In this document: positions 1 through 64,000 of the stretch, one piece after another
How the letters are laid out: each line of letters starts with the position of its first letter
Position numbering within the stretch: the stretch's first letter is position 1
Assembly: GCA_041940305.1 (NCBI GenBank)
Contig: JBGTSJ010000007.1
Location: 1-64,000, forward strand
Direction of reading: 5' to 3'
Length of the DNA stretch: 64,000 nucleotides
Origin: Planctomycetaceae bacterium
Lineage (GTDB): Bacteria; Planctomycetota; Planctomycetia; Planctomycetales; Planctomycetaceae
Translations under genes and position numbers: made by a program
Notes under the pieces: model-generated
Told to the model about the DNA's origin: nothing
What the model saw: only the letters and a program-made list of their open reading frames with translations
Databases searched by the model: none

Positions 1-806
1 TTCGCCATTAGCTTGTGGATGACCGCCACGACCGCTTCCGGGATGCGGTCGTTAATGCGCCGAGGGTCCGGTGGAGCGGATGAATGGTGCCGTTGCAGCT
101 TTTCCGTCACGCTGCCGTCGGGATACGGCGCCTGTCCGGTCAGCATCTGGTACCAGGTGCAGCCCAGCGAATACAGATCGCTCCGAATATCGGCCTTCTT
201 GCTGTCGCTGGCCTGTTCGGGCGACATGAAGTCCACCGTGCCGACCGTCATCCCGTCGCGGGTAATGCTGGTCTCGGTGGTCTCATCAAGGACCCGGGCG
301 AGCCCCATATCGGCCAGCTTCACCAGTCCGTCCTGACGGATCAGCAGGTTGGACGGCTTGATGTCGCGGTGAACGATGTTTCGCTCGTAGGCGTGCTGCA
401 GGGCCGCCGCCACCTGCTTGACGATCTCGATCGTCCGGCGGACCGGCAGCGTCCCGCGCTTGCGGACCAGCTCCTCGACGTTGAGTCCCTCCACGTACTC
501 CAGCGCCAGATACAGGTGTCCGTCGATCTGCCCGGAGTCGAACACTTTGACGATATGGTCGTGTTCCAGCTTCGCGGCCGATTGTCCCTCGCTGTTAAAG
601 CGCTTGACGAGCTGCTGGTTGGACGCCCGGTCCCGGGGGAGAACCTTCAGGGCGACTGTCCGATTCAGGCTGGTATCGAGCGCCAGATAGACGGTCCCCA
701 TCCCCCCCGCGCCGAGACGCCGCTGAATGACGTACTTGCCCAGTTGCTTGGGCTGCGATTCGGCCGGTGCGGTCGTCCCGGACTGGGCTTCTGCGTTCGT
801 CGCCAT
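1..806 (-). CDS. Hanks-type serine/threonine protein kinase, N-terminal catalytic domain; the 3' end runs off the window
   Basis: Reverse-strand translation from ATG at 806..804 gives MATNAEAQS...GKYVIQRRLGAGGMGTVYLA (Gly-rich loop)...IVHRDIKPSNLL (catalytic loop)...LADMGLA...GTVDFMSPEQ...DLYSLGCTWYQMLTG. It is absent from the ORF track because there is no stop inside the window. Confidence 0.85.
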   Translation of the reverse strand, partial: MATNAEAQSGTTAPAESQPKQLGKYVIQRRLGAGGMGTVYLALDTSLNRTVALKVLPRDRASNQQLVKRFNSEGQSAAKLEHDHIVKVFDSGQIDGHLYLALEYVEGLNVEELVRKRGTLPVRRTIEIVKQVAAALQHAYERNIVHRDIKPSNLLIRQDGLVKLADMGLARVLDETTETSITRDGMTVGTVDFMSPEQASDSKKADIRSDLYSLGCTWYQMLTGQAPYPDGSVTEKLQRHHSSAPPDPRRINDRIPEAVVAVIHKLMA

Positions 807-952
807 CAGCACCTCTGGCGCCGCGCGCGACGTGACGGATCGTCAACCGCGCTCGCGGACAAGACGGGGAAAGCGTACCCCGTACTATACCCCGTTTTAG
901 GGCATCCGGTCAAAGAGAGGTTTGAAGACGCGCCGTGAGACCGTGAGGTGAT

Positions 953-1318
953 TCAGCCTTCCGGCCGTTTCGGCACGTTCGCAGCCCAGGGCATCTGCTT
1001 TGCCAGTTTCTCCTCGGCCCCGGTTTCCAGAGCCTTCAGCACCTCTTGCACCGTGCGGTGGAAGCGAATCTCGCGCTCCAGTCGCTTGATCGTCTCGGGG
1101 GTGACGTTGTTCGAACCGCGGCCCGCGCCGCCATCGACGAACCCGCCCTTCTGGTCGAACACCGCCCAATAGATCGTCCGTGGATGCCCTTTGGCGCCAT
1201 CACGGGCCTTCTCGGCCGCCCCTCCTTTCACGCGCTGGCCGTTGATCTGGAACAGGTCCGGCCGTTCGAAGATCACGGCGACGACGTTCCAGTCCTTGCG
1301 GCTGAACAATCCCATGCA
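953..1318 (-). CDS. Hypothetical small protein of about 121 aa; the internal ATG at 1318 is preferred over the 1585 ORF start
   Basis: ORF 953..1585(-). The N-terminal 89 aa are an Arg/Pro-rich low-complexity stretch typical of GC-frame read-through. The downstream part, MGLFSRKDWNVVAVIFERPDLFQINGQRV...TPETIKRLEREIRFHRTVQEVLKALETG, looks protein-like. No family was recognised. Confidence 0.35.
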   Translation of the reverse strand, partial: CMGLFSRKDWNVVAVIFERPDLFQINGQRVKGGAAEKARDGAKGHPRTIYWAVFDQKGGFVDGGAGRGSNNVTPETIKRLEREIRFHRTVQEVLKALETGAEEKLAKQMPWAANVPKRPEG

Positions 1319-1518
1319 TCGACCTAAGATTGGGTCACAGAAGGGAAGGGAGAATTGGACAGCAGGTGATAAAGGAAACAAAGACAGACTCTGCGGGGGG
1401 CGAACTCCGAGGAGAGGCCTTTTCCCATCTTTCGATGGGGGCGTCGTCCGCCTCAATGCTGATCTTCGTTGCCTTCGCGACCTTCTGTAATTCCCGTGCG
1501 CATCTGTGTTGACGGCTT

Positions 1519-3444
1519 TTACTCCCCGCGACCCTGACCGGCGCCGCGGACCTGACCCGGCTGATAATAGTCGCCCGCCATCCACCGCACCACCATGTCC
1601 ATTTCGTGTTCGGTCAACTGCGTCCCGAACGCCGGCATGGCATTGCGCTCACCGTAGAACTCCGCCGGATCTGCAACAAACGCCCGCAGCCAGTTCACGC
1701 CTCCGTAGCCGGTCAGGGGCACATTGCCTCCGTAATCGAAGGCCATCTCGGCCTCCCCCCGCACATGTAGATCATGACAGTCGGCACACGCGCTAAACAT
1801 TTCTCCCTTGGTCAACGTCTCGTCGCCGGCAAACAGCGCTCGGCCGCGCTGGACCGTCTCGTGGTCCGGGGGCAGCGCGTCGGCGCGGCCGCTCTGGGCG
1901 TAGAGGAACTCTGTCAGCGCTTGGAAATCCTCCGCGTTCGCCGGGTCCTGCAAGGCGGCTGCACTTTCCGCCGACCACTCCGCCATCATTCCGGACAGCA
2001 CCTCGGTCGCGGCCTCGCGCGCTTGCGGATTCGCGTTCTCGTCGTTGGCGATGTTCTCCAGAGGAGCGAAATGCGTCTTGAAATCCAGCAGGACCGACTG
2101 AATCCACTCGCGGCTGCCGAACGTCACCTTGTCGCGCTGAACGAGGTCGGCCAGTTCCGGACCGCGCGGCTCCATCGCAAACTCCCCCTTCATCGATGCC
2201 GGCTGGTGGCAGTCGGCGCAGTACCGGCGAAACACGCGCGGCCCCTGTGTGAGCGGATCGTTCTTGAGCAGCTCGATCGCTCCCTGCGGAGGCACGCCGC
2301 TGGGGGACTGCGCCAGCTCAATGGCCCGCTCGCCGTCGATGTGCGCTTCCGTCACGGCGGCCCGGAACGCCCGGCCTTCTTCACTGTCGGCGAACCAGTC
2401 CTCGTAGATGGCCAGTCCCGTCAGGCCCCCCGCTCCCAGCAACATTAGAGACAAAAAGACGATGTTGAACGTGTGCCCCCCCTTGATCTTCGCCGTCAGC
2501 GGCATCAGCACCAGGATGCCCATCAGCGCTCCCGGGATCACCACGGCTCCGAACGCCTCTCCCAATCCCGTCACTTCCCCCGCGTGCGAGACCCACTCGA
2601 ATTTGAGGAATCGGAACAGGAACAGGTAATACCACTCCGGCCGCGCCGCCTCGTACTGCTCGGCGGCGTTGGCGGGGGCGGTGAGTTCGGCCCCCTTCCA
2701 GACGGCGAGGAACAGGACTGCTCCTAGCACCGCCAGACAGGCGATGCCGTCGCGGAGCACCTGGTCCGGCCAGAACGTGGAGTCCGGCGCCTTGAGCGGA
2801 TGCTTCACCGTGATGGCATGCCGACGAAACACATAAATATGCAGAAACAGGAACATCACCAGCAGCGCCGGCAGCACACCGGCGTGCAGCGCGAAGAACC
2901 GTGTCAGCGTGTGATGACCATACTCCGCGCCCCCCTGCGCCAGCTTCTGCACGGCCGGACCGACGACCGGCGTCGACCCCATGATCTCGGTCGCCACCTG
3001 CGTTGCGTAGTACCCCTTCTGGTCCCAGGGAAGCAGATAGCCGGTCAGCCCCAGACCCAGCACGATCTGCATCAACACCAGTCCCAGCCAGAAGTTCACC
3101 TCGCGCGGCGCCTTGTACGCACCGTCGATGACCACCTGGATCAGGTGGAACACGAGCAGGACCACCATGGCCTGCGCGGTGAAGTGATGGATCCCGCGGA
3201 TCAGCCATCCCAGGTGCATCTCATGCGACAGGTAATACACGCTCTCCCAGGCGGTCCGCGTGCTGGGGCTGTAGGCGAACCACAGCATGAAGCCCGTCAC
3301 CACCTGCACGAAGAACGTGAACACCAGCGTGCTGCCCCAGACGTAGCGCCACCGCGCGCCACCGGGGATCGGCTCGTCCAGTGCCTCTTTCATGAGGTCC
3401 CGGTAGCCGGTGCGATCATCGAGCCAGTTCAGAAGTCGTTTCAC
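1519..3444 (-). CDS. Cytochrome b (bc-complex type, qcrB/petB-like) fused to a C-terminal di-haem cytochrome c domain
   Basis: 641 aa. The N-terminal multi-TM cytochrome b core shows WGSTLVFTFFVQVVTGFMLWFAYSP...HHFTAQAMVVLLVFHL...GYLLPWDQKGYYATQV. The C-terminal domain carries two CxxCH haem-c motifs, CADCHQPASMKG and CADCHDLHVRG. Confidence 0.9.
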   Translation of the reverse strand: MKRLLNWLDDRTGYRDLMKEALDEPIPGGARWRYVWGSTLVFTFFVQVVTGFMLWFAYSPSTRTAWESVYYLSHEMHLGWLIRGIHHFTAQAMVVLLVFHLIQVVIDGAYKAPREVNFWLGLVLMQIVLGLGLTGYLLPWDQKGYYATQVATEIMGSTPVVGPAVQKLAQGGAEYGHHTLTRFFALHAGVLPALLVMFLFLHIYVFRRHAITVKHPLKAPDSTFWPDQVLRDGIACLAVLGAVLFLAVWKGAELTAPANAAEQYEAARPEWYYLFLFRFLKFEWVSHAGEVTGLGEAFGAVVIPGALMGILVLMPLTAKIKGGHTFNIVFLSLMLLGAGGLTGLAIYEDWFADSEEGRAFRAAVTEAHIDGERAIELAQSPSGVPPQGAIELLKNDPLTQGPRVFRRYCADCHQPASMKGEFAMEPRGPELADLVQRDKVTFGSREWIQSVLLDFKTHFAPLENIANDENANPQAREAATEVLSGMMAEWSAESAAALQDPANAEDFQALTEFLYAQSGRADALPPDHETVQRGRALFAGDETLTKGEMFSACADCHDLHVRGEAEMAFDYGGNVPLTGYGGVNWLRAFVADPAEFYGERNAMPAFGTQLTEHEMDMVVRWMAGDYYQPGQVRGAGQGRGE

Positions 3445-3488
3445 CGAGGCGCTCCCATGCGCAGACTGGAATCACTGCAGAGGAATCT

Positions 3489-3650
3489 GGAACAGGAGGA
3501 AACGGAGGGAACAGAGGAGTTAAAGTTGCTCAGGCCATTCGATGGGGCTGGATCACCGGCGACTGGCGGCGCAATTCAAGAAACCAGGCAGTAGCCAATC
3601 TGGTGAACCCACGGACGGAATCTTCTCCGTTTCCTCTGTTTCCTCCTGTC
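3489..3650. repeat. Family-4 element: a 30-bp inverted pair of the triple 9-mer motif GAACAGGAGGAAACGGAGGGAACAGAGGAG flanking about 100 bp, between the Rieske and cyt b genes
   Basis: Left arm 3489-3519 (GA-rich on the + strand). Right arm 3625-3650 (CTCCGTTTCCTCTGTTTCCTCCTGTC). On the minus-strand mRNA the CU-rich copy sits about 40 nt upstream of the cyt b AUG. Confidence 0.8.
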
Positions 3651-3666
3651 AGGCCCTTTCGTCACT

Positions 3667-4263
3667 TCAAATCGGCACTCGTTCCTGTATGCCCGCCCGG
3701 TACTTCTGGTACTTGACCCAGACCATGTCGTTCTCGTCCACCCTGCACTCCAGTGAGTCCATGTCGCGCGGCGGAACGTTGTTGGTGCGCTCGCCGGTCA
3801 GGCTGAACGCGCTCTCATGGCACGGACAAACAAACTGCTGCTTTTCCCCTTCGTACTTCACGGTGCACCCCAGGTGCGGGCAGCGCGAGTTGAAGCAACT
3901 GATCTCGTCCCCGTTCTGCTGCAGGTAGACCGATCCCACTTCAGCGTCCGGAAACTTGTTCCAGAAGTCCTGAACGTCGGCGATCACCTTGAACGAACGC
4001 GGCGACCCGTCCGCCGCCAGCGCGGCTTTAGGGGCAATCCGGATGTACCCGTCCGGATCGATCGCGTCTCCCGTCATGCCGACGGCCCGCTTCTTCCGGG
4101 TGAGCGGATCGAGGAAGAACATTACGGCCGCGCCCAGCGGCACGAATCCCACGGTCGAACCGACCACAAACGCCACCGCGCGGCTGAGGAAGCCGCGCCG
4201 CGGCAGCGTGCTGATCTCCTGCGACTCCGGAGCGGGAGGGCGCGGTTTGGATGAATCCTTCAT
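3667..4263 (-). CDS. Rieske [2Fe-2S] iron-sulfur subunit of the cytochrome bc-type complex
   Basis: The Rieske boxes CPHLGC...CPCHES are present with an N-terminal TM anchor. The internal ATG at 4263 (MKDSSKPRPP...) is preceded by AAGGGAG. The gene sits immediately upstream of the cyt b/c gene on the same strand, as an operon. Confidence 0.88.
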   Translation of the reverse strand: MKDSSKPRPPAPESQEISTLPRRGFLSRAVAFVVGSTVGFVPLGAAVMFFLDPLTRKKRAVGMTGDAIDPDGYIRIAPKAALAADGSPRSFKVIADVQDFWNKFPDAEVGSVYLQQNGDEISCFNSRCPHLGCTVKYEGEKQQFVCPCHESAFSLTGERTNNVPPRDMDSLECRVDENDMVWVKYQKYRAGIQERVPI

Positions 4264-4451
4264 AGGTGGACTCCCTTGCGGGTGATGGATCGCCTGCTGT
4301 GCCGACGCGCCAGGCTGCGGTGCCCGCAATAGCGGGTGGGCCAATGACCGTCGGCTTGGATCTCTGAGGCCGCCGCAGCCGTTCCGCGGGAGCGGAAACC
4401 GCCGGGCGATGGGGTGGGACGTTTCTCAGGAGGGATTGCCGGTCGCCGCAC

Positions 4452-5447
4452 TCAAACCGTTGTGGCGTCCAGCGACGTCTGCATGGCTTTGAGGACGCTC
4501 GACTGCGCGCTCGCCAGCGGTCCGGGCAAAGTTGCTCCGGCCGCCTGCTTGTGGCCCCCTCCGCCGAACTGCTCGGCGATGCGGGCCACGTTCACCGGGC
4601 CGCGGCTGCGGAAGCTGGCCTTGATCTGACCCGTCCGCTGCTCCACCAGGATGAACGCGCATTCCACCCCGTCGACGCGCAGACAATCGTTGACGAGGTC
4701 TTCCGTGTCCGTAGGATGAGCTCCGGTCTCACCGTAATCCTTCATCAGTACGAACGTGTGTCCTAGCCGTCCGCCAAACTCAAACTGAATCCGGCTCAAC
4801 ACCAGGGAATGCAGCTTCAGCCGGGCGGCCGACGAGCGCTCGTACAACTCTCGATATAGTACGTTTGGCCGCGCACCACCGTCAATCAGCCGCGCTGCAG
4901 TCCGCAGTGTGCGGCTGTCAGTATTCGAGAACCGGAACCAGCCGGTGTCCGTTGCGATGGCGCAGAACAGGGCGTCAGCCGCGTGTCCCGTCGGCTGAAC
5001 TCCGAGGAACTCCGCCAGCTCCGTAATCAGCACACCGGTCGCCGAGGCGGAGACGTCCTTGAATTCGGTGGCTCCCAGGTCGTCGCCGCTCACGTGGTGA
5101 TCGATCACCACCTTCCGGGCGGCGGTCTGCTTGAGGACCTGATCGACATCGGGAAGCTGCTGCCAGGCGCTGGTGTCCACCACGACGTGCACGTCCACAT
5201 CCAGCGCCTCTTCGACGCTGATGCCGTCCTTCAGCTTGCGGACGCGCCCTTCCGGATCAAGAAACTCGATATGCTTCGCGGCTGCCGACGGATTGGCGAT
5301 CCGTACCGACTTGCCGAGCGATTCGAGTACCGACAGCAGTCCCAGTTCGGAGCCGATCGCATCCGCATCGGGCCGCACATGGCTGGAGATCAGGAACCGC
5401 TCTCCGGCGTCGATGATCTTGCGGAGCGGCGTCCAGTCGAGCGGCAT
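4452..5447 (-). CDS. nrnA: DHH/DHHA1 phosphoesterase, NrnA-like oligoribonuclease / pAp phosphatase
   Basis: DHH motifs are present: SHVRPDADAIGS, VVDTS and VIDHHVSGDD. The DHHA1 GGGH motif (EQFGGGGHKQAAGA) is also present. The ATG at 5447 is preferred; GTG 5471 is the alternative. Confidence 0.82.
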   Translation of the reverse strand: MPLDWTPLRKIIDAGERFLISSHVRPDADAIGSELGLLSVLESLGKSVRIANPSAAAKHIEFLDPEGRVRKLKDGISVEEALDVDVHVVVDTSAWQQLPDVDQVLKQTAARKVVIDHHVSGDDLGATEFKDVSASATGVLITELAEFLGVQPTGHAADALFCAIATDTGWFRFSNTDSRTLRTAARLIDGGARPNVLYRELYERSSAARLKLHSLVLSRIQFEFGGRLGHTFVLMKDYGETGAHPTDTEDLVNDCLRVDGVECAFILVEQRTGQIKASFRSRGPVNVARIAEQFGGGGHKQAAGATLPGPLASAQSSVLKAMQTSLDATTV

Positions 5448-5739
5448 GATTTCTCCGTTTCCGGTTTGCACGATTCTCCGGCGAGCCTCGCAGACTTCGC
5501 CGATGGATTGCGTTGCAGCATACCGGACCGGCCGGCGTCTGTCTCTGTTCGCCGGGCGGCTGTGCGGTCAACTGAGGCGTGGACCGGCCGCGCACTGCCT
5601 GCGCAGCTGCAAGTCGGTGCGACCTCGACCTCGCCAACCGCGAGTTGTCGGCAGTCGTGTCGTTCCTCCAATGAGCCTCAGCGTCCGGGGCCGGCCCCAT
5701 CGAGGATTCGCCGCGGGGGAGGATCGACCGGTTCAGCAC

Positions 5740-6687
5740 TCAGGCCGACAGTTCATCGCGCGCCCGCTCCAGCATCGTTTTCGTGCGACGGATGCCCTCG
5801 TACTCGTCGAGCTGGCCACCCTCGTACTCGATGCCGACGTAGCCGCGATACCCGGCATCCACCACGATCTTCATCATCTTGAGGTAGTCGATCTCGCGTT
5901 CTCCGGCGGTCGTGACGAGCGGACGGTCCTCGGGGAAGTCGTACGATTTCGCGCTCACGGCCTGGGCGAACGGCATGAGTTCCTCGACGCCTTTGTAGAC
6001 GTCGTACCACTCGCCGTTGCCGAGGTTGAAGTTGCCAAAGTCGGGGAGCGTGCCGCAGTGCGGGTGATCGACACGGCGCATCACGGACGCCAGCCATTCG
6101 CCGTTGGAAGAGAGGCCGCCGTGGTTCTCGACGATGACGTTGAGCTGATGGTCTTCGGCGAAGAGCGTGAGAGCGTGGAGTCCGTCGGCGGCGAGAGCGA
6201 GCTGCTCCTCGTACGTGCCACTGCTGGCCGCGTTGACGCGGATGGAGTGGCAGTTGAGGAAGGCGGCGGCTTCGACCCACTTCTTATGGTTGTCCACGGC
6301 CTCGCGACGCTTGGCCTCGTCGGGATCGCCAAGATGTCCCTCGCCGTCGCACATGATCAGCAGGCTGCGGACGCCGTGGTCCTCGCAGCGCTGCTTCATG
6401 TCCGCCAGGTACCCCTGGTCCTTCGCCTTGTCCTTGAAGAACTGGTTGACGTACTCGACCGCATCGATCCCGAATTCCTCCTTCGCCGTCTTCGCGAAGT
6501 CGAGGTGGTCCAGCTTGCCGCCGAAGATCTCCTTGTTGAGCGACCATTCCGCGAGAGAGATCATGTACAGCGGGTCTTTGTCCGCGGCGCGGGCGGAAAG
6601 ACCTGCGGCGGACAGGGATGCGGCGCCGGCGAGCGCGGCGGATGTCTGCAGGAAGTCGCGACGGTTGTATTGGGCGGGCATGGACAC
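5740..6687 (-). CDS. Sugar phosphate isomerase/epimerase (xylose-isomerase-like TIM barrel) with a Tat signal peptide
   Basis: The N-terminus RRDFLQTSAALAGAASLSAAGLSA is a twin-arginine signal. The body is a TIM-barrel AP-endonuclease-2 / xylose-isomerase-like fold (...IRVNAASSGTYEEQLALAADGLHALTLFAEDHQLNVIVENHGG...). Confidence 0.8.
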   Translation of the reverse strand: MSMPAQYNRRDFLQTSAALAGAASLSAAGLSARAADKDPLYMISLAEWSLNKEIFGGKLDHLDFAKTAKEEFGIDAVEYVNQFFKDKAKDQGYLADMKQRCEDHGVRSLLIMCDGEGHLGDPDEAKRREAVDNHKKWVEAAAFLNCHSIRVNAASSGTYEEQLALAADGLHALTLFAEDHQLNVIVENHGGLSSNGEWLASVMRRVDHPHCGTLPDFGNFNLGNGEWYDVYKGVEELMPFAQAVSAKSYDFPEDRPLVTTAGEREIDYLKMMKIVVDAGYRGYVGIEYEGGQLDEYEGIRRTKTMLERARDELSA

Positions 6688-6779
6688 GATCCTGTGGGGT
6701 GGCTCGGTGCGGTTGTGAGGATTCCAACATCATCGAGAACCAGCGGCAAGTCAATCGCATACTGCTCGGCGAAAGGGTT

Positions 6780-6929
6780 GAACAGGAGGAAACAGAGGCA
6801 ACGGAGATTCGTTGAGTGGGAAGCCGGCGGCGAATCCACCGCTGCATGAAGAGATAGTGCAAGCGACCAACCATTCGGCCTTGACGCGACAGACCCTCCT
6901 CCTCTGTTCCCTCCGTTTGCTCCTGTTCC
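6780..6929. repeat. Family-4 element: inverted pair of the same motif in the divergent isomerase/yqiJ intergenic region
   Basis: GAACAGGAGGAAACAGAGGCAACGGAG at 6780-6806 and CCTCCTCCTCTGTTCCCTCCGTTTGCTCCTGTTCC at 6895-6929. Each divergent transcript would carry the CU-rich version in its leader. Confidence 0.8.
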
Positions 6930-7105
6930 ACTTCCCCCAACCGCAAAATCGGCACGGACCTTCGAATAGTTCTCACCCGCAAACTTGCGTCCGCGGGTCG
7001 ATTTTTGTGATCCGATCGGACCGGGTTGCGTTTCCCCGGCGGACTGCCCGGAGGCGTGTTGCATATTGTCAACAGACCCAGGAGGGGGCGAAAGCGAGGC
7101 GGGCG

Positions 7106-7723
7106 ATGATGGATATTCTTCAGCAGTGGTTCTCGTGGCCGACACTGCCGTTCTCAGTGTTGTTGACGGCGGTAGTTGGCTACTGGCTGATGGTGATTGT
7201 CGGCGCGTTTGACCTCGACTTTCTGGACTTCGACCTGGACGTCGAACCCGGCCTGGACGGCCACGAATCGGTGTTTGACTGGGGCCTGGTCGGCCTCAGG
7301 TGGTTCAACCTCGGCGATGTGCCGTTGATGGTGTGGGTCAGCGCGTTCGCACTGCCGGCGTGGCTGGCATCGACCGCATTCGACAAGCGACTGGCGGACC
7401 CGACAACGCAGGAGATCATCGTCGCGGTGCTGCGGGACATCGGCATCGGCCTGGTGGCGGCGAAAGTCATCACCACGCCGCTGAAAGGCAAACTCAAACT
7501 GGTCGAGCCGAACCTCGTGGAAGACATGATCGGCCGGTCCTGCGTGATAACCAGCCTGCAGGCGACGCCTGACTTCGGACAGGCCCAATGTCAGGCCGAG
7601 GGAGCACCGTTAATGCTCAACGTCCGGGCGGTCGAGGGAGCGATCCCCAAAGGAGAACGAGCCGAAATCGTCGACTACTCCGCCGAACAGCGGGTGTACT
7701 TCGTACGCAGCCAGTCGGTTTAG
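7106..7723 (+). CDS. YqiJ-like inner-membrane protein with a C-terminal NfeD-type OB-fold (DUF1449-like)
   Basis: About 206 aa. It has N-terminal TM helices with an acidic loop (DLDFLDFDLDVEPGLDGHE) and a C-terminal beta-rich segment, GRSCVITSLQATPDFGQAQCQAEGAPLMLNVRAVEGAIPKGERAEIVD. The ATG at 7106 is preceded by GGAGGGGG. A flotillin gene follows immediately, matching the yqiJ-yqiK arrangement. Confidence 0.62.
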   Translation: MMDILQQWFSWPTLPFSVLLTAVVGYWLMVIVGAFDLDFLDFDLDVEPGLDGHESVFDWGLVGLRWFNLGDVPLMVWVSAFALPAWLASTAFDKRLADPTTQEIIVAVLRDIGIGLVAAKVITTPLKGKLKLVEPNLVEDMIGRSCVITSLQATPDFGQAQCQAEGAPLMLNVRAVEGAIPKGERAEIVDYSAEQRVYFVRSQSV

Positions 7724-7744
7724 AACCCATCACTGAAAAAGAGA

Positions 7745-7825
7745 GGCCACGGATGACGCGGATTGGACGGATTCACGCAGATCAGATCCGCGTAAATCCG
7801 TCCAATCCGCGTCATCTGCGGCCCC
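7745..7825. repeat. Family-1 palindromic element, copy A, 81 bp
   Basis: GGCCACGGATGACGCGGATTGGACGGATT-CACGCAGATCAGATCCGCGTA-AATCCGTCCAATCCGCGTCATCTGCGGCCCC, a near-perfect hairpin about 30 bp long between yqiJ-like and flotillin. Confidence 0.9.
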
Positions 7826-7879
7826 TTTGAAACGAATCAGCCAATCCCATCTCACGAGTTCTGACTCGGGCTTGAAACC

Positions 7880-9964
7880 ATGGAATACATCGTCGGCGGT
7901 ATCATCGGTCTGTTCATCCTCTTCGGCCTGCTGATCCTGATCTCGCGGTTCTACCGCAAGGTCGGCCCGGAAGAGGCGCTGATCATTACCGGCGTCGGCG
8001 GACTGCGGGTCGCCACCGGGCGCGGGACGATCGTGATTCCGATCGCTCACCGCGCGGAGCAGATGGACCTGTCGGTCAAGCGGATCGAGATCGCCCGCCG
8101 CGGCGAGTCGGGACTGATCTGCCGCGACAACATCCGGGCCGATATCGAGGTCGCGTTCTTCGTCCGCGTGAACAACACGCGCGAGGACATTCTGCAGGTG
8201 GCTCAGTCACTGGGCTGCCGTCGGGCGAGCGAGCACCAGGCACTGGTCGAACTGTTCGACGCCAAGTTCTCCGAGGCCCTGAAGACCGTCGGCAAGCACT
8301 TCGATTTCGTCGACCTCTACACTGAGCGGGACAAGTTCAAGGACGAGATTCTCAAGCACATCGGGACAGACCTCAACGGCTACATTCTCGACGACTGCGC
8401 GATCGACTACCTCGAGCAGACGCCAGTCGAGAAGCTGAGCGCGAACAACATCCTCGACGCCGAGGGTATCAAGAAGATCACCGAGTTGACGGCCCGAGAG
8501 CACGTCCGCTCGAACGAGATCACGCGCGAAAAAGAGAAGACGATCAAGAAGCAGGACGTCGAGGCGCAGGAAGCGATCCTGGAGCTGGAGAAGCAGCGCG
8601 TCGAGGCGGTCGAGAAGCAGAAGCGGGAGATCGCGGAGATCACGGCCCGCCAGCACGCCGAGGCGGCCAAGGTGCAGCAGGAAGAGCGGCTCAAGTCGGA
8701 ACGGGCCCGCATCACGACCGAGGAAGAGGTGGAGGTCGCGACGCAGAACAAGGACCGCCAGGTCATTGTTGCACAGCGAAACAAGGAACGCACCGACGCC
8801 GTCGAGCGCGAACGCGTGGAGAAGGACCGGCAGCTCGAAGTGACCGAGCGCGAGCGGATCGTCGGCCTCGCCCAGATCGACAAGGAAAAGGCGATCGAAG
8901 TCGAGAAGCGGAACATCCAGGAGGTGATCCGCGAACGGGTGACCGTCGAACGGACGGTGGTCGAAGAACAGCAGAAGATCAAGGACACCGAGGAGTTCGC
9001 CACGGCGGACCGCGAGAAGCAGGTCAAGATCACGCTCGCCGAGATGGCGGCCCAGGAGTCGTTGGTCAAAGAGATCAAGGCAGCCGAGGCGGCCAAGCAG
9101 TCGGCCGAATTCGTGGCTCAGCAGATGGTGATCGAAGCCGAGGCGGAGCGGCAGGCGGCCGAGAAGCAGACTGCGGCCAAGAAAATGCTGGCCGAGGCTG
9201 TGCAGGCCGAGACCGCCGCCACCGGACTCGCCGAAGCGCAGGTGATCCTCGCAAAGGCCGATGCCACCGAGAAGCAGGGAACGGCCGAAGCGGTCGTCAT
9301 CCAGAAGAAGCTGGTTGCCGAAGCCGAAGGTCATAAGGCGAAGGCGGACGCCGTCCAGAAGCTGGGCCTGGCGGAAGCCGACGTCATGCACCAGAAGTTC
9401 TCCGCCGAAGCCCGCGGCATCGAGGAGAAGGCCGAAGCGATGAAGCTGTTCGACGGCGTGGGCCGCGAGCACGAAGAGTTCAAGCTGCGGCTGAACAAGG
9501 ACAAGGACATCGAGATTGCCGCGATCTCCGCGCAGGAAGAGATCGCCAAGAGCCAGGCGGACATCGTCGGCAAGGCGCTGCAGACGGCCCGCATCGACAT
9601 CGTCGGCGGCGAGACGGAGTTCTTCGACAAGATTGTCGACTCGGTCAAAGCCGGCAAGGCGGTCGACCGCTGGGTCTACAACAGCGACGTGTTGAGCGAC
9701 GTGAAGAACACGTTCTTCAACGGCGAGTCGAACGGCGACTTCCGCTCGAGCCTCAGAAAGTTCACGGACCACTTCGGGATGAGCTTCGAGGACGTGAAAG
9801 ACATGACCGTCACGGCCCTGCTGGCGAAGTTCATGCTGCAGGCCGACGACGACGCGACGACCAGCGCACTCAAACGACTGCAGCGCGTGGTGCAGTCAGC
9901 GGGAGTCAGCGACAAGAAGGTGGCGTCCCTGGGAATCGGGGCGGCGGAGCAGTCGCATGCTTGA
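7880..9964 (+). CDS. Flotillin / SPFH (band-7) family protein, YqiK-like
   Basis: 694 aa. N-terminal TM anchor MEYIVGGIIGLFILFGLLILISRFYRKVGPEEALIITG. An SPFH domain and a long E/A/K/Q-rich coiled-coil flotillin repeat region follow. Confidence 0.9.
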   Translation: MEYIVGGIIGLFILFGLLILISRFYRKVGPEEALIITGVGGLRVATGRGTIVIPIAHRAEQMDLSVKRIEIARRGESGLICRDNIRADIEVAFFVRVNNTREDILQVAQSLGCRRASEHQALVELFDAKFSEALKTVGKHFDFVDLYTERDKFKDEILKHIGTDLNGYILDDCAIDYLEQTPVEKLSANNILDAEGIKKITELTAREHVRSNEITREKEKTIKKQDVEAQEAILELEKQRVEAVEKQKREIAEITARQHAEAAKVQQEERLKSERARITTEEEVEVATQNKDRQVIVAQRNKERTDAVERERVEKDRQLEVTERERIVGLAQIDKEKAIEVEKRNIQEVIRERVTVERTVVEEQQKIKDTEEFATADREKQVKITLAEMAAQESLVKEIKAAEAAKQSAEFVAQQMVIEAEAERQAAEKQTAAKKMLAEAVQAETAATGLAEAQVILAKADATEKQGTAEAVVIQKKLVAEAEGHKAKADAVQKLGLAEADVMHQKFSAEARGIEEKAEAMKLFDGVGREHEEFKLRLNKDKDIEIAAISAQEEIAKSQADIVGKALQTARIDIVGGETEFFDKIVDSVKAGKAVDRWVYNSDVLSDVKNTFFNGESNGDFRSSLRKFTDHFGMSFEDVKDMTVTALLAKFMLQADDDATTSALKRLQRVVQSAGVSDKKVASLGIGAAEQSHA

Positions 9965-9972
9965 TCGAAAGA

Positions 9973-10056
9973 GGGGCCACTGATGACGCGGATCTGGCGG
10001 ATTCTCGCGGATAGAATCTGCGTAAATCCGCGTCATCCGTACCATCTGCGGCCCCC
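9973..10056. repeat. Family-1 palindromic element, copy B (left boundary of GxxExxY cassette 1)
   Basis: GGGGCCACTGATGACGCGGATCTGGCGGATTCTCGCGGAT...AATCTGCGTAAATCCGCGTCATCCGTACCATCTGCGGCCCCC. Confidence 0.9.
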
Positions 10057-10073
10057 TTTGACGGGAGACTCCT

Positions 10074-10496
10074 ATGCCCAGCGACAAGCTCCTCCACGCC
10101 GACCTCACCGACGCGATCATCAAGTCGTTCTATCACGTCTACAACACGCTCGGCTTCGGCTTCCTCGAAAAGGTCTACGAGAACTCGATGGCAATCTCGC
10201 TGAGAAACGCCGGCCTGTTCGTCGTGCCCCAGATGCCGGTGGAGGTGTACTTCGAGAAACTGCGGGTCGGCACCTACTGCGCGGACCTGCTGGTTTCGAA
10301 CCTGGTCATCGTCGAGATCAAATCCGTCGAGAACCTGCACCCCGCACACGAGGCTCAGCTGATCAACTACCTGAAAGCCACTGATATCGAAGTCGGCCTG
10401 CTGCTCAACTTTGGCGAGAAACCTGAGTTCCGGCGCAAGGTTTTCAGCAACGAACGCAAGCAGCACCGAGTCGTCCCCAAAGGAGACCACGGATGA
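10074..10496 (+). CDS. GxxExxY family protein (PD-(D/E)XK nuclease-like fold)
   Basis: The motif G-F-L-E-K-V-Y-E-N is present. It is a paralog of ORF 56988..57449 with a shared core: ...ADL(I/L)V...V(I/V)VE(I/L)KS(V/A)E...HEAQL(I/V)NYL(K/R)ATDIEVGLLLNFG.KP...RKVF(S/T)N. The last codons (...VPKGDHG*) are encoded inside the right-hand palindromic repeat. Confidence 0.78.
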   Translation: MPSDKLLHADLTDAIIKSFYHVYNTLGFGFLEKVYENSMAISLRNAGLFVVPQMPVEVYFEKLRVGTYCADLLVSNLVIVEIKSVENLHPAHEAQLINYLKATDIEVGLLLNFGEKPEFRRKVFSNERKQHRVVPKGDHG

Positions 10497-10564
10497 CGCA
10501 GATGACGCGGGTTCTCGCTGATCCGCGAAAATCCGCCAGATCCGCGCCATCCGCGGTCCCCCCT
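10486..10564. repeat. Family-1 palindromic element, copy C (right boundary of GxxExxY cassette 1)
   Basis: ACCACGGATGACGCAGATGACGCGGGTTCTCGCTGATCCGCGAAAATCCGCCAGATCCGCGCCATCCGCGGTCCCCCC. Confidence 0.9.
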
Positions 10565-10567
10565 TGA

Positions 10568-13500
10568 ATGCCCGATCCCACTCCCCAACCCGATGCCGCT
10601 CCGCAGCTGGAAGGCGGCACTTATGAGATCATCCGCAACCGGTTGCGGGGGTACGGGGAGGAGCTGCGCGCGCGACTGTCGCGGCTGAACGCGGCGCGGA
10701 AGGATGTCTTCGGGTCGATCGACGTCAAGCTGCTGGCGACCGAGCGGATCACGACGGAGCACAACTGTGTCCCGCGGGATATGGCGGCCGTCGGGGACCG
10801 GTTTCTGTTCGGGTACAACGTGCACTTCGGGCTGAAAACCGAGCGGCACATCGCCGACGTCTTCGCTGCATATGAGTTCCGGCGTCCCGGCGGTGAGAGC
10901 GGCGAAGCTTCTGCAGAGGCCCACGGGTTGCAGCCGGTAGGCTTCGATGTGCTGGGTCTCAACGACCCGCGGTTCGAGAAGGACCTGCAGGACGTTTACC
11001 GTTACTACAAGAACGCCACGTTCGCGCAGTTCGTGCATCGCGGGCCGCACCTGTTCATGGTGTTTCAGGTCGGCCGCTCGCCGCTGGACGTCAAAACGTT
11101 TAAATGGCTGCTGCGGCCCGAAGGCCTGCAGTATCTCGACAACCGCAGCGACCACGAGGTCCGCCCGCCGCCGCAGCACGAGTTTGAATGGATCCGCTGC
11201 ACGCGCGACATGCATCGGCAGGGAGTTCACCCGCACATCTCTATCGAAGACCGCCTGTTCGTGGAGACAGTCGGCGGCGACCTGACCATCAAGATCGAGA
11301 ACAATACCGACTCGGGGCAGGGGATCTACTCCGAACCGGTCGACAACGCCGACCAGACGCTCGACGACGCCGAGACCTATTACGCGATCGTCGGCAACCT
11401 GATCCTGCTGAAGATCAAGCCGTACCAGGAGGCGCGGTTCCGCTATATCGTCTACAGCGAAAAGATCGAGCAGGCCCGCCGGCTCGACGCCATTGAGCAG
11501 GCGTGCGTGCTGCTGCCCGATGATCACGGGCTCATCTTCTCCAGCGGCTACTTCCTGCAGTCGGGGGAGTACAAGACTTTTGACAGCGCTCATACCGGGC
11601 TGCTGTTTGAGCGGCGGATTGCCAGCCCCAACGGCGAGGACACGCTCTTTGTGTTCCATCAGCCGCAGTCGGGGGATTACGTGCTGCTCGGCTACAACAT
11701 GATCGAGCAGAAGGTCGAGACGCCGGTCGTGTGCAACGGCTTCACGCTGTTTCACGCCGGCGAGATGCTGCAGTTCAAGGTGCAGCCGGAGCCCCAGAAG
11801 CACCACGCCGTGCAGGTCTGGCAGACTCCCTACGTCGGTGAAAACTACGTGCCGCCGACGAACTCCGATTCCTACCTGTACAAGATCGGCAATCGCGACA
11901 TCGTCCGCGGCATGGCCGAATGCCAGGCGATTCTCAAGCTGATCGACAAAGAGGATTCGTACTCCGGCCTGTATGTCGATCTTGTCAAACTGACGACCGA
12001 CGTCCTCGACTCCTACTTCTGGATCGGACACGCGGGGGCCGAGAACCTGGCAGAGCCGCTGGCGCAGATCCGCGACGCCGCGCGATCGGCCGTGGATGAG
12101 TTCGAGAAGGTTGTCCGCGTCCGCAAGAACACTGCCGAACAGACGCAGCAGGTCCAGCAGAAGACGCGGGCTCTGCTGTCGGAAGTGCATCGCGCCCGGT
12201 TCGACGCGATCGACGGCTTCGTGAGATCACTCGCCGGCCTGCGGGGCATCCGCGGTGAGATCATCGGCCTGAAGGAATTGCGGTACGTCGATCTCCCGAC
12301 CGTCGAGGGTCTGGAACAGGAGGTCACTCAGGAGACGGAGCGGCTGTCGCATCGCTGCGTCGAGTTCCTGCTCAGGCCGGATGCACTGCAGCCCTACGCC
12401 GACAAGGTCGCCGATGAGCAGGCGGCGATCGAAGGCCTGCAGAAAGTCAGCGAAGCGAAAAAGCAGGCGGAGCGGATCGGCGCATCGGCGACCGAGCTGG
12501 AGATGCTGATCGAGATCGTCTCGAACCTGAAGATCGACGACGCCACGCAGCGAACCGCCATCATCGACGGCATCTCGGCGGTCTTCACCAAGGTCAACAC
12601 CGCGCGGGCTGCGCTCAAGCGGAAGATGCAGGAGCTGGCTTCGGTCGAAGGGGCGGCCGAGTTCGGCTCACAGCTCAAGCTGCTCAACCAGTCGGTCGTC
12701 AACTTCCTCGACGTCTGCGACGCCCCGCAGAAGTGCGAAGAGTACCTCACCAAGCTGATGGTGCAGGTCGAGGAACTCGAGGGGAAGTTCGCCGAATTCG
12801 ACGAATTCGTGGTCCAGCTCGCCGAGAAGCGGGACGAAATCTACAACGCGTTCGAGACCCGACGGCTGCAGCTGGTCGAAGCCCGCAACAAGCGGGCCGG
12901 CGCCCTTGCGTCCGCGGCCGACCGCATCCTCAAGGGGATCAAGTCCCGCGTCGACGGGCTCGAATCGGTCAACGACATCCACGGCTACTTCGCCGGGGAC
13001 CTGATGATCGAAAAGGTCCGCGACATCGTGCGGCAGCTGGACGGCCTCGGCGACAGCGTCAAGGTGGACGACATCCAGTCGCGGCTGAAGACGATCCGCG
13101 AAGACGCCGTCCGCCAGCTCAAGGACAAGCAGGAGCTGTACGAAGATGGCGAGAACGTTATCAAGTTCGGCAAGCACCGCTTCTCAGTGAATACACAGGT
13201 GCTGGACCTCACCACCGTTCAGCGCGACGGCGACCTCTGCCTGCACCTTACCGGCACCGACTTCTACGAGCCGCTCAACAATCCCGAGATCGACGCCCTC
13301 GATGACGTCCGTGACATGGAAGTCGTCAGCGAGAACCGGGACGTGTACCGCGCCGAGTACCTGGCGTACCAAATCCTGAGCACGGCCCGCACTAACGACG
13401 AGAGCCCGTTTATCCGCGACCCGAAGGGGAGCGCGGCCCCGCGCGATCTCGATTCCCTCACGGCCGAAGTCCAGCGCTTCATGGCCCCGCGCTACAGCGA

Positions 13501-16204
13501 AGGCTACACGAAGGGGGTCCACGACCACGATGCCGCCCTTCTGTTGCAGGCATTGCTCGAGATCGACGCGACCTGCGGCCTGCTCCGCTACTCGTCGCTG
13601 GCCCGCGCCGTCGCCCGCCTGTTCTGGGAGTACTTTGCCGACAAGCGGGTCAAAACCCTGATGGGGGCGCGCCTCGCGGGCTTCGGCGCCGTCGCACAGG
13701 CCTTCCCCGGGACCACGCAGCAGGCCGAGTACATCGAAGAGCTGCAGGAAATGCTCGCCGCGTTTTTGGCGGAAGTCGATCTCTTTGGTAGCCCGTCGCG
13801 TCAGCAAGGGCCGAGTACTCCACCCGACGCCGACTCCAAATCCCCCTCGCTTGCGCGTCGGGCTAGCGTTGACGACGCCCTCGCCGGCGAAGCCGCTGAG
13901 TACCTGTTCTACGAGCTGACCACCGGCGACACGTTCGCTGTCAGCCAGGCGGCCGCCGACCTGGTCCGCGAGTTCAAGGAACACCTCCACGTCCACGGCC
14001 GGAGTGAGCGGTTCACCGAGTCGCTGCACTCGCTGCAGAAAGCCACCGCGCCGGCCTTTGAACTCATCCGGGACTGGGTACGCGCGTATGTCGACTCCCG
14101 GAGCGCGACCCACGATTACGTCGACGAAGCGTCCGTTTGTCTCCTCGCCGGTTCCATCGACGAGCGGCGCATCGTCGCCGCAGAGACCGATCGGGAGATC
14201 AACGGCCTGGCCGGCACGCATCCGGCCATCGCGGGAGGCCGTTACTCACTGAACTTCAACCGCTTCCTGCACAAGCTGGCCGCGTTCGAACGGGACGTGG
14301 TGCCGCGATTTCAGCGTTATCACCATCTCAAGACCGAGATCGTGGACGACGCCCGCAGCGAGATGAAGCTGAACGAGTTCAAGCCGCGGGTGTTGACGTC
14401 CTTCGTCCGCAACAGGCTGATCGACACCACTTATCTTCCCCTGATTGGCGACAACCTTGCCAAGCAGGTCGGCACCGCCGGCGAGCAAAAGCGGACCGAC
14501 CGGCAGGGCCTGCTGCTGCTCATCTCCCCCCCCGGCTACGGCAAGACGACGCTGATGGAGTACGTCGCCAACCGGCTGGGGATCATATTCATGAAGATCA
14601 ACGGCCCGGCCCTCGGCCACGAGGTGAAGTCGCTCGACCCGCAGGCCGCTCCCAATGCCGGCGCCCGTGAGGAGGTCGAAAAGCTCAGCCTTGCGTTCGA
14701 GATGGGGGACAACGTGATGATCTATCTGGATGACATTCAGCACTGTCATCCGGAGTTCCTGCAGAAGTTCATCTCGCTCTGCGACGCCCAGCGGAAGGTC
14801 GAAGGCGTCTACAAGGGGCACACCCGCACGTACGACTTCCGCGGCAAGAAGGTCTGCGTGGTGATGGCGGGGAACCCGTACACCGAGAGCGGCGAGAAGT
14901 TCAAGATCCCCGACATGCTCGCCAACCGGGCCGACATCTATAACCTTGGCGAGATCATCGGCGACAGCGGGGCCGCATTCGAGATGAGCTATCTCGAGAA
15001 CGCCCTCACGTCGAATCCCGTACTCGCCCGTCTCGCGTCCCGCAGCCGCGGCGACGTGCAGGCCGTCATCCAGATGGCCGAACGTGCCCGCACCCGGGCC
15101 GACGGCTCCGCCGTCAGCGCCCCCGAGAACCTGGCGGCGCTCACCGAGGGCATCGACCTCGAAGGGACGTACCCGCTCGACGAACTCGGCGAGTACGTCA
15201 ACACGATGATCAAGCTGCTTCGCGTGCGCGACGTCGTACTGACGATGAACAAGGAGTACATCAAGTCGGCCGCCACGCACGACGACTATCGCACCGAGCC
15301 GCCGTTCCTGCTGCAGGGCTCCTACCGCAACATGAACCGCATCGCCGAGAAGGTGCTGCCGGTTATGAACGTGCAGGAACTGGAGACGCTCATCGTCTCC
15401 AGCTACCAGAACGACGCGCAGACCCTTACCAGCGGCACGGAGTGGAACCTGCTCAAATTCAAGGAGCTGCTGGGCAAGCTGACCCCTCAGGAACAGGAGC
15501 GCTGCGAAGACATCCGCCGCACGTTTCGGCAAAACGTCAAGCTACGCGGCGTCGGCGCCGACGACAAGGTCGGCCTCGTCATCGCTCAGCTCTCGACGTT
15601 TGCGGACGGCCTAGACTCCATCCGCAAGGCCGTGACCACCGGTGTCGGCCAGCTTACCGACCGCAACGGCCACGACGACCACATCGCCGCCGCCGTCAAT
15701 AAGATCGAAGCGCTCAATACAGGGCTTACGTCACTCTCGGAACGGATCAACGATGGCCTGGCCCAGATCGCGCGTCTCGCCGATCGGCCCATTGAAATCG
15801 ACGTGCCGCCCATCGACGTTAAGTGGCCCGAAACGCTGCCCGCCGCACTCTCTGACCGATCAGCGGGCGGACAAAGTGCCCCCGCTGTCACACAGGCCGC
15901 ACCGGCCGAGAACAGGCCGATTGTCCGCGACGCGACCGACGCCGACGACGACCAGGGCGACGACTCCTCTCGACCCGACCGCATCACCGTCGTCAACCGC
16001 CTCCCGCGATCGGTTCTCAACGTGATGGAGCAGCAGTTCCAGCTCATGAACGGCTGGATGAAACCGGTCCTGGAGCTGACCGCCCAGCAGCGAACCGAAA
16101 TGGCCGAACTGCGGCCGATGATCGAGGAATGCCTCCGCCATTACCGCTCTCTCCTCCGCAAACTCGAAGAAGCCCACGACCGCGACGCGCCCTCCCAGGC
16201 CTAA
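10568..16204 (+). CDS. Giant 1878-aa protein with a single MoxR/dynein-related AAA+ (AAA_5-like) module; function unknown
   Basis: Walker A LLLISPPGYGKTTLMEYVANRLG at about aa 1295. Walker B plus the MoxR-like segment VMIYLDDIQHCHPEFLQKFISLCDAQRKVEGVYKGHTRTYDFRGKKVCVVMAGNPYT parallels MoxR's LLLADEINRATPKTQSALLETMQEGTVT...PFFVMATQNP. An Arg finger is in IPDMLANRADIYNLGE. An N-terminal region of about 1290 aa and a C-terminal region of about 450 aa have long coiled-coil stretches and no catalytic motif I can recognise. Confidence 0.85.
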   Translation: MPDPTPQPDAAPQLEGGTYEIIRNRLRGYGEELRARLSRLNAARKDVFGSIDVKLLATERITTEHNCVPRDMAAVGDRFLFGYNVHFGLKTERHIADVFAAYEFRRPGGESGEASAEAHGLQPVGFDVLGLNDPRFEKDLQDVYRYYKNATFAQFVHRGPHLFMVFQVGRSPLDVKTFKWLLRPEGLQYLDNRSDHEVRPPPQHEFEWIRCTRDMHRQGVHPHISIEDRLFVETVGGDLTIKIENNTDSGQGIYSEPVDNADQTLDDAETYYAIVGNLILLKIKPYQEARFRYIVYSEKIEQARRLDAIEQACVLLPDDHGLIFSSGYFLQSGEYKTFDSAHTGLLFERRIASPNGEDTLFVFHQPQSGDYVLLGYNMIEQKVETPVVCNGFTLFHAGEMLQFKVQPEPQKHHAVQVWQTPYVGENYVPPTNSDSYLYKIGNRDIVRGMAECQAILKLIDKEDSYSGLYVDLVKLTTDVLDSYFWIGHAGAENLAEPLAQIRDAARSAVDEFEKVVRVRKNTAEQTQQVQQKTRALLSEVHRARFDAIDGFVRSLAGLRGIRGEIIGLKELRYVDLPTVEGLEQEVTQETERLSHRCVEFLLRPDALQPYADKVADEQAAIEGLQKVSEAKKQAERIGASATELEMLIEIVSNLKIDDATQRTAIIDGISAVFTKVNTARAALKRKMQELASVEGAAEFGSQLKLLNQSVVNFLDVCDAPQKCEEYLTKLMVQVEELEGKFAEFDEFVVQLAEKRDEIYNAFETRRLQLVEARNKRAGALASAADRILKGIKSRVDGLESVNDIHGYFAGDLMIEKVRDIVRQLDGLGDSVKVDDIQSRLKTIREDAVRQLKDKQELYEDGENVIKFGKHRFSVNTQVLDLTTVQRDGDLCLHLTGTDFYEPLNNPEIDALDDVRDMEVVSENRDVYRAEYLAYQILSTARTNDESPFIRDPKGSAAPRDLDSLTAEVQRFMAPRYSEGYTKGVHDHDAALLLQALLEIDATCGLLRYSSLARAVARLFWEYFADKRVKTLMGARLAGFGAVAQAFPGTTQQAEYIEELQEMLAAFLAEVDLFGSPSRQQGPSTPPDADSKSPSLARRASVDDALAGEAAEYLFYELTTGDTFAVSQAAADLVREFKEHLHVHGRSERFTESLHSLQKATAPAFELIRDWVRAYVDSRSATHDYVDEASVCLLAGSIDERRIVAAETDREINGLAGTHPAIAGGRYSLNFNRFLHKLAAFERDVVPRFQRYHHLKTEIVDDARSEMKLNEFKPRVLTSFVRNRLIDTTYLPLIGDNLAKQVGTAGEQKRTDRQGLLLLISPPGYGKTTLMEYVANRLGIIFMKINGPALGHEVKSLDPQAAPNAGAREEVEKLSLAFEMGDNVMIYLDDIQHCHPEFLQKFISLCDAQRKVEGVYKGHTRTYDFRGKKVCVVMAGNPYTESGEKFKIPDMLANRADIYNLGEIIGDSGAAFEMSYLENALTSNPVLARLASRSRGDVQAVIQMAERARTRADGSAVSAPENLAALTEGIDLEGTYPLDELGEYVNTMIKLLRVRDVVLTMNKEYIKSAATHDDYRTEPPFLLQGSYRNMNRIAEKVLPVMNVQELETLIVSSYQNDAQTLTSGTEWNLLKFKELLGKLTPQEQERCEDIRRTFRQNVKLRGVGADDKVGLVIAQLSTFADGLDSIRKAVTTGVGQLTDRNGHDDHIAAAVNKIEALNTGLTSLSERINDGLAQIARLADRPIEIDVPPIDVKWPETLPAALSDRSAGGQSAPAVTQAAPAENRPIVRDATDADDDQGDDSSRPDRITVVNRLPRSVLNVMEQQFQLMNGWMKPVLELTAQQRTEMAELRPMIEECLRHYRSLLRKLEEAHDRDAPSQA

Positions 16205-16340
16205 GGGGGCCGCGGATCAGCGCGGATCGCTAAGCCAAGCTGTAAGTCCAGCCGTGTTGACAACACCTGAGCTGCAAATCGAGGAGGGACCTGGCGGCGC
16301 CCGGAATCCGCGCGAATCCGCCCATTCCGCGTCATCCGCG
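16205..16340. repeat. Family-1 palindromic element, copy D, 136 bp with a roughly 65-bp non-palindromic core
   Basis: Arms GGGGGCCGCGGATCAGCGCGGATCGC and GGAATCCGCGCGAATCCGCCCATTCCGCGTCATCCGCGGCCCCCCC. It lies between the giant ATPase stop and the GGDEF gene. Confidence 0.9.
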
Positions 16341-17168
16341 GCCCCCCTTTCCCGCCCCGTGTGGCTCCTGCTCGTCATCGAAGCCGCACTCGTCACGGCT
16401 TGCACCGCCCTCCTGGGCACACTGGCCGGTCTCCCTCTCGTTGCCGTCGCGCTCTGCGCCCCGCAGATCGTCGCCGCCGCCTGGATCGCCGGGACCCGCC
16501 CCGCACTGGTGCTGACGTTCGGCTCCGCATGCGGCTGGTATCTTCCGGCCATTTCGTACCGGGGAGTTGACCACGCGGCCGTCGATCTGCCATCAGCCGT
16601 GATCGGCACCGCGGTCCTCATCGCCTTCACGCTGCTGGTCCAGAAGTGGAAGGAGTCCATCCGCCGCGCCCATGAAGCGGCCGAAACGGACCCACTGACC
16701 GGTCTGCTCAATCGCCGCGGCTTCCTGGCGCGCGTCGAAGCCGAACGCAATCGCAGTCAGCGGAGCGGTGCACCGCTCGCCGTCGCCTTCCTCGACTGCG
16801 ACCGCTTCAAGGAGCTCAACGACACCCGCGGCCATCAGACGGGAGACCGCCTGCTGATCGCGACCAGCGAAGTGCTGCGGGCGAACGTCCGCAACTACGA
16901 CAGCGTGGCCCGGCTCGGAGGCGACGAATTCGCCGTGCTCTTGCCGGATGTCGAAGAGGCCGGCGCCTGTGCCGCCTCCGACCGTCTGCTCACGGCGCTG
17001 CACGCGGAGATGACCCGGCAAGGATGGCCCGTCACCTTCAGTATCGGCGTCGCCGTCTTCGCGAGGCCGCAGGCGACGACCGAGATGATCGCCGCGGCCG
17101 ACGCCGCGATGTACGAAATCAAACGCTCCGGCCGAGCCGCCGTCCGGGTCACCGTCATCAATAGCTGA
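16254..17168 (+). CDS. Membrane-anchored GGDEF-domain diguanylate cyclase; the real start is probably GTG near 16361
   Basis: 2-3 TM helices (WLLLVIEAALVTACTALLGTLAGLPLVAVALCA...) are followed by a GGDEF domain with DPLTGLLNRRGF, the active-site RLGGDEFAVLL and the I-site-like LLIATSEV. The first 35 codons of the ORF are a translation of palindromic repeat 16205-16340. Confidence 0.82.
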   Translation: MLTTPELQIEEGPGGARNPRESAHSASSAAPLSRPVWLLLVIEAALVTACTALLGTLAGLPLVAVALCAPQIVAAAWIAGTRPALVLTFGSACGWYLPAISYRGVDHAAVDLPSAVIGTAVLIAFTLLVQKWKESIRRAHEAAETDPLTGLLNRRGFLARVEAERNRSQRSGAPLAVAFLDCDRFKELNDTRGHQTGDRLLIATSEVLRANVRNYDSVARLGGDEFAVLLPDVEEAGACAASDRLLTALHAEMTRQGWPVTFSIGVAVFARPQATTEMIAAADAAMYEIKRSGRAAVRVTVINS

Positions 17169-17223
17169 AGAGGCGAGAGCCGTCCTTTCCGTACCGTTCG
17201 AACTGCGAATCCCGCCCACACGA

Positions 17224-17260
17224 GCCCGCCGCGCCAGCAAAGGCCGAACGTTGCCGAGCA
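17224..17260. repeat. 36-bp near-identical motif, copy 1: AGCCCGCCGCGCCAGCAAAGGCCGAACGTTGCCGAGCA
   Basis: 34/36 identical to copy 2 at 22317-22353. It lies downstream of scpB. Confidence 0.8.
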
Positions 17261-17336
17261 CCCCTCGTGGTCGGATCTCCCTTACAGAGAAAACGAGTCT
17301 CACGCCGTCGAAGCGGCTGCATCACCCCGCTGCCCT

Positions 17337-18176
17337 CTACTTGAACATCAGGTCGTCCGGCTGCGGCAGGTCTTCCAGTTCCGCAAGCCCGAACAACTCG
17401 AGGAACCGCCCGGTCGTGCGATACCGCACCGCGTCGTTGTCGGTGGACCGCTCCAGCTCGATCAGCTCCCGCCGCAGCAGTTGCCGCAGCAGCGCCCCCG
17501 CATTCGGCTTGCCGGTCGCTTCGATCGTCTCCTTGTCCACCGGCTGCTGGTACGCGACGAGCGCCAGAATCTCCAGCGCGTCCTGCGAGAGTTTCACGTC
17601 CTTCGGCCCCAGTCCGTACACGCGGTTCCGGACCGGTTCGAACTCCGGCGAAAGCTCCAGCCGATACCCGCCGGATCCCAGCCGCACCTCGTAGGGCCGC
17701 CCCTCCTGCTGGTACTGTCGGTTCAGTTCTTCAATCAGTTCATCCACCTGCTCGTGATCAAACCCGCCGCCGAGCAGATCCGCCAGACGTTTGCCCGTCA
17801 GCGGCTCTCCTCCGACGAACAGCAGCGCCTCCAGCACCTGCCGTGGAGTGACGGCCGGCGAGCCCTGCTCCGGTTCCGCCACCGCCGGCCCGGTCTCTGA
17901 CGCCACACCCGTGAAGTCCGATTCCCTTGGACCCCCGGTCGCATCGGCGGCGAAGACATCCCCCGATACTGGCTCCTCCTCGACTGCGTCGCCGATCTCC
18001 GCCGTCAGCTGCAGATCGGCGAATTCGGCGGCCTCCAGGGCGCGCAGGTACGCCGCCTCCAGATCCTCCGGCGACCAGTCGCACCCCTCATCCCGTGTAA
18101 CGCCCGTGAGCATCGCGCCGGCCTCGGCCGGCTCGATGATCGCGCGGAACGGCGTGTCGTCGCCGGAGTGGGACAT
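17337..18176 (-). CDS. scpB: Segregation and condensation protein B (ScpB)
   Basis: Tandem winged-helix ScpB signatures: RQVLEALLFVGGEPLTGKRLADLL and ILALVAYQQPVDKETIEATGKPNAGALLRQLLRRELIE. Confidence 0.82.
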   Translation of the reverse strand: MSHSGDDTPFRAIIEPAEAGAMLTGVTRDEGCDWSPEDLEAAYLRALEAAEFADLQLTAEIGDAVEEEPVSGDVFAADATGGPRESDFTGVASETGPAVAEPEQGSPAVTPRQVLEALLFVGGEPLTGKRLADLLGGGFDHEQVDELIEELNRQYQQEGRPYEVRLGSGGYRLELSPEFEPVRNRVYGLGPKDVKLSQDALEILALVAYQQPVDKETIEATGKPNAGALLRQLLRRELIELERSTDNDAVRYRTTGRFLELFGLAELEDLPQPDDLMFK

Positions 18177-18353
18177 GACGCTCTCTGCCTTGCAGCCTTA
18201 GGGGCCGAACTATAGGGACGAGGCCGGATCCGCCTCAAGACCGGTCGAACCCCGTCGGAGATTGGCCGTCCCTCCCGGACCTCATCTCGTCTTGACGCTC
18301 CTCGCCGGGCGAATTACATCGCCCAGTCCCCTCATCGCACGAAGGGTGCCAAC

Positions 18354-19271
18354 ATGCCCCGACCAAGCTTCCTGATCATCGGCGCGCCCAAGTGCGGCAC
18401 GACGGCGATGTATGAGTATCTCCGGCGTCACCCGGACGTCTTCATGCCGGAGAACAAGGAGCCGCACTACTTCGCCGATGACATCCACCAGGACACCTAC
18501 ATCCGCTGCGCCCACCGGTACGATGCGCTGTTCGCTCCGGCGCACGACGCGGCCGCGATCGGCGAAGCGTCCGTCTGGTACCTCTATTCCCGGACTGCCG
18601 CGCGGCGGATTCGAGCCGAGCTCGGCCCCGTCCGCATCATCGCCATGCTTCGAAACCCGGTCGATATGCTGCACTCGCTGCACAACCAGGGGCTCCTCGC
18701 CGGTACCGAGAATATCCGCGAATTCTCCGCCGCCCTCGCCGCCGAACACCGCCGCCGCCAGGGGGTGGACTGGCCTCACGGTCGCCCGGATTCCCGCCTC
18801 CTTTATCGCGACGTCGTCGATTTCGCGCCGCAGCTGGAGCGCTACTTCGACGAATTCGGACGGGAACACGTGCACGTAGTGCTGTACGACCGGTTCGCCC
18901 GGGATCCCGCCGCAGCCCATGCCGATTGCCTGTCGTTCTTACGGTTGCGGAGCGTTGCGGATTCGGAGTTCCCGGTCATCAACCGGAGCCGCAGCGTTCG
19001 CAGCCTGCGCCTGCAGCGACTGGTCCGCTATCCCCCCGCCTGGCTGAAGTCGTCCGCTCGCGCCGTCACGCCGACCCGACTGCGTCACGCGGCGATCCGC
19101 AGTCTGCTTCAGATTAATACGCCCCGCGCACCCCGCGTGCCGATCCCGCCTGATCTCCGCGTCCTGCTGACAGAACAGTTCGCTCCCAACGTCGAGCGGC
19201 TCGAGCGCCTGCTCGGCTGCAATCTCGCCGATTGGCGAACGACAAAGGAATCCGCGGACGCGGCAGCCTGA
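18354..19271 (+). CDS. PAPS-dependent sulfotransferase family protein
   Basis: The 5'-PSB P-loop IIGAPKCGTTAMYEYL and the 3'-PB region (...IIAMLRNPVDMLHSLH) are present. About 305 aa, typical of bacterial Sulfotransfer_3/1 proteins. Confidence 0.8.
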   Translation: MPRPSFLIIGAPKCGTTAMYEYLRRHPDVFMPENKEPHYFADDIHQDTYIRCAHRYDALFAPAHDAAAIGEASVWYLYSRTAARRIRAELGPVRIIAMLRNPVDMLHSLHNQGLLAGTENIREFSAALAAEHRRRQGVDWPHGRPDSRLLYRDVVDFAPQLERYFDEFGREHVHVVLYDRFARDPAAAHADCLSFLRLRSVADSEFPVINRSRSVRSLRLQRLVRYPPAWLKSSARAVTPTRLRHAAIRSLLQINTPRAPRVPIPPDLRVLLTEQFAPNVERLERLLGCNLADWRTTKESADAAA

Positions 19272-19326
19272 ACTCCGACCGCCTCGTCCTTCCTCTTGAC
19301 ACTTTCCGAGGGCCGCTGCTAATCCT

Positions 19327-19360
19327 CCCCAGCCGCGCTGGGGTAGCCCTTTCTACAGCT
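19327..19360 (+). terminator. Possible intrinsic terminator after the sulfotransferase gene
   Basis: GC hairpin CCCCAGC-CGC-GCTGGGG followed by TAGCCCTTTCTAC. The U-tract is weak. Confidence 0.3.
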
Positions 19361-19607
19361 GAGGAGTCCCCCCGGCCCTGGATGTTTCGGCGCCGACTCC
19401 CAAACGGGGTGCATGTCCGGAAGCAGACCGAGCGCCGGTCCCCGGACATCCGTGAGTTATCGATGGCCTCGCATCGAATGTCGGCCGTCCGCCGTCGTAC
19501 CGGCGAAATCGTGCCTCGCAACCCGTATTGACCCCCCGCAGGAAGTGGGGCATAGTTCAGCGGCACTATGCCGCGAGCTGTTCCACTCGCGTTGAGGAGT
19601 CAACGAA

Positions 19608-20435
19608 ATGCTGCAATCGATTCGAGTTGTCGGGCGTCCTGTCGTCGTGGGATTGATGTTCGCGCTCGGCGCGACCGCTCTCGTCGCCAATCGCTCCGTC
19701 GCGGACGACCCCGCTGCCCAAACCGCTGCCGCGCCCGGAGAAACGGCTGCCGAGCATCCGCTCAAGCCCGCCATCCGCCTCGCCCAGGCCAGCCTGGAGG
19801 CGCTGCAGACGGTCGAGGACTATGAAGCCGTCATCACTCGCCGCGAGCTGATCAACGGCCAGCTCAACACGGAGACGATGCGGATGAAGTTCCGCGAGGA
19901 CCCGTTTAGCGTTTACCTGCTGTTCGGCGGGGAGAACGCCGGCCGAGAGGTGCTGTTCGTCAAAGGGCGGAACCAGGACATGCTGCTTGCCCACGAAGGC
20001 TCCGGTTTCAAGTCCTTCTTCGGCACGATCTCCCTCAAGCCCGATGATCCGCAGGTGACGGCCGAGAGCCGCCACAAGATCACCGACATTGGTCTCCGCA
20101 ATATGATCACCGCCATCGCCGAGCGCTGGGAGGAAGAGTCGAAGTACGGCGAATGCGAGGTCCAGTACTACCAGAACGCCAAGCTCAATGAAAAACCGTG
20201 CCTCGTCATCGAGTGCACGCATCCGCGCCCGCGCAAGCAGTTTCAGTTCCACACCTCGCGGCTGTTCCTCGACAAGGAGACCAATTACCCGGTCCGCGTC
20301 GAAAACTGGGGCTTTCCCGCCCAGGCCGGCGGCAAGCCCTACCTCATCGAGGAATACACCTACAGCGATCTGAAGACGAACCTCGGCCTCACTGACATCG
20401 ACTTCGACCGCTCGAACCCGGCGTACAAGTTCTGA
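19608..20435 (+). CDS. Secreted hypothetical protein with an N-terminal signal peptide
   Basis: Signal peptide MLQSIRVVGRPVVVGLMFALGATALVANRSVA. A globular body of about 240 aa. No enzyme motif was recognised. Confidence 0.55.
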   Translation: MLQSIRVVGRPVVVGLMFALGATALVANRSVADDPAAQTAAAPGETAAEHPLKPAIRLAQASLEALQTVEDYEAVITRRELINGQLNTETMRMKFREDPFSVYLLFGGENAGREVLFVKGRNQDMLLAHEGSGFKSFFGTISLKPDDPQVTAESRHKITDIGLRNMITAIAERWEEESKYGECEVQYYQNAKLNEKPCLVIECTHPRPRKQFQFHTSRLFLDKETNYPVRVENWGFPAQAGGKPYLIEEYTYSDLKTNLGLTDIDFDRSNPAYKF

Positions 20436-20491
20436 TCGTCCGAGCGCGCCGAGTGACACAAAGCCTAGTCCGGCTGCGATGGACTGTTTCA

Positions 20492-20824
20492 TCACGTCTC
20501 GTCGATATCTTCGGCCCCCAGCCAGTCCTGTCCCGGACCGAGAACGCGCAGGATGAGGACGTCCCGGCCGCGAATCTCAAAGACGCCGCGGTAGACGCGA
20601 CCTCGACGCGTCTTGAACAGGAACTGACGCAGGTCACGGCCTGGAAAAAACTCCGACTCTTCCAGACGGGAATATCCGGCAGGCGCCGCTTTGATCCTTC
20701 GGAGGGCAGCCTCGTAAGCCGCGAACCAACTGATGGCGCCTGCCCGCGACCGGGCGTGCAGCCACTCGACAATGCTGCGAACGTCGCGGCGGGCGAGCGA
20801 ATGCGTGACGACGCGATGCGTCAT
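20492..20824 (-). CDS. Type II toxin-antitoxin toxin, ParE/RelE family
   Basis: 110 aa. ...FFPGRDLRQFLFKTRRGRVYRGVFEIRGRDVLILRVLGPGQDW is the ParE/RelE core. Its start overlaps the stop of the upstream small gene by 4 bp (ATGA). Confidence 0.72.
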   Translation of the reverse strand: MTHRVVTHSLARRDVRSIVEWLHARSRAGAISWFAAYEAALRRIKAAPAGYSRLEESEFFPGRDLRQFLFKTRRGRVYRGVFEIRGRDVLILRVLGPGQDWLGAEDIDET

Positions 20825-21081
20825 TGTCGCGATAACTTCTCCAGCAGCTGACGCGTTTCCTGCAGATGCGCGTCGACAGAAATGCTCACATCCCCGGCAT
20901 CAATCTCATCGAGTGCCTGCTGCACCATTGAGACGGCCTTTTCCCGGCGGGCAGCCTGATTCTGCAGTTCCCACTCAACCAGTACTTCCTCCGGAGATGG
21001 TGTGGGTTCGCCTGTGCGCAATCGTTCCCCGACGTACTGATGAAATGCAGCCAGTTCGGCGGTCTGTTCCGTCGCGGGCAT
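20821..21081 (-). CDS. Putative cognate antitoxin (ParD/addiction-module-component-like)
   Basis: 86-aa acidic helical protein encoded immediately upstream of the toxin and translationally coupled to it. Confidence 0.55.
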   Translation of the reverse strand: MPATEQTAELAAFHQYVGERLRTGEPTPSPEEVLVEWELQNQAARREKAVSMVQQALDEIDAGDVSISVDAHLQETRQLLEKLSRQ

Positions 21082-21168
21082 TGAAGGATCCTTTGTTCTG
21101 CAATCCGGCCATTATATGGGTCGGCCGCATTGCGCGGAATCCGGAACGCCCTTCCCGAAAGCCACCGC

Positions 21169-22275
21169 TCACCCCACTCGGACGGCTCCCCCGCCGTCCC
21201 GCGCCGACGCCAGGCACGCATCCAGCACCTGCTGCGTCTTCAGCGCGATCTCCGGCCAGTAGTTGTCCGGCTTCCCGCTCAGCGCCAGTTCCGAGAACGT
21301 CCGGAACAGTTGTGTCTCCTGGGCCGTCGGGTGCCCGTGGCTGTATTCGGAGACCGCGATCCGCCGCGGATGCCGCTCCATCGTGAAATCGCACACCCGC
21401 TGCGACATGTGCGAGTTCTCCACGACGAACGCTGATTCGCTCCCCTGAAACGGCAGCACGAAGTCGTCCACGTGCAGCCACCCCTTCGAACCGCTGACCG
21501 TCGCGTGCTGCTGGTGCGCCGTCAGGAATGAACAGTAGAACCCCGCCGTCACGCCGCCGTCGAAGAACAACTCGGCTGAGAACTCCGTCGGCACCGGCTC
21601 CGGGCTGTCGCCCCGGCCGTACTCGCCCAGCATCTGCCCCGTCACCTTCCGCGGCAGCTGCCCGTTCATCACCCACAGCGCGAACCGGGCCGTGTACCAG
21701 CCCAGGTCCCCCAGGCAGCCGTACGGCTCCAGTTCGCTGCTGACACGGATGTTCCCCTGCAGAAAGTCATCCGGCGCCCGAAAGCTGAAATGCGCGTGAA
21801 TTCGCCGAACCTCGCCGATGCTCTCGCCGTCATTCAGCACGTCACGGATTTTCGGCAACCGCCCGCTGTGCATGAACATCACGCCGTCCATGAACTGCAC
21901 CTTGTTCTTCCGGCAGGCGTCGATCATCTCCTGCAGGTCGTCGCCATTGAGCGCGCACGGCTTCTCACACAGCACATGCTTCCCGGCTTCCGCCGCCCGG
22001 ATCACCCACTCCTTCCGCAGCCCCGTCGGCAGCGGGATGTACACAGCGTCCACGTCTGTGCGGGCGAGAAGCTTCTCATATCCTCCCACCGCTGCCGGAA
22101 CCTCCGGAAACACCACATCCGACTGGCACTCCCGGATGAACTCCGCCGCCCGCGATTGCTCCCGGCTGGCGACCGCCGTGAGCGTCGCGTTCCCCGCGTT
22201 CCGGATCGAGCGCCAGTTCTTCCGCGCGATCCCCGCCGCCCCCAGAATTCCCCAACGGCATACCGACTGACTCAT
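21169..22275 (-). CDS. Gfo/Idh/MocA family NAD(P)-dependent oxidoreductase
   Basis: N-terminal Rossmann motif WGILGAAGIARKN. EKP motif HVLCEKPCA. The ATG at 22275 is preferred because the ORF's 44 upstream codons read through an upstream repeat motif. Confidence 0.82.
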   Translation of the reverse strand: MSQSVCRWGILGAAGIARKNWRSIRNAGNATLTAVASREQSRAAEFIRECQSDVVFPEVPAAVGGYEKLLARTDVDAVYIPLPTGLRKEWVIRAAEAGKHVLCEKPCALNGDDLQEMIDACRKNKVQFMDGVMFMHSGRLPKIRDVLNDGESIGEVRRIHAHFSFRAPDDFLQGNIRVSSELEPYGCLGDLGWYTARFALWVMNGQLPRKVTGQMLGEYGRGDSPEPVPTEFSAELFFDGGVTAGFYCSFLTAHQQHATVSGSKGWLHVDDFVLPFQGSESAFVVENSHMSQRVCDFTMERHPRRIAVSEYSHGHPTAQETQLFRTFSELALSGKPDNYWPEIALKTQQVLDACLASARDGGGAVRVG

Positions 22276-22316
22276 GTGTTCCTCGCTCAGGTGATGTAGC
22301 CGCACACTGCTAGCCC

Positions 22317-22353
22317 GACGCGCCAGCAAGGGCCGAACGTTGCCGAGCATTGA
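22317..22353. repeat. 36-bp near-identical motif, copy 2
   Basis: AGCCCGACGCGCCAGCAAGGGCCGAACGTTGCCGAGCA, 40-75 nt upstream (minus strand) of the Gfo/Idh/MocA oxidoreductase start. Confidence 0.8.
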
Positions 22354-22411
22354 TCCCTCCAGAAACCCGGCCTCTTCGAGAATCCAGGTTTCCGGAGATG
22401 TCGGCATTCAC

Positions 22412-22440
22412 TCGACCGCTCCCTGCCGGTCGCGGCTCTT
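22412..22440. repeat. Family-3 half-copy, intergenic
   Basis: CGACCGCTCCCTGCCGGTCGCGGCTC matches the reverse complement of the family-3 left arm (CGGGCCGCTCCCTTCCGGTCGCGGCTC). Confidence 0.55.
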
Positions 22441-22557
22441 CAGCGATACGCCGCCAACATAGACGCTCCGCCCCCGGTTGCAAACCACCACGACGTCTGG
22501 GAAATTCAGCGCCAACGAGCGGCGGGGTTCAACCCCGCCGCTCATACGAGAGACACC

Positions 22558-24051
22558 ATGCCGCAACACGTCCCCCCGCTCGATGAATTCCGCCAGCTGG
22601 CGACCCGGTCGCGCCTCGTCCCCATCTACCGTCGCCTCCTCAGCGACACGCTCACCCCGGTCTCGGCTTACTGCTGCATCGCCGACGCCGACAGCTCATT
22701 CCTCTTCGAAAGCGTCGTCGGGGGGGAAAAGGTCGGTCGCTACAGCTTCGTCGGGGCCGATCCGTTCCTGCACTTCGCCGCCACTCGCACCTCGCTCACC
22801 ATCACCGGCCCCGACGGGTCGCACACCCGCGAAGTCGCCGACCCTCTCGCCGAACTCGGCACGCTCCTCGCCGAGTACCCCGCCCCGCATCTTCCCGGGC
22901 TGCCACGATTCAGCGGCGGAGCCGTCGGCTACGCCGGCTACGACGTCGTCCGCTACGCCGAGCATCTTCCCGACGCACCCGAGGACGACCGACAAATCCC
23001 TGACCTGGAGTTCGCCCTCTACGACCGCATGGTCATCTTCGACAACATCAACAAGACGGTCACCATCGTCGTCCACGCCCGGGCCGACGCGCCCGACCTC
23101 GACACCGAATACGGCCGCGCCGTCGAGCGCATCGATGAACTCTGCCGGCGACTCGCATCCGTCCCCGCCGCGCTCAAGCCGCTCGAAGCCCCGCAGCGCG
23201 GCAATCCGGCTCTCGCATTTCAGTCCAACACGACGCAGCCCGAGTTCGAATCCGCCGTCGAGCGCTGCCAGGAGTACATCCGCGCCGGCGACATTTTCCA
23301 GGTCGTGATCAGCCAGCGCCTCCAGCTGGAAACCCGGGCCCGTCCGCTCGATATCTACCGTGCCCTCCGCGTGGTGAATCCCAGCCCCTTCATGTTCCTG
23401 CTCAATACCCCGGACGTCACGCTCGTCGGCAGTTCCCCCGAGATCATGGTTCGCGTCGAAGACGGCGAGACGACGATCCGCCCGCTCGCCGGCACGCGCC
23501 GCCGCGGTGCGACTGAAGCTGAAGACCGCGCCCTTGCCGAAGAGCTGCTGGGCGATCCCAAGGAACGGGCCGAGCACGTGATGCTCGTCGATCTCGCCCG
23601 CAACGACGTCGGCCGCGTCGCTCAATACGGCAGCGTCCGCCTCTCCGACGTCATGCAGGTCGAGCGCTACAGCCACGTGATGCACATCACGTCCAACGTC
23701 AACGGCCTACTCAAGCCCGGCCTCACCTCTCTCGACGCCCTCCGCGCCGGCCTTCCGGCCGGCACGGTCTCCGGCGCGCCGAAAGTCCGAGCCATGGAGA
23801 TCATCGACGAAGTCGAGAAACACCGCCGCGGCCCTTACGGCGGAGCCGTCGGCTACATCGACTTCACCGGCAACATGGATACCTGTATCGCCCTGAGGAC
23901 GCTCGTCATGCAGGACCAGACCGTCTACGTCCAGGCCGGCGCCGGCATCGTGGCCGACAGCGTGCCGGCGAGCGAGTATCAGGAGACGCTGAACAAAGCC
24001 CAGGGGTTGTTGCGGGCGATTGAGGTCGCCGAGTCGTGGAATGATGGGTGA
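22558..24051 (+). CDS. trpE: Anthranilate synthase component I
   Basis: TrpE hallmarks: [65 protein letters not shown]. Confidence 0.9.
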
Positions 24052-24115
24052 ACCGGCAGCGGACGGCGTGAGCCAGTCAGGCGGTCGGTAATCCGTGGGA
24101 ACACGCTCGACAGAC

Positions 24116-24721
24116 TTACGTCTGCCGCTCTCGGTTCGCATCCTTCACGTACCGCCGAAAGACCGTCCGCCCGGCGCCACGCAGGAGCCCGCGGCGCGCC
24201 CCATTGTGCAGCACTCCGAAAGCGAAGAGCAGTAGGGTGGCCGCTCCGACCCAGAGGCGCTGCCGCAGCACATCGTCAGCCGCCACGCGGCGAAACAAAG
24301 GGACGAACCATGCGTCCGCGATCACGGCGTTCGGGGCTTCCGAACTGGTCACGAGGGGATCATATGCGAGTTCTTCGGGGAGTGGAATCACCTCCGCCCC
24401 GGGGGTCGACGCCGCCAGTTCACTCCGCGCCAGCCGTGCGGCGAAGTCGGGATCAGTCTCGAGGGCGTCGGCGACCCGCTGCAGATGCCGGACTTCCCGC
24501 TGGCGTCCGATGAGTTCCGCCTGCCGGGTGCGATGCTCACGGTCCAGATCGGCCCAGATCACCACGCGCGCCGAGAGAGCGCACACGGCGTACATCCCGA
24601 TTGCGGCGAACAGACAGAGCCAAAACAGAAGCGACGTGATCGTCCGTCGCGGCGTCAAGGTGTCCGATTCGGCGGTCATCTCTCCGGCCTCCTGCCGGCT
24701 GGCGACGTCGGGCGATGTCAA
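24116..24721 (-). CDS. ftsB: Septum formation initiator family protein (FtsB/DivIC-like)
   Basis: One TM helix (SLLFWLCLFAAIGMYAVCAL), then a coiled coil and a DPDFAARLARSELA box that resembles the FtsB DPEYIEELAR motif. It lies downstream of eno, as in many bacteria. Confidence 0.5.
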   Translation of the reverse strand: MTSPDVASRQEAGEMTAESDTLTPRRTITSLLFWLCLFAAIGMYAVCALSARVVIWADLDREHRTRQAELIGRQREVRHLQRVADALETDPDFAARLARSELAASTPGAEVIPLPEELAYDPLVTSSEAPNAVIADAWFVPLFRRVAADDVLRQRLWVGAATLLLFAFGVLHNGARRGLLRGAGRTVFRRYVKDANRERQT

Positions 24722-24762
24722 TCGCCGCTGCCCTCTAGATTCAGCCGCAGTCGCCTGTCGGT

Positions 24763-25086
24763 TCAGCCGACGTTTCGCGGTGGATACTGCTGCTCCAGGA
24801 TCGCGTCCAGTGACTCGTACGCTTCGAGGGCATAACCTGTATCGCCGTCATAGAGTTGTGCACGATCCAGAACGTTGCCCGAAATCCTTCCAAATGCGGC
24901 ACAGATGCTATCAGCATCCAGTCCCGACTCGTACGCCCGATTCAGGAACAGGAAAATACAACCATTGATGGCATCCCGGTTGCCGGCGGATTTCTTGAGG
25001 CAATCCGCGGCTTCGATGACGAACGCATAGGCAGGGTGATTCTCATCGATGGCTGCAGTTTCGATCGGACGGGACGAATCGGACAT
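24763..25086 (-). CDS. Hypothetical protein of 107 aa
   Basis: ORF between ftsB-like and eno with normal codon usage and no recognisable motif. Confidence 0.4.
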   Translation of the reverse strand: MSDSSRPIETAAIDENHPAYAFVIEAADCLKKSAGNRDAINGCIFLFLNRAYESGLDADSICAAFGRISGNVLDRAQLYDGDTGYALEAYESLDAILEQQYPPRNVG

Positions 25087-25119
25087 GCCACTGTTCCCCC
25101 CGGGAAGCCGGGCGTTGCT

Positions 25120-26430
<1,311 letters not shown>

Positions 26431-26431
26431 T

Positions 26432-26467
26432 CAGAAACCCGGTTTCTCCGAAGAAACCGGGTTTCTG
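26432..26467. promoter_or_regulatory. Tandem 15-bp palindromes (putative TetR operator) in the divergent eno/tetR intergenic region
   Basis: CAGAAACCCGGTTTCT-CCGA-AGAAACCGGGTTTCTG. Each half is self-complementary around a CCCGG/CCGGG core, and the two halves form a perfect 16-bp inverted repeat. It lies about 185 bp upstream of the tetR start. Confidence 0.5.
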
Positions 26468-26652
26468 CAGCGTGGTTTGTGAGTTTCGCCGGCCGATTTG
26501 TAGCGGAGAACGCCCCCGCTGCCAACTGCGGGTCCGCTCTACAACCGGGAAGCAAGGAGGCACCCCTTCGAAGTTTTGGTGCAGCAACGCTGAGTTTCGG
26601 ACAGACCATTGATTTCCTGAAACCGGCTCAATTCCGCGTGAGTATTACTCAC

Positions 26653-27243
26653 ATGAAATCAGTGCGACGTTACCAGCAGTCAGCTAGAGCGGAGTCCGCT
26701 GCAGCGACCGGGGCTCGTATCGTCGAGGCGTTCCTCATGCGACTCAACGAGCAATGGTACGACGAGATCACACTGGATCAGGTCGCCATAGACGCCTCCG
26801 TAACGGTGCAGACCATCGTGCGGCGTTTTGGAGGCAAAGCCGGGCTGCTCGGCGAGGCAATTCGAGAAATGATTCGCCGCGCCGGGGAACGTCGTGCCGC
26901 TCCGCCGGGCGACCTGAATCAACTCGTCCGAAATCTGGTTGCCGACTATGAGGGGACCGGTGACACGATCATCCGATTACTTGCCGTTGAAGGACGGAAC
27001 GCGGTGCTTCACGAATTCCTCACGCATGCACGCGGCCGGCATCGTGACTGGATCGCGAAGGCGTTTGCAGATGATTTGGAACTGCTCGATGCGGCAGCGC
27101 GGCAGGCAACTCTTGACTCGCTGGTCGTCGCCACCGACGTCTACACATGGAAGCTGCTGCGCCGCGACATGGGTCGCTCCGTGGGTGCGGCTCGGGCTGC
27201 AATCAGCGGGATGATCCGCTCGACACTCGCCGCCTCGAAATAG
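26653..27243 (+). CDS. TetR/AcrR family transcriptional regulator
   Basis: N-terminal HTH ITLDQVAIDASVTVQTIVRRFGGKAGLL, about 196 aa. The annotated ORF start at 26422 reads through the operator palindrome and is rejected. Confidence 0.82.
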   Translation: MKSVRRYQQSARAESAAATGARIVEAFLMRLNEQWYDEITLDQVAIDASVTVQTIVRRFGGKAGLLGEAIREMIRRAGERRAAPPGDLNQLVRNLVADYEGTGDTIIRLLAVEGRNAVLHEFLTHARGRHRDWIAKAFADDLELLDAAARQATLDSLVVATDVYTWKLLRRDMGRSVGAARAAISGMIRSTLAASK

Positions 27244-27265
27244 TTGCTGCAGGGAACGCGCCTGA

Positions 27266-29356
<2,091 letters not shown>

Positions 29357-29407
29357 CGCGACTCTGCAACAGGCGTCCTTGCGTCGGGCATAGCGACCCT
29401 CCGTACC

Positions 29408-31222
29408 TCAGCGGCTCTGCGTCAGAACTCCTTCCGACTGAGTAGCCCGCCGTCCCCCCAACTCGGGCGATGCCGCCACGTCGTCCTGCAGTGCTTCCGC
29501 CGCGGCCCGCAGGACGTCCAGTTCGTTCACGGCGGCCCGCGCCTCTGCACATGCTCGTTCGACGTCCGGGAAGAGGCCGACCGCCAGTTGACGTTGCACC
29601 AGTTCTCCTGCGAGCGCGTGCACTTCCTGCTTGAGACCGCGGCGGAGGCGGCGGACGAAGGCCATCAGGAGGAGGGCGGACCAGAGGAGCAGGAAGAGGA
29701 TGGCGGGCCAGTAGAAGTCGGAGGTGAGCAGAGGCTGGCCGTCGAGCCAGGAGTCGACGAAGAAGTTCCGGCCGACGCGGTAGAGGATGAAGCCGAGGTA
29801 CAGGGTGAACGCGATCTCGTAGAACGCCCGCACCCACCATTTGGAGTTCCGCTCCGCGAGGCGGCCGATGAGGTCGTCGATGCGGCGGCCGGCGTCGCCG
29901 AGGAAGTCCTGCTCGACGTCCGCCGCGCGGCCGCGGAGCTGCGTCAGCGAATGGCCGCCCCCCAGCGACAGGCCGGCCGAGCGGATGTGACCCTGGATCA
30001 CTAGTTCCGTCTCACGGAGCAATGAGTCATCAAGGCAGAACGCGCCTTCCAGTTTCTCTTCGGCTGTGCGCTCGTCCCGCTTGCTCGTCAGCCAGCGGCT
30101 CCCCTGCACGGCCCCGACGAGCGCCATCTGGGCCGCACTCCGGGCGCGATACAGGCTGAACGACGTCAGCAGCGCTCCCAGCCCCTGCCACACGCGCAGC
30201 AGGGCCGAGAACGGGCTGAACCCCCACGTGTCGGCGACGGCCGCCATCAGCCGCCGCTCCCACAGATGACGGCTGCCGAGCAGCTCCCGCTGCAGCTTCG
30301 TCGCCAGCTTCTCGCGGATCGCTCCCTGCTGATGCGCGAGCGCCGTCTCCAGCGGCACCAGGTCGTCCACCCGCGCCGACAGCGTACGGTCGCAGCGCTC
30401 CAGCGATCCGCACAACAGGTCCACCACGTTCGCGCGGCGGATCCGCATGCGTTCTGAGGCCGCGAGTTGCGTGGTGAGCAGGTCCTGCAGTCGGGCCAGG
30501 TCGCCGCTCGGCCGCTGTCCGGCCTGCTGCTCCTTAAGGCCGCGGACGGAGTCGATGAAGAACACATCCGGAATCTCGTAATGCTCGCGGAGCTGTCGCC
30601 GCCAGTCTTCGCGGATGTCCTCATCGAGGTCGGCGTGCGTCTGCACGAACACCAGCCGGCAGCCGGCTGCGGCCTGCCCCAGCTCATCGGCGACACGAGC
30701 GGAGCGGTACTTCTGCTGTGTCGAGACATACACCAGCACGTCGCAGTAGGGGAGCAGTGCGTGCAGCCGGGCGAGATTGCTGCCGGCGGTCTCGGCCTCG
30801 TTCGTATCCGGATCGGGACAATCCAGAATCACCAGGTCCCGCAGCACATCCGTCTCGCGGCGGACGACGTCGAAGTCCTCCAGCGGCAGACCGAGGGCCT
30901 CCAGGTGCGTCTTGGGGTGGGCGATGAGGATCGGCTTCGTCGTCGTGGGGCGTTCGCGCCCGGTGCGCGTGCACTCCTCGCCGACGATCGCATTCACCAG
31001 CGAACTCTTCCCCGTTCCCGTCCCGCCAAACGTGGCCGCCACGATGGGCGCCTCCAGCCGCACGCGCAAAGCATCCACTCGCGACAACGTTCGCCCCACC
31101 AGCGCCTGCGCTTCCTTGAGCGGTTGCCACGCCGTCTCGCGCCGCGACCACTCGGTGGCGCGCGCCGTCAACGCATCCATCCGCGCCAGCATCTCCAACT
31201 GAATCAACTGCGGTTCGGACAT
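29408..31222 (-). CDS. Membrane-anchored dynamin-like P-loop GTPase, paralog 1
   Basis: P-loop ATFGGTGTGKSSLVNAIVG. Switch-II-like ILDCPDPD. VFVQTHADLDED is G4-like. Two C-terminal TM helices (...WPAILFLLLWSALLLMAFV). The start at ATG 31222 (MSEPQLIQLEML) lies just after a leader motif. Confidence 0.68.
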   Translation of the reverse strand: MSEPQLIQLEMLARMDALTARATEWSRRETAWQPLKEAQALVGRTLSRVDALRVRLEAPIVAATFGGTGTGKSSLVNAIVGEECTRTGRERPTTTKPILIAHPKTHLEALGLPLEDFDVVRRETDVLRDLVILDCPDPDTNEAETAGSNLARLHALLPYCDVLVYVSTQQKYRSARVADELGQAAAGCRLVFVQTHADLDEDIREDWRRQLREHYEIPDVFFIDSVRGLKEQQAGQRPSGDLARLQDLLTTQLAASERMRIRRANVVDLLCGSLERCDRTLSARVDDLVPLETALAHQQGAIREKLATKLQRELLGSRHLWERRLMAAVADTWGFSPFSALLRVWQGLGALLTSFSLYRARSAAQMALVGAVQGSRWLTSKRDERTAEEKLEGAFCLDDSLLRETELVIQGHIRSAGLSLGGGHSLTQLRGRAADVEQDFLGDAGRRIDDLIGRLAERNSKWWVRAFYEIAFTLYLGFILYRVGRNFFVDSWLDGQPLLTSDFYWPAILFLLLWSALLLMAFVRRLRRGLKQEVHALAGELVQRQLAVGLFPDVERACAEARAAVNELDVLRAAAEALQDDVAASPELGGRRATQSEGVLTQSR

Positions 31223-31236
31223 GTGACGGAGAGATT

Positions 31237-31266
31237 GAACAGGAGGAAACAGAGGGAACGGAGGAG
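31237..31266 (-). promoter_or_regulatory. Solo family-4 motif in the leader of GTPase paralog 1; CU-rich on the coding strand, 15-45 nt upstream of the AUG
   Basis: On the + strand it reads GAACAGGAGGAAACAGAGGGAACGGAGGAG. The mRNA reads CUCCUCCGUUCCCUCUGUUUCCUCCUGUUC...AUG. Confidence 0.75.
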
Positions 31267-31286
31267 CAATACGTCGGCGACTCAAT

Positions 31287-31634
31287 TCAGTTTAGCCCCG
31301 GTCCATCGGACGGGGCTTCTATTCCAGTCATGTCGGTTGCGATCGAACCTCGACGCCTAATCCCGATGAATCCCCCGATCGATCCGATCAACCCTCCGAC
31401 CAGCGCGGCCATTGAGAATGCCGTGACCGTATCGAGTGAAACTCGAAACAGACTTCGCCGCATCATGTGCAGCGCATCGATTACCGTCATCTCGGGGCGG
31501 CGAGTCAACACTCCAATCAGCGTCCCGATGAGAAAGAGCACGCAGATCCCAAGTACTGCGCCAATCACCAGATAACGCAGTGAGCGACTTCGGTCGAAAG
31601 TAGCGGGCATTTCAATGCGCTCAGACATGCACAT
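31287..31634 (-). CDS. Small integral membrane protein of 115 aa with 3 predicted TM helices
   Basis: Hydrophobic segments LVIGAVLGICVLFLIGTLIGVL and AFSMAALVGGLIGSIGGFIGI. Its stop abuts the start region of GTPase paralog 1. Confidence 0.5.
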   Translation of the reverse strand: MCMSERIEMPATFDRSRSLRYLVIGAVLGICVLFLIGTLIGVLTRRPEMTVIDALHMMRRSLFRVSLDTVTAFSMAALVGGLIGSIGGFIGIRRRGSIATDMTGIEAPSDGPGLN

Positions 31635-31775
31635 CGGACGTAGGTTGCGACATCATCCAGTTTGTCGTCCTCACATCAACAATCGCAATCCCGAATCTCT
31701 CTTCGTTCCCTTGGCGGCCTTCTGTAACCGCCTTTCTTTGTCCTCCTCTGTGCCACCGTGTCTTTGTGTCAGCCT

Positions 31776-32672
31776 TCACGCCAGCGCCACCAGCACGGCG
31801 ATCAGCAGCAGCACCGCTCCCGTCAGCCGGAACGCCAGCGTCCGCGTCGAGTGACGACCCTCCGGGCTCCGCGCCAGCCGTCCCAGCCACCACGCCAGCA
31901 GCACCGACCACAACCCGCGCAGCGCGTACACGATGTTCACTCGCGTCGCGTCCCCGAAGCGGCCCAGCGAGTACGACATGCTCACCGCCTGCGTCGCCAT
32001 CAGCAGCGACGTCACCGCCAGCGGCCACGCGGCCTCCATCTCCCGTACGCGCGACGGCCGGTCGGACCACGGCAGCAGGCCGCACGAGATCAGCCCCATG
32101 CACACGAACATCGTCGCCAGAAACGGCGCCGCCCCGTGCCTGCGGCCGTAGATCTGCAGGGCGATGTCGAACAGCGAGAGCGCGGCCGCCGCGATGATCG
32201 CCAGTCCGATCGAAACCGCGACCCGCCGCGGCGACACCTTATGTCCGGCCGGCGCCGCACCGACCTGGATGACACCGACTCCCATCGCCGCCAGCACCGA
32301 CGCAATCCACACCGGCACGCCGATTGGCGTGTCGGTCAGCCACGCGCCAAGCGCCGCGACCATGATGATCTTCACTCCCAGCACCGGTGTCGCGAGAGAG
32401 ACGTCCCCGTACTGGAACGCCAGGAACGTGCACAACTGCCCGATCACGAACAGCGATCCGACCGCCGCCGCAAGGCCCCATTCGGCCGTCGGCAGAAACT
32501 CGCCGCGCGCAGCACCGATGCTGCCCCACATCGCCGCCAGGCAGATGTTGGAGTAAGCCGCGTTGGAAAACGGACTGACCCCCCGCACGCCCGCGGCCTT
32601 GGAGGTCATGGCGGCGAACACGAAGACGATGCTGGAGAACAGCGGCAGCAGGAGGTGGGCGGAATTGGACAA
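31776..32672 (-). CDS. DMT-superfamily (EamA-like) transporter
   Basis: 298 aa, about 10 TM helices, duplicated EamA-like halves. Confidence 0.65.
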   Translation of the reverse strand: MSNSAHLLLPLFSSIVFVFAAMTSKAAGVRGVSPFSNAAYSNICLAAMWGSIGAARGEFLPTAEWGLAAAVGSLFVIGQLCTFLAFQYGDVSLATPVLGVKIIMVAALGAWLTDTPIGVPVWIASVLAAMGVGVIQVGAAPAGHKVSPRRVAVSIGLAIIAAAALSLFDIALQIYGRRHGAAPFLATMFVCMGLISCGLLPWSDRPSRVREMEAAWPLAVTSLLMATQAVSMSYSLGRFGDATRVNIVYALRGLWSVLLAWWLGRLARSPEGRHSTRTLAFRLTGAVLLLIAVLVALA

Positions 32673-32903
32673 TTCGGCAACCAGACGTCGTCTCTCCGGA
32701 ATTCAAGAATCAACAAGCGTGAACAGCGCGTCCCGTCCCCGACGTTCATCCCGCATGCTCGGGAGTCGGAGAGCGGCCGTAAAAACAGGTTCGCGCCATT
32801 CCGCCAGTTGGGGCGTCCTTCATGGACTACTCCCTGCGTCTGGGCGCCTGCGCGTCAGTGTTCCGAGGCGGCGTCGCGCTTTGCTGCTTTCGTTCTTCCC
32901 TGT

Positions 32904-34853
32904 TCAGCCCTTCGCCGACAGCAGGCCTCGCAACTCCCGAATCGCCCCGTCCACCTCGCGGTACGCCCCCGACTCAGGCAACCCAGCCGCCCGCTGAATC
33001 TCCTCTCCCAGCGTCCCCAGCAGTTCCTCATTGAGCAGCCCCCACAGCCACGCCCCGCGCCGCGCCGTAAACGCCGCGTGCAGTTGCCGCAGCTTGGCTT
33101 CGACATAACCCGACCCCGTCGCGGCTCCTTCGCTGATTACGGTCTCTCCCACCGCCGCCGTGATCGTTCCCCCCAGCACGTCGCTCGCCACGTGCATCGC
33201 CCCGGTCGCCGCAAAGTCCGGCAGCGGAATCCCGCTGATGAACAGCACCACGCTGGTCACCGGCCGGGCCGCCGCCGCCGCCATATCCAGCCGCCTCACC
33301 ATGTTGAAATGCCGCGGACTCTCCTCCCGAAAGTTCGACAACTGTCGCCGCACTACGTCTTCCAGTTCCGCATCCAGATTCACCGCGCGATGCGCCGCTT
33401 CAACTTTCGACAGCAGCGCACTCCGCGACGTCCCGCTCAACAGTCGTTCCAGCCGCTCACGCAGCACCGAGTTCCCCATCTCCGACACGAACGCCAGTCG
33501 TTCATAGATCCGCTCGACCGTCGTCAGGATCGCCGACCACTCCTGCCGGCGGTACGCCTCCCACGGCGACTCCGGCTTCCCCTGGATCACATCCCGCGCC
33601 GCCTTCACCGGCCAGATGATCCCCTGCCCGACGACGTTGTAAAACCCGTGCACCTTCGCCGACCACCCCTCCCGCTGCCCGCGCCACCAGTTGCGGACCT
33701 CGCCGATCAGCACCGCATTTGGCACCGGCGGCCACGCCGATACCCGCTCCGCCTGATGCGGCAGCAGCATCTCCGCCGCCGACCGGAACTCCCGCGAAGC
33801 CGCCGCCACCTCCGCCAGATACCCCGGCGCACCATCCGGCCGCACCACCCGCTCCAGCGCTCCGCGCAACGCCCGCAGTTTCACATCGGCAAACCGCAAC
33901 CGCGAAAGGTCCGCCATAATATTCCGCGCCGCCCCATCCGCATCCCCCCTCTCCCCGCCACGCCGCTCCCCACTCTCATTCCGCTCCACGCGGGGAGAGG
34001 GGCCGGGGGTGAGGGGCAACTCACCGTCGGCCGCGATCCTCGTTGAGTCGCCGCTAAGCGGTGTTGAGTCGCCAAACGCCCGCTCATAAAAGGGCAGTCG
34101 CAACCCCTCCGCCCCCCGACGGTCATTCGGCGCCACATACAACCATTCGGGCCTCACCCCCGTCTCGCGCATAAACGTCTCCAGCCAACGCGGCCAGAAC
34201 TCCTCATCCTCCGGCAGCAGGCACTGGTTGAACAGCACCACCACCCCCTTGTCTTCCGCCGCCGCATGCCGGAAGAACTCCTTCACCGCCGCGTCGTTGT
34301 ATTTCTGCTGCGTCAGCACCGCGATCAACAGGTCCGCGCACTGCCGGATATGATCCGCCCGCTCCCAGTTAATCCGCGCATCGCTGTCCACATCGGGGGT
34401 GTCCAGCACCAGCAGGTTCTCCGGCGTCGCATCGCTCTCCCGCCAGTAGAGGCGGTGGGCATCCGTCTCATCGAGCGCCGCCTCCGCCCGCTCCCACGGA
34501 ATCAACTCGAACCCCGGAAACACCGCCGCCAGGTCGTGTCGCTCCGCAAACCCCCGCGGCACGATGCACACCGGATGCTTCGTCCCCGAGGCCAGCGGAC
34601 TCGAAGCGCTCGCCTTCTCCCCGGCGATGTGGTTGAACACCACGCTCTTGCCGATGTTCGTCCCCCCGACGACCGCCACCACCAGGTAGGCATCATCGGT
34701 CAACTGCGGAATCAGCTTCCGCTCCAGCAGCTCAAACCACTCCCGCCCCGCCAGCCCCCGCACCCCCGCACCCCGGCTCTCCTCCTCCACCCGCAAGAGC
34801 GCATCCCGCAACCCCCGCACCGCCTCAGCAAACTCATCAAATGCGGCTGGCAT
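32904..34853 (-). CDS. Membrane-anchored dynamin-like P-loop GTPase, paralog 2
   Basis: P-loop VVGGTNIGKSVVFNHIAG. LLVLDTPDVDS. The start at ATG 34853 (MPAAFDEFAEAV) is preferred because the 28 upstream codons translate palindromic repeat E. A 72-bp family-2 palindrome is in-frame at 33945-34016. Confidence 0.68.
   Translation of the reverse strand: MPAAFDEFAEAVRGLRDALLRVEEESRGAGVRGLAGREWFELLERKLIPQLTDDAYLVVAVVGGTNIGKSVVFNHIAGEKASASSPLASGTKHPVCIVPRGFAERHDLAAVFPGFELIPWERAEAALDETDAHRLYWRESDATPENLLVLDTPDVDSDARINWERADHIRQCADLLIAVLTQQKYNDAAVKEFFRHAAAEDKGVVVLFNQCLLPEDEEFWPRWLETFMRETGVRPEWLYVAPNDRRGAEGLRLPFYERAFGDSTPLSGDSTRIAADGELPLTPGPSPRVERNESGERRGGERGDADGAARNIMADLSRLRFADVKLRALRGALERVVRPDGAPGYLAEVAAASREFRSAAEMLLPHQAERVSAWPPVPNAVLIGEVRNWWRGQREGWSAKVHGFYNVVGQGIIWPVKAARDVIQGKPESPWEAYRRQEWSAILTTVERIYERLAFVSEMGNSVLRERLERLLSGTSRSALLSKVEAAHRAVNLDAELEDVVRRQLSNFREESPRHFNMVRRLDMAAAAARPVTSVVLFISGIPLPDFAATGAMHVASDVLGGTITAAVGETVISEGAATGSGYVEAKLRQLHAAFTARRGAWLWGLLNEELLGTLGEEIQRAAGLPESGAYREVDGAIRELRGLLSAKG
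33945..34016. repeat. Family-2 palindromic element P4, in-frame inside GTPase paralog 2
   Basis: CCCCCCTCTCCCC-(38 bp)-GGGGAGAGGGGCCGGGGGTGAGGGG. The right arm is an exact reverse complement of P2's left arm. It encodes PLTPGPSPRVERNESGERRGGERGDADGAARN. Confidence 0.85.
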
Positions 34854-34863
34854 GAGGCACGAA

Positions 34864-35094
34864 GGGGGTACGCAGATGACGCAGATGCAGAGGATTGACG
34901 CAGATGCTGCGCAGGTCTTGAAGGACGGCAGAAACACTAATAGCCGCTAATCTACGCTAATTCCTGCATGAGTGTCGATTAGCGGTGATTAGCGTTCCCC
35001 TCTTCGCTTTTTTTTCCATCCCGTCGTTCGCTGTCCGCCGTCACCTCTTGAAATCCGCGTCAATCCGCCCCATCCGCGTCATCCGCGGCCCCCC
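34864..35094. repeat. Family-1 palindromic element, copy E, 231 bp, with nested internal inverted repeats
   Basis: Arms GGGGGTACGCAGATGACGCAGATGCAGAGGATTGACGCAGATGC and GAAATCCGCGTCAATCCGCCCCATCCGCGTCATCCGCGGCCCCCC. The core carries CCGCTAATC...GATTAGCGG inverted repeats. It overlaps the last 11 codons of the PVC dehydrogenase gene. Confidence 0.9.
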
Positions 35095-38000
35095 TTCCCT
35101 CCACCCCCAGCGACTCGAGGTACGCCAACAGGTCGCGGAACTCCTGCACCGTCATCCGCTCCCACAGTTTCTCCGGCATCACCGACACCCGCTGCGGCAC
35201 CCGCTCCTCGATCTCATACGTCGAGATCTCCGTCGTCCGCCCCTCGCTGTCCCCCAGCACTGTCCGCCCCTCGTTCTCATGCACGATCATCCCCGTATGC
35301 ACCACGCCGTCCGTGGTCAGCATGTTCCACGTCGTAAACTGCGGCGACACGTCCTTGCTGGGCTCCAGGATCGAATCGATCAGCTTCTCCCGCGTAAAGC
35401 TCCGCCCCACATAAGATAAATCCGGCCCCACCCGCCCCCCGCGCCCTTCAACGGTGTGGCACTTGTAACAACCGGGCCCGTTGGGGTGATAGAACACGCG
35501 GCGACCGGAGGCGACTGGATCAATGCCGGTACTCGAGCGAAGCTCCTCGTAATCGGAGGTTACCGGCAACAGCTCGGCCTTCCAGACTTCGATACGCTGA
35601 GGACGTTTGCTCCATGCCTCCTCATACATGTTGAAGCGAGCGTCATCCGCTGGCGCTGCGAGATAAAGCTGCTCCAGCCACTCCTGCAGGCTCCATGGAT
35701 TGCCGGAGTAGGCGTTCAACGAGCCTGCCACTTCGTCGCGAATTCGCTCATCAGATCGCGAGAGCGGCCGGAGTGAGCGAATCGCCGCCATTGCGAAATC
35801 GAAGTCCGAGCGCAGGAACTCCGTCAGCGCGGCCGTGGCTGGCTGATTGCCGCCGCCTTGAGCCGCGATCTTGGATAAGCCGAGCATGGCTTCTTCCACC
35901 AGAGCTGAGTATCGCGAGCGGGCCAGGCTCAGTTCAGCAAACTCGGCTTCGCTCAGTTCATCAATGGCTGCGTCGCTGAGACCGGATTCGTCGAACGGAT
36001 CCGGCTGCTTCGCTACCTCAATCAATAGCCCCTCCACTTCTTTGAGCGGCGACTCGCACAGCGACCGTACCGTCTCCAGCCGCAGATCAAAGTCGTCGCT
36101 CGCCAGCAACGCTTTCCACACGTCGATCGTGAGTTGCGGATCATCCGCCTCCACCAGCCGCAGCGCCTGCACCTTCACCGCATCCGGCGTCTCGGCATTC
36201 GTCAGCAGCGGCACAACATATTTCCCGATCGGCGCCTGCTCAAACTCCCGCGGACTCCGCCCATCCAGCATGTCCAGCGCCGCGATCGTCGCCAGAAACA
36301 ACTCCGTCGTCATCGGCTCGCTGGTGAGCACCCCCTCCACCTGCGGCCGCAATTCGGAAAGCCCCTCTTCCGCCGCCCACTGGACCGCGATGCGTCGGAC
36401 CTCGGGATCAGTATTAGCAATTGCGATCCGCAGAAACTCGTCGTCCTCTGCAAACGCGCGCCGCACCGCCAGCACCAAGACACATCGTGATGCAGACGAG
36501 ATCTCTCCAAGTCGCCGCCTCACAATTTCATCGCCGAACGTACGAGGTTCTCGATTCGCAATCGCCATTCGAAAGTAGATCCTGAGTTCCTCCTTATCCC
36601 GGGCGAGCGAGTCCACGAGGGCCGATGCCAGATTCTGAGGAATCTGCTCACGCTGTAGCTGATGAATCCTGAGAGTGCGCGCCTGCTCAAGTGGATGGCC
36701 GCCGTTGGAAAAGAACGCGGCGACGCTTCGCGATTCCCATGATTCGTACTTATCTGGCAACGTAGCGTTCCTCGGCCAGAGGAGCATGTAGTTCCAGTCG
36801 CGGTAATCCCGCACAGGACATTGAGGCACGCGACCGATGACTCTCATCATAGCGGTGCGCACTTCGTCCAGGGGCCAATGGATCACATTGGACTCTGTGC
36901 CGGTAAACCCGTAGTCAAATTCCTCAATTGGAACTTGAACGGCCTGCCAGGCAGCTTCGACTCGAGCGCGTGCGCTTAACGAACCATCATTCAGGATGTC
37001 GCTCAGCTTCTCTCGACCGTCGGCAGTTCCTCGCAATTGTTTCGCCGCGAGGCGTCGCATCGTCAACTGCCGTGAATTGAGCATTTTCGCAAGTGTTCCA
37101 ACTTCCAGTTCCGCGGATCCTCCGTCGCCACCGGAATCTTCCTCAGGCCGGGTCGGCGGCGGCTTCCCGCTAAACGGCGGATCGACGGCGCTGATCCGCC
37201 ACACCCGCCCATGCCCGTGCAGGTTGTAGTCCCGCTTCACCCAGTCGGTGCAATACAGGCTGCCGTCCGGAGCAAGCGCCAGTCCCACCGGTCGGAAATC
37301 CTCACCCCCCACGACCAGCGGCTCCGCAATCGACTCGAACGACGCACCCCGCGGCTGCAGCCGGAACCGGTCGATCCGGTGATCCCCCCAACTCGTCACC
37401 AGCAGGTTGCCCAGATACTCCTCCGGAAACGCATCGTGCTCATACGCCACAATCCCGCTCGGAGCTTCCCCCGTCCCTGCCACCATCGGCAGCGTCCCCG
37501 GGATCTCCCCGTTCCAGGCGGTAAACGGATGCTGCCCCTTGCGGCCGTTGCGGAACTTGTACCCGTAGTCCCCCCCTTCGATGACATGCAGCAACCGGCA
37601 CGGCGGCCTGCTGTCCGGATCGTTATCAACCGTGAACAACCGCCCGAACGCATCCACGCACGAAGCATGCGGATTCCAGAACCCGGTCGCCCAGTGGGAG
37701 AGCTGCGTCCCATCCGGCCGCATGCGGTAGATGTTGCCCCCCTCGCCACCGCCGGTGAGGGCCAATGAGCCGCGACCGGAAGGGAGCGGCCCGTCGGTCG
37801 CACCGGCGTCGTCGTCAATTTCTAGGCCGCTTCCCGCCGGGCGCGGCTCTTTGAGCGACTCTCGACCAACAAGCGTGTAGTCCTCGCCCAGATTCTCCCC
37901 GAACCCGAAGTACATCCACCCCAGCGCATCAAACGCAAACCCCGCCAGCCCGTTATGCGGATAGTTCCCCTTCGTCTCCAGCCGCGCCAGCACCGTCTGC

Positions 38001-38548
38001 CGATCGCACACATCATCCCCGTCCAGGTCCTCCAGCAGCAGAATCTCCCGCCGCGTCGCCAGAAACACCTGCAGCGGGTGCTGAGAGCCGCGACCGGCAG
38101 GGAGCGGTTCGGCGGTGGGATCATCGTCCATCTCCGGGCCGCTTCCCGCCGCGCGCGGCTCCTTCCCATCTCCATCGACCATCGTCTCTCGACCATCGAC
38201 CCTCACCGCGTCCATCCACACTGGCCGCACCGCCACGCTCATCGCATGCGTGAACCCGTCCGTGAATACCCGCACGTCATCCGCTCGCCCGTCCCCGTCG
38301 GTGTCCGCCATCACCAGCAGCCGGTCGCTCGGATGCCCGTCATATCCCTCCGGCCGGAAGTGCGTATTGCTCTCAATGGCCCACACGCGCCCCCGCGCAT
38401 CCACATCCATCCCCGTCGGCGTCCGAATCTGAGGCTGCTCCGCAAACAGCTCGATCCGAATCCGCGCATCCACCGATCGCGGCCCTTCCTCTGCCGAGCT
38501 GACCGAGCACGCACACAACACCAGTCCGACGACGCAAAGTCTGAGCAT
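35060..38548 (-). CDS. PVC-type membrane-bound dehydrogenase domain plus HEAT repeats plus C-terminal CxxCH haem-binding domain protein (TIGR02604/TIGR02603-like)
   Basis: Signal peptide MLRLCVVGLVLCACSVSSA. An N-terminal beta-propeller dehydrogenase-like region, HEAT-like repeats and a C-terminal CYKCH haem-c motif. The last 10 aa (GAADDADGAD*) are encoded inside palindromic repeat E. Confidence 0.85.
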   Translation of the reverse strand: MLRLCVVGLVLCACSVSSAEEGPRSVDARIRIELFAEQPQIRTPTGMDVDARGRVWAIESNTHFRPEGYDGHPSDRLLVMADTDGDGRADDVRVFTDGFTHAMSVAVRPVWMDAVRVDGRETMVDGDGKEPRAAGSGPEMDDDPTAEPLPAGRGSQHPLQVFLATRREILLLEDLDGDDVCDRQTVLARLETKGNYPHNGLAGFAFDALGWMYFGFGENLGEDYTLVGRESLKEPRPAGSGLEIDDDAGATDGPLPSGRGSLALTGGGEGGNIYRMRPDGTQLSHWATGFWNPHASCVDAFGRLFTVDNDPDSRPPCRLLHVIEGGDYGYKFRNGRKGQHPFTAWNGEIPGTLPMVAGTGEAPSGIVAYEHDAFPEEYLGNLLVTSWGDHRIDRFRLQPRGASFESIAEPLVVGGEDFRPVGLALAPDGSLYCTDWVKRDYNLHGHGRVWRISAVDPPFSGKPPPTRPEEDSGGDGGSAELEVGTLAKMLNSRQLTMRRLAAKQLRGTADGREKLSDILNDGSLSARARVEAAWQAVQVPIEEFDYGFTGTESNVIHWPLDEVRTAMMRVIGRVPQCPVRDYRDWNYMLLWPRNATLPDKYESWESRSVAAFFSNGGHPLEQARTLRIHQLQREQIPQNLASALVDSLARDKEELRIYFRMAIANREPRTFGDEIVRRRLGEISSASRCVLVLAVRRAFAEDDEFLRIAIANTDPEVRRIAVQWAAEEGLSELRPQVEGVLTSEPMTTELFLATIAALDMLDGRSPREFEQAPIGKYVVPLLTNAETPDAVKVQALRLVEADDPQLTIDVWKALLASDDFDLRLETVRSLCESPLKEVEGLLIEVAKQPDPFDESGLSDAAIDELSEAEFAELSLARSRYSALVEEAMLGLSKIAAQGGGNQPATAALTEFLRSDFDFAMAAIRSLRPLSRSDERIRDEVAGSLNAYSGNPWSLQEWLEQLYLAAPADDARFNMYEEAWSKRPQRIEVWKAELLPVTSDYEELRSSTGIDPVASGRRVFYHPNGPGCYKCHTVEGRGGRVGPDLSYVGRSFTREKLIDSILEPSKDVSPQFTTWNMLTTDGVVHTGMIVHENEGRTVLGDSEGRTTEISTYEIEERVPQRVSVMPEKLWERMTVQEFRDLLAYLESLGVEGRGAADDADGAD
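37767..37849. repeat. Family-3 palindromic element, copy 1, in-frame inside the PVC dehydrogenase gene
   Basis: GAGCCGCGACCGGAAGGGAGCGGCCCG-(31 bp)-GGCCGCTTCCCGCCGGGCGCGGCTC. It encodes [28 protein letters not shown] on the minus strand. Confidence 0.85.
38084..38162. repeat. Family-3 palindromic element, copy 2, in-frame inside the PVC dehydrogenase gene
   Basis: GAGCCGCGACCGGCAGGGAGCGGTTCGGCGG-(22 bp)-CCGGGCCGCTTCCCGCCGCGCGCGGCTCC. It encodes [30 protein letters not shown] and lies 317 bp from copy 1 in the same orientation. Confidence 0.85.
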
Positions 38549-38644
38549 CCGTCCCCTCCCAACACGTTTAGCCGCGACTCGAAGAGCGCGCCCCCCTCTA
38601 AGGTACCTCCAACACGTTAAACAAGGTCCCCACAATCCCCTCCC

Positions 38645-38715
38645 CCTGACCTCCGAGCCCCTGACCTCCGAGCCCCTGACCTCTGACCTCTGACCTCTGT
38701 CCTCTGTCCACCGAC
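38645..38715. repeat. Degenerate TGACCTC (GAGGTCA) heptamer / 15-mer tandem repeats in the 5' region of the PVC dehydrogenase gene
   Basis: (CCTGACCTCCGAGCC)x2, then TGACCTC x3, then TGTCCTC and TGTCCAC. This is the reverse complement of the (AGAGGTC)n tract at 54764 and it reads GAGGTCA toward the downstream gene at both loci. Confidence 0.85.
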
Positions 38716-38729
38716 CCCTGACTCCGTCC

Positions 38730-39611
38730 TCACTCCCCTGCCACCCGCTTCACAAACTCAAACAACGCTTCCGACGGCGCATCCCCATCCGTCCCCAGGT
38801 TGTCGTTCAGCTTCACATGATCCGTGTCCCGCGCCCCGTACGGCGTCGAGTCGATCCCCGCCTCGCTCAGCACATTGTGCAGCCGCCGCGCCTGCGCCGA
38901 GACGTCCGGATGATTGCTCACGTACAGAATCAGAAACGGCGGAATCCCCTTCTCGGGCGCGATGTGCGTCACCGTCGAGAAGTCCACGTGCTTCTCCGGG
39001 TCGTTGCCGAACTTCTGACGATGCCCGAATGTCGGCAGCGGGAATCCATGAGCGCGGCAGCGGACTTCCGCCACTTCGATGATCGCCGGGATGTCGTACG
39101 TGTCCCCGTCCACCGGCACGCACCCCTTCAGCACCGACGGCGACACCCCTTCCGCCTCGATGTATCGGTGATCGCAGCACAGCAGCGCCGCCAGCTGCGC
39201 CCCCGCCGAGTGCCCCATCACGAGGATCCGCTCCGGGTCCCCGCCGTACTCGGCGATATGCGCATGCACCCACCCCAGCGCCTTGGCCACGTCCTGCACC
39301 AGCGTCTCCATGTCCACGTCCGGCAGCAGGCGGTAGTTCGTCGACACGAACACCAGCCCCCGCTCCACGAACGCCCGCGGCTTCGCTTCCACCTCCGACT
39401 TGTCCCCCACCTGCCAGCCCCCGCCATGAATCCAGAACACCACGGGCGCCCCGCGCGCATCATCCGGCGCATAAATATCCAACACCTGCCGCTCTCCCGC
39501 CGGCTCCGCATACGGCACGTCCTGCACCACCACGTCTCCCCGCACCGCAGGTACGAGAATGCACAACGCTCCCACCACCAGCGCACACAACGCGAACTGA
39601 TTCCGCATCAC
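38730..39611 (-). CDS. Secreted alpha/beta-hydrolase-fold esterase/lipase (Abhydrolase_3-like)
   Basis: Signal peptide [23 protein letters not shown]. Oxyanion HGGGW ([14 protein letters not shown]). Nucleophile elbow GHSAG ([10 protein letters not shown]). Confidence 0.85.
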
Positions 39612-39702
39612 CCGGCTCCCCTGTTTGAGAACGACCCTTCACGACAACAAGTCCGATCATCCACGCTTACGAGTGCGAATCCATCCGCCGAGCCGTGGCG
39701 CT

Positions 39703-40911
39703 TTACCGGACCTGGACGCGGGCCGTCTCCCGGGGGAGCGTCAGCCGAAAGCACGTCCCCGGACCGCCGCTCGACTCCACCTCGATCCGCCCCCGGTGCC
39801 CCTCCACGATCCGCTTGGCGATCGACAGCCCCAGTCCCGTTCCTCCTTTGCCGTCGCGGGCAGCGCCGCTCACGAACGGCCGGAACAGGTTCCGCTGCGT
39901 CTCCGGATCGATCCCCGGCCCCCGATCGCTCACCCGTACGATCACGTATTCCGGGTCCGAAGACAGGTTCAGCCGCACCCGCTCTCCTGCCGGAGAGAAC
40001 TTAACCGCATTGTCAATCAGGTTGTTGAACACCTGCTCCAGCTTCCCCGCGTCCCCGTTGATCTCGGCATCCGCGGAGGAGTTCGCATCCAGGTCCAGCT
40101 CCACCCCCGACTTCCGCGCAATCGGCCGGAACCTCTTCACCAGCCCGTCCAGAAACGGCACGATCGGAATCAGCGTCAGCTCCAGCTGCAACCGCCCCGC
40201 CTCGATCGACGACACGTCCAGCACATTGTTGACCAGCCGGTTCATCGACTCCGCCGTCTGGTGCATCGTCCGCAGCATGTCCCGCTCTTCCTCGTTCAGC
40301 CGCGCGTCCGCCGCCAGAATCAGATATTCGCTATACATCTGCAGGATGGCGATCGGATTGCGCAGGTCATGCGCAACCACCCCCAGCGCCCGGTTCTTCT
40401 CCTCGTTCATCCGGTTGAGCTGCGCCGCCTGCTTGTGAAGCTGGCGCTGCGTGTTGACCAGCTCGTTGTTGAGCCGGCTCATCTCGTCGTACACCCCCGC
40501 ATCGCTCAGCCGCCGCGACCGCGTGACGAGAATCTGCTTCACCGCGTCCCGGACCAGGTTCGCCTGCTCGTTGTTGATGCCTGCCAGCTCTTCCAGGTAC
40601 GCCAGCACCGAATGCCGCGACTGGATCCCGCAGATCAGATAACCGTCTCCCGTCCATCCTCCGACGAAATGCAGCGTCTGCGGCAGTTCTCCCAGGCACG
40701 CGTCCAGTTCCCAGTCGAACGCCGCCCCGGTGAACCGCACCGCATCCAGAAACGCCTGCCCCTTCGCGCGGCTCGATTCGTCCAGTAGCAACTTGAAGGA
40801 ACGCCCCACGAAGTGATCGGCGATCTGCAGGTCGTCCCGCACAAACCGCTCGACCACACCGTCCCCGCGGCAGATCACGCCGAATCCCACAGAGCCTGAG
40901 CCCGTGCTCAT
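39703..40911 (-). CDS. PAS-domain sensor histidine kinase
   Basis: H-box VVAHDLRNPI, an N-box and the G-boxes of an HATPase_c domain, with an N-terminal PAS-like domain. ATG 40911 overlaps the stop of the upstream B12-binding gene (ATGA). The long GC-rich N-terminal extension of the ORF is rejected. Confidence 0.82.
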   Translation of the reverse strand: MSTGSGSVGFGVICRGDGVVERFVRDDLQIADHFVGRSFKLLLDESSRAKGQAFLDAVRFTGAAFDWELDACLGELPQTLHFVGGWTGDGYLICGIQSRHSVLAYLEELAGINNEQANLVRDAVKQILVTRSRRLSDAGVYDEMSRLNNELVNTQRQLHKQAAQLNRMNEEKNRALGVVAHDLRNPIAILQMYSEYLILAADARLNEEERDMLRTMHQTAESMNRLVNNVLDVSSIEAGRLQLELTLIPIVPFLDGLVKRFRPIARKSGVELDLDANSSADAEINGDAGKLEQVFNNLIDNAVKFSPAGERVRLNLSSDPEYVIVRVSDRGPGIDPETQRNLFRPFVSGAARDGKGGTGLGLSIAKRIVEGHRGRIEVESSGGPGTCFRLTLPRETARVQVR

Positions 40912-41969
40912 GGCCGCGCCCCTCCGGTCATCAGTTGCCGACCTGTTAAGACCGCCTGCTCCGCATCGGCCGCCCAGCCGTCGGCTCCCACCCGCTCCCA
41001 CAGCTTGCCGTCCAGTAGAAACGGCCTTCCGCCCACCAGCACGCGCACCGCGGCTGCCGCGCGCACCGCCACGATCGTCTCCCGCAGCTTCGGCAGGTGG
41101 TACGTCATCGTCGCCGACAGCGCCAGCAGATCGGCCCCACGTTCCTGCACCTGCTGCACGATCCCCTGCACCGGCGTGCTCGCCCCCAGGAAATAACTGT
41201 CCCATCCGTCCAGTTCAAAGAAGTCCGCAATCATCCGCGACCCGATCTCGTGCAAATCCCCCCCGATGCACGCGCACACCATCACCCAGCCGTTCCGCTC
41301 TCCCCTCAGCAGATGCGGATACAGCTGCGACATCACCAGCTGCGTCACCGCCGTGCAGTAATGCTCCTGCGCGACGGAGATCTCGTTCACCTGCCACAAC
41401 CGCCCGATCTCATACTGCACCGGCTGGAAAACATGCAGGTAAACGTCCCGCACCGGCGTCCCCCCGGCGACGGCGTCCAGGATCAGCTTCAGCGCCCCCG
41501 CCCGATCCGCTCGCAAGAGCGCCGCGAGATAATCACGCGCCAGCGCACGCGTCCCGTCCGACAGCAGTGACCTCTTCTCCACCACGGCGTGACTCAACTG
41601 GGCGAGTCCGGCCTCAATCGCGTTCGAGAACACCGCCGCCTGCTCCGACGGCAGCCGCTCATCCAGCGTCTGGCGCAGGCACTCCAGGTTGACGATCAGG
41701 TCCTCCGTCCCCACGTTCCGCTCTTCGAGCACCACCCGTGCCCAGTTCACATAGTCCGCAAACAGCACCGCGCTCTCGGCTTCCACTGCCTCGGCGAGGT
41801 ACCGCAGGTGATACTCCGCGTCCTCCAGGCACCGCGCCCGCCCCGCTGCGCCGTATCGCTGCAGCACGTCCGGAGCGCGCACCGCATGCCGCTCCACGAT
41901 CGCAGACGCCAGCTCAGCCGTCCGCCCGCGCAGCTGCTCAACGGCAGCGGCTGCATGAGAATCCATCAC
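40908..41969 (-). CDS. Cobalamin (B12)-binding domain protein with an N-terminal helical (B12-binding_2-like) domain; CarH/AerR-like sensor module without a DNA-binding domain
   Basis: C-terminal B12-binding Rossmann motif VMVCACIGGDLHEIGSRMIADFFELDGWDSYFLGASTP contains the DxHxxG signature. About 190 aa of helical N-terminal domain. Confidence 0.78.
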   Translation of the reverse strand: MMDSHAAAAVEQLRGRTAELASAIVERHAVRAPDVLQRYGAAGRARCLEDAEYHLRYLAEAVEAESAVLFADYVNWARVVLEERNVGTEDLIVNLECLRQTLDERLPSEQAAVFSNAIEAGLAQLSHAVVEKRSLLSDGTRALARDYLAALLRADRAGALKLILDAVAGGTPVRDVYLHVFQPVQYEIGRLWQVNEISVAQEHYCTAVTQLVMSQLYPHLLRGERNGWVMVCACIGGDLHEIGSRMIADFFELDGWDSYFLGASTPVQGIVQQVQERGADLLALSATMTYHLPKLRETIVAVRAAAAVRVLVGGRPFLLDGKLWERVGADGWAADAEQAVLTGRQLMTGGARP

Positions 41970-42265
41970 GACGCCACATGTTCAAACTGCAGAACGCGGT
42001 TCTTTCCCGGCACCAGCTTCAGCCCCCGCGGTATCCCCGCGTGCGCCTCCTGGTATTGATGCCCCCGATGCCACGACTGGAAGTGCTGTTCCGTTTCCCA
42101 GAATGTCATCAGCCAGAACGCCGCCGGCTCATCCCGCGGACAGAGCACCTCCATCCGCACGAACCCCGGCGCGGAGTCCACCAGATGCGGCCGGCGCCGA
42201 AACGCCTCCCTCACCTCCCCCTCCATTCCGTTTGCCACGGTGAACTGACTGATCGCAACGAACAT
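41966..42265 (-). CDS. ABM (antibiotic-biosynthesis-monooxygenase / haem-degrading IsdG-like) domain protein
   Basis: 99 aa, MFVAISQFTVANGMEGEVREAFRRRPHLVDSAPGFVRMEVLCP...FWLMTFWETEQHFQSWHRGHQYQEAH. Its stop overlaps the start of the B12-binding gene. Confidence 0.62.
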   Translation of the reverse strand: MFVAISQFTVANGMEGEVREAFRRRPHLVDSAPGFVRMEVLCPRDEPAAFWLMTFWETEQHFQSWHRGHQYQEAHAGIPRGLKLVPGKNRVLQFEHVAS

Positions 42266-42765
42266 CCAAATCCCACAACAGTGAGCGTGCCACTCCGATT
42301 TGCCAGTAAAACAGAGTATCAAAGCCCGCGACCCCTTCCAACAAGGCTGATTCGTCGTCCCAGGGCAACCAACTTCGGCCAGCGTTGCCCTGCTTATTCC
42401 GGATCAGTCTCGGTTGACAAATCACCGTCCGCCGCCCCTGAGATCGGGCAAGCAGGCCACCGGCCTGGACGCCCGGATTCAGTCATCCTGGGGCGTATTC
42501 GATACGGGAGCAGTTGCTCAGCGCCCCGACGGGGAAAGCCGTCGCACGGGACACGTAACCCGGCGTTGCTGCGCTTGCCGATTGATTTCGGGCTGAGGCG
42601 CCGTCGCGACCATTCCGATCGCCAATGTCGACCGCTCCCGGAATGCGGTGATGGTCAGCGCGATGTCGAGACCGGCCTCAGGCGCTCGGCGACGGGTCGA
42701 CAGTGGCCTGCCACCGCGATGGGCTCCACCGTGCCAGGGAAGTCGTGTCAGCGTACGATTGTGGC

Positions 42766-43674
42766 ATGTCCGAGTCCCATCGCAGTCCCGTCCGGCACTT
42801 CGACGAACTGGACCGCATTCCACTTCTCCTCGACGGTCCCACCGGCACCGAACTCTCTCGCCGCGGCTACGACGTCAACGTCCCGGGCTGGTCCGCTTCC
42901 GCGCTCGTTCACGCAGCGGAACTCCTCCGCTCCATCCACGCCGACTACGTCGCCGCCGGGGCGGCACTGATCACCGCGAACACCTTCCGCACCCACGCCC
43001 GCAACGTGGAACAGGCTGCACTCGGGCAGTCGGCAGCCGAACTGACCAACCACGCCGTCCGGCTGGCCCGCGAGGCCGCCGGCGGCCGCGCCCTCATCGC
43101 CGGTTCCCAGGCCCCGTTGGAGGATTGCTACTCCCCGCACCTCGTGCCGCCCGACTCAGAGCTGCGCGGCGAACACCGTTCTCACGCCCATAATCTCGCT
43201 GCGGCTGGAGCGGACCTGATCCTCATCGAAACCATGAGCACCATCCGCGAAGCCGTCGCCGCCTCCGAGGCCGCGCGGGAAACCGGGCTCCCGTTCTTCG
43301 TCAGCTTCGTCTGCCGCGCCGACCCCGCCGGACGCCTCCTCTCCGGCGAATCCCTCGCCGACGCCGCGCGGGCCATCCTCCCCCACGGCCCTACCGCCCT
43401 CCTCATCAACTGCCTCCCCGCTCCCGCCGCTGCTCAGCTCCTCCCCCAACTCCGCGCCGCGGCTCCCGATCTCCCGCTCGGCGTCTATGCCAACACCGCC
43501 CAACTCCAACCCGACGGCCGCTGGACCGACACCCCCGCCACCGATCCAGCCATCTACGCCCGCCACGCTGCCGACTGGCTCGCCGCCGGCGCCAAAATCA
43601 TCGGAGGCTGCTGCGGCGCCACTCCCGCCCACATCGCGGCGCTCGCTGACCAACCTCGTCAGCTGCGGACCTAA
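42766..43674 (+). CDS. mmuM: Homocysteine S-methyltransferase (Pfam S-methyl_trans)
   Basis: ...LLLDGPTGTELSRRGY..., a C-terminal GGCCG Zn/Hcy-binding motif (KIIGGCCGATPAHIAAL) and about 303 aa. Start at ATG 42766 (MSESHRSP). Confidence 0.78.
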   Translation: MSESHRSPVRHFDELDRIPLLLDGPTGTELSRRGYDVNVPGWSASALVHAAELLRSIHADYVAAGAALITANTFRTHARNVEQAALGQSAAELTNHAVRLAREAAGGRALIAGSQAPLEDCYSPHLVPPDSELRGEHRSHAHNLAAAGADLILIETMSTIREAVAASEAARETGLPFFVSFVCRADPAGRLLSGESLADAARAILPHGPTALLINCLPAPAAAQLLPQLRAAAPDLPLGVYANTAQLQPDGRWTDTPATDPAIYARHAADWLAAGAKIIGGCCGATPAHIAALADQPRQLRT

Positions 43675-43897
43675 GAGATAGCATCGGTGCCTCTCCAAGG
43701 TGAGCTGTGATGCCTTGTCCCGAAGAACCAGACGAACGGAGATCGAAGCGACAGCCGGAACTGGGTTGGTACCACGTCATTAATCTGCTGCTCTGCGTGC
43801 TCGCGCGACGCGATCATCGCCGGTTCTGCGTCGCCAAGGCTGATACAGCCGTGCCCCCTCGTCTCTTCTCGCGTCTTTGAGCCTCAGCGACCTGGCG

Positions 43898-43922
43898 TCG
43901 CTCTTCCCCTCTCCCCTCTGCA
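43898..43922. repeat. Solo C-rich half-site resembling a family-2 arm
   Basis: TCTTCCCCTCTCCCCTCTGCACCC, with no G-rich partner nearby. Confidence 0.4.
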
Positions 43923-44217
43923 CCCAATTCGCGCACACCACCGCGCAACTCCCCCTAATCAGGTAGACCGCCAGATCGGCCACCGGAGCCGCGCGATGCC
44001 TGATCTCCCACTGACCAGTTTCTCACAAACTGGCGGCAACTTTGCGAAAACTTATCACCAACCTGGCCACCCCCCCCACACCCCGCGCAAGTTGAAAAGT
44101 GGAAAGTTGCCCAACCCCCAGGCACTTCGCCACGCAACCGGACGCCCCGAATTCCCCCAACTTTTGATTTCGTTGTACGAACTTCCAATACGGGATAGAC
44201 TTCATGCGTAATCTCCG

Positions 44218-45924
44218 ATGAAAATGGGCAACAACCGGGCGCGGAGACCGTCCGCGCCGGCTTCCACTTGCCTGCAAGACGGGACGGCTGTCATGAGCGA
44301 GTTCCCCCAGTCGCAGCGGCTGCTTCAGCGGGTCATCTGGCGGATGTACGCCGTGCGGCTTGCCCGGCGCGTGTTCGTGTGGTTCGTCGTGGCGGCCACG
44401 CTGTATGCGATCGCGCTGCTCACCGCCCGGCTGACCGGGTTGATCACGGACGTTTTCGCGCCCGAGACGCTGTGGTTCATCCCCGCGGCCGCGGTGGTGC
44501 TGGGACTGCTCTCGACCCGCCGCCCGAGCCTGGAAGACGCGGCCCGCCGTACTGATACCGGCCAGGGAACGAAGGACCTGTTCCTCACGCTGACGATGCT
44601 TGACCGGTGCGCGGGCGAGTACAAGCCGCTGGTGGGCCGCGATGCCGAGCAGCGTGCCAAGGCACTGCACGCCGAGCAGGTTGTTCCGTTCGACTGGCAG
44701 AAGCCGTCGCTGCTGGGAGGGGTCGTTGCGCCGGCGACCATCGGCCTGCTGGCGCTGGGGATCTTCTTCCTGCCGTCGCTCGATCCGTTCGCGGTCCAGG
44801 CGCAGGCGAAAGAGGAAGCGACGCGCGCCGAGCGGCTGGCCGAGTCCCGCAAGGAGACGGAGGTCCGCCGCGCCCAGCTGACGCAGCGCAAGGAAACCGA
44901 CGACGAGAACTCGGAAGAGGTCGCGCAGGCGCTGGAGCGGCTGCAGGCGGACTTCCGCAAGATGCGCAAGGACCAGAAGATCCCCAACGCCGAGCGGCTG
45001 GCCGTGAATCAGAAGGACCTTGGCGAGAAGTGGCGGAAGCTCAACGCCGAGCAGCTCAAGCAGCTGATGAACTCGGAGAACCTCGACCAGCGGTTTGGCG
45101 GCGAGGACGCCGAGCAGTTCCGCGAATGGCAGAAGGAGCTGCAGCAGGGTTCGGCGGACGCGCTGGAGCAGGCGATGGAGGAACTGAAGGAAGACCTGCA
45201 GCAGCTGGCGAAGACGGATGATCCGGTCGAGCGCAGCGAGATGAAGCGGAAGATCGAGAAGCAGCTGCGCGAGATGTCGGAGTTCGCGGCGAACGAGGCC
45301 GGTTCGCCGCAGCTGGCGGCCGCGCTGCAGCGGGCGATGGACCAGATGGAGGCCATGCAGAACAGCGAATCCGAAGCGCTGGAGGCGGAAGCGCTGGCGG
45401 CGATCCAGGAGTCGATGGAGCTGGCGCAGATGGAGGCGCAGGAACTGGCTCAGGCCGCGCGCGACCTCCAGTCGCTGGAGGAGGCCCTCAATCTGATCAG
45501 CATGGCCAAGCAGCTGAACGCTGAGGAGATGCTGGACGGGGAGAGCGCCGAGGCCGCACAGTCACTGGCCGATTACGCCGAGATGTATGCGCAGATGATG
45601 GCCGACATGCAGGGGATGGGCGAACTCGGCGGCGAAGGATTCGGCGAGGGGGGCGAGGCGCCGGAGGATGAAACGGTCGAGACCGAGTTCGTCGACGAGA
45701 CTTCGAAGTCGGCGATTCAGAAGGGGAAGATCCTGCTGTCGATGAAGACGAAGGGGCTCAGCGACACGGGAGAGGCGGTGAAGGAGTACCGGGACGCCAT
45801 TGAAGACGTGAAGCAGGGAGCGGCCGAGGCCATCGAGCAGGAGGAAATTCCTCCCGGGTACATCGAGGCGATCCAGAAGTACTTCGACAAGATCGAGACC
45901 GTTGATGCCGCCGAGCCGCAGTAG
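44218..45924 (+). CDS. Membrane-anchored coiled-coil protein of unknown function
   Basis: Two N-terminal TM helices (VFVWFVVAATLYAIALLTARL and WFIPAAAVVLGLLST). A long E/Q/A/K-rich coiled coil follows, then an acidic C-terminus. Confidence 0.6.
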   Translation: MKMGNNRARRPSAPASTCLQDGTAVMSEFPQSQRLLQRVIWRMYAVRLARRVFVWFVVAATLYAIALLTARLTGLITDVFAPETLWFIPAAAVVLGLLSTRRPSLEDAARRTDTGQGTKDLFLTLTMLDRCAGEYKPLVGRDAEQRAKALHAEQVVPFDWQKPSLLGGVVAPATIGLLALGIFFLPSLDPFAVQAQAKEEATRAERLAESRKETEVRRAQLTQRKETDDENSEEVAQALERLQADFRKMRKDQKIPNAERLAVNQKDLGEKWRKLNAEQLKQLMNSENLDQRFGGEDAEQFREWQKELQQGSADALEQAMEELKEDLQQLAKTDDPVERSEMKRKIEKQLREMSEFAANEAGSPQLAAALQRAMDQMEAMQNSESEALEAEALAAIQESMELAQMEAQELAQAARDLQSLEEALNLISMAKQLNAEEMLDGESAEAAQSLADYAEMYAQMMADMQGMGELGGEGFGEGGEAPEDETVETEFVDETSKSAIQKGKILLSMKTKGLSDTGEAVKEYRDAIEDVKQGAAEAIEQEEIPPGYIEAIQKYFDKIETVDAAEPQ

Positions 45925-45965
45925 GGGCCGCGGATGACGCGGATCGGGGGGATTGACGCAGATCT
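45925..45965. repeat. Family-1 half-copy F (left arm only)
   Basis: GGGGCCGCGGATGACGCGGATCGGGGGGATTGACGCAGATC, located directly after the stop of the coiled-coil gene. No recognisable right arm is present. Confidence 0.8.
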
Positions 45966-46014
45966 GGACAGGGCGGCACGCGGGGACGCGGGTGACCGGC
46001 AGATCGTGGGGATC

Positions 46015-47049
46015 ATGAGGGCTCCGATTTCGCCCGGCCGGATATGGCCGTGCTGCATCCTGCTGGCCGCAGTTCTCGCCGTGGGCTGTCCCGGGTCGGG
46101 GCCGGAGGGGGACCCTCTGGTCGTGTACTGCTCGCACGACTCGATCTACTCGGAAGAGGTGCTGCGGCGGTTTGAGGAGGAGACCGGGGTGCCGGTGTCG
46201 GTGAAGTTCGACACCGAAGCGACCAAGTCGCTGGGGCTGGTCAATCTCCTCATCGCGGAGAAGCAGAACCCGCGGTGCGATGTGTTCTGGAACAACCAGT
46301 CGCAGAGCACCGTGCAGCTGGAAGATGAGGGAGTGCTGCTCCCCTATACCGGTTCCGGTTACGAGCGGATCCCGGGTTCGTTCAAGGATTCGGAAGGACA
46401 CTGGGCGGGGTTCGGAGCGCGGCTGCGGGTGTTTATCGTCAACACCGACAACATGGAGCCGAGCGAGGAGGCGATCGCCGAGCGGCTGGCAGCCGACGAT
46501 CTGTCCCGAGTCGCGATGGCGAAGCCGCTGTACGGCACCACGCTGACCCAGTATGCGGTGCACTGGCATCAATGGGGGCCCGAGAGGGTGCAGGAGTGGC
46601 ATCGGGACTTGCGGGCGCGCGGCCTGCGGGAGGCGAGCGGCAACGGGCAGGTCAAGGACTTGGTCGCGGCGGGCGTGTGCGACTTCGGCTGGACCGACAC
46701 TGACGACTTCTACGTCGCGGAGGACGCCGGGATGCCGGTGGCCATGGTGCCGGTCCGCGTCGACGGCGGCGCGACGATCTCCATTCCGAACACGGTCGCG
46801 CTGATCCACGGATCGAGCATCGTCGAGCAGGCGCAGCAGCTGGCGGATTATCTGCTGTCTGCGGAGAACGAGCTGGCGCTGTCGCGCTCGAAGGCGCGGC
46901 AGATCCCGCTGGGGCCGGTGGACGAGTCGCAGCTGCCGGACGACGTGCGGCAGCTTAAGGAATGGGCGGCGGACGGGTATGATCTGAACCAGCTCGCGGC
47001 GGCGCACCGCGAGTGTCTCGACTGGCTGAAGACGGAGTACCTGGAGTGA
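46015..47049 (+). CDS. ABC transporter periplasmic substrate-binding lipoprotein, Fe3+/FbpA-AfuA-type family
   Basis: Lipobox CCILLAAVLAVGCPGS. SBP core LVVYCSHDSIYSEEVLRRFEEETGVPVSVKFD...GLVNLLIAE...DVFWNN. Confidence 0.78.
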   Translation: MRAPISPGRIWPCCILLAAVLAVGCPGSGPEGDPLVVYCSHDSIYSEEVLRRFEEETGVPVSVKFDTEATKSLGLVNLLIAEKQNPRCDVFWNNQSQSTVQLEDEGVLLPYTGSGYERIPGSFKDSEGHWAGFGARLRVFIVNTDNMEPSEEAIAERLAADDLSRVAMAKPLYGTTLTQYAVHWHQWGPERVQEWHRDLRARGLREASGNGQVKDLVAAGVCDFGWTDTDDFYVAEDAGMPVAMVPVRVDGGATISIPNTVALIHGSSIVEQAQQLADYLLSAENELALSRSKARQIPLGPVDESQLPDDVRQLKEWAADGYDLNQLAAAHRECLDWLKTEYLE

Positions 47050-48650
47050 GCCTGACGGCGGCCTGCGGTTGGACGCTCTGCCGCGCCGTGCTGGTCGCTC
47101 TCCTCGTCCTGCCCGCGGCCTGGGGACTGCGCAGCCGGCTGGACGGCATGCGTCCCGGACAGCGCACGCTCCTCTGGACGCTGCTGCTGACGGCGTTCTT
47201 CACTCCGGCCCTGCTGACCGGCTACGCCTACTCCAAGTGGTCGCTGGCGCTGATCCGCTATCCGCTGTGGAACGAAGCGCTGTACGCCGCCCTGCTCACG
47301 TTCCGGCTGATCCCTGTGGGCGGCATCATTCTGCAGTTCTGCCCCCCGCCGCCGCTTTCGCCGGAGGGACTGCACTGCGCGCGGCTGGCGGCGGAGCGAA
47401 GCGGCGGTCCGGTCCGGCTGCGGTTTCTGCTGCCGTTCGCGATGCGGGGCGAGATGCGGAATGCGCTGCCGGTGTTCTGCGTGGTGTGGCTGCTGGCGTT
47501 CCAGGAGTTCGAGACGGCGTCGCTGATGGGGACGGCATCGTGGACGGTCTGGCTATTCGATGCACAGGCCGGCGGGATCATCCTCGGAGAGTCGCTGGAC
47601 CGAGCACTGTTGCCGATGGCGTGCCAGCTGCTGGTGATTGGATTGTTCGCCGTGTTTGCACTGCAAAGCCGCCGGCTGCCGTCGGCGCGGCGGCGGGAAC
47701 CGGGGAGAGTGTCGCCGCTGCGGGACGCCGCGGCCTGGGGGGTCGCGGTCGCGGCGGCGGCCGTGGCGACCTTCATTCCCCTGATGCTCCTCGGGCGGGA
47801 TGCCGTACAGGGGATCTCCGGGATGTTGCGAAGCCGGGAGATGGTCCGTGAGATCGGGATTGCCGGGGCGTTTGGACTGGTCTCGGGACTGGCGGCGGCG
47901 GCACTGGCGTACGGAGTGCGGCGGGGAATGGATCGAGTGCGGGGGGCGCGAGCGACGGTTGGCGATGATGGCCTTCAGGTTGATCGCGGAGCGAAGACTG
48001 AAATGGCCCCTCAACCCCGGCCCCTCTCCCCGCATGAGGCGGCGTGGGGTGGCACGCTTGGCAGCGGGGAGAGGGGGGAAGCGAACGGAACGCGTTCTCT
48101 GCGGAACGCCGGGCCGGGATGGATCATGGCGTGTGTGGGGCTGGCGGCGATGCTGCCGGGTCTGCTGGGATCGCTGGTGGTGAGCCTGGTGGTGTTGCGG
48201 GCGTTCCAGTGGCCGGTGCTCAACACGTTGTACGACACGCCGCTCCCGGCCGTGGTGGCGCTGGTGTGGTACCTGCTGCCGCGTGCGGTGCTGCTGCAGC
48301 TACTGTTCGGCGCGCTCAGCCGGCAGTCGAATGCGCATGCGGCGGCGCTGCTGGCGCACTCGGCTTCGGTTCATCAGCGACGGGCCGGGGGGGAACTCGT
48401 CTGGCGATTGCGGTGGCGATACCAGTTCCTCGCGGCGGGGATCCTGTGCGTGTGGGGTTATCTGGAACTGACGCCGGTGGCGATCCTCGCGCCGCCCGGC
48501 ATGACGTCTGCGCCCGTGCGGCTGTACAACCTGATGCACTATGGCCGCAGTTACGTGGTGGCGGCGATGACGCTCGTCGCGATGGCGGTGCCGCCGGCGG
48601 TGCTGGTGGCGGCGGGAGGGGTCAGGCGGGTGTGGGCGGCAGTGCGGTGA
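47046..48650 (+). CDS. ABC transporter permease with two fused transmembrane domains, FbpB-like
   Basis: The GTG start overlaps the SBP stop (GTGA). About 12 TM segments in two halves. A 72-bp family-2 palindrome is in-frame in the inter-domain loop at 48007-48078. Confidence 0.78.
   Translation: MSLTAACGWTLCRAVLVALLVLPAAWGLRSRLDGMRPGQRTLLWTLLLTAFFTPALLTGYAYSKWSLALIRYPLWNEALYAALLTFRLIPVGGIILQFCPPPPLSPEGLHCARLAAERSGGPVRLRFLLPFAMRGEMRNALPVFCVVWLLAFQEFETASLMGTASWTVWLFDAQAGGIILGESLDRALLPMACQLLVIGLFAVFALQSRRLPSARRREPGRVSPLRDAAAWGVAVAAAAVATFIPLMLLGRDAVQGISGMLRSREMVREIGIAGAFGLVSGLAAAALAYGVRRGMDRVRGARATVGDDGLQVDRGAKTEMAPQPRPLSPHEAAWGGTLGSGERGEANGTRSLRNAGPGWIMACVGLAAMLPGLLGSLVVSLVVLRAFQWPVLNTLYDTPLPAVVALVWYLLPRAVLLQLLFGALSRQSNAHAAALLAHSASVHQRRAGGELVWRLRWRYQFLAAGILCVWGYLELTPVAILAPPGMTSAPVRLYNLMHYGRSYVVAAMTLVAMAVPPAVLVAAGGVRRVWAAVR
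48007..48078. repeat. Family-2 palindromic element P1, in-frame inside the ABC permease inter-domain loop
   Basis: CCCCTCAACCCCGGCCCCTCTCCCC-(35 bp)-GGGGAGAGGGGGG. It encodes MAPQPRPLSPHEAAWGGTLGSGERGEANGT. Confidence 0.85.
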
Positions 48651-48814
48651 CGGCGGCCAGAGCGCTTTGCAGAACTGTGCTTCGTGTACCGCAGACGGTC
48701 CAGGTCCACGTTTGCACGTGCCAGTCCATTTGCCGGGGTTTCGGTGCCGAGCTTACCAACCAACGTATTTTGGTACAGCGGGGCGCGTGATGGCTGCTCG
48801 CCCGTGTAGGCGGG

Positions 48815-49192
48815 GTGTCGGCTTCGTCTTTCACGGGTTATATCGCCGGGCAGACGACGCCCTCCCAGCAGGCGGCCACCGGGGGATGCACGGCAATGAT
48901 GCGACTGCGGCTATCACTCTGGATCGCGCTCACGTTCATTCTGACGCCCACGATGTGCTTTATCGCGTGGTTAGTCGGGTATGGTCCCGGTGGTCTCCGC
49001 GAGTTTCGCAGCGGATACATGCTACCCGACCTGGTCTGGACGATGATCATCCTTGGTGTGATTAACTTCGTCAGCGTGTTCGCATCGGACACGCCCAAAG
49101 GCCAATTCATTGCAGTCTTTGCCGTGGGCGTGCCGTTCCTGCTCGCATTGCTTTACTGGTTCGGCATTGCAGCAGCCATCGCACACGTGTAG
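48815..49192 (+). CDS. Small hypothetical membrane protein
   Basis: 3 hydrophobic helices (LWIALTFILTPTMCFIAWLVG, WTMIILGVINFVSVF, AVFAVGVPFLLALLYWFGIAAAIA). The start is uncertain. Confidence 0.4.
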   Translation: MSASSFTGYIAGQTTPSQQAATGGCTAMMRLRLSLWIALTFILTPTMCFIAWLVGYGPGGLREFRSGYMLPDLVWTMIILGVINFVSVFASDTPKGQFIAVFAVGVPFLLALLYWFGIAAAIAHV

Positions 49193-49385
49193 TGCAGAAC
49201 ACAAAACGCAGGGCAGGCTGATGGGCCACCCGGCGTGCGTGGGTTATGGTGGTGGGCTGCGGGCTACTTGGGGAGCCTGTACCGGCCATCATCGTCCCGC
49301 ACGATGTGTCCAATGAACCGAGCTGATGTGCGCTGCGCCGCGTCGTTACCCGGCATGAATGCCGGGCCGACTACAGAAGGTGTCA

Positions 49386-49401
49386 CATGGAGATCTCCAT
49401 G
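49386..49401. promoter_or_regulatory. Perfect 16-bp palindrome CATGGAGATCTCCATG in a relatively AT-rich stretch upstream of the ABC ATPase gene
   Basis: Seen directly. It lies in the 560-bp gap between the small membrane ORF and the ABC ATPase. It is a candidate dimeric regulator site. Confidence 0.35.
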
Positions 49402-49539
49402 CATCGCCCGTATTGTCCATGCATAACGCCACAGACTGAACTGCGAACCGCTCCAGGAGGGGGGGAAAGCGATCCAACGGACGTGGGGGATGAGGCGTAG
49501 TGGTGGGAACGGGATTGGGGGCGCGGGCGGTGCGTTGTG

Positions 49540-49620
49540 CCCTCACCCCCGGCCCCTCTCCTGCGATGGTGCGGTACTGTCATTGACACTGTTCGCGCGG
49601 GAGAGGGGGGTACTTCATGC
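49540..49620. repeat. Family-2 palindromic element P2, intergenic
   Basis: CCCTCACCCCCGGCCCCTCTCC-(46 bp containing TTGACA)-GGGAGAGGGGGG, located upstream of the ABC ATPase gene. Confidence 0.85.
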
Positions 49621-49752
49621 GGCGGAATGGAGACTGGCGGGGGGTGGCGATACAATTCAGACACATTGTGTGAAATGCAGGATCGCCGGACGATTCCGTC
49701 CGCGTGCGGTCCGGCAGCGGCTGGGAGCGAACAGCGGAGTCGGGTCGCCTGA

Positions 49753-51666
49753 TTGCGGTCCGGCCGACGGGACCCTATGACGACCGCGCTCTGGCAACTG
49801 ACGGAGGTTACTCTCCGGGGACGGGACCGTCCCCGACTGGACGGGATCTCTGTCGAGATTCCGCGCGGCGTCTGCGCCGTGATGGGACACTCCGGCGCCG
49901 GCAAGACGTCGCTGCTCAATCTGCTGGTAGGGTTTGAGCGGGCGGATGCCGGGAGAATCGTCCGCGTGAACGGGAACGGCGGGGGGACGGAGAGAGGGGG
50001 AGATGGAGAGAACGATTCGAAGTCTCCCCCTCTCTCCATCGCCCCGTCTCTCTCGCCTCCCTCACTCGCCGTCTACTGGGTGCCGGCTGATGACGGGCTG
50101 TGGCCGCATCTGACTGTGCGACGGCATCTCGCGGCGGTGACCGAAGATGAAATTCGGATTGCGAACCTGCTGCGCGATTTCGATCTGGGTGAACTCGCCG
50201 CTGCGCGGCCGGCGACGCTGTCCGAAGGAGAGCGGTCGCGGCTCTCGGTCGCGCGGGCGCTGGCGACGGGAGCACGCGTGCTGGTGATGGACGAGCCGCT
50301 GGTGCACGTGGATCCGATGAGGATGGGCAAGTACTGGGACGCGGTACGGCAGCACTGCGGGAAGAGCGGCACCTCGCTGGTGTTTGCGTCGCATCATCCA
50401 GAAACGGTGCTGCGCGAGGCGGAGCGAGTGATCTGTCTCGATCGTGGACGTATCGCCTGGCAGGGGGCCGTCCGCGAACTGTATGAGCAGCCGCCCACGC
50501 CGGAACTGGCGATGTTCCTCGGTCCGGTCAACTGGCTGGAGGCGGGGGAGGCCGCGGAGTGGCTGCAGCAGGCACGCCCGGGCCCGCTGGCGTTACGGCC
50601 GGAGCGGCTGCGGATCGAAGCGGTCGGGGAGAGCCCGATCGTCGTCGAGGAGACGCGGTTCAGCGGGGCGTATGCCGAGGTGGATCTCAGGAACGAGCGG
50701 ACGGGCAGTCGGCGACGGATGGTGCATCGTCCGGTCGCCGGAGCCTTGCGACGCGGGATGCGTGTGGCACTCGGCGCGACGCTGGGGCTGTTGCTGGCCG
50801 TCAGCGCGGGCTGCACCGTGCAGAGCGCCGAAGCGAAGCTGCCGGTGAAGCCGGTGCGGGTCGAGTCGCTGCCGGTGGAGGACGGGTTCCTGCCGGCGCC
50901 GCGGTCGATGGACATCGGACCGGACGGGCAGCTGTACGTGCTGGACGACGCCGGCCGCGTCATCATCTATGCGGCGGACGGATCGCTCGTGCGGACATGG
51001 TGGATGCCGGAGTACTCGGTCGGCCGCCCGGAGGGGATCGAAGTCCTGCAGGACGGGCGGCTGGCGATCGCCGATACCCATTACCACCGCGTGCTCATCT
51101 GCGACCAGGAGGGGACAGTACTGCAGATGTGGGGTGAAGAGGGGGAGGAGCCGGGGCAGTTCATCTTCCCGTGCGACGTGGCACAGGACCCTGAGGGGAA
51201 CCTGTACGTCTCCGAGTACGGCGGAAACGACCGCGTGCAAAAGTTCACGATCGAGGGGGAGTTCCTGCTGGAGTTCGGCGAACCCGGGACCGGGCCGGGG
51301 CAGTTCCAGCGGGCCAGCGGACTCGACTGGCATGACGGCACGGTCTACGTCGCGGACGCGATCAATAACCGCGTGCAGGCGTTCTCGGCTGAGGGGAAGC
51401 GGCAGCCGTGGGGCGGGGAGCAGCCGCCGGAACTCGATTATCCGTATGATCTGCGGATCCTTCCCAATGAGAGGATGCTGGTCGTCGAATACAAGTCGGG
51501 ACGGGTGACACTGCTGACGCTGGATGGCACAGTGCTGGGCCGCTACGGCAGTACGGGCCGCGGCGAGGGAGAATTCTGGACGCCGTGGGGGCTGGCCGCG
51601 ACCGAGGAGGGACGGCTGGTTGTCGCGGATACGGGGAATCGCAGGATCGTGGAGCTCGCCCTGTGA
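49753..51666 (+). CDS. ABC transporter ATP-binding protein (FbpC-like, with a TOBE-like C-domain) read in-frame into an NHL-repeat beta-propeller lipoprotein-like domain
   Basis: Walker A GHSGAGKTSLLNLL. Signature LSEGERSRLSVARAL. Walker B VLVMDEP. At about aa 336 an internal lipoprotein signal MRVALGATLGLLLAVSAGC is followed by NHL/YD-like repeats (YVSEYGGNDRVQKF, VYVADAINNRVQAF, LVVADTGNRRIVEL). There is no stop between the two parts. Confidence 0.75.
   Translation: MRSGRRDPMTTALWQLTEVTLRGRDRPRLDGISVEIPRGVCAVMGHSGAGKTSLLNLLVGFERADAGRIVRVNGNGGGTERGGDGENDSKSPPLSIAPSLSPPSLAVYWVPADDGLWPHLTVRRHLAAVTEDEIRIANLLRDFDLGELAAARPATLSEGERSRLSVARALATGARVLVMDEPLVHVDPMRMGKYWDAVRQHCGKSGTSLVFASHHPETVLREAERVICLDRGRIAWQGAVRELYEQPPTPELAMFLGPVNWLEAGEAAEWLQQARPGPLALRPERLRIEAVGESPIVVEETRFSGAYAEVDLRNERTGSRRRMVHRPVAGALRRGMRVALGATLGLLLAVSAGCTVQSAEAKLPVKPVRVESLPVEDGFLPAPRSMDIGPDGQLYVLDDAGRVIIYAADGSLVRTWWMPEYSVGRPEGIEVLQDGRLAIADTHYHRVLICDQEGTVLQMWGEEGEEPGQFIFPCDVAQDPEGNLYVSEYGGNDRVQKFTIEGEFLLEFGEPGTGPGQFQRASGLDWHDGTVYVADAINNRVQAFSAEGKRQPWGGEQPPELDYPYDLRILPNERMLVVEYKSGRVTLLTLDGTVLGRYGSTGRGEGEFWTPWGLAATEEGRLVVADTGNRRIVELAL
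49988..50068. repeat. Family-2-related palindrome P3, in-frame inside the ABC ATPase domain
   Basis: GGAGAGAGGGGGAGA-(18 bp)-TCTCCCCCTCTCTCC, a perfect 15-bp stem, plus a CT-rich tail. It encodes an atypical insertion GGGTERGGDGENDSKSPPLSIAPSLSPPS between the Walker A strand and the Q-loop. Confidence 0.75.
50758..51666 (+). CDS. Alternative model: NHL-repeat lipoprotein translated separately from the internal ATG 50758
   Basis: The lipobox LLLAVSAGC lies directly after this ATG. Five or six NHL-type repeats follow. Confidence 0.45.
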   Translation: MRVALGATLGLLLAVSAGCTVQSAEAKLPVKPVRVESLPVEDGFLPAPRSMDIGPDGQLYVLDDAGRVIIYAADGSLVRTWWMPEYSVGRPEGIEVLQDGRLAIADTHYHRVLICDQEGTVLQMWGEEGEEPGQFIFPCDVAQDPEGNLYVSEYGGNDRVQKFTIEGEFLLEFGEPGTGPGQFQRASGLDWHDGTVYVADAINNRVQAFSAEGKRQPWGGEQPPELDYPYDLRILPNERMLVVEYKSGRVTLLTLDGTVLGRYGSTGRGEGEFWTPWGLAATEEGRLVVADTGNRRIVELAL

Positions 51667-54600
51667 AGATCAAACGCACGCTCAAGAGCTTCGTTCCCTC
51701 ACCGCGCATGAAGCTGCGCTGGACCGATGCACTGCCGCTGGCGATCTTTCTGGCGGTCTACGCGGTGGTGATCCTGCTGGTGGACGCGTCGAAACTGCTG
51801 CCGGAGGGATTCACCGCCCGGCTGCCGGCGGGCGTCGTGAACGCGTTGCGGACATGTGAAGTCGTGTTGTTCACGCGGCCGGTGGCGTTCTGGCTGATGG
51901 CTGTGACGGTGTGGATGTGGTGGATGTCGCTGAACGGCTACAGCGGCCTCAACCGGTCGCGGGCGCTCACCGCGCTGCTGGTACGGCTCACGCTGGTGGG
52001 GGTGTTCGTCGCGCTCATCGCCGAGCCCCGGGCCGTGCGGACCAACGACGAGCTGTCGGTCGTGTATGCCCTCGATATCTCGGACTCGGTGGGGGACGCC
52101 ACCAACAAGGCGGCGGACTTTATTGCGAACTCGGTTTCGCAAAAGCCTCCGGAGGACGAGGCGGGCCTGATCACCTTCGGCAGCAACGCGGCGGTCGAAC
52201 TGCCGCCGCAGCAGAGCTTCCCGCTGGAGGGGGGACGGCTGGTCCTCAACTCGCGGATCAACCGGGACGCCACGAACATCGAGCAGGCGCTGTCGCTGGC
52301 GTCGGCAATGATCCCCGAAGAACTGCGGGGCAGGATCGTGCTGATCAGCGACGGCAGCGAAACCGCCGGAAACCTGCGGCAGGTGCTCGATGAACTCCGC
52401 TCGCGCGAGATCACGGTCGACGTCCTGCCGATCAGCTACAGCTACGACGAAGAGGTGTGGGTCGAGCGGCTGGAGCTGCCCCAGTTCGTGAAGATCGGCG
52501 AGGCGTACGAGGCGTCGGTCGTCGTCTCGGCCCTGCAGGAAGGGAGCGGGCAGCTGATTCTCGAGGAAAACGGCCAGGAGATCGCGGAACTCGAGATCGA
52601 CTTCCAGTCGGGCAAGAACCGGTACGACATTCCGCTGTCGATCCGCGCTCCCGGCTACTACGAGTACAAGGCCATCATCAAGCCGGCCGACGCGCAGGAT
52701 CATCTCGCGGAGAACAACGAAGCGGTCAGCTACATCTATGTCGAGGGGGAGGGGAAAGCGCTGCTGGTGACGGATCCGCTGGGCGAGCAGCGGGACTGGC
52801 AGTCGCTGCAGCAGGCAATCGTGGAAGGGGAGCGGGCCGTCGAGGTGATGGACGCCTACGACTTCCCCCGCGATCCGCTGTCGCTGATGCCCTATGACTG
52901 CGTGATCTTCGTCAATGCGCCGCATGATGCGTTCGACAGCGTGCAGCTGCAGGCGCTGCACGACGCCGTCTACAACCAGGGGCTCGGCTTTCTGATGGTG
53001 GGGGGCGAGAACAGCTTCGGTCCCGGCGGCTATCACCGCACGGTGGTCGAGGACGTGCTGCCGGTGTCGATGGACATCACCAAGAAGAAAATTCTGCCGA
53101 AGGGAGCGCTGGCCATCATCCTGCACACCTGCGAGTTCCCGGAGGGGAACACATGGGGGAAGCGGATCACCAAGCAGGCGATCAAGGTGCTGGGGGAGCA
53201 GGACGAGGTGGGCGTGCTGGCGTACGGGGCGGGGGGCGAAGACTGGCTGTTCGAGCTGACGCCGGCCGGCGAGTACGAGAAGCTGGTGCCGGCCATCAAC
53301 AACGCCGTGATCGGCGACATGCCGGCCTTCGGCCCCACCATGACCAACGGGCTGGATGCGCTGGTGAAAAGCGACGCGGCGACGCGGCACATGATCATCA
53401 TCTCCGACGGCGATCCCCAGCCTCCCGACCCGCCGCTGGTACAGCGGTTCATCCAGGAGCAGGTGAGCGTTTCGATGGTGGCGATCTTTCCGCACGGAGG
53501 AGCCGAAGTCTCCAAGATGCGGGCGATCGCCAGCGTGACCGGCGGGCGGTACTACTTCCCGGCCGATCCGAACGAGTTGCCCAGCATCTTCATCAAGGAG
53601 GCGAAGACCCTCAAACGGAGCATGATCCAGAACGAGGAGATCTTCCCGCAGTCGGGGTTCCCGTCGCAGGTGCTCGACGGCATCGACGCGGTCCCCTCGC
53701 TGCAGGGGTACGTGCTGACGTCGCTAAAGGAGACGGGGCCGGTCGAGGACATTCTCTACACCATCCCGAAGGACGCGACCGAGGGTGAGACCGACCCCGT
53801 GCTGGCCGTGTGGCGCTACGGACTGGGAGTCACCGGCGCATTCACCAGCGATCTCTCACCGAACTGGGGAGCGAACTGGGTCGGCTGGGAGGAGTACCAG
53901 GCGTTCGTCAAGCAGCTGCTGATCCGCGTCTCGCGCGTGCGGAAGGAGGGGCATCTCAAGCTGTGGAGCTATACCTCCGGCAGCGAGGGGATCGTGATGA
54001 TCGAGGATTTCCATCCCGAGGAGATGTTCCTCGACGTGGTGGCGCAGGTGGGAGGACCGGGCGAACAGACGGAGACGGTGACGCTCAAACAGGTAGGCCC
54101 GCGGCGCTATCAGGCGTCTTTCCCGCTGTGGGGGAAAGGGCGCTACCAGGTGATGGTGCTCGGCAAGAAGGGGGAACGCGAGGACCGCGCGAACGGCGGG
54201 TTCATCGTGTCGTACTCGCCGGAGTACATCAACTTCCGGTCGAACTGGTCGGTGCTCGAGCAGATCATGCAGGAGACCGGGGGCACCCGGCTCGAGCCGA
54301 CGGCGACGTCGGAGGAGATCTACAACCGCCGGGTCCCCAAGCAGAGTTCGCAGCCGATCTTCGACTGGTTCCTCGTCGCCCTCGCCTGTCTGCTGCCGCT
54401 GGACGTGGCCGTGCGGCGCGTGCAACTCGACTGGCACACGTTCAAGAGCATGCTGGGCTTCGACCGGCGCGGCGAATCGACGCAGACGATGGGTGCCCTG
54501 CTGGCCCGCAAGAAGGACGTGAGTTCCCAGTTGCAGCGGCGGGAAGAGCGGCCGCTGCAAACACTCGCGGCCAGCACGGCGTACCTCAGAGAACAGCAGG

Positions 54601-54752
54601 CCCGGCGCACCGCGGCCATCAAGCCCAAGTCGGGCGACGCGGCCGATGGCGGGCAGCGCTCCCCGACGTCCACCACACCGGGGAATACGACCACCAGCCG
54701 GCTGCTGGATATGAAGCGACGACGCCAGCAGGAGGGGGAGAAGGAGGAGTGA
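51663..54752 (+). CDS. Large membrane protein: BatA-like N-terminal double-TM, vWA domain, class-I-glutamine-amidotransferase-like domain, second vWA domain
   Basis: GTG 51663 overlaps the upstream stop (GTGA); ATG 51708 is the alternative. vWA MIDAS-like motif VVYALDISDSVGD. GATase1-like region ALLVTDPLG...DCVIFVNAPHDAF...GLGFLMVGGENSFG. Second vWA DEVGVLAYGAG...MIIISDGDPQ. Confidence 0.72.
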   Translation: MKIKRTLKSFVPSPRMKLRWTDALPLAIFLAVYAVVILLVDASKLLPEGFTARLPAGVVNALRTCEVVLFTRPVAFWLMAVTVWMWWMSLNGYSGLNRSRALTALLVRLTLVGVFVALIAEPRAVRTNDELSVVYALDISDSVGDATNKAADFIANSVSQKPPEDEAGLITFGSNAAVELPPQQSFPLEGGRLVLNSRINRDATNIEQALSLASAMIPEELRGRIVLISDGSETAGNLRQVLDELRSREITVDVLPISYSYDEEVWVERLELPQFVKIGEAYEASVVVSALQEGSGQLILEENGQEIAELEIDFQSGKNRYDIPLSIRAPGYYEYKAIIKPADAQDHLAENNEAVSYIYVEGEGKALLVTDPLGEQRDWQSLQQAIVEGERAVEVMDAYDFPRDPLSLMPYDCVIFVNAPHDAFDSVQLQALHDAVYNQGLGFLMVGGENSFGPGGYHRTVVEDVLPVSMDITKKKILPKGALAIILHTCEFPEGNTWGKRITKQAIKVLGEQDEVGVLAYGAGGEDWLFELTPAGEYEKLVPAINNAVIGDMPAFGPTMTNGLDALVKSDAATRHMIIISDGDPQPPDPPLVQRFIQEQVSVSMVAIFPHGGAEVSKMRAIASVTGGRYYFPADPNELPSIFIKEAKTLKRSMIQNEEIFPQSGFPSQVLDGIDAVPSLQGYVLTSLKETGPVEDILYTIPKDATEGETDPVLAVWRYGLGVTGAFTSDLSPNWGANWVGWEEYQAFVKQLLIRVSRVRKEGHLKLWSYTSGSEGIVMIEDFHPEEMFLDVVAQVGGPGEQTETVTLKQVGPRRYQASFPLWGKGRYQVMVLGKKGEREDRANGGFIVSYSPEYINFRSNWSVLEQIMQETGGTRLEPTATSEEIYNRRVPKQSSQPIFDWFLVALACLLPLDVAVRRVQLDWHTFKSMLGFDRRGESTQTMGALLARKKDVSSQLQRREERPLQTLAASTAYLREQQARRTAAIKPKSGDAADGGQRSPTSTTPGNTTTSRLLDMKRRRQQEGEKEE

Positions 54753-54763
54753 GGTCGGAGGGC

Positions 54764-54898
54764 AGAGGTCAGAGGTCAGAGGTCAGAGGTCAGAGGTCAG
54801 AGGTCAGAGGTCAGAGGTCAGAGGTCAGAGGTCAGAGAGCAGAGAGCAGAGAGCAGAGAGCAGAGAGCAGAGAGCAGAGAGCAGAGAGCAGAGAGCAG
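54764..54898. repeat. Heptanucleotide microsatellite: (AGAGGTC)x~10 followed by (AGAGAGC)x~9
   Basis: A perfect tandem tract of 135 bp lies between the stop of the vWA membrane-protein gene (54752) and moxR (54992). Confidence 0.95.
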
Positions 54899-54991
54899 AA
54901 CGCCGCTAACGCGGCGTGAATGCCGGGCCTAATACAGGAACGCAATTCGCAACACGCGTACCACCGATAACCGATTAGCCAATTACCCACC

Positions 54992-56005
54992 ATGCCCAAT
55001 AACTCCGCTGATCTTGACGCGCTCCAGCATGAAGCTGAGGACTTTCGTAAGACTTTTGCCGCCTGCCGGGCGGAGGTTGGCAAGTTGATTGTCGGCCAGG
55101 AGCGGGTTGTCGAATGCTCGCTGACGGCCATCTTTGCCGGCGGCAACGTGCTGCTGGAAGGTGTGCCGGGGCTCGGCAAGACGGAGCTGGTGAAGGCGAT
55201 GGGGCAGGTGCTGGACCTGGACTTCCGGCGGATCCAGTTCACGCCCGACCTCATGCCGGCCGACATCATCGGCACGAACATCATGCAGACGGATGAGCAT
55301 GGCCGGTATCAGTTCGAGTTCCGGCAGGGGCCGATCTTCACCCAGCTGCTGCTGGCGGACGAGATCAACCGGGCGACGCCGAAGACACAGTCGGCGCTGC
55401 TGGAGACCATGCAGGAGGGAACGGTCACCACGGCCGGCCAGCACTTCAAGCTCAAGCAGCCGTTCTTCGTGATGGCGACGCAGAACCCGATCGAGCAGGA
55501 AGGGACGTACCCGCTTCCGGAGGCACAGCTGGACCGGTTCCTGTTCAAGGTGGATGTCCCGTTCGTTTCGCGGCAGGAGATGAACGAGATCGTCAGCCGG
55601 ACGATCCTGCGGAAGTCGGTGCAGCTGGAGAAGCTGCTCGACTCCGAGCGGATCCTGCATCTGCGCAGCGTCCTGCAGAAAGTGGTCGTGGCGGACCCGA
55701 TCCGCGATTTCGCCTGTCGTCTCGTGCTGGCGACGCATCCCAACACCGATTTCTCGACCGAATCGGTGAAGCGGTTCATCCGCTGGGGAGCCAGTCCGCG
55801 GGCGGCGCAGTCGCTGATCAAGGCGGCGCGGGTGCGGGCGCTCAGCCAGGGACGGGCCCACGTCGCGTTCGACGACATCCGTCACTTCGCCGACGAAGTC
55901 CTGCGGCACCGCACGCTGCTCAACTATGACGGCCAGGCGGAGAACGTGGTGGTGGGGGATCTCATCCGGGAATGCGTGACGGCACTGCCGGAACAGGCGG
56001 CGTAA
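54992..56005 (+). CDS. moxR: MoxR-family AAA+ ATPase
   Basis: GQERVVECSLTAIFAGGNVLLEGVPGLGKTELVKAMG...LLLADEINRATPKTQSALLETMQEGTVT...PFFVMATQNPIEQEGTYPLPEAQLDRF. Confidence 0.92.
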   Translation: MPNNSADLDALQHEAEDFRKTFAACRAEVGKLIVGQERVVECSLTAIFAGGNVLLEGVPGLGKTELVKAMGQVLDLDFRRIQFTPDLMPADIIGTNIMQTDEHGRYQFEFRQGPIFTQLLLADEINRATPKTQSALLETMQEGTVTTAGQHFKLKQPFFVMATQNPIEQEGTYPLPEAQLDRFLFKVDVPFVSRQEMNEIVSRTILRKSVQLEKLLDSERILHLRSVLQKVVVADPIRDFACRLVLATHPNTDFSTESVKRFIRWGASPRAAQSLIKAARVRALSQGRAHVAFDDIRHFADEVLRHRTLLNYDGQAENVVVGDLIRECVTALPEQAA

Positions 56006-56062
56006 TCAATTCGCCAACTACCGCACGATTTCAAGACTCGATCTCACCGGCACGCGACATTC

Positions 56063-56956
56063 ATGTCGACGACTCAATTCACATCGCTGTTGCCGAACGA
56101 CGTACTGGCCCGTGTCGAGCGGATGCGGCTGAATCCGGTGCGGCGGCAGACGAACCGGATGCGGGGGGAGCATCTGTCGTCGAAGGGGGGGACCAGCATC
56201 GAGTTCGCGGACTACCGCGATTACGTCCCCGGCGACGACATCCGGTATGTGGACTGGAACATCTTCTCGCGTCTCAATCACCCCTATCTCAAGCTGTTCG
56301 CGCATGAGGAGGAGATGCACGTGGTGCTGATCCTCGATGCCTCCGCGTCGATGCAGTACGAGGGGAAGTTCGAATTGGCGCGGCAGGTGGCGGCGGCGCT
56401 GGGGGTGATGGGGCTGATGAACGTGGAGCGGGTGAGCGTGTACTCGTGCGCCTCGCTCAATAAGGAACCGGTGATCCTGCCGCCGGTCACCGGCCGCGCG
56501 AGCCTGCAGCGGTTCCTCAAGTTCCTGGAGAAGCTGGACGGGGGCGGCGAGTTTCCGGTGGAGAAGGCGATCGAGGAGATCCTCAAGCGGCATCGCGGGA
56601 AGGGAGTGGCCGTGGTGCTGTCGGACTTCCTGACGTTCGGCGACATGACGCGGCCGTTCAACATGCTCTTTAACGGCGGCCTGGAGATTTACGGGCTGCA
56701 GATCATGGGGCCGACCGAACTCGATCCCGAATTGACGGGAGACCTGCGATTCATCGATTCCGAAACGCAGCAGACGCTGGATGTCTCGTCGGTGGGCGAA
56801 CTGATCGGCATCTATCACGAGCACCGGATCGCGCTGGAGACGCACCTCTCGGCCGAGTGCCGCAAGCGGAGCGGGCGGTTCGTGTCGGTGTCGTCGAGCG
56901 AGCCGATCAAGACCGTGCTGTTTGACACACTGCTGCGACGCGGGTGGGTGCGGTAG
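56063..56956 (+). CDS. DUF58 (vWA-like) protein, MoxR partner
   Basis: IEFADYRDYVPGDDIRYVDWNIFSRLNHPYLKLF...VVLILDASASMQY. The canonical moxR-DUF58 pairing. Confidence 0.85.
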   Translation: MSTTQFTSLLPNDVLARVERMRLNPVRRQTNRMRGEHLSSKGGTSIEFADYRDYVPGDDIRYVDWNIFSRLNHPYLKLFAHEEEMHVVLILDASASMQYEGKFELARQVAAALGVMGLMNVERVSVYSCASLNKEPVILPPVTGRASLQRFLKFLEKLDGGGEFPVEKAIEEILKRHRGKGVAVVLSDFLTFGDMTRPFNMLFNGGLEIYGLQIMGPTELDPELTGDLRFIDSETQQTLDVSSVGELIGIYHEHRIALETHLSAECRKRSGRFVSVSSSEPIKTVLFDTLLRRGWVR

Positions 56957-57489
56957 GGGATAACGGGACGCAGTTGAACGCAGATGAATGGGGATTTCCG
57001 CAGATCAGGAAAGGAAGAGTGGGGCAATGGTGGGCGAGACCGATGATCTGCACTCGGAAGTGACCGGTGAAGTTATTGGCGCGTTCTACCATGTCTACAA
57101 TGCACTCGGTGAATCGGTATATCAGAATGCACTTATGTTGACGTTGCGCAAGCGAGGGTGTCTGGTGGAGGTGCGACAGGCTGTCGATGCGCGGTTTGAA
57201 GGCGTCATTGTTGGAGAATACTTCGCAGACCTGATCGTGAACGGGGTGGTGATCGTCGAGCTGAAGTCAGCGGAGACGTTGTGCGACGCTCATGAGGCGC
57301 AACTCGTGAACTATTTGCGTGCCACCGATATTGAGGTCGGGCTGCTACTGAACTTTGGACCCAAACCGCAGGTCAAACGCAAAGTTTTCACGAACGCACG
57401 AAAGCGCCGTGATTTGGCACCCTCGCCATCAGACTTGCTGCCCTCCTGATCTGCGACAATCCAGTTGATCTGCGTCCATCTGCGTTCCC
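56957..57489 (+). mobile_element. Second repeat-bounded GxxExxY cassette, inserted between the DUF58 and batA-like genes of the MoxR operon
   Basis: Left arm GGGACGCAGTTGAACGCAGATGAATGGGGATTTCCGCAGATC at 56957-57007. Right arm GATCTGCGACAATCCAGTTGATCTGCGTCCATCTGCGTTCCC at 57448-57489. These are imperfect inverted repeats and a divergent version of family-1 arms. Confidence 0.5.
56988..57449 (+). CDS. GxxExxY family protein (PD-(D/E)XK-like), paralog of 10074..10496
   Basis: It shares a core with the other paralog: ADLIVNGVVIVELKSAETLCDAHEAQLVNYLRATDIEVGLLLNFGPKPQVKRKVFTNARK. The probable start is the internal MVGETDD... at 57027. Confidence 0.75.
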   Translation: MGISADQERKSGAMVGETDDLHSEVTGEVIGAFYHVYNALGESVYQNALMLTLRKRGCLVEVRQAVDARFEGVIVGEYFADLIVNGVVIVELKSAETLCDAHEAQLVNYLRATDIEVGLLLNFGPKPQVKRKVFTNARKRRDLAPSPSDLLPS

Positions 57490-57509
57490 TCTTCCGATCG
57501 ACGATCATC

Positions 57510-59426
57510 ATGTCCTGGTTGCCTGGGTTTTCGGCGTTGTGGGGGGCGTGGCTGTTTTTGCTGCTGATCCCGCTGCTGATTTTTTACTTTCTGAAGCTGA
57601 AGCGGCCGCGGCTGGAGATTGCTTCGCTGGCGCTGTGGCGGCAGGTGATCAGCGATCAGCGGGTGAATTCGCCGTTCCAGAAGTTCAAGAGGAACCTGCT
57701 GCTGCTGCTGCAGATCATCATCCTCACGCTCATCGCGCTGGCGGCGATGCAGCCGTTCATCCGGGGGGAAGCGGCGCGGTCGGAGTATCTGCCGATCCTG
57801 ATCGACACTTCCGCGAGCATGGCGGCGATCGACGAGGAGACCGGCCAATCGCGGCTGGACCTCGCCAAGGAAGAAGTCCGCGAGATTATCGAGGGGATGC
57901 TTCCCGGCCAGCAGATCACGCTGATCGCGGTGGGCTCCACGGTCCGGCGTCCGACGGAGTTCACGGACAACAAGCCGCTGCTGCTGTCGGCCCTCGACGG
58001 CATCGAGGCGTCGGACGTGCCGAGCCGGTTCGAGGACGGGCTGCAGGTGGCACAGGCGCTCACGCGGACGTTCGCGATCGACAAGGTGCGGCTGTATTCG
58101 GACGGGAACCTGCCGACGCGTCCGACCCCCACCGGTCAGCACGTGGCGGCGGTGGACTTCGACCTTTCGTACCAGCTCGAGTTCTTCCAGCTGCCGCCGG
58201 CGGGGCGGAATATGGGGATCACGGCGCTCAATGCCCGGCGGCGGTCGGTGGATGAATGGCAGATCTTCGTGCGGGTCGAGGCGGCGGAGGCGGCGTCCGT
58301 GACGGGGCAGGTCGAGCTGCTGCTGAACGGGCAGCCGCTGGGTGCACCGGAACCGGTCGTGCTCGACCCATCGGAGTCACAGCGGCTGGAGTTCGCCGTG
58401 AGTGCGCGGGAGGCGGCCTTCCTGGAAGCGCGGCTGAAGGTGGACGGCCACGATTCGCTCGAGTCGGACAACGTCGCGTTTCTGGAGCTGCCGGTCGGTC
58501 GCGAACTACTGGTGTACTGCGCGACGAGCCTGGCGACGTACCGGCATTCGCTGTCGGGGCTGGAAGGGCTGATCATGGAACCGAGCCCGCAGGGGGAGGA
58601 AAGCCTGTCTTCGTACGATCTGGTCATTACGGACACGCTGGACGATCTGTCGAAGGACTCGACGACCTACTTCTTCGTGGGGGTCATTCCGGCTGATTTA
58701 AGAGAATTGATCACCGTGCAGACCGATCTGGCCGAAGTGGTGGACTGGAAGCGCGACGCACCGTTGCTGCAGCACGTGCAGCTCAAGGAAGTGCAGATCT
58801 CCGATCTGCCGAAGCGGCAACCGGACGTGGAAGACGGAGACTTTGAGGAACTCGGTTACGAACTGCTGGCGTTCGGCAACGAGGGGCCGTTGATTGTCCG
58901 AAAACGGGACGGCCGCAAGCTGCTGTATTACTTCCTGTTCCACACGGACCGGTCCACCCTGCCCTATCGCGTCGGCTTTCCGATCCTGGTCCAGAACGTG
59001 GTGAACGAGGCGCTGCAGCAGGCATCGCTGTCGGAACTGAGCGCGATGACGACCGGGATCCTGCCCCCGCTGCGTGTCGAGGGAAACTCCACTTACCGCG
59101 TGACGACGCCCAGCGGCGAGTCGATCGAGGCCACGACGGGGGAGAACGGCCTGCTGGAGGGGATCCCGGCGGGCAAAGTCGGCGAATACGAAGTGCGGCA
59201 GGGAGGGAATGTGGTCCGGCGATTCGGCGTCGGGCTCCTCAATTCGACCGAGTCGTCGCTGGTGGGGGTGGACGAAATTCAGTTCCGCGAGATCAAGGTG
59301 GCCGCCGAGGAGGAACGGCTCAAAACCGACAAGCCGCTGTGGACGACGCTGGCCATCGTGGCGTTCAGCGTGTTGATGATCGAGTGGTGGTATTTTCAGA
59401 AGAAACCCGCCGGGATGCCGAACTGA
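57510..59426 (+). CDS. BatA-like protein: N-terminal double-TM anchor plus a vWA domain
   Basis: MSWLPGFSALWGAWLFLLLIPLLIFYFLKLKRP...LLLLLQIIILTLIALAAMQPF (two TM helices). vWA motif LPILIDTSASMAA. A C-terminal TM helix. An upstream TTG at 57465 is the alternative start. Confidence 0.78.
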   Translation: MSWLPGFSALWGAWLFLLLIPLLIFYFLKLKRPRLEIASLALWRQVISDQRVNSPFQKFKRNLLLLLQIIILTLIALAAMQPFIRGEAARSEYLPILIDTSASMAAIDEETGQSRLDLAKEEVREIIEGMLPGQQITLIAVGSTVRRPTEFTDNKPLLLSALDGIEASDVPSRFEDGLQVAQALTRTFAIDKVRLYSDGNLPTRPTPTGQHVAAVDFDLSYQLEFFQLPPAGRNMGITALNARRRSVDEWQIFVRVEAAEAASVTGQVELLLNGQPLGAPEPVVLDPSESQRLEFAVSAREAAFLEARLKVDGHDSLESDNVAFLELPVGRELLVYCATSLATYRHSLSGLEGLIMEPSPQGEESLSSYDLVITDTLDDLSKDSTTYFFVGVIPADLRELITVQTDLAEVVDWKRDAPLLQHVQLKEVQISDLPKRQPDVEDGDFEELGYELLAFGNEGPLIVRKRDGRKLLYYFLFHTDRSTLPYRVGFPILVQNVVNEALQQASLSELSAMTTGILPPLRVEGNSTYRVTTPSGESIEATTGENGLLEGIPAGKVGEYEVRQGGNVVRRFGVGLLNSTESSLVGVDEIQFREIKVAAEEERLKTDKPLWTTLAIVAFSVLMIEWWYFQKKPAGMPN

Positions 59427-59446
59427 GGCGTAGGTCAGGGAAACAA

Positions 59447-59586
59447 GGCCGCGGATGACGCGGATCCGGCTGGTCTTCGCGGAGAACAAGAACGTCATGG
59501 ACCAGCGGTAATCGGCCGGCCACAAATCTCACCCCTGTCTGGATTCTGATCCGCGGAAATCCGCCTGATCCGCGTCATCCGCGGCC
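59447..59586. repeat. Family-1 palindromic element, copy H, 140 bp
   Basis: GGCCGCGGATGACGCGGATCCGGCTGGTCTTCGCGGAGAAC...GATTCTGATCCGCGGAAATCCGCCTGATCCGCGTCATCCGCGGCC. It lies between the batA-like stop and the next gene. Confidence 0.9.
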
Positions 59587-59618
59587 TCCTTTCACGTCGT
59601 TCGCAATCACCCCTTCCT

Positions 59619-61757
59619 ATGCCTGCCGCAGCCGACATTCCGATCCGGTCATTGAGACTGGCAGTCGTCGTCCTCGCCTGTGCTGCGTCGGCGAGATCGC
59701 TCCCTGCTCAGACCAGGTTCCCTCTCAAGATCGAGATCGAACAGTCCTCGCATGTCAGCCGCACGTGCGGTCCGGTCCGGCTGGATCTGAAGTTCACCTG
59801 GGGCGGTGCGGGCATTCTCGACGGGCAATTGCTGTTCGAACTGCGCGACCCGATGGGAGAACAGCTGGGGGTGTTCCGGATCGACGATCTGTACCTGACG
59901 CCGGGTGAACAGCGGCAGGAGGTGATGCTGCCGGGGTTCCGCATCCACGGACAGAATCAGGCGCTCGCGCTACTGCCGGTGATTCTTGACGACGAAGGAG
60001 ACCGGCTGGCCACCCTGCCGCTCCTCGATCTGCGAATTCCGGGGGCCGAACAGCGCAGCCTGGTGGTGGCGGTGTTTCGTCCCGAGTTCGCGCTCGGCCG
60101 CCGCGCCGAAAGCGATCTGATCGACGCGATGAAGCTGGAGAATCTCGCTCCCGACTATGAGACGGGACGCCCCTGGGCGCCGGTCATCACGCGGTCCGTG
60201 TCACTTCCGGCCGAAGACGCGCCGCAGGAGCCGCTGCGCTACTGCACCTACGACGTCGTGCTGCTCCCGGGGGACGGACTCGCGACGCTGAGCGAGCACC
60301 AGTTGGGGGCGCTGCTGTCCTGGATCGACGCGGGCGGCGCCCTGTTCGTCCTTGTGGACGATGCGTCCCTCAAGGGTCATCACGCCGACTTCCTGAATCA
60401 GGTCGCCGGAGCCGACGAAGACGCCCCGCAGTTCCTGCTCGACACCGAGCGCCGCTTGATCTATGGAGCGGCCGAGGTCCCCTCCGTTCCGCTCACGTAT
60501 CGCCGGGGGCTGGGGCGGGCCGTCGTGATCGGCTGGAATCCGGATCTGACTGACTTTGATGCCGCCCATTGGCCGCTGACGACCGCCTTCCTCTGGAAAC
60601 TGCGGCACGACCACGTGAACTCTGTCGCCGCGACCGGATTGTGGGATCGCCAGGTGACGTTGGACAACGTGCGGCGGCTGTTTCAGCAGGGAGGTTACAA
60701 TAACTACGGAGATATCGAGGAAGCCGCCCGGATGCAGGCCAGCGACCTGACCCCGGTCCCGATCACCGGCGGCACCGGCCTCCTGACGCATCTGATGCCT
60801 CAAGGGATGAAGGTCGTCCCCATCTGGATGATCGGCTCGATCCTGATCGCGTATGTGCTGCTCATCGGCCCGGCCGACTATCTGATCCTCGGCAGGCTCG
60901 GCTTGCGGCGCTGGACGTGGGTGACATTCCCGTTCATCACATTTGGCTTTACGGCGTTCAGCGTGCTGATCTCCAATCGCTACATGCAGACGGTCGATCA
61001 CCGCAGCGGCGTGATCGTGCGGGACGTGGTCGACGCGGGGCGGATTGCCCGTGAGAGCCGGTTCGATTTGCTGTTCCCCAGCACGTCCCGGCACATCGAC
61101 ACCGACGTCGGCCGCGGCCTGTTCATGCCGCTCAGGCACCAGGACTTCGGGCAGGTGCAGTACTGGATGTACGGCCCGTATGGTTACAACATGTGGCAGG
61201 AGCAGCGGAGCGGCCCGGCCTCATTCTCCGGCCGCATGCCGAACCGCTGCATCGTCGGACAGGCGGTGCCGCAGTGGACGCCGCAGCTGAACCGGCTGTT
61301 TACAATCCCGCTGATGGCCGCCGCCGCCGAACCGGCCGGCAGCTTCGACTGGAACGACGTGCCCGCATTCGGCACACCGGGGGCCGAGGCGGCGATCGTG
61401 CAGCGCGTACAGCAGACGTTCGGCTCCGGGGCGTCGGTCTATCTGTATCACGAACGCGAGGCCAAAGCGCTGCGGGGCGACCAGCTCCTGTTTCGGGATG
61501 CTCAGTCCGGATGGAACCAGATCTACGTCAACGGTCAGTACATCCAGCATCAGTCCGATTTCCTCCGCGAACTGTGCGTCCGCGACCAGACGGGCTTCTT
61601 CGGGATCGTCTCGCAGTACGCGCCGACCGGAGGAGACCGCCTCGAAGACATGGCCATGCTTGATTTGTCCGACCCGCGGCAGTGGCTGCTGGTCGTCGCC
61701 GTCCCCGAAGATGACTCACTCGTAATCTACCGCCGGCTCTATGTCCTCAATGATTGA
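59619..61757 (+). CDS. Hypothetical exported/membrane protein of 712 aa
   Basis: Signal peptide MPAAADIPIRSLRLAVVVLACAASARSLPAQ. An internal pair of TM helices near aa 390-450. No catalytic motif was recognised. Confidence 0.55.
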   Translation: MPAAADIPIRSLRLAVVVLACAASARSLPAQTRFPLKIEIEQSSHVSRTCGPVRLDLKFTWGGAGILDGQLLFELRDPMGEQLGVFRIDDLYLTPGEQRQEVMLPGFRIHGQNQALALLPVILDDEGDRLATLPLLDLRIPGAEQRSLVVAVFRPEFALGRRAESDLIDAMKLENLAPDYETGRPWAPVITRSVSLPAEDAPQEPLRYCTYDVVLLPGDGLATLSEHQLGALLSWIDAGGALFVLVDDASLKGHHADFLNQVAGADEDAPQFLLDTERRLIYGAAEVPSVPLTYRRGLGRAVVIGWNPDLTDFDAAHWPLTTAFLWKLRHDHVNSVAATGLWDRQVTLDNVRRLFQQGGYNNYGDIEEAARMQASDLTPVPITGGTGLLTHLMPQGMKVVPIWMIGSILIAYVLLIGPADYLILGRLGLRRWTWVTFPFITFGFTAFSVLISNRYMQTVDHRSGVIVRDVVDAGRIARESRFDLLFPSTSRHIDTDVGRGLFMPLRHQDFGQVQYWMYGPYGYNMWQEQRSGPASFSGRMPNRCIVGQAVPQWTPQLNRLFTIPLMAAAAEPAGSFDWNDVPAFGTPGAEAAIVQRVQQTFGSGASVYLYHEREAKALRGDQLLFRDAQSGWNQIYVNGQYIQHQSDFLRELCVRDQTGFFGIVSQYAPTGGDRLEDMAMLDLSDPRQWLLVVAVPEDDSLVIYRRLYVLND

Positions 61758-62733
61758 CGCATCCACCGCACCGCCGCCGACATCGACCACCGCTCCGCCG
61801 CGGGATGTGGTCGCCGTACAGGACCTGTGGGTCCGCTACGGCAAACTGGACGCGGTCAAGGGGATCTCGTTCAACATTCCCCGCGGCGAGGTGTTCGGCT
61901 TTATCGGTCCCAACGGAGCGGGCAAGTCGTCGACGATCCGCGTGCTCGCCACGCTGCAGACGAAATTCGAGGGGACGGCGTCGGTCAATGGGGTCCGCGT
62001 CGATGAGGACCCCGATCGCGTCCGCGAGATGATGGGCTACATGCCGGACTTCTTCGGCGTCTACGAAGACCTCACCGCCCGCGAGTACCTGCACTTCTTC
62101 GCCGCGGCGTACCACATCCCGCGGAAGCAGCGGAACGCCGTGGTGGACGACGTGCTGCAACTGACCGACCTGACCCACAAGATCGACTCCCCGGTCGATT
62201 CGCTGTCGCGCGGCATGAAGCAGCGGCTGGCGCTGGCCCGCGTGCTGCTGCACGATCCCGATCTGCTGCTGCTCGACGAGCCGGCGTCCGGTCTCGATCC
62301 CCGCGCCCGCATCGAAGTCCGTGAACTGCTCAAGGCGCTGCGCGAGATGGGGAAAACGATCCTGATTTCCAGCCACATCCTGCATGAACTGGCCCAGCTC
62401 TGCACGCGGATCGGCATTATCGAAGCGGGACAGATCGTGGCCGAAGGATCACTGGACGACATCTTCCGGCAGCTGTCGCTCCGCCGGGTGATCCACGTCC
62501 AGTTGGCCGGCTCATTCAACGGGCTCGTCGAGGACCTGCGGCGCATCCCCGGAGTGGACTCGATTGACCAGCAGACCGACCGGCTCGCGATCCGGCTGCG
62601 GGAGGATGAACTGCCTATCGAAGACCTGCACGCCGAAATGGTGCGACTGGGGGCCCGGATCCGCATGTTCCAGCCCGAAGCCATGGACATGGAGACGGCG
62701 TTTATGAAGCTGACCGAGGGAGTGACGGCATGA
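61741..62733 (+). CDS. ABC transporter ATP-binding protein (ABC-2 type)
   Basis: Walker A GFIGPNGAGKSSTI. Q-loop, signature LSRGMKQRLALARVL, Walker B LLLLDEPASGLD, H-loop SSHIL. Confidence 0.9.
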   Translation: MSSMIDASTAPPPTSTTAPPRDVVAVQDLWVRYGKLDAVKGISFNIPRGEVFGFIGPNGAGKSSTIRVLATLQTKFEGTASVNGVRVDEDPDRVREMMGYMPDFFGVYEDLTAREYLHFFAAAYHIPRKQRNAVVDDVLQLTDLTHKIDSPVDSLSRGMKQRLALARVLLHDPDLLLLDEPASGLDPRARIEVRELLKALREMGKTILISSHILHELAQLCTRIGIIEAGQIVAEGSLDDIFRQLSLRRVIHVQLAGSFNGLVEDLRRIPGVDSIDQQTDRLAIRLREDELPIEDLHAEMVRLGARIRMFQPEAMDMETAFMKLTEGVTA

Positions 62734-62963
62734 AAGAGAACATGCGTGAAGTGGCTCAACACAGAGTCACTGAGGGAGCACGGAGGCCGCACGGAGATTG
62801 AAGTGCAGACTGATTCATTGAAGTGCGAACGTCTTGCTGAGCACGAGATCCGGGACACGAAGCGTACTGCAGGTTTTCCGGCAGTCTCAACTGAATGTGG
62901 CTGCGCCTTGCGGATCGTCTCTGTGCGGCCGCTGAGCCAACTCTGTGACTCCGTGTTAAACCC

Positions 62964-64000
62964 ATGAACCGTTTTCGCGTCAAATCCTGGAACTTGCCGC
63001 TGCTCGTCAAGGAACTGGCGGAGCAGTCCTCGCGCAAGCGGACCTACGTGATCCGCACGCTGTATGCGGTGCTGCTGTTCGCGTTCGCCACGCTCATCTT
63101 CTGGGGGAGCGTCTACCGGGAGATCAACAGCCCTTTCGATGTGCTGGGGCGCGGGCGCGAGATGTTCATGGCTGTTCTGTCGCTGCAGTTCGGCGGCGTG
63201 TACCTGTTCATGCCGGCCATCACCTGCGGCGTGATCACGTCGGAGAAGGAGCGGAACACGATTGGTCTGCTGCTGCTGACCAAGCTGGGCCCGACCACGA
63301 TCCTGCTGGAGAAACTGCTGGGCAGGCTGGTGCCGATGGGGACGTTCCTGCTGCTCTCTCTGCCGCTGCTGGGGTTCTCGTACGCGCTGGGGGGCATCAC
63401 TCAAAGCGAGCTGTGGATCGGCATCTGGGCGCTGGGCATCACCGTGCTGCAGGTGGGGACGCTGGCGCTCCTCTGTTCGGCGTTCTTCCGCACCACCGTG
63501 CAGGCCTTCATTGCCACGTACATCTTCGGATTCCTGATGTACTTTGGCCCGATGATGCTGGGAGAGATGTCGTACACGGTCTCGCAGATCTACGAAGTCT
63601 GGGCCGGGATGTACAACGGGATCGCCAACGCCTTCGCCCGGCTGGCCTTCGACGGGCGGCTTTCCCTGTTTTTCGTTTCGACGGGGTCGTCCACTTTTGA
63701 ACCGCTCGACCTGCGGCAATACGATTTTCCGGGCCTGTTCTTCACGCCTGTGATGCTGGTGGATCGCTGGAACATGGCGGCCTGGCAGGTGATTCCCCGC
63801 AGTCTACCGACGCTGGTCTCCGTCGCCGTGTTCTTTGGTCTGGCGCGGGTGTTCGTGGTTCGCCGGGCGTTTGTCCCGTCGCGGAACCTGCTGCTCAAGG
63901 TGTTCCACCGGCTGGACGGTCTGTTCCAGCGGCTGAACCAGAACCGCGTCACCAAGGGCATCATCCTGATCAACGAGTCGGCCACGCTCCCCGCGGGCGA
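62964..64000 (+). CDS. ABC-2 family transporter permease; the 3' end runs off the window
   Basis: From ATG 62964 it reads MNRFRVKSWNLPLLVKELAEQSSRKRTYVIRTLYAVLLFAFATLIF..., with multiple TM helices. There is no stop in the window, so it is absent from the ORF track. Confidence 0.7.
   Translation, partial: MNRFRVKSWNLPLLVKELAEQSSRKRTYVIRTLYAVLLFAFATLIFWGSVYREINSPFDVLGRGREMFMAVLSLQFGGVYLFMPAITCGVITSEKERNTIGLLLLTKLGPTTILLEKLLGRLVPMGTFLLLSLPLLGFSYALGGITQSELWIGIWALGITVLQVGTLALLCSAFFRTTVQAFIATYIFGFLMYFGPMMLGEMSYTVSQIYEVWAGMYNGIANAFARLAFDGRLSLFFVSTGSSTFEPLDLRQYDFPGLFFTPVMLVDRWNMAAWQVIPRSLPTLVSVAVFFGLARVFVVRRAFVPSRNLLLKVFHRLDGLFQRLNQNRVTKGIILINESATLPAG

Follow-up and report, generated by a model that had tools for sequence, protein, structure and literature searches.

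Dispersed nonamer palindromes of Planctomycetota and Verrucomicrobiota and their association with GxxExxY nuclease genes

The five motifs that we investigated in a 64-kb stretch of Planctomycetaceae DNA (hereafter the window) are genuine members of a dispersed palindromic repeat family, designated family 4. The best reading of this repeat, to which we assign a probability of roughly 55%, is a repeat-plus-nuclease system that resembles REP/RAYT systems and is built on a different enzyme. The five motifs would be non-autonomous copies of a non-coding palindrome, whose fuller unit, outside the window, would consist of a GxxExxY nuclease gene of the PD-(D/E)XK type bracketed by family-4 hairpins. 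No family-4-type GxxExxY gene is found in the window, and the nuclease link of the five copies is therefore one of family membership only.

Family-4 arms in the window

All five copies of the CU-rich motif described in the initial annotation were found by searches of the window (Table 1), with coordinates corrected to 3490, 3622, about 6780, 6899 and about 31237. The notion of a non-random repeated element is upheld, 0 copies being expected by chance. The annotated 30-mer, with three or fewer mismatches, has three matches in the window versus 0.00 expected (100 shuffles), the five arms give 10 overlapping matches to a two-unit degenerate pattern versus 0.68 expected, and an arm profile at E≤2e-6 returns just these five arms. 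A broader arm pattern adds three diverged arms that had been missed. In 636 kb of unselected Planctomycete DNA the broader pattern has only two chance-like matches; the 64-kb window holds 8-9 arms, versus none in 637 kb of unselected Planctomycete contigs.

The two inverted pairs also stand, with arms 83-86% complementary and 95-102 nt between them. The roughly 30-bp stems proposed for them are possible, as the RNAs of the inverted pairs are predicted to fold at -62 to -72 kcal/mol (z about -3). The interiors of pairs A and B show no conservation, and within each pair the two arms represent two subtypes. The CU-rich strand had been placed 15-120 nt upstream of a start codon in every case. This holds for four of the five arms if the range is widened to 14-178 nt, the distance to the yqiJ-like start being 178 nt; the exception is arm 3622-3651, because pair A lies on the minus strand in the spacer from the Rieske stop (3667) to the cyt b GTG (3444). 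Two of the diverged arms pair with each other downstream of cyt b, and the spacer holding arm 1464-1488 also contains related arms in the relatives L120, L121, L122, L123 and L237. The third diverged arm, 31701-31725, is 437 nt away from arm 31235-31266, and these two may not form a true pair, since arm arrangement is random at that distance. Heptamer arrays also occur in the window. No Rfam family has a gathering-level match in the window, and relaxing the threshold to E≤10 yields nothing but generic miRNA-hairpin noise.

Table 1. Arms, interiors and GxxExxY genes located in the window
Feature	Position	Strand	Remarks
Degenerate variant arm	1359-1383	+	ACAGCAGGTGATAAAGGAAACAAAG; partner of 1464-1488; 43 nt before ATG 1315 of a 120-aa minus-strand gene
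'GAAG' variant arm	1464-1488	-	ACAGAAGGTCGCGAAGGCAACGAAG; 30 nt past cyt b stop (1519)
Arm, pair A	3490-3519	GA-rich on +	GAACAGGAGGAAACGGAGGGAACAGAGGAG; promoter-distal partner; 45 nt 5' of cyt b GTG (minus-strand mRNA)
Interior, pair A	3520-3621		Variable, 102 nt
Arm, pair A	3622-3651	GA-rich on -	Starts 15 nt past Rieske stop (3667)
Arm, pair B	6777-6806	GA-rich on +	92 nt from start (6687) of minus-strand xylose-isomerase-like TIM-barrel gene
Interior, pair B	6807-6898		Variable
Arm, pair B	6899-6931	GA-rich on -	178 nt 5' of yqiJ-like gene ATG (7106)
GxxExxY PD-(D/E)XK gene, paralogous system, not family 4	10074-10496	+	Flanked by ACGCRGATN-family hairpins: 9982-10051 upstream, 10488-10556 overlapping the stop
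Single arm	31235-31266	GA-rich on +	14 nt 5' of minus-strand dynamin/GTPase-like gene ATG (31222)
'GAAG' variant arm	31701-31725	-	ACAGAAGGCCGCCAAGGGAACGAAG; 50 nt past EamA gene stop (31776)
Second GxxExxY gene, paralogous system, not family 4	57027-57449	+	Flanked by ACGCRGATN-type arms: purine-type ACGCRGAT arm 56967-57006 before, complementary arm 57448-57487 after

Anatomy and distribution of the repeat

An arm measures about 30 nt and is made of three tandem nonamers with the core AAC-R-GAG. Its conserved blocks are, in order, ACAGGAG, AAC-R-GAG and AAC-R-GAG, and the AAC-R-GAG blocks are spaced by about 9-10 bp. The arm is purine-rich on one strand, is not self-complementary and contains neither GTAG nor CGTC. 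The usual element has a GA-arm, a spacer of 6-30 nt and a CT-arm, and the polarity is fixed, with the GA-rich arm first on either strand: arm pairs up to 130 nt apart are arranged as GA>CT in 104 instances, as CT>GA in 13 and directly in 14, whereas those 131-600 nt apart are arranged at random. The dispersed elements are 60-170 bp long, with arm-to-arm spacings from 6 to more than 100 nt that have no preferred phase and with spacers that vary among copies within one genome. The outer ends read TTGA-ACAGG...CCTGT-TCAA, the terminal sequences being TTTGAAC/GTTCAAA or TTTTAC/GTAAAA, and in most copies the flanking dinucleotide is AA/TT, not TA. In L104, L077 and L080 one element is nested inside another.

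Our genome scan recovered at least 119 stretches with family-4 arms, almost all from Planctomycetota or Verrucomicrobiota, both cultured (the isolates include Aeoliella, Horticoccus and Luteolibacter) and uncultured; a few Acidobacteriota and Gemmatimonadota MAGs carry them as well. Arms are also present in phage-like contigs, one of which (L215) has an element adjoining tail genes verified with PHROGs, and high-GC IMG/VR contigs contain up to five arms per ~10 kb. By context statistics built on crude ORF gene calls, the elements are almost all intergenic and occupy every type of spacer, divergent and 3'-3' included; convergent 3'-3' spacers between Pfam-verified genes (e.g., L034 and L087) hold elements too. 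Among single arms in tandem-gene spacers the CU-rich strand is the coding strand in 21 and the GA-rich strand in 17. No neighbouring gene or regulon is common to the elements.

The occurrence of the repeat is patchy between related lineages, and its presence varies even between close relatives. In L121, whose cyt b is 88% identical, the Rieske-cyt b spacer has a GTAG-tagged REP dimer in place of the family-4 element, and cyt b retains its own GGGAG Shine-Dalgarno sequence. In L122 the orthologous arms are identical, and the orthologous pair A interior is only about 50% identical. At 11 variable sites arms differ by 5.31 within a genome versus 6.18 across phyla; diversity so close to the cross-phylum level speaks against a recent origin of a genome's arms in bursts from a master copy. 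Direct repeats that would indicate target-site duplications are not in excess at offsets of 0-25 and lengths of 2-9 (81 pairs), and copies other than local tandem duplicates share no internal sequence. No transposase was found between long-spaced arms, and weak tests detected no Y1-like ORF at any of the loci.

The conserved feature of the arms is their sequence, not their pairing. Left/right identity at six variable positions equals the chance expectation and covariation is absent; the fraction of cells that pair in 75 arm pairs is 85.1%, versus 84.1% after shuffling, and in 30-53% of the elements the internal variable columns do not pair. Sense transcripts show no bias for G.U over A.C (46 versus 38, p=0.45).

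GxxExxY nuclease genes beside the repeats

The GxxExxY genes belong to a small PD-(D/E)XK family (PF13366/TIGR04256). In one subfamily, the L068 type, all five genes abut family-4 hairpins or arms, four of them on both sides. The L068 gene itself sits between two family-4 hairpins, and the gene in L055 abuts a family-4 array, of which the contig includes one side only. Three of the five (P0122, P0200 and P0166) were chosen by protein search alone, blind to the motif; in these three, which occupy different gene neighbourhoods, family-4 arms or hairpins lie 7-75 nt from both the start and the stop codon. The window has two GxxExxY paralogues, which share 29-31% identity with the L068 type; both carry ACGCRGATN arms. 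This suggests that each GxxExxY paralogue may have a nonamer family of its own. Flanking inverted arrays are absent from low-GC viral PF13366 homologues.

In the GxxExxY proteins D72 and E82-x-K84 are invariant. The predicted structure, a model of moderate confidence (pLDDT 65), has its best matches in Cas4, lambda exonuclease, RecE and Hjc, and these matches are weak (best E 1.4e-3); a sequence search for a relative with a solved structure found none. The model shares a predicted alpha-beta-beta-beta-alpha-beta core with Cas4, lambda exonuclease, RecB-family nucleases and Hjc, and the D...E-x-K motif is common to all of them, but GxxExxY proteins are much smaller (133-140 aa) and have no Fe-S cluster cysteines.

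In the repeat-plus-nuclease system that we favor, the nuclease, probably as an oligomer, would recognize the arms by reading nonamers spaced about 9-10 bp apart and would generate or maintain solitary intergenic copies without target-site duplication. We infer such binding, cleavage and mobility, like any effect on RNA, from what is directly observed: the anatomy and distribution of the repeat, its association with the gene, and the absence of covariation and of target-site duplications. Some observations sit less comfortably with this system. Identical arms around an interior of 50% identity in L122 are explained no better by selfish spread than by purifying selection in place, and hence a host function, and the spacers vary within a genome, unlike those of typical REPIN populations, which copy as a unit. 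The high diversity of arms inside single genomes and the viral homologues that lack arrays also count against it.

Alternative explanations and known systems

The association between gene and repeat could also run in reverse, with the gene targeting the hairpins. The hairpins would then be pre-existing host elements, and GxxExxY a selfish, homing-like gene that inserts at them and neither creates nor spreads the repeats. Some insertion sequences do insert into REP sequences. The gene at 57027-57449 lies between its two arms as if inserted into a long-spacer pair, GxxExxY genes occupy unrelated neighbourhoods, orthologous arms are conserved in place, and PF13366 has undergone many horizontal transfers (PMC3424549). 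However, the gene in L068, L248 and L258 is flanked on each side by a complete hairpin rather than splitting one, and this explanation accounts neither for arm sequences conserved across phyla without covariation nor for the total absence of arms in element-free lineages; we consider it rather unlikely. The repeats might instead be duplex-DNA site arrays for a conserved host protein unrelated to GxxExxY, such as a nucleoid-associated protein, an insulator or an uptake-signal receptor, and the conservation of sequence rather than structure, the ~9-10-bp block spacing and the strict arm polarity are consistent with this. Yet the unphased spacing, the patchiness between related lineages and the lack of a shared neighbouring gene or regulon all speak against such arrays, which would also leave the specific bracketing of GxxExxY genes unaccounted for. 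This makes a host-protein array quite improbable.

Selection by the host for an RNA hairpin, as an intercistronic mRNA stabilizer, a processing site (e.g., for RNase III) or a factor-dependent terminator, would account for the strong predicted folds of typical short-spacer copies (-30 to -53 kcal/mol, z -5 to -10), for pair A within the Rieske-cyt b operon 15 nt past a stop codon, for copies between phage tail genes, and for interiors that drift while the arms are conserved in place. We nevertheless regard it as unlikely, as the variable positions are mismatched in 30-53% of elements and lack covariation, the sense strand has no G.U bias, and a mere hairpin does not need a primary sequence conserved across phyla; moreover, no T-run follows the stems, copies occur in divergent spacers, and the close relative L121 has no element. 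An intrinsic terminator was rejected for the missing T-run after the arms and the divergent-spacer copies. An integron attC site was likewise rejected, as the outer ends do not fit RYYYAAC/GTTRRRY and copies lie among housekeeping genes and form no cassette array. The main idea of the initial annotation was a CU-rich 5' leader, or an element that controls translation from the start codon after it. The CU-rich strand upstream of four starts and the CCUCC in the arm, which resembles an anti-Shine-Dalgarno sequence, point in that direction, but the start-codon rule is a geometric result of the palindrome's GA-arm-first polarity. Single arms are randomly oriented relative to start codons (21 versus 17), elements occupy verified 3'-3' spacers, arm 3622-3651 faces the 3' end of a gene, the element is missing in L121 beside a cyt b gene with its own Shine-Dalgarno sequence, and the G of GGAGG is a variable position; the leader is largely refuted and barely credible. 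Of the options put forward at the outset the MITE came closest, and the arm polarity like that of terminal inverted repeats and the dispersed, intergenic elements of 60-170 bp agree with it. A classical MITE, mobilized by a DDE transposase that recognizes 30-bp terminal inverted repeats, is hardly tenable, however: target-site duplications are absent at every offset and length tested, interiors are unrelated between copies, long-spaced arms enclose no transposase, and the flanks are mostly AA/TT, not TA. Taken together, intergenic placement everywhere, unoriented single arms, absent target-site duplications and covariation, and patchiness make a 5' leader, a classical MITE and a structure-selected RNA a poor fit.

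The repeat-plus-nuclease system has several counterparts. REP/BIME sequences and REPINs form a 'REPtron' together with the RAYT (Y1 HUH) transposase (Bertels and Rainey 2011, PMC3116915; Di Nocera 2013, PMC3733652). Like REPs and REPINs, family 4 is a high-copy extragenic repeat that occurs as singlets and as inverted pairs whose short spacers vary, has no target-site duplications and is patchy between lineages. As in REP-RAYT, the repeats enclose their own small nuclease-type gene, and the two arm subtypes per window pair recall the Y and Z REP types of BIMEs. Unlike a REP, the family-4 arm is not itself a stem-loop, carries no GTAG/CGTC tag, consists of three tandem nonamers and is conserved across two phyla rather than within a genus; its spacers, unlike those of REPINs, are not conserved within a genome, and the bracketed gene is PD-(D/E)XK (PF13366), not Y1 HUH. 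In TIRtrons, RAYT-like genes are flanked by long inverted repeats of TIR families that are also dispersed (Di Nocera 2013, PMC3733652). As in TIRtrons, the terminal inverted repeats on either side of the gene are long, belong to a dispersed family of moderate abundance and often come as dimers, but family 4 differs in enzyme family and repeat sequence and lacks the GGGGWSAS motif. The Correia elements of Neisseria are MITEs and, like other MITEs, combine target-site duplications with a conserved core. Family 4 has neither, although it too is short, non-coding and intergenic with terminal inverted repeats of ~26-30 bp, and may resemble Correia elements in co-transcribed hairpins that affect mRNA. 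The cyanobacterial heptamer STRR and small dispersed repeats are reportedly nested in palindromes; family 4 likewise forms intergenic palindromes of short tandem units with nested elements, but unit length and sequence differ, and we know of no nuclease partner described for the cyanobacterial repeats.

We propose to group these repeats as GxxExxY (PF13366/TIGR04256)-associated nonamer palindromes, in which genes of the matching subfamily are bracketed by the repeat. Where copies are transcribed, they would fold into long interrupted hairpins, which may incidentally alter the stability or processing of mRNA, for instance in the Rieske-cyt b spacer.

Family-4 arms in the window and across genomes

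The five copies of a CU-rich triple-nonamer motif described in the initial annotation are real. They are arms of family 4, a palindromic repeat whose arms of about 30 nt consist of three tandem nonamers and read GA-rich or CU-rich (CT) depending on the strand. With up to three mismatches the 30-mer is found at three sites versus 0.00 expected, and all five arms are recovered by a two-unit degenerate pattern (10 overlapping matches versus 0.68 expected) in a window of 61-68% G+C; a profile built from relatives elsewhere matches exactly these five arms in the 64 kb. The inverted pairing noticed in the annotation likewise holds, the arms of pairs A and B being 83-86% complementary and dominating the predicted RNA folds (-62 to -72 kcal/mol, z about -3). 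With a looser pattern, whose false positives amount to about two per 636 kb, three further, diverged arms come to light (1359-1383, 1464-1488 and 31701-31725). Window genes were mapped by codon-position G+C and Pfam.

Repeat arms and associated genes (window positions, except for locus L068)
Feature	Position	Strand	Remark
Family-4 arm, pair A	3490-3519		intergenic
Family-4 arm, pair A	3622-3651		intergenic
Family-4 arm, pair B	6780-6806		intergenic
Family-4 arm, pair B	6899-6928		intergenic
Single family-4 arm	31237-31266		intergenic; 14 nt upstream of dynamin/GTPase-like gene
cyt b/c fusion gene	1519-3444	minus	one side of pair A
Rieske gene	3667-4344	minus	other side of pair A
TAT-signal xylose-isomerase-like TIM-barrel gene	5740-6687	minus	one side of pair B's divergent spacer
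205-aa membrane-protein gene	7106-7723		other side of pair B's divergent spacer
Dynamin/GTPase-like gene	29408-31222	minus	
GxxExxY gene, 133 aa, PF13366 (PDDEXK_3)/TIGR04256	L068:7180-7581		
GxxExxY PD-(D/E)XK gene, window paralogue	10074-10496		ACGCRGATN hairpins at 9982-10051 and 10488-10556
GxxExxY PD-(D/E)XK gene, window paralogue	57027-57449		purine-type ACGCRGATN arm 56967-57006; complementary arm 57448-57487
ACGCRGATN site	7742-7826		
ACGCRGATN site	9982-10051		
ACGCRGATN site	10488-10556		
ACGCRGATN site	34861-35097		
ACGCRGATN site	45929-45944		
ACGCRGATN site	56967-57006		
ACGCRGATN site	57448-57487		
ACGCRGATN site	59440-59593		

Each window pair combines two arm subtypes (3613-3632, 6799-6814), ...GGGAACRGAGGAG versus ...GAGGMAACGGAGA followed by (A)GATTC, the latter pairing with its inner flank to give a small local hairpin; this heterodimer make-up resembles Y/Z REP types. 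Between the arms at 31239-31263 and 31701-31725 lies a 115-aa ORF (31287-31634, minus strand) with two hydrophobic segments, weak Pfam matches only, and a third-position G+C of 0.61 versus 0.80-0.88 in neighbour genes.

Scanning species-representative genomes with GGAGNAAACRGAGGNAACRGAG returned at least 119 matching stretches, with about four chance matches estimated from the specificity of the pattern and the size of the collection. Planctomycetota and Verrucomicrobiota account for the overwhelming majority of the matches listed, which include the cultured carriers Aeoliella (Pirellulales), Horticoccus (Opitutales) and Luteolibacter (Verrucomicrobiales) and a few Acidobacteriota and Gemmatimonadota MAGs. 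Complete genomes with the family are those of Aeoliella sp. SH292 (NZ_CP197417.1) and Luteolibacter sp. Populi (NZ_CP161812.1), together with the Opitutales chromosomes of L268 and L269. Matches in low-GC or unrelated taxa were rejected as coding GGAGGAAACGGAGG runs that have neither the ACAGGAG prefix nor a partner arm. The distribution is patchy: 80 Planctomycete contigs (637 kb), fetched by a metagenome scan with the unrelated TIM-barrel protein, contain no arms. The closest relatives in that scan are 50-69% identical, too distant to provide orthologous empty sites, and the contigs were used as an unselected control. Among IMG/VR contigs, those of high GC have as many as five arms per 10 kb, and in the phage-like contig L215 a hairpin immediately precedes the gene for the tail assembly chaperone and an arm immediately follows that for the tape measure protein; BLAST of the arm and hairpin gave one chance match in plasmids and none in cultured phages. 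Rfam searches at gathering and E-value thresholds returned nothing relevant to the elements, and our search of the literature on the motif and on Planctomycete and Verrucomicrobial repeats found no description of family 4, only a survey of GTAG/CGTC REPs and a PD-(D/E)XK catalogue.

The usual element consists of TTGA-ACAGGAGNAAACRGAGGNAACRGAG, a short spacer and the reverse complement, and typical copies have a predicted fold of -30 to -53 kcal/mol (z -5 to -10). Most spacers between arms measure 6-30 nt and a minority exceeds 100 nt, which places the 95-102-nt pairs of the window at the long end; Verrucomicrobial copies have the outer ends TTTT|ACAGG...CCTGT|AAAA. Within 130 nt the polarity of the arms is strict, with the GA-rich arm preceding the CT-rich one in 104 cases versus 13 in the opposite order and 14 direct, and at 131-600 nt none of the three arrangements predominates. 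Because the GA-to-CT order is the same on both strands, whichever arm is nearest a downstream gene is always CU-rich in that gene's mRNA, and the annotation's rule that the CU-rich strand lies upstream of start codons follows from this geometry. Single arms show no consistent orientation: their CU-rich strand coincides with the coding strand in 21 cases, their GA-rich strand in 17. At Verrucomicrobial and some Planctomycete loci (L104:1130-1270, L077:770-900, L080:5170-5320, L101, L063, L112) the hairpins are nested within longer palindromes of other tandem nonamers (AGGCACAGA, AACGCAGAT, CACGGATGA, CCACAACCAT).

Genomic neighbourhoods and change over time

Pairs occupy 41 tandem, 6 convergent and 10 divergent spacers, roughly as the background does, as judged from ORFs of at least 150 aa in loci whose gene calls are crude. 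Two convergent cases were checked with Pfam, the element lying between an M56 peptidase and an acyl-CoA synthetase/GNAT gene in L034 and between a TonB-like gene and IMPDH in L087. Clustering of neighbour proteins in 119 loci revealed no recurrent gene family specific to the element, only common families such as WD40, sigma-54 activators, ABC ATPases and sulfatases, and scans for sigma-70 promoters and terminators around the elements gave nothing above chance.

In the spacer between the Rieske and cyt b genes, the pair is present in L120 (98% cyt b identity) and in L122 (87%). L122 matches the window exactly in the arms, to 84-89% in the coding DNA and to 80% between arm and start codon; identity in the interior is 50%. 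The two interiors align equally weakly in forward and reverse, and inversion of the interior, as in an inverton, was rejected. In L121 (88%) the place of the pair is taken by a GTAG-tagged REP dimer (L121:1875-2011) of the classical form, GTAGGCGACTCGCTCCGCGAGTCGC plus an inverted copy, and in L123 (72%) the spacer has 90 nt and no element. The spacer measures 222 nt in the window versus 81-137 nt in relatives without the element. Relatives with 71-98% cyt b identity retain a diverged 'GAAG' version in the corresponding spacer downstream of cyt b. Positions 1-9000 of the window are 100% identical to L238 (GCA_041941145.1 contig JBGTQU010000086.1), L120 represents a strain with 97.8% identity, and among named taxa Maioricimonas (66%) and Caulifigura (64%), both of the Planctomycetaceae, come nearest in cyt b.

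GxxExxY nuclease genes and a second nonamer family

Screening the genes between successive elements led to a small gene for a GxxExxY protein in L068, with one family-4 hairpin 18 nt upstream of the start codon and a second 26 nt downstream of the stop codon. An iterative search of all ORFs in the collected sequences found four further homologues, one in L055, two in the window and one in a low-GC viral contig. The L055 gene adjoins a five-fold family-4 array; in this Haloferula MAG the array (L055:250-1000) lies directly upstream of the gene, with a period of about 153 nt and a repeat unit comprising the whole element and its flank. As an independent test, three homologues (P0122, P0200 and P0166; 77-80% identical to the L068 protein) were taken from a database search with that protein and picked by contig number only. 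All three genes are bracketed by family-4 arms or hairpins 7-75 nt from start and stop; P0166 has one arm on its upstream side, at 51 nt, and a run of three tandem hairpins on the downstream side. Together the three non-redundant 2.8-kb loci contain 17 arms. The neighbourhoods differ: sulfatase/sulfatase, HAD and RCC1/WD40, and NUDIX and HTH. Low-GC viral homologues are few and have no flanking inverted arrays, and the association is therefore not universal across PF13366. N runs occur inside family-4 hairpins (L251:~1410-1420, L255:~875-885) and most close homologues (P0121-P0240) are on contigs of 0.5-3 kb, which points to breakage of short-read assemblies at these repeats.

In the GxxExxY protein the motif D72...E82-x-K84 is invariant. 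An AlphaFold model, moderately confident at pLDDT 65, shows the PD-(D/E)XK core; its best PDB neighbours, all weak, are Cas4 SSO0001, lambda exonuclease, RecE and Hjc. A PDB sequence search found no solved relative, and PADLOC gave faint Cas4-like matches only. At a threshold of E<=1e-10, a single subfamily already yields 5,788 relatives. The 2012 survey of PD-(D/E)XK proteins lists the function of PF13366 as 'Unknown' and reports many lateral transfers (PMC3424549); our literature search found no paper tying PF13366/GxxExxY to repeats.

Both window paralogues share no more than 29-31% identity with the L068 type and are flanked by a different palindrome, ACGCRGATN, which is more abundant in the window than family 4 (15 matches versus 0.24 expected). 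Its arms too are tandem nonamers with the purine arm first, the same polarity as in family 4; copies lie mostly 14-30 nt downstream of the stop codons of tandem genes and also occur in Verrucomicrobial L060 and L086 and Planctomycete L102. The second paralogue, between an arm and its complement, resembles a gene inside terminal inverted repeats, and a GxxExxY gene with flanking repeats has the same architecture as a REPtron or TIRtron (PMC3733652). Given the families that flank the L068-type genes and the window paralogues, protein subfamily matches repeat family, in an association that comprises five family-4-type and two window-type genes. The window also contains tandem heptamer arrays, CTGACCT x10.7 and GAGGTCA/GAGGGCA x20 (38646-38722, 54751-54899), which resemble cyanobacterial STRR repeats, and further palindromes of short tandem units at 34933-34996 and 49970-50072 (CGCTAAT-type nonamers; GA-rich with GGAGAGAG-type units).

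Proposed recognition of the arms and rival explanations

The arm blocks ACAGGAG, AAC, GAG, AAC and GAG are each 95-100% conserved, and positions 8, 9, 13, 17, 18 and 22 vary freely. Counted over 11 variable sites, arms of one genome are nearly as diverse (5.31 differences) as arms of different phyla (6.18). At the six freely varying positions the left arm agrees with the complement of the right arm no more often than by chance. Among 75 arm pairs, 85.1% of cells are paired versus 84.1% after shuffling, 30-53% of elements are unpaired at internal variable columns, and only the outermost, lineage-specific columns covary. The sense strand of tandem-gene spacers shows no preference for G.U (46) over A.C (38; p=0.45). 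The primary sequence of the arms is therefore maintained, not their base pairing, which points to a protein as the reader of the arms and speaks against an RNA selected for its structure. An RNA-hairpin function selected by the host best accounts for the arms of L122 being perfectly conserved in place and may be a secondary effect; as the primary constraint it is disfavoured by the missing covariation, and we consider it improbable.

The reading we favour, at a probability of about 0.55 and drawn from sequence comparison, has the GxxExxY nuclease recognise the nonamer arms and either make the dispersed copies or maintain them, with no duplication of target sites. The main rival reverses the arrow and has the GxxExxY gene home into hairpins that already exist, which appears unlikely. 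A DDE-type MITE would share the inverted arms; scans around the elements found no target-site duplications, the interiors of different copies are unrelated except for local tandem duplications, and long interiors have no shared cargo, and we give this origin very little credence. The leader or translation-control element proposed in the annotation, which drew on the CU-rich strand upstream of start codons, is highly improbable as well. Queries for a Y1 transposase with an IS200 TnpA sequence and HUH/Y regular expressions, which are weak queries, found none. CsrA-, ECF-promoter-, parS-, attC- and uptake-sequence-like readings were set aside because conserved positions or architecture do not fit.

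The five motifs in the window are most likely solitary or paired satellites of a repeat-plus-nuclease system; the matching family-4-type nuclease gene is absent from the window. More tentatively, the GxxExxY proteins may be the trans-acting partners of a superfamily of 'nonamer-coded' palindromes, each paralogue reading its own tandem-nonamer arm. Family 4, its GAAG variant and ACGCRGATN would be members, and the partnership, ranging over Planctomycetota and Verrucomicrobiota and probably also Acidobacteriota and Gemmatimonadota, would be a second, independently evolved analogue of REPIN-RAYT with a different nuclease fold. Systems of this type, in which a nuclease gene resides among extragenic palindromic repeats, are already known; new relative to the literature searched are the repeat grammar, its conservation across phyla and the enzyme superfamily.

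If true, this would give PF13366/TIGR04256 a testable function and would mean that the REP-RAYT lifestyle, in which a cloud of short palindromic satellites accompanies a resident nuclease gene, has evolved on more than one occasion, with different enzyme folds. A paralogue-specific nonamer 'code' suggests a modular DNA-recognition system. For the host, family-4 hairpins lengthen intergenic spacers such as that between Rieske and cyt b, and they may change the expression of operons, for example that of the cytochrome bc complex.

Follow-up and report, generated by a model that had tools for sequence, protein, structure and literature searches.

In the yqiJK operon of E. coli and the yuaF-floT operon of B. 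subtilis, a small multi-TM gene of the NfeD type lies just upstream of the flotillin gene, and neither operon includes a giant ATPase. A larger assembly was described by comparative genomics by Ravi et al. [quoted passage not shown] PspA was also linked with band-7/FloT and NfeD neighbours by Popp et al. 2022, and the account of SPFH families by Hinderhofer et al. 2009 makes no mention of an ATPase partner. Searches of the literature for DUF3686, PF12458, DUF7902 or 'DNA repair ATPase' together with flotillin gave no result, and no experimental work was found.

The 64-kb stretch of planctomycete DNA analysed here, referred to as the window, carries five open reading frames at 7106-17168, all on the + strand, and their coordinates in the original prediction were correct (Table 1). 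Three of these encode a YqiJ/NfeD-like protein, a flotillin-like protein and a giant ATPase, the same three core proteins, in the same order and with the same domain architectures, as in the operons that the relevant passages of Ravi et al. 2024 (PMC11237479) describe. What sets the window locus apart from the full operons is the lack of CesT/Tir, of PspA and of the divergent HTH regulator, neither PspA nor CesT being matched anywhere in the 64-kb window, and the presence of a GxxExxY cassette in the flotillin/giant spacer and of a GGDEF gene, specific to this lineage, after the giant gene. The locus is an abbreviated member of this operon class. As in the E. coli and B. subtilis operons, the NfeD-type gene immediately precedes the flotillin gene; unlike them, the locus has the giant ATPase, and its flotillin is divergent (694 aa). 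The original prediction, which knew of no flotillin partner resembling the giant protein, has been superseded on this point by the passages of Ravi et al. 2024 (PMC11237479) that report the partnership. The association of the flotillin with the giant ATPase was thus already published, and the present work confirms and extends it.

Table 1. Coordinates of the genes and repeats at the locus (nucleotide positions in the window) and of the parts of the giant ATPase (residue numbers).
Feature	Position	Strand or place	Remarks
YqiJ/NfeD-like gene	7106..7723	+	first gene of the unit; ATG at 7106/7109; 204-205 aa
Palindromic repeat, complete copy without cargo gene	7738..7831	NfeD/flotillin spacer	nhmmer E=6e-29
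Flotillin-like SPFH gene	7880..9964	+	ORF, 694 aa
Left repeat of GxxExxY cassette	9967..10061		palindrome match, E=2e-29
GxxExxY gene	10074..10496	+	ORF, 140 aa; cassette cargo, not a core member
Right repeat of GxxExxY cassette	10478..10566		palindrome match, E=5e-24
Giant ATPase gene	10568..16204	+	ORF, 1878 aa
Split pair of repeat arms	16202..16350		just past the stop codon of the giant gene
GGDEF gene	16254..17168	+	ORF; N-terminal membrane segments; lineage-specific neighbour
N-terminal helix, then predicted β-propeller	residues ~54-420	giant ATPase	DUF3686
Coiled-coil/helical stalk	residues ~436-855	giant ATPase	includes DUF7902
Small β domain	residues ~864-902	giant ATPase	
Helical domain	residues ~930-1260	giant ATPase	invariant KGVHDxDA motif
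AAA+ module	residues ~1300-1580	giant ATPase	one module
AAA+ residues	K1326; D1388-D1389; N1436; R1454	giant ATPase	Walker A (GYGKT); Walker B; sensor-1; arginine
C-terminal helical domain, disordered linker, terminal long helix	linker, residues ~1741-1813; terminal helix, residues 1814-1872	giant ATPase	

The YqiJ/NfeD-like protein has hydrophobic segments at residues 11-39, 73-91 and 102-122 and a soluble C-terminal domain. Its match to YqiJ_N was weak and sub-threshold (E=0.084); the same model matched 14 of 35 orthologues (best 3.6e-8), and Pfam NfeD matched five of the 35 (E 0.02-0.1). When a profile of the orthologues was searched against the PDB, the sole match was the NfeD domain of YuaF (2k14, E=0.23), in the correct region. 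The three segments, taken with the orthologue matches, correspond to the YqiJ/YuaF-type 3-TM protein of the published operon class.

The flotillin-like protein has a single hydrophobic segment (residues 1-26) that forms an N-terminal anchor, a divergent SPFH domain, a long Glu/Ala/Lys-rich coiled coil and a C-terminal region; the anchor and the long coiled coil are held in common with the E. coli YqiK / B. subtilis FloT type. The NCBIfam FloT model matched residues 9-305 (E=9.7e-9) with 34.8 bits, against an equivalog cut-off of 700. Pfam, Band_7 included, gave no match to the window protein even at E<=10, and Band_7 matched just two of 27 flotillin orthologues (best 7e-14). A direct PDB sequence search with the protein alone gave no match, and the profile of its orthologues found QmcA alone (E=0.0013), within the coiled coil. 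The homologues are named flotillin family, YqiK or SPFH in the source databases. The N-terminal segment, the FloT profile, the Band_7 matches of the orthologues and the Glu/Ala/Lys-rich repeats all agree with the flotillin of the published class. The window protein would belong to a divergent SPFH clade, its homology being supported transitively, and the SPFH and NfeD assignments rest on orthologues and on sub-threshold profile matches, no curated threshold having been reached by the window proteins themselves.

It was originally proposed that the AAA+ module was the only recognisable part of the giant protein and that some 1700 residues were coiled coil or unassigned. Both statements were wrong, as Pfam identified DUF3686 (residues 32-484, E=3.1e-188) and DUF7902 (residues 605-689, E=6.8e-28). 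AlphaFold2 models (pLDDT ~80) gave a β-propeller, a helical stalk and the AAA+ module; the input was 92 planctomycete-type sequences, none of them less than 52% identical to the modelled fragment, so that covariation depth was limited. For the helical domain in the middle of the protein (residues 900-1260), a profile search of the PDB returned no match even at E<=10. No TM segment is present in the giant protein, compared with one hydrophobic segment in the flotillin and three in the NfeD-like protein. Across 19-77 diverse homologues there is no variation at the Walker A, Walker B, sensor-1 and arginine residues, which implies that the protein is probably an active ATPase under selection. The Walker B motif ends in Asp-Asp rather than in the usual Asp-Glu, so that slow or regulatory hydrolysis is conceivable.

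The description of this module as MoxR-type stood at the level of the predicted fold and not at that of the profile. In the models the AAA+ core adopts a MoxR-like fold, with MoxR-family NorQ and CbbQ as its closest structural neighbours, but the Pfam MoxR model, AAA_3, scored 15.6 bits, short of its cut-off of 27, and covered the P-loop only. A true MoxR protein encoded elsewhere in the window (54992-56005) scored 211 bits with AAA_3. Members of the MoxR family (NorQ, CbbQ, RavA and the MoxR of Bat operons) differ from the giant protein, in which the module sits inside an 1878-aa multidomain protein and has no VWA/MIDAS partner in the operon; no gene for such a partner was found beside the giant gene in the window or among its conserved neighbours at 83 loci.

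Direct PDB sequence searches with the giant protein gave generic P-loop matches only (p97, RuvB), and RuvB had the lowest Foldseek E-values. The Foldseek result would suit a DNA-repair ATPase whose adjacency to a flotillin gene is functionally meaningless, as would the databases, in which Pfam calls DUF3686 'ATPase involved in DNA repair' and the NCBI name of the homologues is 'DNA repair ATPase'. We find this hardly credible. No DNA-binding or nuclease domain was detected in the giant protein by Pfam, NCBIfam or PDB profile searches, and no literature on a repair function was found.

The gene neighbourhood of the homologues of the giant protein, an analysis proposed with the original prediction, was examined in related loci from at least five phyla, the groups listed being Planctomycetota, Verrucomicrobiota, Bacteroidota, Desulfobacterota, Phycisphaerae and Clostridia. 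Among the 67 loci with 2.3 kb or more of DNA upstream, a flotillin gene lay directly upstream of the giant gene, on the same strand, in 64; the giant gene was without an adjoining flotillin gene in the other three (L016, L024 and L028). Flotillin identity ranged from 36% to 81%. Fifty-six loci also had a YqiJ/NfeD-like gene, in each case ahead of the flotillin gene and co-oriented with it, so that a conserved, co-oriented adjacency of three genes was found. Downstream of the giant gene there was no conserved gene among 83 loci. Each core gene occurs as a single copy and is highly conserved, and the flanks consist of housekeeping genes that differ by lineage; since the flanking genes vary among relatives, the triad is the conserved unit. 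The gene order strongly supports the view that the NfeD-like, flotillin-like and giant genes form one conserved operon. The claim that the three genes are one unit split by a mobile cassette was borne out, both by the synteny (64/67) and by the turnover of cargo in the spacer that is described below. What the analysis shows is the gene content, the synteny, the domain architecture and the turnover of the cassette.

The GGDEF gene, by comparison, is not part of this unit. Its product is a diguanylate cyclase (GGDEF match, E=1.3e-40) and had been counted with the system, a suggestion that was abandoned because none of the other 83 loci has it as a conserved neighbour. The sole GGDEF match in those loci, in L056, lies ~5.6 kb downstream of the giant gene and is not adjacent to it. 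The annotated start of the gene at 16254 falls inside a repeat, and an in-frame GTG at 16359 is a more plausible start. The split pair of repeat arms at 16202-16350 probably marks the 3' boundary of the conserved unit. Beyond the GGDEF gene is a convergent ScpB gene (17337-18176), and on the other side of the locus the gene upstream of the YqiJ/NfeD-like gene (5740-6687) is on the minus strand.

The spaces between the genes are occupied by copies of a dispersed, REP-like palindrome of ~90 nt. For the complete copy without cargo, in the NfeD/flotillin spacer, the predicted RNA hairpin has a folding energy of -67.6 kcal/mol (z=-13.4), and no U-tract comes after it. The GxxExxY cassette is flanked by two imperfect palindromes of ~90 nt each, in which the left repeat folds at -54.2 kcal/mol (z=-7.3) and the right repeat at -46 kcal/mol (z=-6.3); the outer arm of the left repeat (9968-10012) is 84% complementary to 10521-10565, and the tandem sub-repeats of the cassette are GATGACGCG / GATCTGGCG and so on. 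The 3' end of the GxxExxY ORF overlaps the right repeat by 19 nt, and this repeat stops 2 nt ahead of the ATG of the giant gene. Further split or half copies occur in the window at 34862-35096, 45920-45968 and 59445-59592, together with a weak one at 57447-57492, and the 12-mer core of the repeat was observed 14 times in the 64-kb window against an expectation of 1.0. The palindromes were considered as cassette-specific boundaries, a possibility that was rejected as copies also occur at other places in the window and where there is no cargo. Because the repeats also occur singly, REP-like elements would fit better than integron/attC-like cassettes. Rfam contained no credible family for the repeats, the lone sub-threshold match to a plant miRNA being due to chance. 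A sigma-70 promoter scan returned 0 promoters, and terminator-like sites were no commoner in an intrinsic terminator scan than expected from shuffled sequence. The hairpins between the triad genes are strong and could attenuate transcription in this strain. The GxxExxY cassette is co-oriented with its neighbours, so co-transcription is probably not abolished.

The spacer between the flotillin and giant genes is 603 nt long, nearly all of it cassette (9967-10566). It had been supposed that the spacer would be ~10 bp without the cassette; the arithmetic was sound, in that ~5-11 nt lie outside the element, but the native spacer in relatives that have no insert is 38-300 nt. The cassette ORF is, by its profile matches, a clear member of the GxxExxY / PDDEXK_3 family of the PD-(D/E)XK nuclease superfamily (PDDEXK_3, PF13366, E=5.2e-39, 133.7 bits, cut-off 22; TIGR04256, E=1.2e-37, 128.8 bits, cut-off 35). 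The spacer was empty (38-300 nt) in 36 loci, those of the L085 or L001/Symmachiella type being examples, and contained assorted small selfish genes in 28; the cargo was GxxExxY in eight loci and elsewhere consisted of DUF559, IS200-like, ParE or zeta-toxin genes. In the close relative L084, in which the giant protein is 88% and the flotillin 94% identical to the window proteins, a zeta-toxin-like gene replaces GxxExxY, and a related repeat half-arm also abuts the ATG of the giant gene. The flotillin/giant spacer is an insertion hotspot, a recurrent landing site.

Two readings of the GxxExxY gene were weighed against this turnover. In the other loci (1.52 Mb searched in addition to the window), every match, in seven loci, is immediately upstream of the giant gene and co-oriented with it, as is the copy at the present locus, and among Verrucomicrobiota the identity of GxxExxY (52-59%) varies roughly in step with that of the giant protein (61-79%), which fits long retention; such a pattern would be expected if the gene were a functional, optional accessory of the operon and not a selfish insertion. 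This is nevertheless improbable, since 1) the gene is missing from most loci, decayed in three and swapped for unrelated cargo in L084, 2) the copy at the locus is closer to a second copy in the window (56988-57449), located within an unrelated MoxR-DUF58-BatA operon (56% identical), than to its positional counterpart in L002 (44%) and 3) each intact copy except that of L033 is flanked by its own inverted repeats. The GxxExxY gene would instead have come in secondarily, with a small mobile cassette that inserted into a recurrent landing site.

The bracketing of GxxExxY genes by inverted repeats and their recurrent site upstream of the giant gene are observations of the present analysis. The literature on GxxExxY consisted of incidental mentions only, and nothing was found in it on mobility or site preference.

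The same cargo raises the question of an anti-phage or conflict system, in which the triad would be a membrane sensor or effector driven by a large NTPase with a propeller sensor and the adjoining nucleases and toxins would belong to it. Conflict systems often include large ATPases with fused β-propellers and coiled coils, and PD-(D/E)XK nucleases, ParE and zeta-toxin-like genes do recur in the spacer beside the giant gene. However, the inserted genes are variable and often decayed (L039, L060 and L082), the core genes, as noted above, are conserved and single-copy between housekeeping flanks that differ by lineage, and PspA, which is encoded in the full form of the operon, is a protein of the envelope-stress response. 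Moreover, the PADLOC models gave no meaningful match, only trivial ones to a P-loop (IetA, E=0.0037) and to a Cas4-like protein (E=0.0085). A conflict system is therefore considered very improbable.

The full CesT/Tir-PspA form was found in 14-18 Bacteroidota loci, where the orthologous triad is downstream of the dyad (CesT_Tir_1, E=1e-56; PspA_IM30, E=9e-41) and a divergent HTH regulator is also present. The position of CesT/Tir and PspA directly upstream of the triad would be explained if the giant ATPase acted mainly on polymers of the PspA/ESCRT-III family, as a Vps4-like disassemblase, with the flotillin and NfeD-like proteins serving only to recruit it to damaged membrane; the abbreviated operons would then depend on PspA encoded elsewhere in the genome. 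We consider this rather unlikely as the main role.

The reading that we favour, and hold to be reasonably probable, is that the locus is an abbreviated membrane-stress or membrane-remodelling operon, with an NfeD-like protein, a flotillin scaffold and a giant MoxR-like AAA+ remodeller, into which GxxExxY was secondarily inserted. The three triad genes would be transcribed together. The flotillin, anchored by its single N-terminal segment, would presumably oligomerise through its coiled coil to form a membrane-attached scaffold or cage like those of the solved SPFH proteins, and the flotillin/NfeD pair would mark or enclose a patch of the cytoplasmic membrane. The giant protein would be soluble, with the propeller and the stalk for docking and recognition and a presumably hexameric AAA+ module. 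For the triad proteins we infer a physical interaction, an oligomeric state, a substrate and a role in stress as follows: the giant protein would dock on the flotillin/NfeD patch via its propeller and stalk and would spend ATP on the assembly, remodelling or disassembly of the flotillin lattice or of clients that the lattice retains, which may include PspA/ESCRT-III-like polymers in the lineages that have them.

By analogy, this role would parallel that of Vps4 on ESCRT-III, NSF on SNAREs and FtsH inside HflK/C cages. HflK/C-FtsH, in which an SPFH scaffold and an AAA+ ATPase work as a pair at the inner membrane, is the clearest precedent for the proposed mode, although FtsH is a membrane-embedded classical AAA protease, whereas the giant protein, without TM segment or protease domain, combines a MoxR-like core with a propeller and a stalk. 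In ESCRT-III/Vps4 and PspA/IM30, a membrane-bound polymer or scaffold is likewise coupled to a dedicated AAA+ remodeller, as may be the case here, and PspA is physically linked to the triad in Bacteroidota. A more specific form of the proposal is put forward only tentatively, namely that the giant protein is the dedicated ATP-driven assembly/disassembly motor of the flotillin cage, Vps4/NSF-like and docked by its propeller and stalk, and that the spacer is a conserved landing pad for exchanged, hairpin-bounded cassettes that exploit operon read-through.

The new elements of this work are a planctomycete example, a residue-level domain map of the giant protein and a quantitative measure of the synteny (64/67). 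One spacer repeatedly captures small nuclease or toxin cassettes, and its cargo differs even between relatives with 88-94% identical proteins, observations that are relevant to small mobile elements and to REP-like repeats. The function and control of bacterial flotillin assemblies are still debated. The original suggestion of an uncharacterised, membrane-microdomain-associated ATPase machine is supported by the conserved flotillin/NfeD-like surroundings. A giant AAA+ protein that is genetically locked to the flotillin/NfeD pair in hundreds of species from several phyla is, more obviously than any other protein, a candidate for the energy-consuming partner that flotillin has been missing. If the motor proposal is true, bacterial flotillin microdomains would acquire an active, energy-dependent turnover cycle.

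The genes for the YqiJ/NfeD-like protein, the flotillin-like protein and the giant AAA+ ATPase form a conserved, co-oriented three-gene unit, the triad. Since the upstream neighbour lies on the minus strand, the block begins near position 7106. The GC content of the region was 58-68%, and the composition was even except for a slight dip across the GxxExxY cassette, which occupies the spacer between the flotillin and giant genes. Judged by the names of homologues, the host belongs to the Planctomycetaceae.

Table. Features of the triad block and of related elements in the window.
Feature	Position	Strand	Remark
TAT-signal xylose-isomerase-like TIM-barrel protein	5740-6687	-	upstream neighbour of block
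YqiJ/NfeD-like protein	7106/7109-7723	+	ORF, 204-205 aa
Palindrome, complete, cargo-free	7738-7831		fills NfeD-flotillin spacer
Flotillin-like protein	7880-9964	+	ORF, 694 aa
Palindromes flanking cassette gene	9967-10061, 10478-10566		imperfect, ~90 nt each
GxxExxY protein, copy 1	10074-10496	+	ORF, 140 aa
Giant protein	10568-16204	+	ORF, 1878 aa
Helical domain and flanks, giant residues ~900-1260	13265-14344		invariant polar constellation
Walker B, giant D1388-D1389	14729-14734		Asp-Asp
Palindrome arm pairs	16202-16350, 34862-35096, 59445-59592		around 80-140 nt of unrelated sequence
GGDEF protein	16254-17168	+	ORF, 304 aa
ScpB	17337-18176	convergent	next gene past GGDEF gene
Further palindrome site	45920-45968
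MoxR-DUF58-BatA/VWA operon	54992-59426		canonical
GxxExxY protein, copy 2	56988-57449		co-oriented with MoxR operon
Inverted repeat around copy 2	56958-56988 / 57465-57495		31 nt

The giant protein belongs to a large family: its N-terminal 700 residues retrieved 992 clusters at 50% identity (E<=1e-3), and, with one genome per species, relatives turned up at no fewer than 584 of the 600 stretches that were examined after pattern matching. Eighty loci from Planctomycetota, Phycisphaerae, Verrucomicrobiota, Bacteroidota, Desulfobacterota and Clostridia were kept, and their neighbourhoods were compared by tblastn with the window proteins and by clustering of all ORFs. Of the 67 loci where the DNA upstream reached 2.3 kb or more, 64 had a flotillin gene (36-81% identity, median gap 237 nt) as the immediate same-strand predecessor of the giant gene, the exceptions being L016, L024 and L028. 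A YqiJ-like gene preceded the flotillin gene in 56 loci, co-oriented in every one. The original prediction of a three-gene operon therefore stands, and the possibility that giant homologues never adjoin SPFH or NfeD genes was decisively contradicted. In the three exceptional loci, as in L012 and L019, the ~5-8 kb ahead of the giant gene contained no flotillin gene; in L019 the immediate upstream neighbour of the giant gene is a DUF559 gene.

No conserved gene was found downstream of the giant gene among the related loci by either method, the sole GGDEF match being ~5.6 kb downstream in L056, and flanking genes varied even among fairly close relatives. The GGDEF gene, which had been proposed as part of the system, was excluded because it is not conserved at this position. 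The first 35 codons of its ORF, from the annotated start at 16254, lie within palindrome arms, and an in-frame GTG at 16359, just ahead of the first membrane segment, is the likelier start codon.

The triad is linked to PspA and CesT in one phylum: in 14-18 Bacteroidota loci it was preceded by genes for CesT_Tir_1 (E=1e-56) and PspA/IM30 (E=9e-41) proteins, with a divergently transcribed HTH regulator alongside. These loci are the operon of Ravi et al. (2024, mSystems 9:e00847-23, PMC11237479; bioRxiv 2020), whose supplementary table gives the identical gene order in Dokdonia donghaensis, and PspA with band-7/FloT and NfeD neighbours was also noted by Popp et al. (2022). Thus the association of flotillin with the giant protein, originally taken to be new, is real but was already a published comparative-genomics prediction (Ravi et al. 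2024), and will not surprise a specialist familiar with the PSP literature. No PspA or CesT gene was found within the 64-kb window, so the locus represents the abbreviated operon, the form without the CesT/Tir-PspA pair, of which it is a new planctomycete member. Very probably the triad represents a functional module that is conserved and of the kind already published. The alternative that the giant protein acts in a PspA-directed, Vps4-like role, for which the Bacteroidota pairing speaks, is considered unlikely.

The 603-nt flotillin-giant spacer consists of two palindromes around the GxxExxY/PDDEXK_3 gene. Folded as RNA, the palindromes give hairpins of high stability, at -46 to -68 kcal/mol (z -6 to -13), with no U-tract following them and no match to any Rfam family. 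The core is GGCCGCGGATGACGCGGAT...ATCCGCGTCATCCGCGGCC. The core 12-mer occurs 14 times in the window against about one expected, and three complete copies of the palindrome lie within the triad operon. A role as a cassette-specific boundary was rejected, since the cargo-free copy and the other window sites identify a dispersed REP-like element; the arm pairs that bracket unrelated sequence at three sites are MITE-like behaviour.

Of the loci in which the flotillin and giant genes are neighbours, 36 had a gap of 300 nt or less between them and 28 had a larger one with co-oriented small ORFs. Besides GxxExxY, the cargo included DUF559 endonuclease-like genes (L027, L029 and also L019), IS200-like Y1 transposases (L026, L041), a ParE toxin pair (L068), and DMP19, biotin-lipoyl and DUF3592 proteins. 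The 1.48-kb spacer of L003 (3814-5244; giant 73% identical) carries a 230-residue ORF without a Pfam match and an 89-residue zinc-ribbon-like ORF. In L084, a metagenomic relative, the flotillin shares 94% identity with that of the window and the N-terminus of the giant protein 88%. There a zeta-toxin/AAA_33 gene and a small ORF (12086-13015) replace GxxExxY, while a related half-repeat arm abuts the ATG of the giant gene, as in the window; such a difference between close relatives indicates quick cargo turnover. The spacer of L085 (74% identity) is empty (245 nt).

Six-frame translations of all 83 loci (about 1.46 Mb) and the window, 1.52 Mb in total, were scanned with a GxxExxY profile. Matches outside the window occurred in seven loci, all immediately upstream of the giant gene on the same strand: intact in the planctomycete L002 and in Verrucomicrobiota L033, L062 and L080, and decayed in Verrucomicrobiota L039, L060 and L082. 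Window copy 2 and the intact L062 and L002 copies are each bracketed by their own inverted repeats of short tandem sub-repeats. Those of L062 (29 nt, 97% complementary) and L002 are genome-specific, with sub-repeats of 8-9 nt. Among the intact copies outside the window, the scan for such repeats covered L062, L002 and L033, and it detected none at L033. Copy 2 interrupts the MoxR operon in a tight spacer. Copy 1 shared 56% identity with copy 2 but only 44% with the L002 copy at the corresponding site, although the giant proteins of these two loci were 71% identical, a pattern that argues for mobility rather than simple vertical descent. The identities within Verrucomicrobiota roughly follow those of the giant proteins, which suggests long retention there. 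Consequently, the mobile-cassette interpretation is supported by the cargo exchange in L084, the empty spacer of L085 and the GxxExxY identities, and it can be extended beyond the window, with the spacer recognised as a landing site where small cassettes of nuclease and toxin genes turn over fast. All eight GxxExxY insertions in this spacer were co-oriented with the operon, suggesting that read-through is tolerated or exploited. That GxxExxY is a functional accessory of the operon, a reading favoured by its orientation and retention but opposed by its replacement in L084, is distinctly improbable. A defence role for the triad is more doubtful still, with nuclease and toxin genes seen as changing cargo in the spacer.

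Two of the triad products are membrane-anchored: the YqiJ/NfeD-like protein has three hydrophobic segments, and the flotillin-like protein has one, at the N-terminus, and a long Glu/Ala/Lys-rich stretch. The third is soluble; the giant protein has no hydrophobic segment and is thus cytoplasmic. Alone, the window YqiJ/NfeD-like protein matched YqiJ_N weakly (E=0.084), while 14 of 35 orthologues from related loci matched YqiJ_N (best 3.6e-8) and 5 matched NfeD. In the PDB the orthologue profile matched one entry alone, 2k14 (E=0.23), the B. subtilis YuaF domain of NfeD type, and the match fell in the C-terminal region, as expected. The flotillin-like protein matched no Pfam family; its match to the FloT profile (E=9.7e-9) spans residues 9-305 and falls far short of the equivalog cut-off. 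Only 2 of 27 orthologues reached Band_7 (best 7e-14), and in public sources the relatives appear under the names flotillin family, YqiK or SPFH. Both labels were accepted, but the two proteins represent divergent clades mostly missed by curated models.

The giant protein had been thought to be mostly unassigned sequence, which is contradicted by Pfam matches to DUF3686 (residues 32-484, E=3.1e-188) and DUF7902 (605-689, E=6.8e-28); AAA, AAA_22 and AAA_5 matched at ~1311-1441. Databases call DUF3686 proteins 'DNA repair ATPase', a name for which no support was found, nor was any experimental study of a DUF3686 protein found in the literature; a true DNA-repair ATPase is scarcely credible. AlphaFold2 models of the two halves, from 92-sequence alignments, had a mean pLDDT of 81.4 (residues 1-960) and 79.8 (900-1878). 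The N-terminal half opens with a helix (16-48) and an all-beta domain (54-419), for which Foldseek returned beta-propellers (e.g. Elp1, ROD, prolyl oligopeptidases, WD40 proteins and the N-terminal domain of clathrin). Long helices then span ~420 residues (436-855) and lead to a small beta domain (864-902). In the C-terminal half, a helical domain (~930-1260) precedes the AAA+ module (~1300-1580), more helices, a disordered linker (~1741-1813) and a single long terminal helix.

The isolated module scored as a generic AAA+ by sequence (AAA 33.2 bits, AAA_22 29.8, AAA_5 28.7). The MoxR model AAA_3 gave 15.6 bits, below its cut-off of 27, whereas the genuine MoxR of the operon elsewhere in the window gave 211 bits; no VWA partner is present, and the lowest Foldseek E-values were to RuvB, with poor TM-scores. 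The earlier 'MoxR-type' designation thus holds in part: the fold is MoxR-like, but membership of the MoxR family is not demonstrable. The module keeps invariant catalytic residues, Walker A G1325, K1326 and T1327 together with N1436, R1454 and R1587 being unchanged across 19-77 diverse homologues. The Walker B is Asp-Asp in all of the 19-77 homologues examined, rather than the usual Asp-Glu, a possible sign that ATP hydrolysis is slow or regulated. The helical domain, which had no Pfam match and no PDB sequence match even by profile search, contains an invariant polar motif, KGVHDxDA (G983, D986, D988), with R1013 and H1218 (19-77 homologues). Together with E922, R928 and Y980, which are also invariant, these polar residues may form a catalytic or ligand-binding site.

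The flotillin would oligomerise, as in SPFH assemblies of solved structure, into a membrane-attached scaffold, and the NfeD-like protein would bind to it. The giant protein would hexamerise via its AAA+ module, dock via its propeller and stalk, and remodel or disassemble the scaffold or its clients, PspA polymers included where present. In function, HflK/C-FtsH and ESCRT-III-Vps4 come closest as precedents. This specific remodelling mechanism is tentative, at somewhat less than even chances, while the explanation as a whole, a conserved module with a remodeller, is on balance probable. To the published operon the present analysis adds quantitative synteny, the exclusion of the GGDEF gene, the recognition of the flotillin-giant spacer as a cassette landing site, and a domain-level model of the giant protein with its MoxR-like fold, Asp-Asp Walker B and invariant KGVHDxDA helical domain. 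The triad system bears on the role of bacterial flotillins.

Follow-up and report, generated by a model that had tools for sequence, protein, structure and literature searches.

The window analysed here (the whole stretch of DNA, 64,000 nucleotides long) harbours eight loci, A to H, all of them at junctions between co-directional genes, which are marked by long imperfect palindromes or parts thereof (Table 1). A preliminary description had already placed these palindromes correctly, apart from limits that shift by a few bases (fold z-scores range overall from -4 to -13), but it gave nine copies, a figure that is obtained only when the two arms of G are counted apart. Its proposal that copies sit at gene boundaries is borne out, since they start 0-1 nt (D, F and G), 8 nt (B) or ~13-20 nt (A and H) after a stop codon, C overlapping one. 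Chance similarity or low-complexity sequence, in favour of which only the high GC content of the window could be invoked, has practically no prospect of explaining these structures, because the motif, arm and fold signals are far above shuffled or random controls: GATGACGCGGAT at one mismatch or fewer has 14 matches in the 64-kb window versus 0.99 expected, and 14 was reached in 0/100 shuffles.

What were initially seen as generic conserved arms forming hairpins are periodic arrays of three to four short RCRGAT units each, which are phased 9-9-10 nt and lie behind a terminal end of GGCC/TAGAAC type. The ends of the elements are symmetric, either GGGGCC...GGCCCC or TAGAAC...GTTCTA, and as a single strand the hairpin of A (Table 1) folds with -67.6 kcal/mol.

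Table 1. Palindromic elements and enclosed genes in the window (fold z, z-score of the single-strand fold).
Feature	Position	Strand	Description	Fold z
Sister-type ('family 2') palindrome	3489-3649		Units ACAGGAGGA / ACGGAGGGA / ACAGAGGAG; ~100-nt centre without gene	
Sister-type palindrome, second copy	6777-6931			
A	7742-7826		Gene-less hairpin, 4 units per arm, centre 1-2 nt; arm ACGGAT GAC GCGGAT TGG ACGGAT TCAC GCAGAT plus mirror; between 205-aa membrane-protein gene and flotillin gene	-13.3
B	9973-10056		Complete hairpin; past flotillin stop, 17 nt ahead of g1 start	-7.0
g1	10074-10496	+	140-aa GxxExxY / PD-(D/E)XK nuclease gene between hairpins B and C; stop codon inside left arm of C	
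C	10486-10564		Complete hairpin over g1 stop; 3 nt ahead of DUF3686 ATPase start	-6.0
D	16205-16345		Gene-less; 2 left units, 4 right units, unique ~80-nt centre; begins (16205) directly past DUF3686 stop codon	-3.9
E	34861-35097		Gene-less, 147-nt centre, between two minus-strand genes; right arm provides stop of minus-strand gene 35060-38635	
Hairpin nested in E centre	34933-34996		GCTAAT units	-4.0
F	45925-45965		Solo left arm, 4 units, directly past stop codon	
G left arm	56957-57007		GGGAC-type end, GCAGAT units; directly past DUF58 stop codon	
g2	57027-57449	+	140-aa GxxExxY nuclease gene between two G arms	
G right arm	57448-57495		ATCTGC units, GTTCCC end; 15 nt ahead of BatA start codon	
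H	59440-59593		Gene-less, 66-nt centre, between BatA gene and 712-aa gene	-6.6

The eight loci are not equivalent, and several of them had been misread. While A, D, E and H are stand-alone gene-less copies (the centre of D, ~80 nt, contains no recognisable gene remnant), F is a half copy rather than a palindrome, its left arm being followed by no right arm. G is not an ordinary hairpin with a centre but belongs to a diverged subfamily, the 'centre' of which is 440 nt long and holds a gene. Likewise, B and C, which had been listed as two separate copies, are two complete hairpins bracketing another gene, so that the window has two gene-bearing copies (G and B-g1-C).

Both GxxExxY genes of the window thus stand between arms. 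Their products, which are 54% identical to each other, are members of the GxxExxY / PF13366 family with matches above the curated cut-offs, scoring 128.8 (g1) and 106.3 bits (g2) with TIGR04256 (cut-off 35) and 133.7 and 112.5 bits with PF13366 (PDDEXK_3; cut-off 22), the g2 E-values being 1.2e-30 and 1.9e-32, respectively. The GxxExxY protein has a confident PD-(D/E)XK fold in which the D...E-x-K residues are invariant, and the only enclosed gene, which has no transposase Pfam match, is that of a PD-(D/E)XK nuclease. Since two copies carry or bracket such genes, the palindromes are tied to a gene family that is found across many phyla.

The motif is not confined to the window but is widespread far outside it. 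In a biased sample of related loci (the top 80 protein matches and the motif-scan matches listed), 46 of the 72 metagenomic GxxExxY genes are preceded by at least three units and followed by a mirror array, an arrangement seen in 0/478 control windows, and genes seemingly devoid of arms display variant units. Both GxxExxY genes present in loci selected by motif (Geobacter L032 and Sumerlaeia L111) also lie between arms. The centres that separate the arms are bimodal in length, either <100 nt (n=63) or 300-700 nt (n=47, typically ~400), and the long centres hold a GxxExxY gene in 44/47 cases, no other cargo having been seen in these 47. The gene points the same way as the one upstream of it in 40/45 cases, and the same way as the one downstream in 41/44. 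Across phyla and GC contents of 27-64%, the core of the units and their phasing are kept and the spacers vary; distant GxxExxY subfamilies carry other units, CACAGAGGA and CGCGAAG, and those of the sister type ('family 2') also bracket GxxExxY genes in Bacteroides (L213) and Bernardetia (L220). Insertions are found in unrelated operons (e.g. between fabD and fabG), hairpins form tandem clusters at some loci (L046, L123), and the protein is 60-70% identical across phyla, many divergent paralogues occurring within one genome. The hairpins represent one widespread DNA element, with and without its gene; GxxExxY is its sole cargo, and this element has apparently not been described so far. The suggestion that the arms are the conserved gene-end of one gene family holds in that they are the standard flanks of GxxExxY genes, and fails in that they are also found without a gene.

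Comparison of orthologous loci in relatives, as the preliminary description had advised, reveals that sites A, G and H are variably occupied. The A junction, which separates the 205-aa gene from that of flotillin, has no element in Symmachiella L217, a full one in L216 and only the hairpin in the window and L215, an element-specific TGG/CCA spacer being common to the copies of L216 and the window. The H site, filled in the window, is empty in L198, L200 and L201, and in L197 an element sits at another offset. At the G site, which is unoccupied in Planctomicrobium L199, orthologous copies are present in L196-L198; the g2 reading frame, disrupted by frameshifts in both L197 and L198, is intact in L196 as it is in the window, a pattern that recalls a decay cycle like that of homing endonucleases. 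The arm units of the G site are conserved even where the gene is dead, which could be due to action in trans or to some other function.

This conservation bears on the notion that the system serves its host, GxxExxY being a housekeeping or defence nuclease, the arrays its operator or loading sites and the scattered gene-less arrays chromosomal binding sites (e.g. for organisation, repair or self-marking). Units kept next to a dead local gene would fit such a role, as would the strong conservation of the protein across phyla, its weak Cas4-like similarity, and the fact that copies are old and stable in place. We nevertheless regard it as quite unlikely, considering the patchy presence/absence between close relatives, the existence of pseudogenes, the many divergent paralogues per genome, the insertions in unrelated operons such as fabD-fabG, and the finding that no match to defence families rises above noise.

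Could the palindromes instead act in RNA? Hairpins in operon transcripts might be signals for mRNA processing, stability or insulation, a role that has been suggested for REPs and for the RNase III sites that separate genes of phage T7, and the GxxExxY mRNA would be released or protected by a long-range stem joining the left arm to the right one. The folds are indeed very stable, they lie within operons directly past stop codons in sense orientation, and complementarity at non-core arm positions is higher within elements (56%) than between elements (38.5%). However, in 37 oriented elements the transcribed strand is not enriched in G·U pairs, which show no strand bias (41 sense versus 46 antisense), and the two strands fold with equal energy. 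This points to a constraint at the DNA rather than the RNA level. Conservation affects a sequence unit and its fixed phasing instead of covarying pairs. At the gathering score, Rfam 15 has no match in the window, and a tRNA is its only match in 20 related loci, which agrees with the initial impression that this is not a named element. Intrinsic terminators are rejected as well, since there is no U-tract behind the stems, where CCCCUUUGA-like tails contain only 2-3 U, and a scan for rho-independent terminators at 7000-17000 found no terminator-like site corresponding to a whole element. We therefore deem an RNA-level role unlikely.

The reading that we favour, and on which we are evenly divided, is that the palindromes are the terminal repeat arrays of a selfish element encoding nothing but a nuclease, and that short copies are MITE-like derivatives, not REP/BIME sequences. 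Its complete form would consist of a left array of three to four RCRGAT units, a promoter-less gene for a ~130-aa GxxExxY nuclease and a mirror array; the gene-less form, which would behave like a MITE, of two arrays abutting or surrounding <100 nt of unique DNA; and the composite form of a gene between two whole hairpins, as in B-g1-C. The elements lie between co-directional operon genes, just past the stop codon and in sense orientation, and owing to this placement the nuclease is probably expressed by read-through transcription. Mechanistically, (i) several nuclease subunits might bind duplex DNA at the phased units of the two ends, (ii) the nuclease might then cut at or near the element, (iii) as a consequence, the gene could be copied into gene-less palindromes, in a homing-like manner, or the whole unit could move, neither route leaving a target-site duplication, and (iv) the gene would later decay or disappear, producing bare hairpins.

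Several observations bear on this scheme. Target-site duplications are absent from 110 elements, in which the lengths of flanking direct repeats match a shuffled control, and this excludes DDE-type insertion. Counting against a selfish element, there is no sign of recent copy-and-paste, since the two paralogues of this genome are only 54% identical and an identical protein present on 16 contigs is in the same context every time. Gene-less copies differ at their spacers, so they must be old or descended from many masters. Also unfavourable are the arms, which at ~45 nt and ~70-80% identity are a poor substrate for RecA-driven homing between loci, the lack of a separate DNA-binding domain in the ~130-aa protein, and the above conservation of G-site arms around a dead gene. 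More tentatively, and with doubts outweighing confidence, we suggest an unrecognised class of bacterial mobile DNA that would span at least 10 phyla and rely for its movement on a minimal PD-(D/E)XK nuclease alone, with no DDE, HUH, tyrosine or serine recombinase, this nuclease recognising phased 9-10-nt units in inverted arrays and its subfamilies being matched to the units RCRGAT, CACAGAGGA and CGCGAAG. If true, this would account for what the entire GxxExxY family does, a family of ~27,000 clusters at 50% identity.

How do these elements compare with known systems? The preliminary description was right about a dispersed intergenic palindromic family with MITE-like gene-less copies, but its likening of that family to REP/BIME sequences finds no support. 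REPs are 20-40 nt long, with stems of 8-9 bp and a GTAG or CGTC tag left unpaired at one end; a HUH Y1 (RAYT) transposase is their partner, the repeat-flanked gene being a candidate mobiliser in what is known as a REPtron (PMC3733652). Our elements are similarly palindromic, extragenic, mostly downstream of genes, sometimes clustered and free of target-site duplications, and their repeat-flanked gene is likewise a candidate mobiliser. They differ by their size (80-230 nt, with ~45-nt arms of units phased 9-9-10), by the absence of a tag (the GACG in GATGACGC is paired and internal, and the ends are symmetric), and by their PD-(D/E)XK nuclease partner. The same features make it very improbable that they are mobilised in trans, REP/RAYT fashion or otherwise, by a transposase (HUH Y1 or other) encoded elsewhere, GxxExxY genes being passengers or preferring hairpins as landing sites. 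That idea draws on traits recalling REP/BIME and IS200/IS605 ends (PMC3733652), i.e. intergenic palindromes without target-site duplications that are sometimes in tandem clusters, as at L046 and L123. Yet GxxExxY is the only recurrently enclosed gene, the type of unit shifts with the protein subfamily, and no RAYT/IS200-type, Y1 or other transposase is found among the annotated genes of ~20 related neighbourhoods, to which the search was restricted.

With IS200/IS605 ends and integron attC sites, the elements share imperfect hairpins, conserved cores, variable centres and promoter-less co-oriented small genes, but their annotated neighbourhoods contain neither a Y1 transposase nor an IntI integrase. 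The attC cores R''/R' are RYYYAAC / GTTRRRY, and integron cassettes are rejected on account of the GTTCTA or GGCC ends, the missing GTTRRRY core, the lack of an integrase in those neighbourhoods, and a dispersed distribution, singly in operons rather than arrayed. The ORF-carrying intervening sequences of 23S rRNA (Leptospira/Coxiella type) also have a small ORF within inverted repeats and could form a long stem in the host transcript; they are rejected since conserved rRNA motifs are absent from the window and all 221 loci examined, and their cargo belongs to a different protein family.

Parallels also exist with MITEs and their autonomous TIR transposons, which also possess inverted terminal arrays with repeated, binding-site-like subterminal units, short gene-less copies sharing their ends with gene-bearing ones (here one orthologous site has the full element in one lineage but only a hairpin in another), composite forms with two hairpins around a gene, intergenic locations and variability between relatives. 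Unlike MITEs, our 110 elements lack target-site duplications, the sole protein is a ~130-aa PD-(D/E)XK nuclease instead of a DDE, HUH or recombinase transposase, and the copies, being old and divergent, do not stem from a recent burst. The last parallel is with homing endonuclease genes, of which I-Ssp6803I is a PD-(D/E)XK example. While GxxExxY genes are outside introns and inteins, their 'site' is itself a dispersed repeat and homology between copies is short and imperfect, both systems feature a small nuclease gene mid-way in a defined symmetric site, without target-site duplications, and the occupied, empty and degenerate states expected of homing at homologous sites are found at the A site (full, empty or hairpin) and the G site (intact gene, empty or pseudogene).

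The palindromes behind the preliminary description, which had claimed nine family-1 copies at gene boundaries, were found at every locus (A–H in the table) on direct reading, and the motif GATGACGCGGAT (at most one mismatch) matches the window 14 times versus 0.99 expected, a count that was reached in 0 of 100 shuffles. The claimed siting is equally clear, each copy sitting at a co-directional gene junction, where it overlaps a stop codon or lies 0–20 nt 3′ of it. As single strands, A, B, C, D and H have a stability far above that of shuffled sequence (z −3.9 to −13.3). What the first reading had missed is that the arms are arrays of short units. A window arm consists of three or four hexamers (GCGGAT, GCAGAT or ACGGAT) that follow a short terminal sequence at spacings of 9, 9 and 10 nt; the opposite arm is its mirror image. 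Over a collection of 346 arms, the consensus is AATAG(R)AC-RCRGAT-GAC-RCRGAT-NNN-RCRGAT-TNNC-RCRGAT and 9-9-10 is the prevailing phasing (123 arms).

Unit-array palindromes of the window
Feature	Coordinates	Description	Single-strand fold
Element A	7742-7826	long imperfect palindrome	−67.6 kcal/mol, z −13.3
Element B	9973-10056	long imperfect palindrome	z −7.0
Element C	10486-10564	long imperfect palindrome	z −6.0
Element D	16205-16345	long imperfect palindrome	z −3.9
Element E	34861-35097	long imperfect palindrome	
Element F	45925-45965	left arm only	
Element G	56957-57007, 57448-57489	two arms apart	
Element H	59440-59593	long imperfect palindrome	z −6.6
Second palindrome family	3489-3649, 6777-6931	arms of ACAGGAGGA / ACGGAGGGA / ACAGAGGAG units, centres ~100 nt, no gene	
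Nested hairpin in centre of E	34933-34996	GCTAAT units, 10-nt period	z −4.0

Element E is of the GCGGAT type, and the hairpin that occupies its centre resembles a third unit type that has inserted into another palindrome; in the fetched loci, GCTAAT-unit arrays are almost absent (two incidental matches only). The window holds further inverted repeats, namely (i) a purine-rich palindrome at 49970-50072 with 42-nt arms (GGACGGAGAGAGGGGGAGATGGAGAGA and its mirror) and ACGGAG-like units, which is 5′ of, or within the start of, ORF 49753-51666, (ii) two nested inverted-repeat pairs at 37764-38164 (arms of 24–30 nt, 233–341 nt apart) within a 1191-aa minus-strand ORF (35060-38635) and (iii) a perfect palindrome with 16-nt arms at 26432-26467 (CAGAAACCCGGTTTCT/AGAAACCGGGTTTCTG), unrelated to the unit-array families, in the region between the predicted ORFs 25120-26388 (minus strand) and 26422-27243 (plus strand).

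The window has two genes for 140-aa GxxExxY nucleases (PF13366), with g1 lying between hairpins B and C and g2 between the two arms of G, and such bracketing recurs elsewhere. Among 80 metagenomic loci (the best 80 protein matches to an alignment of four GxxExxY proteins), which span a GC content of 27%–63%, arrays bracket nearly every GxxExxY gene. At least three units upstream together with at least three mirror units downstream flank 46 of the 72 genes with sufficient flanking sequence, versus 0 of 478 random control windows drawn from the same loci. The commonest layout is arm-gene-arm (about 38 of 79), then hairpin-gene-hairpin as in B-g1-C (at least 10), and the seemingly armless genes actually carry variant units (ACGGAA/ACGGAG or TCTGCG, for example). 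The spacing from a left array to the next right array, taken over all loci, is bimodal (<100 nt, n = 63; 300–700 nt, n = 47), and 44 of the 47 longer intervals hold a GxxExxY gene; the remaining three, candidate pairs for another cargo, proved spurious, and a search for other genes between arms found none. The bracketing offers a concrete, testable candidate substrate for the GxxExxY nuclease, which would recognise the units, and it may also explain one class of long palindromes between genes that annotation pipelines ignore. That the nuclease serves its host, with the arrays as chromosomal binding sites, strikes us as decidedly unlikely.

When the motif was sought beyond the window, as the preliminary description had proposed, the elements proved to be spread over many phyla rather than confined to the window. 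Scanning species-representative genomes with GGCCNCNGATGACGCGGAT gave at least 112 loci, of which about half match by chance within coding sequence of GC-rich taxa and the others are true elements with four-unit arms like those of the window. The true elements among the listed matches come from Blastocatellia, other Acidobacteriota, Pyrinomonadaceae, Anaerolineales, Chlorobiota, Sumerlaeia, Geobacter, Verrucomicrobiota, a Firmicutes MAG and others. Only two of these listed loci have a GxxExxY gene, each precisely between a left and a right arm, and the proteins, from Geobacter (L032) and Sumerlaeia (L111), are 56% and 46% identical to that of g1, respectively. Several arms or hairpins cluster in tandem within 300–400 nt in a Chlorobiota MAG (L046, 2743-3124) and in L123 (3406-3676), a BIME-like arrangement within the same element family.

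Presence/absence at orthologous loci, a comparison that had also been proposed, revealed that the A, G and H sites are variably filled or empty among relatives. At the A site, between a 205-aa gene and a flotillin gene, the two genes are 3 nt apart in Symmachiella dynata, L216 has a full arm-GxxExxY-arm element, and the window and L215 (a 94% relative) have the hairpin only; since the arms of L216 and window A have the same element-specific second spacer (TGG/CCA), both go back to one insertion. The next junction, between flotillin and DUF3686 genes (window 9964-10568), is a hot spot of small accessory genes, occupied by B-g1-C in the window, by a Zeta-toxin-like gene plus a solo right arm just 5′ of the DUF3686 start codon in L215, and by a hairpin plus a Zeta-toxin-like gene in L216. 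This Zeta_toxin/AAA_33-like gene encodes about 195 aa (L215, 5618-6214; L216, 5812-6393). In the Bat operon, relatives with a BatA protein of 71–87% identity share the G element, whose GxxExxY gene is intact in L196 and carries a frameshift in L197 and L198; Planctomicrobium sp. SH664 has an empty G site. Four orthologous G copies have kept their GCAGAT units and altered their spacers. Element H is at another position in L197 and missing from L198, L200 and L201. A search of elements D, E and H found no GxxExxY gene remnants in their centres.

Could the hairpins instead play their role as RNA? This is unlikely, owing to conservation that takes the form of sequence units and to the absence of strand bias in 37 gene-oriented simple arm-gene-arm elements, where G·U pairs number 41 sense versus 46 antisense and folding energies are equal on both strands, so that there is no sign of selection on the transcribed-strand RNA. 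Non-core arm positions match in 56% of cases within one element versus 38.5% between different elements, so that outside the units complementarity is kept only in part. A terminator scan of window positions 7000-17000 gave no match and no terminator-like U-tract, an Rfam search at gathering thresholds (window and 20 related loci) returned nothing relevant, and an rRNA intervening sequence was rejected, rRNA motifs occurring in no locus. Within operons the GxxExxY gene stands in the sense orientation, matching the direction of the gene upstream in 40 of 45 cases and of the gene downstream in 41 of 44, and gene-less hairpins lie between 18 tandem, 5 convergent and 3 divergent pairs of neighbours.

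As for mobility, no target-site duplication was found, and there is no transposase or integrase among the annotated genes in the annotated neighbourhoods of related loci. Mobilisation by an unseen RAYT-like enzyme is very improbable, since the elements differ from RAYT-mobilised repeats in length, tag and partner gene. An identical GxxExxY protein present on 16 contigs always has one shared context, so recent copy-and-paste is not detected. No GxxExxY gene was found in the phage collection searched and only 8 plasmid records, mostly megaplasmids, have one, which leaves no obvious vehicle for horizontal transfer.

GxxExxY proteins form a large family, with 27,084 representatives of 50%-identity clusters matching at E <= 1e-3, and the function of PF13366 is given as unknown in the sole review that catalogues it (PMC3424549). 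Searches of PDB sequences and of PHROGs gave no match, PADLOC produced only sub-threshold Cas4-like matches, and the literature searched describes neither these palindromes nor a link between them and GxxExxY. Distant megaplasmid members (31–45% identity to g1) mostly have periodic inverted arrays too, built of other units. In a Sphingomonas parapaucimobilis megaplasmid (L219, 350-778), a sense-oriented gene bracketed by inverted arrays of CGCGAAG units lies between fabD and fabG, an insertion within a core fatty-acid synthesis operon. The copies of Bacteroides finegoldii (L213) and Bernardetia (L220) are bracketed by CACAGAGGA units, and the second palindrome family of the window, made of CACAGAGGA-like units, is thus probably a gene-less sister type in the same superfamily. 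An unusual layout is seen in Prevotella nigrescens (L221, 200-850), where direct instead of inverted repeats flank the gene, each side having ACAAATC-type units and one copy of CTCGGCG.AGCCGACTG. Some members, including P0361-P0365, have 250–270 aa and two tandem GxxExxY domains, which may reflect the fusion of neighbouring elements or read-through in gene calling.

The simplest account, in which our confidence is evenly balanced, is a family of selfish elements with nuclease-only cargo and gene-less MITE-like copies. Such small elements would have (i) ends made of inverted arrays of putative nuclease-binding units and (ii) the GxxExxY nuclease as sole gene, possibly driving insertion or homing. 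Gene-less palindromes would be MITE-like derivatives or, equally, homing sites, and hairpin-gene-hairpin forms would be composites. Should the nuclease indeed mobilise these palindromes or home into them, DNA mobility would gain a new, minimal mechanism, and small nucleases with varied sequence specificities would become available. Insertion into housekeeping operons (flotillin, Bat, fab) may affect operon expression, and the elements complicate assembly and ortholog alignment.

The REP/BIME- or MITE-like nature suggested in the preliminary description holds for the MITE-like gene-less copies but not for REP/BIME, in view of length, tag and partner gene. The elements do not qualify as REP/BIME, DDE-type MITEs, attC cassettes, intrinsic terminators or rRNA intervening sequences, lacking features that define these, and the systems they work most like are MITE/TIR families and homing-endonuclease genes.
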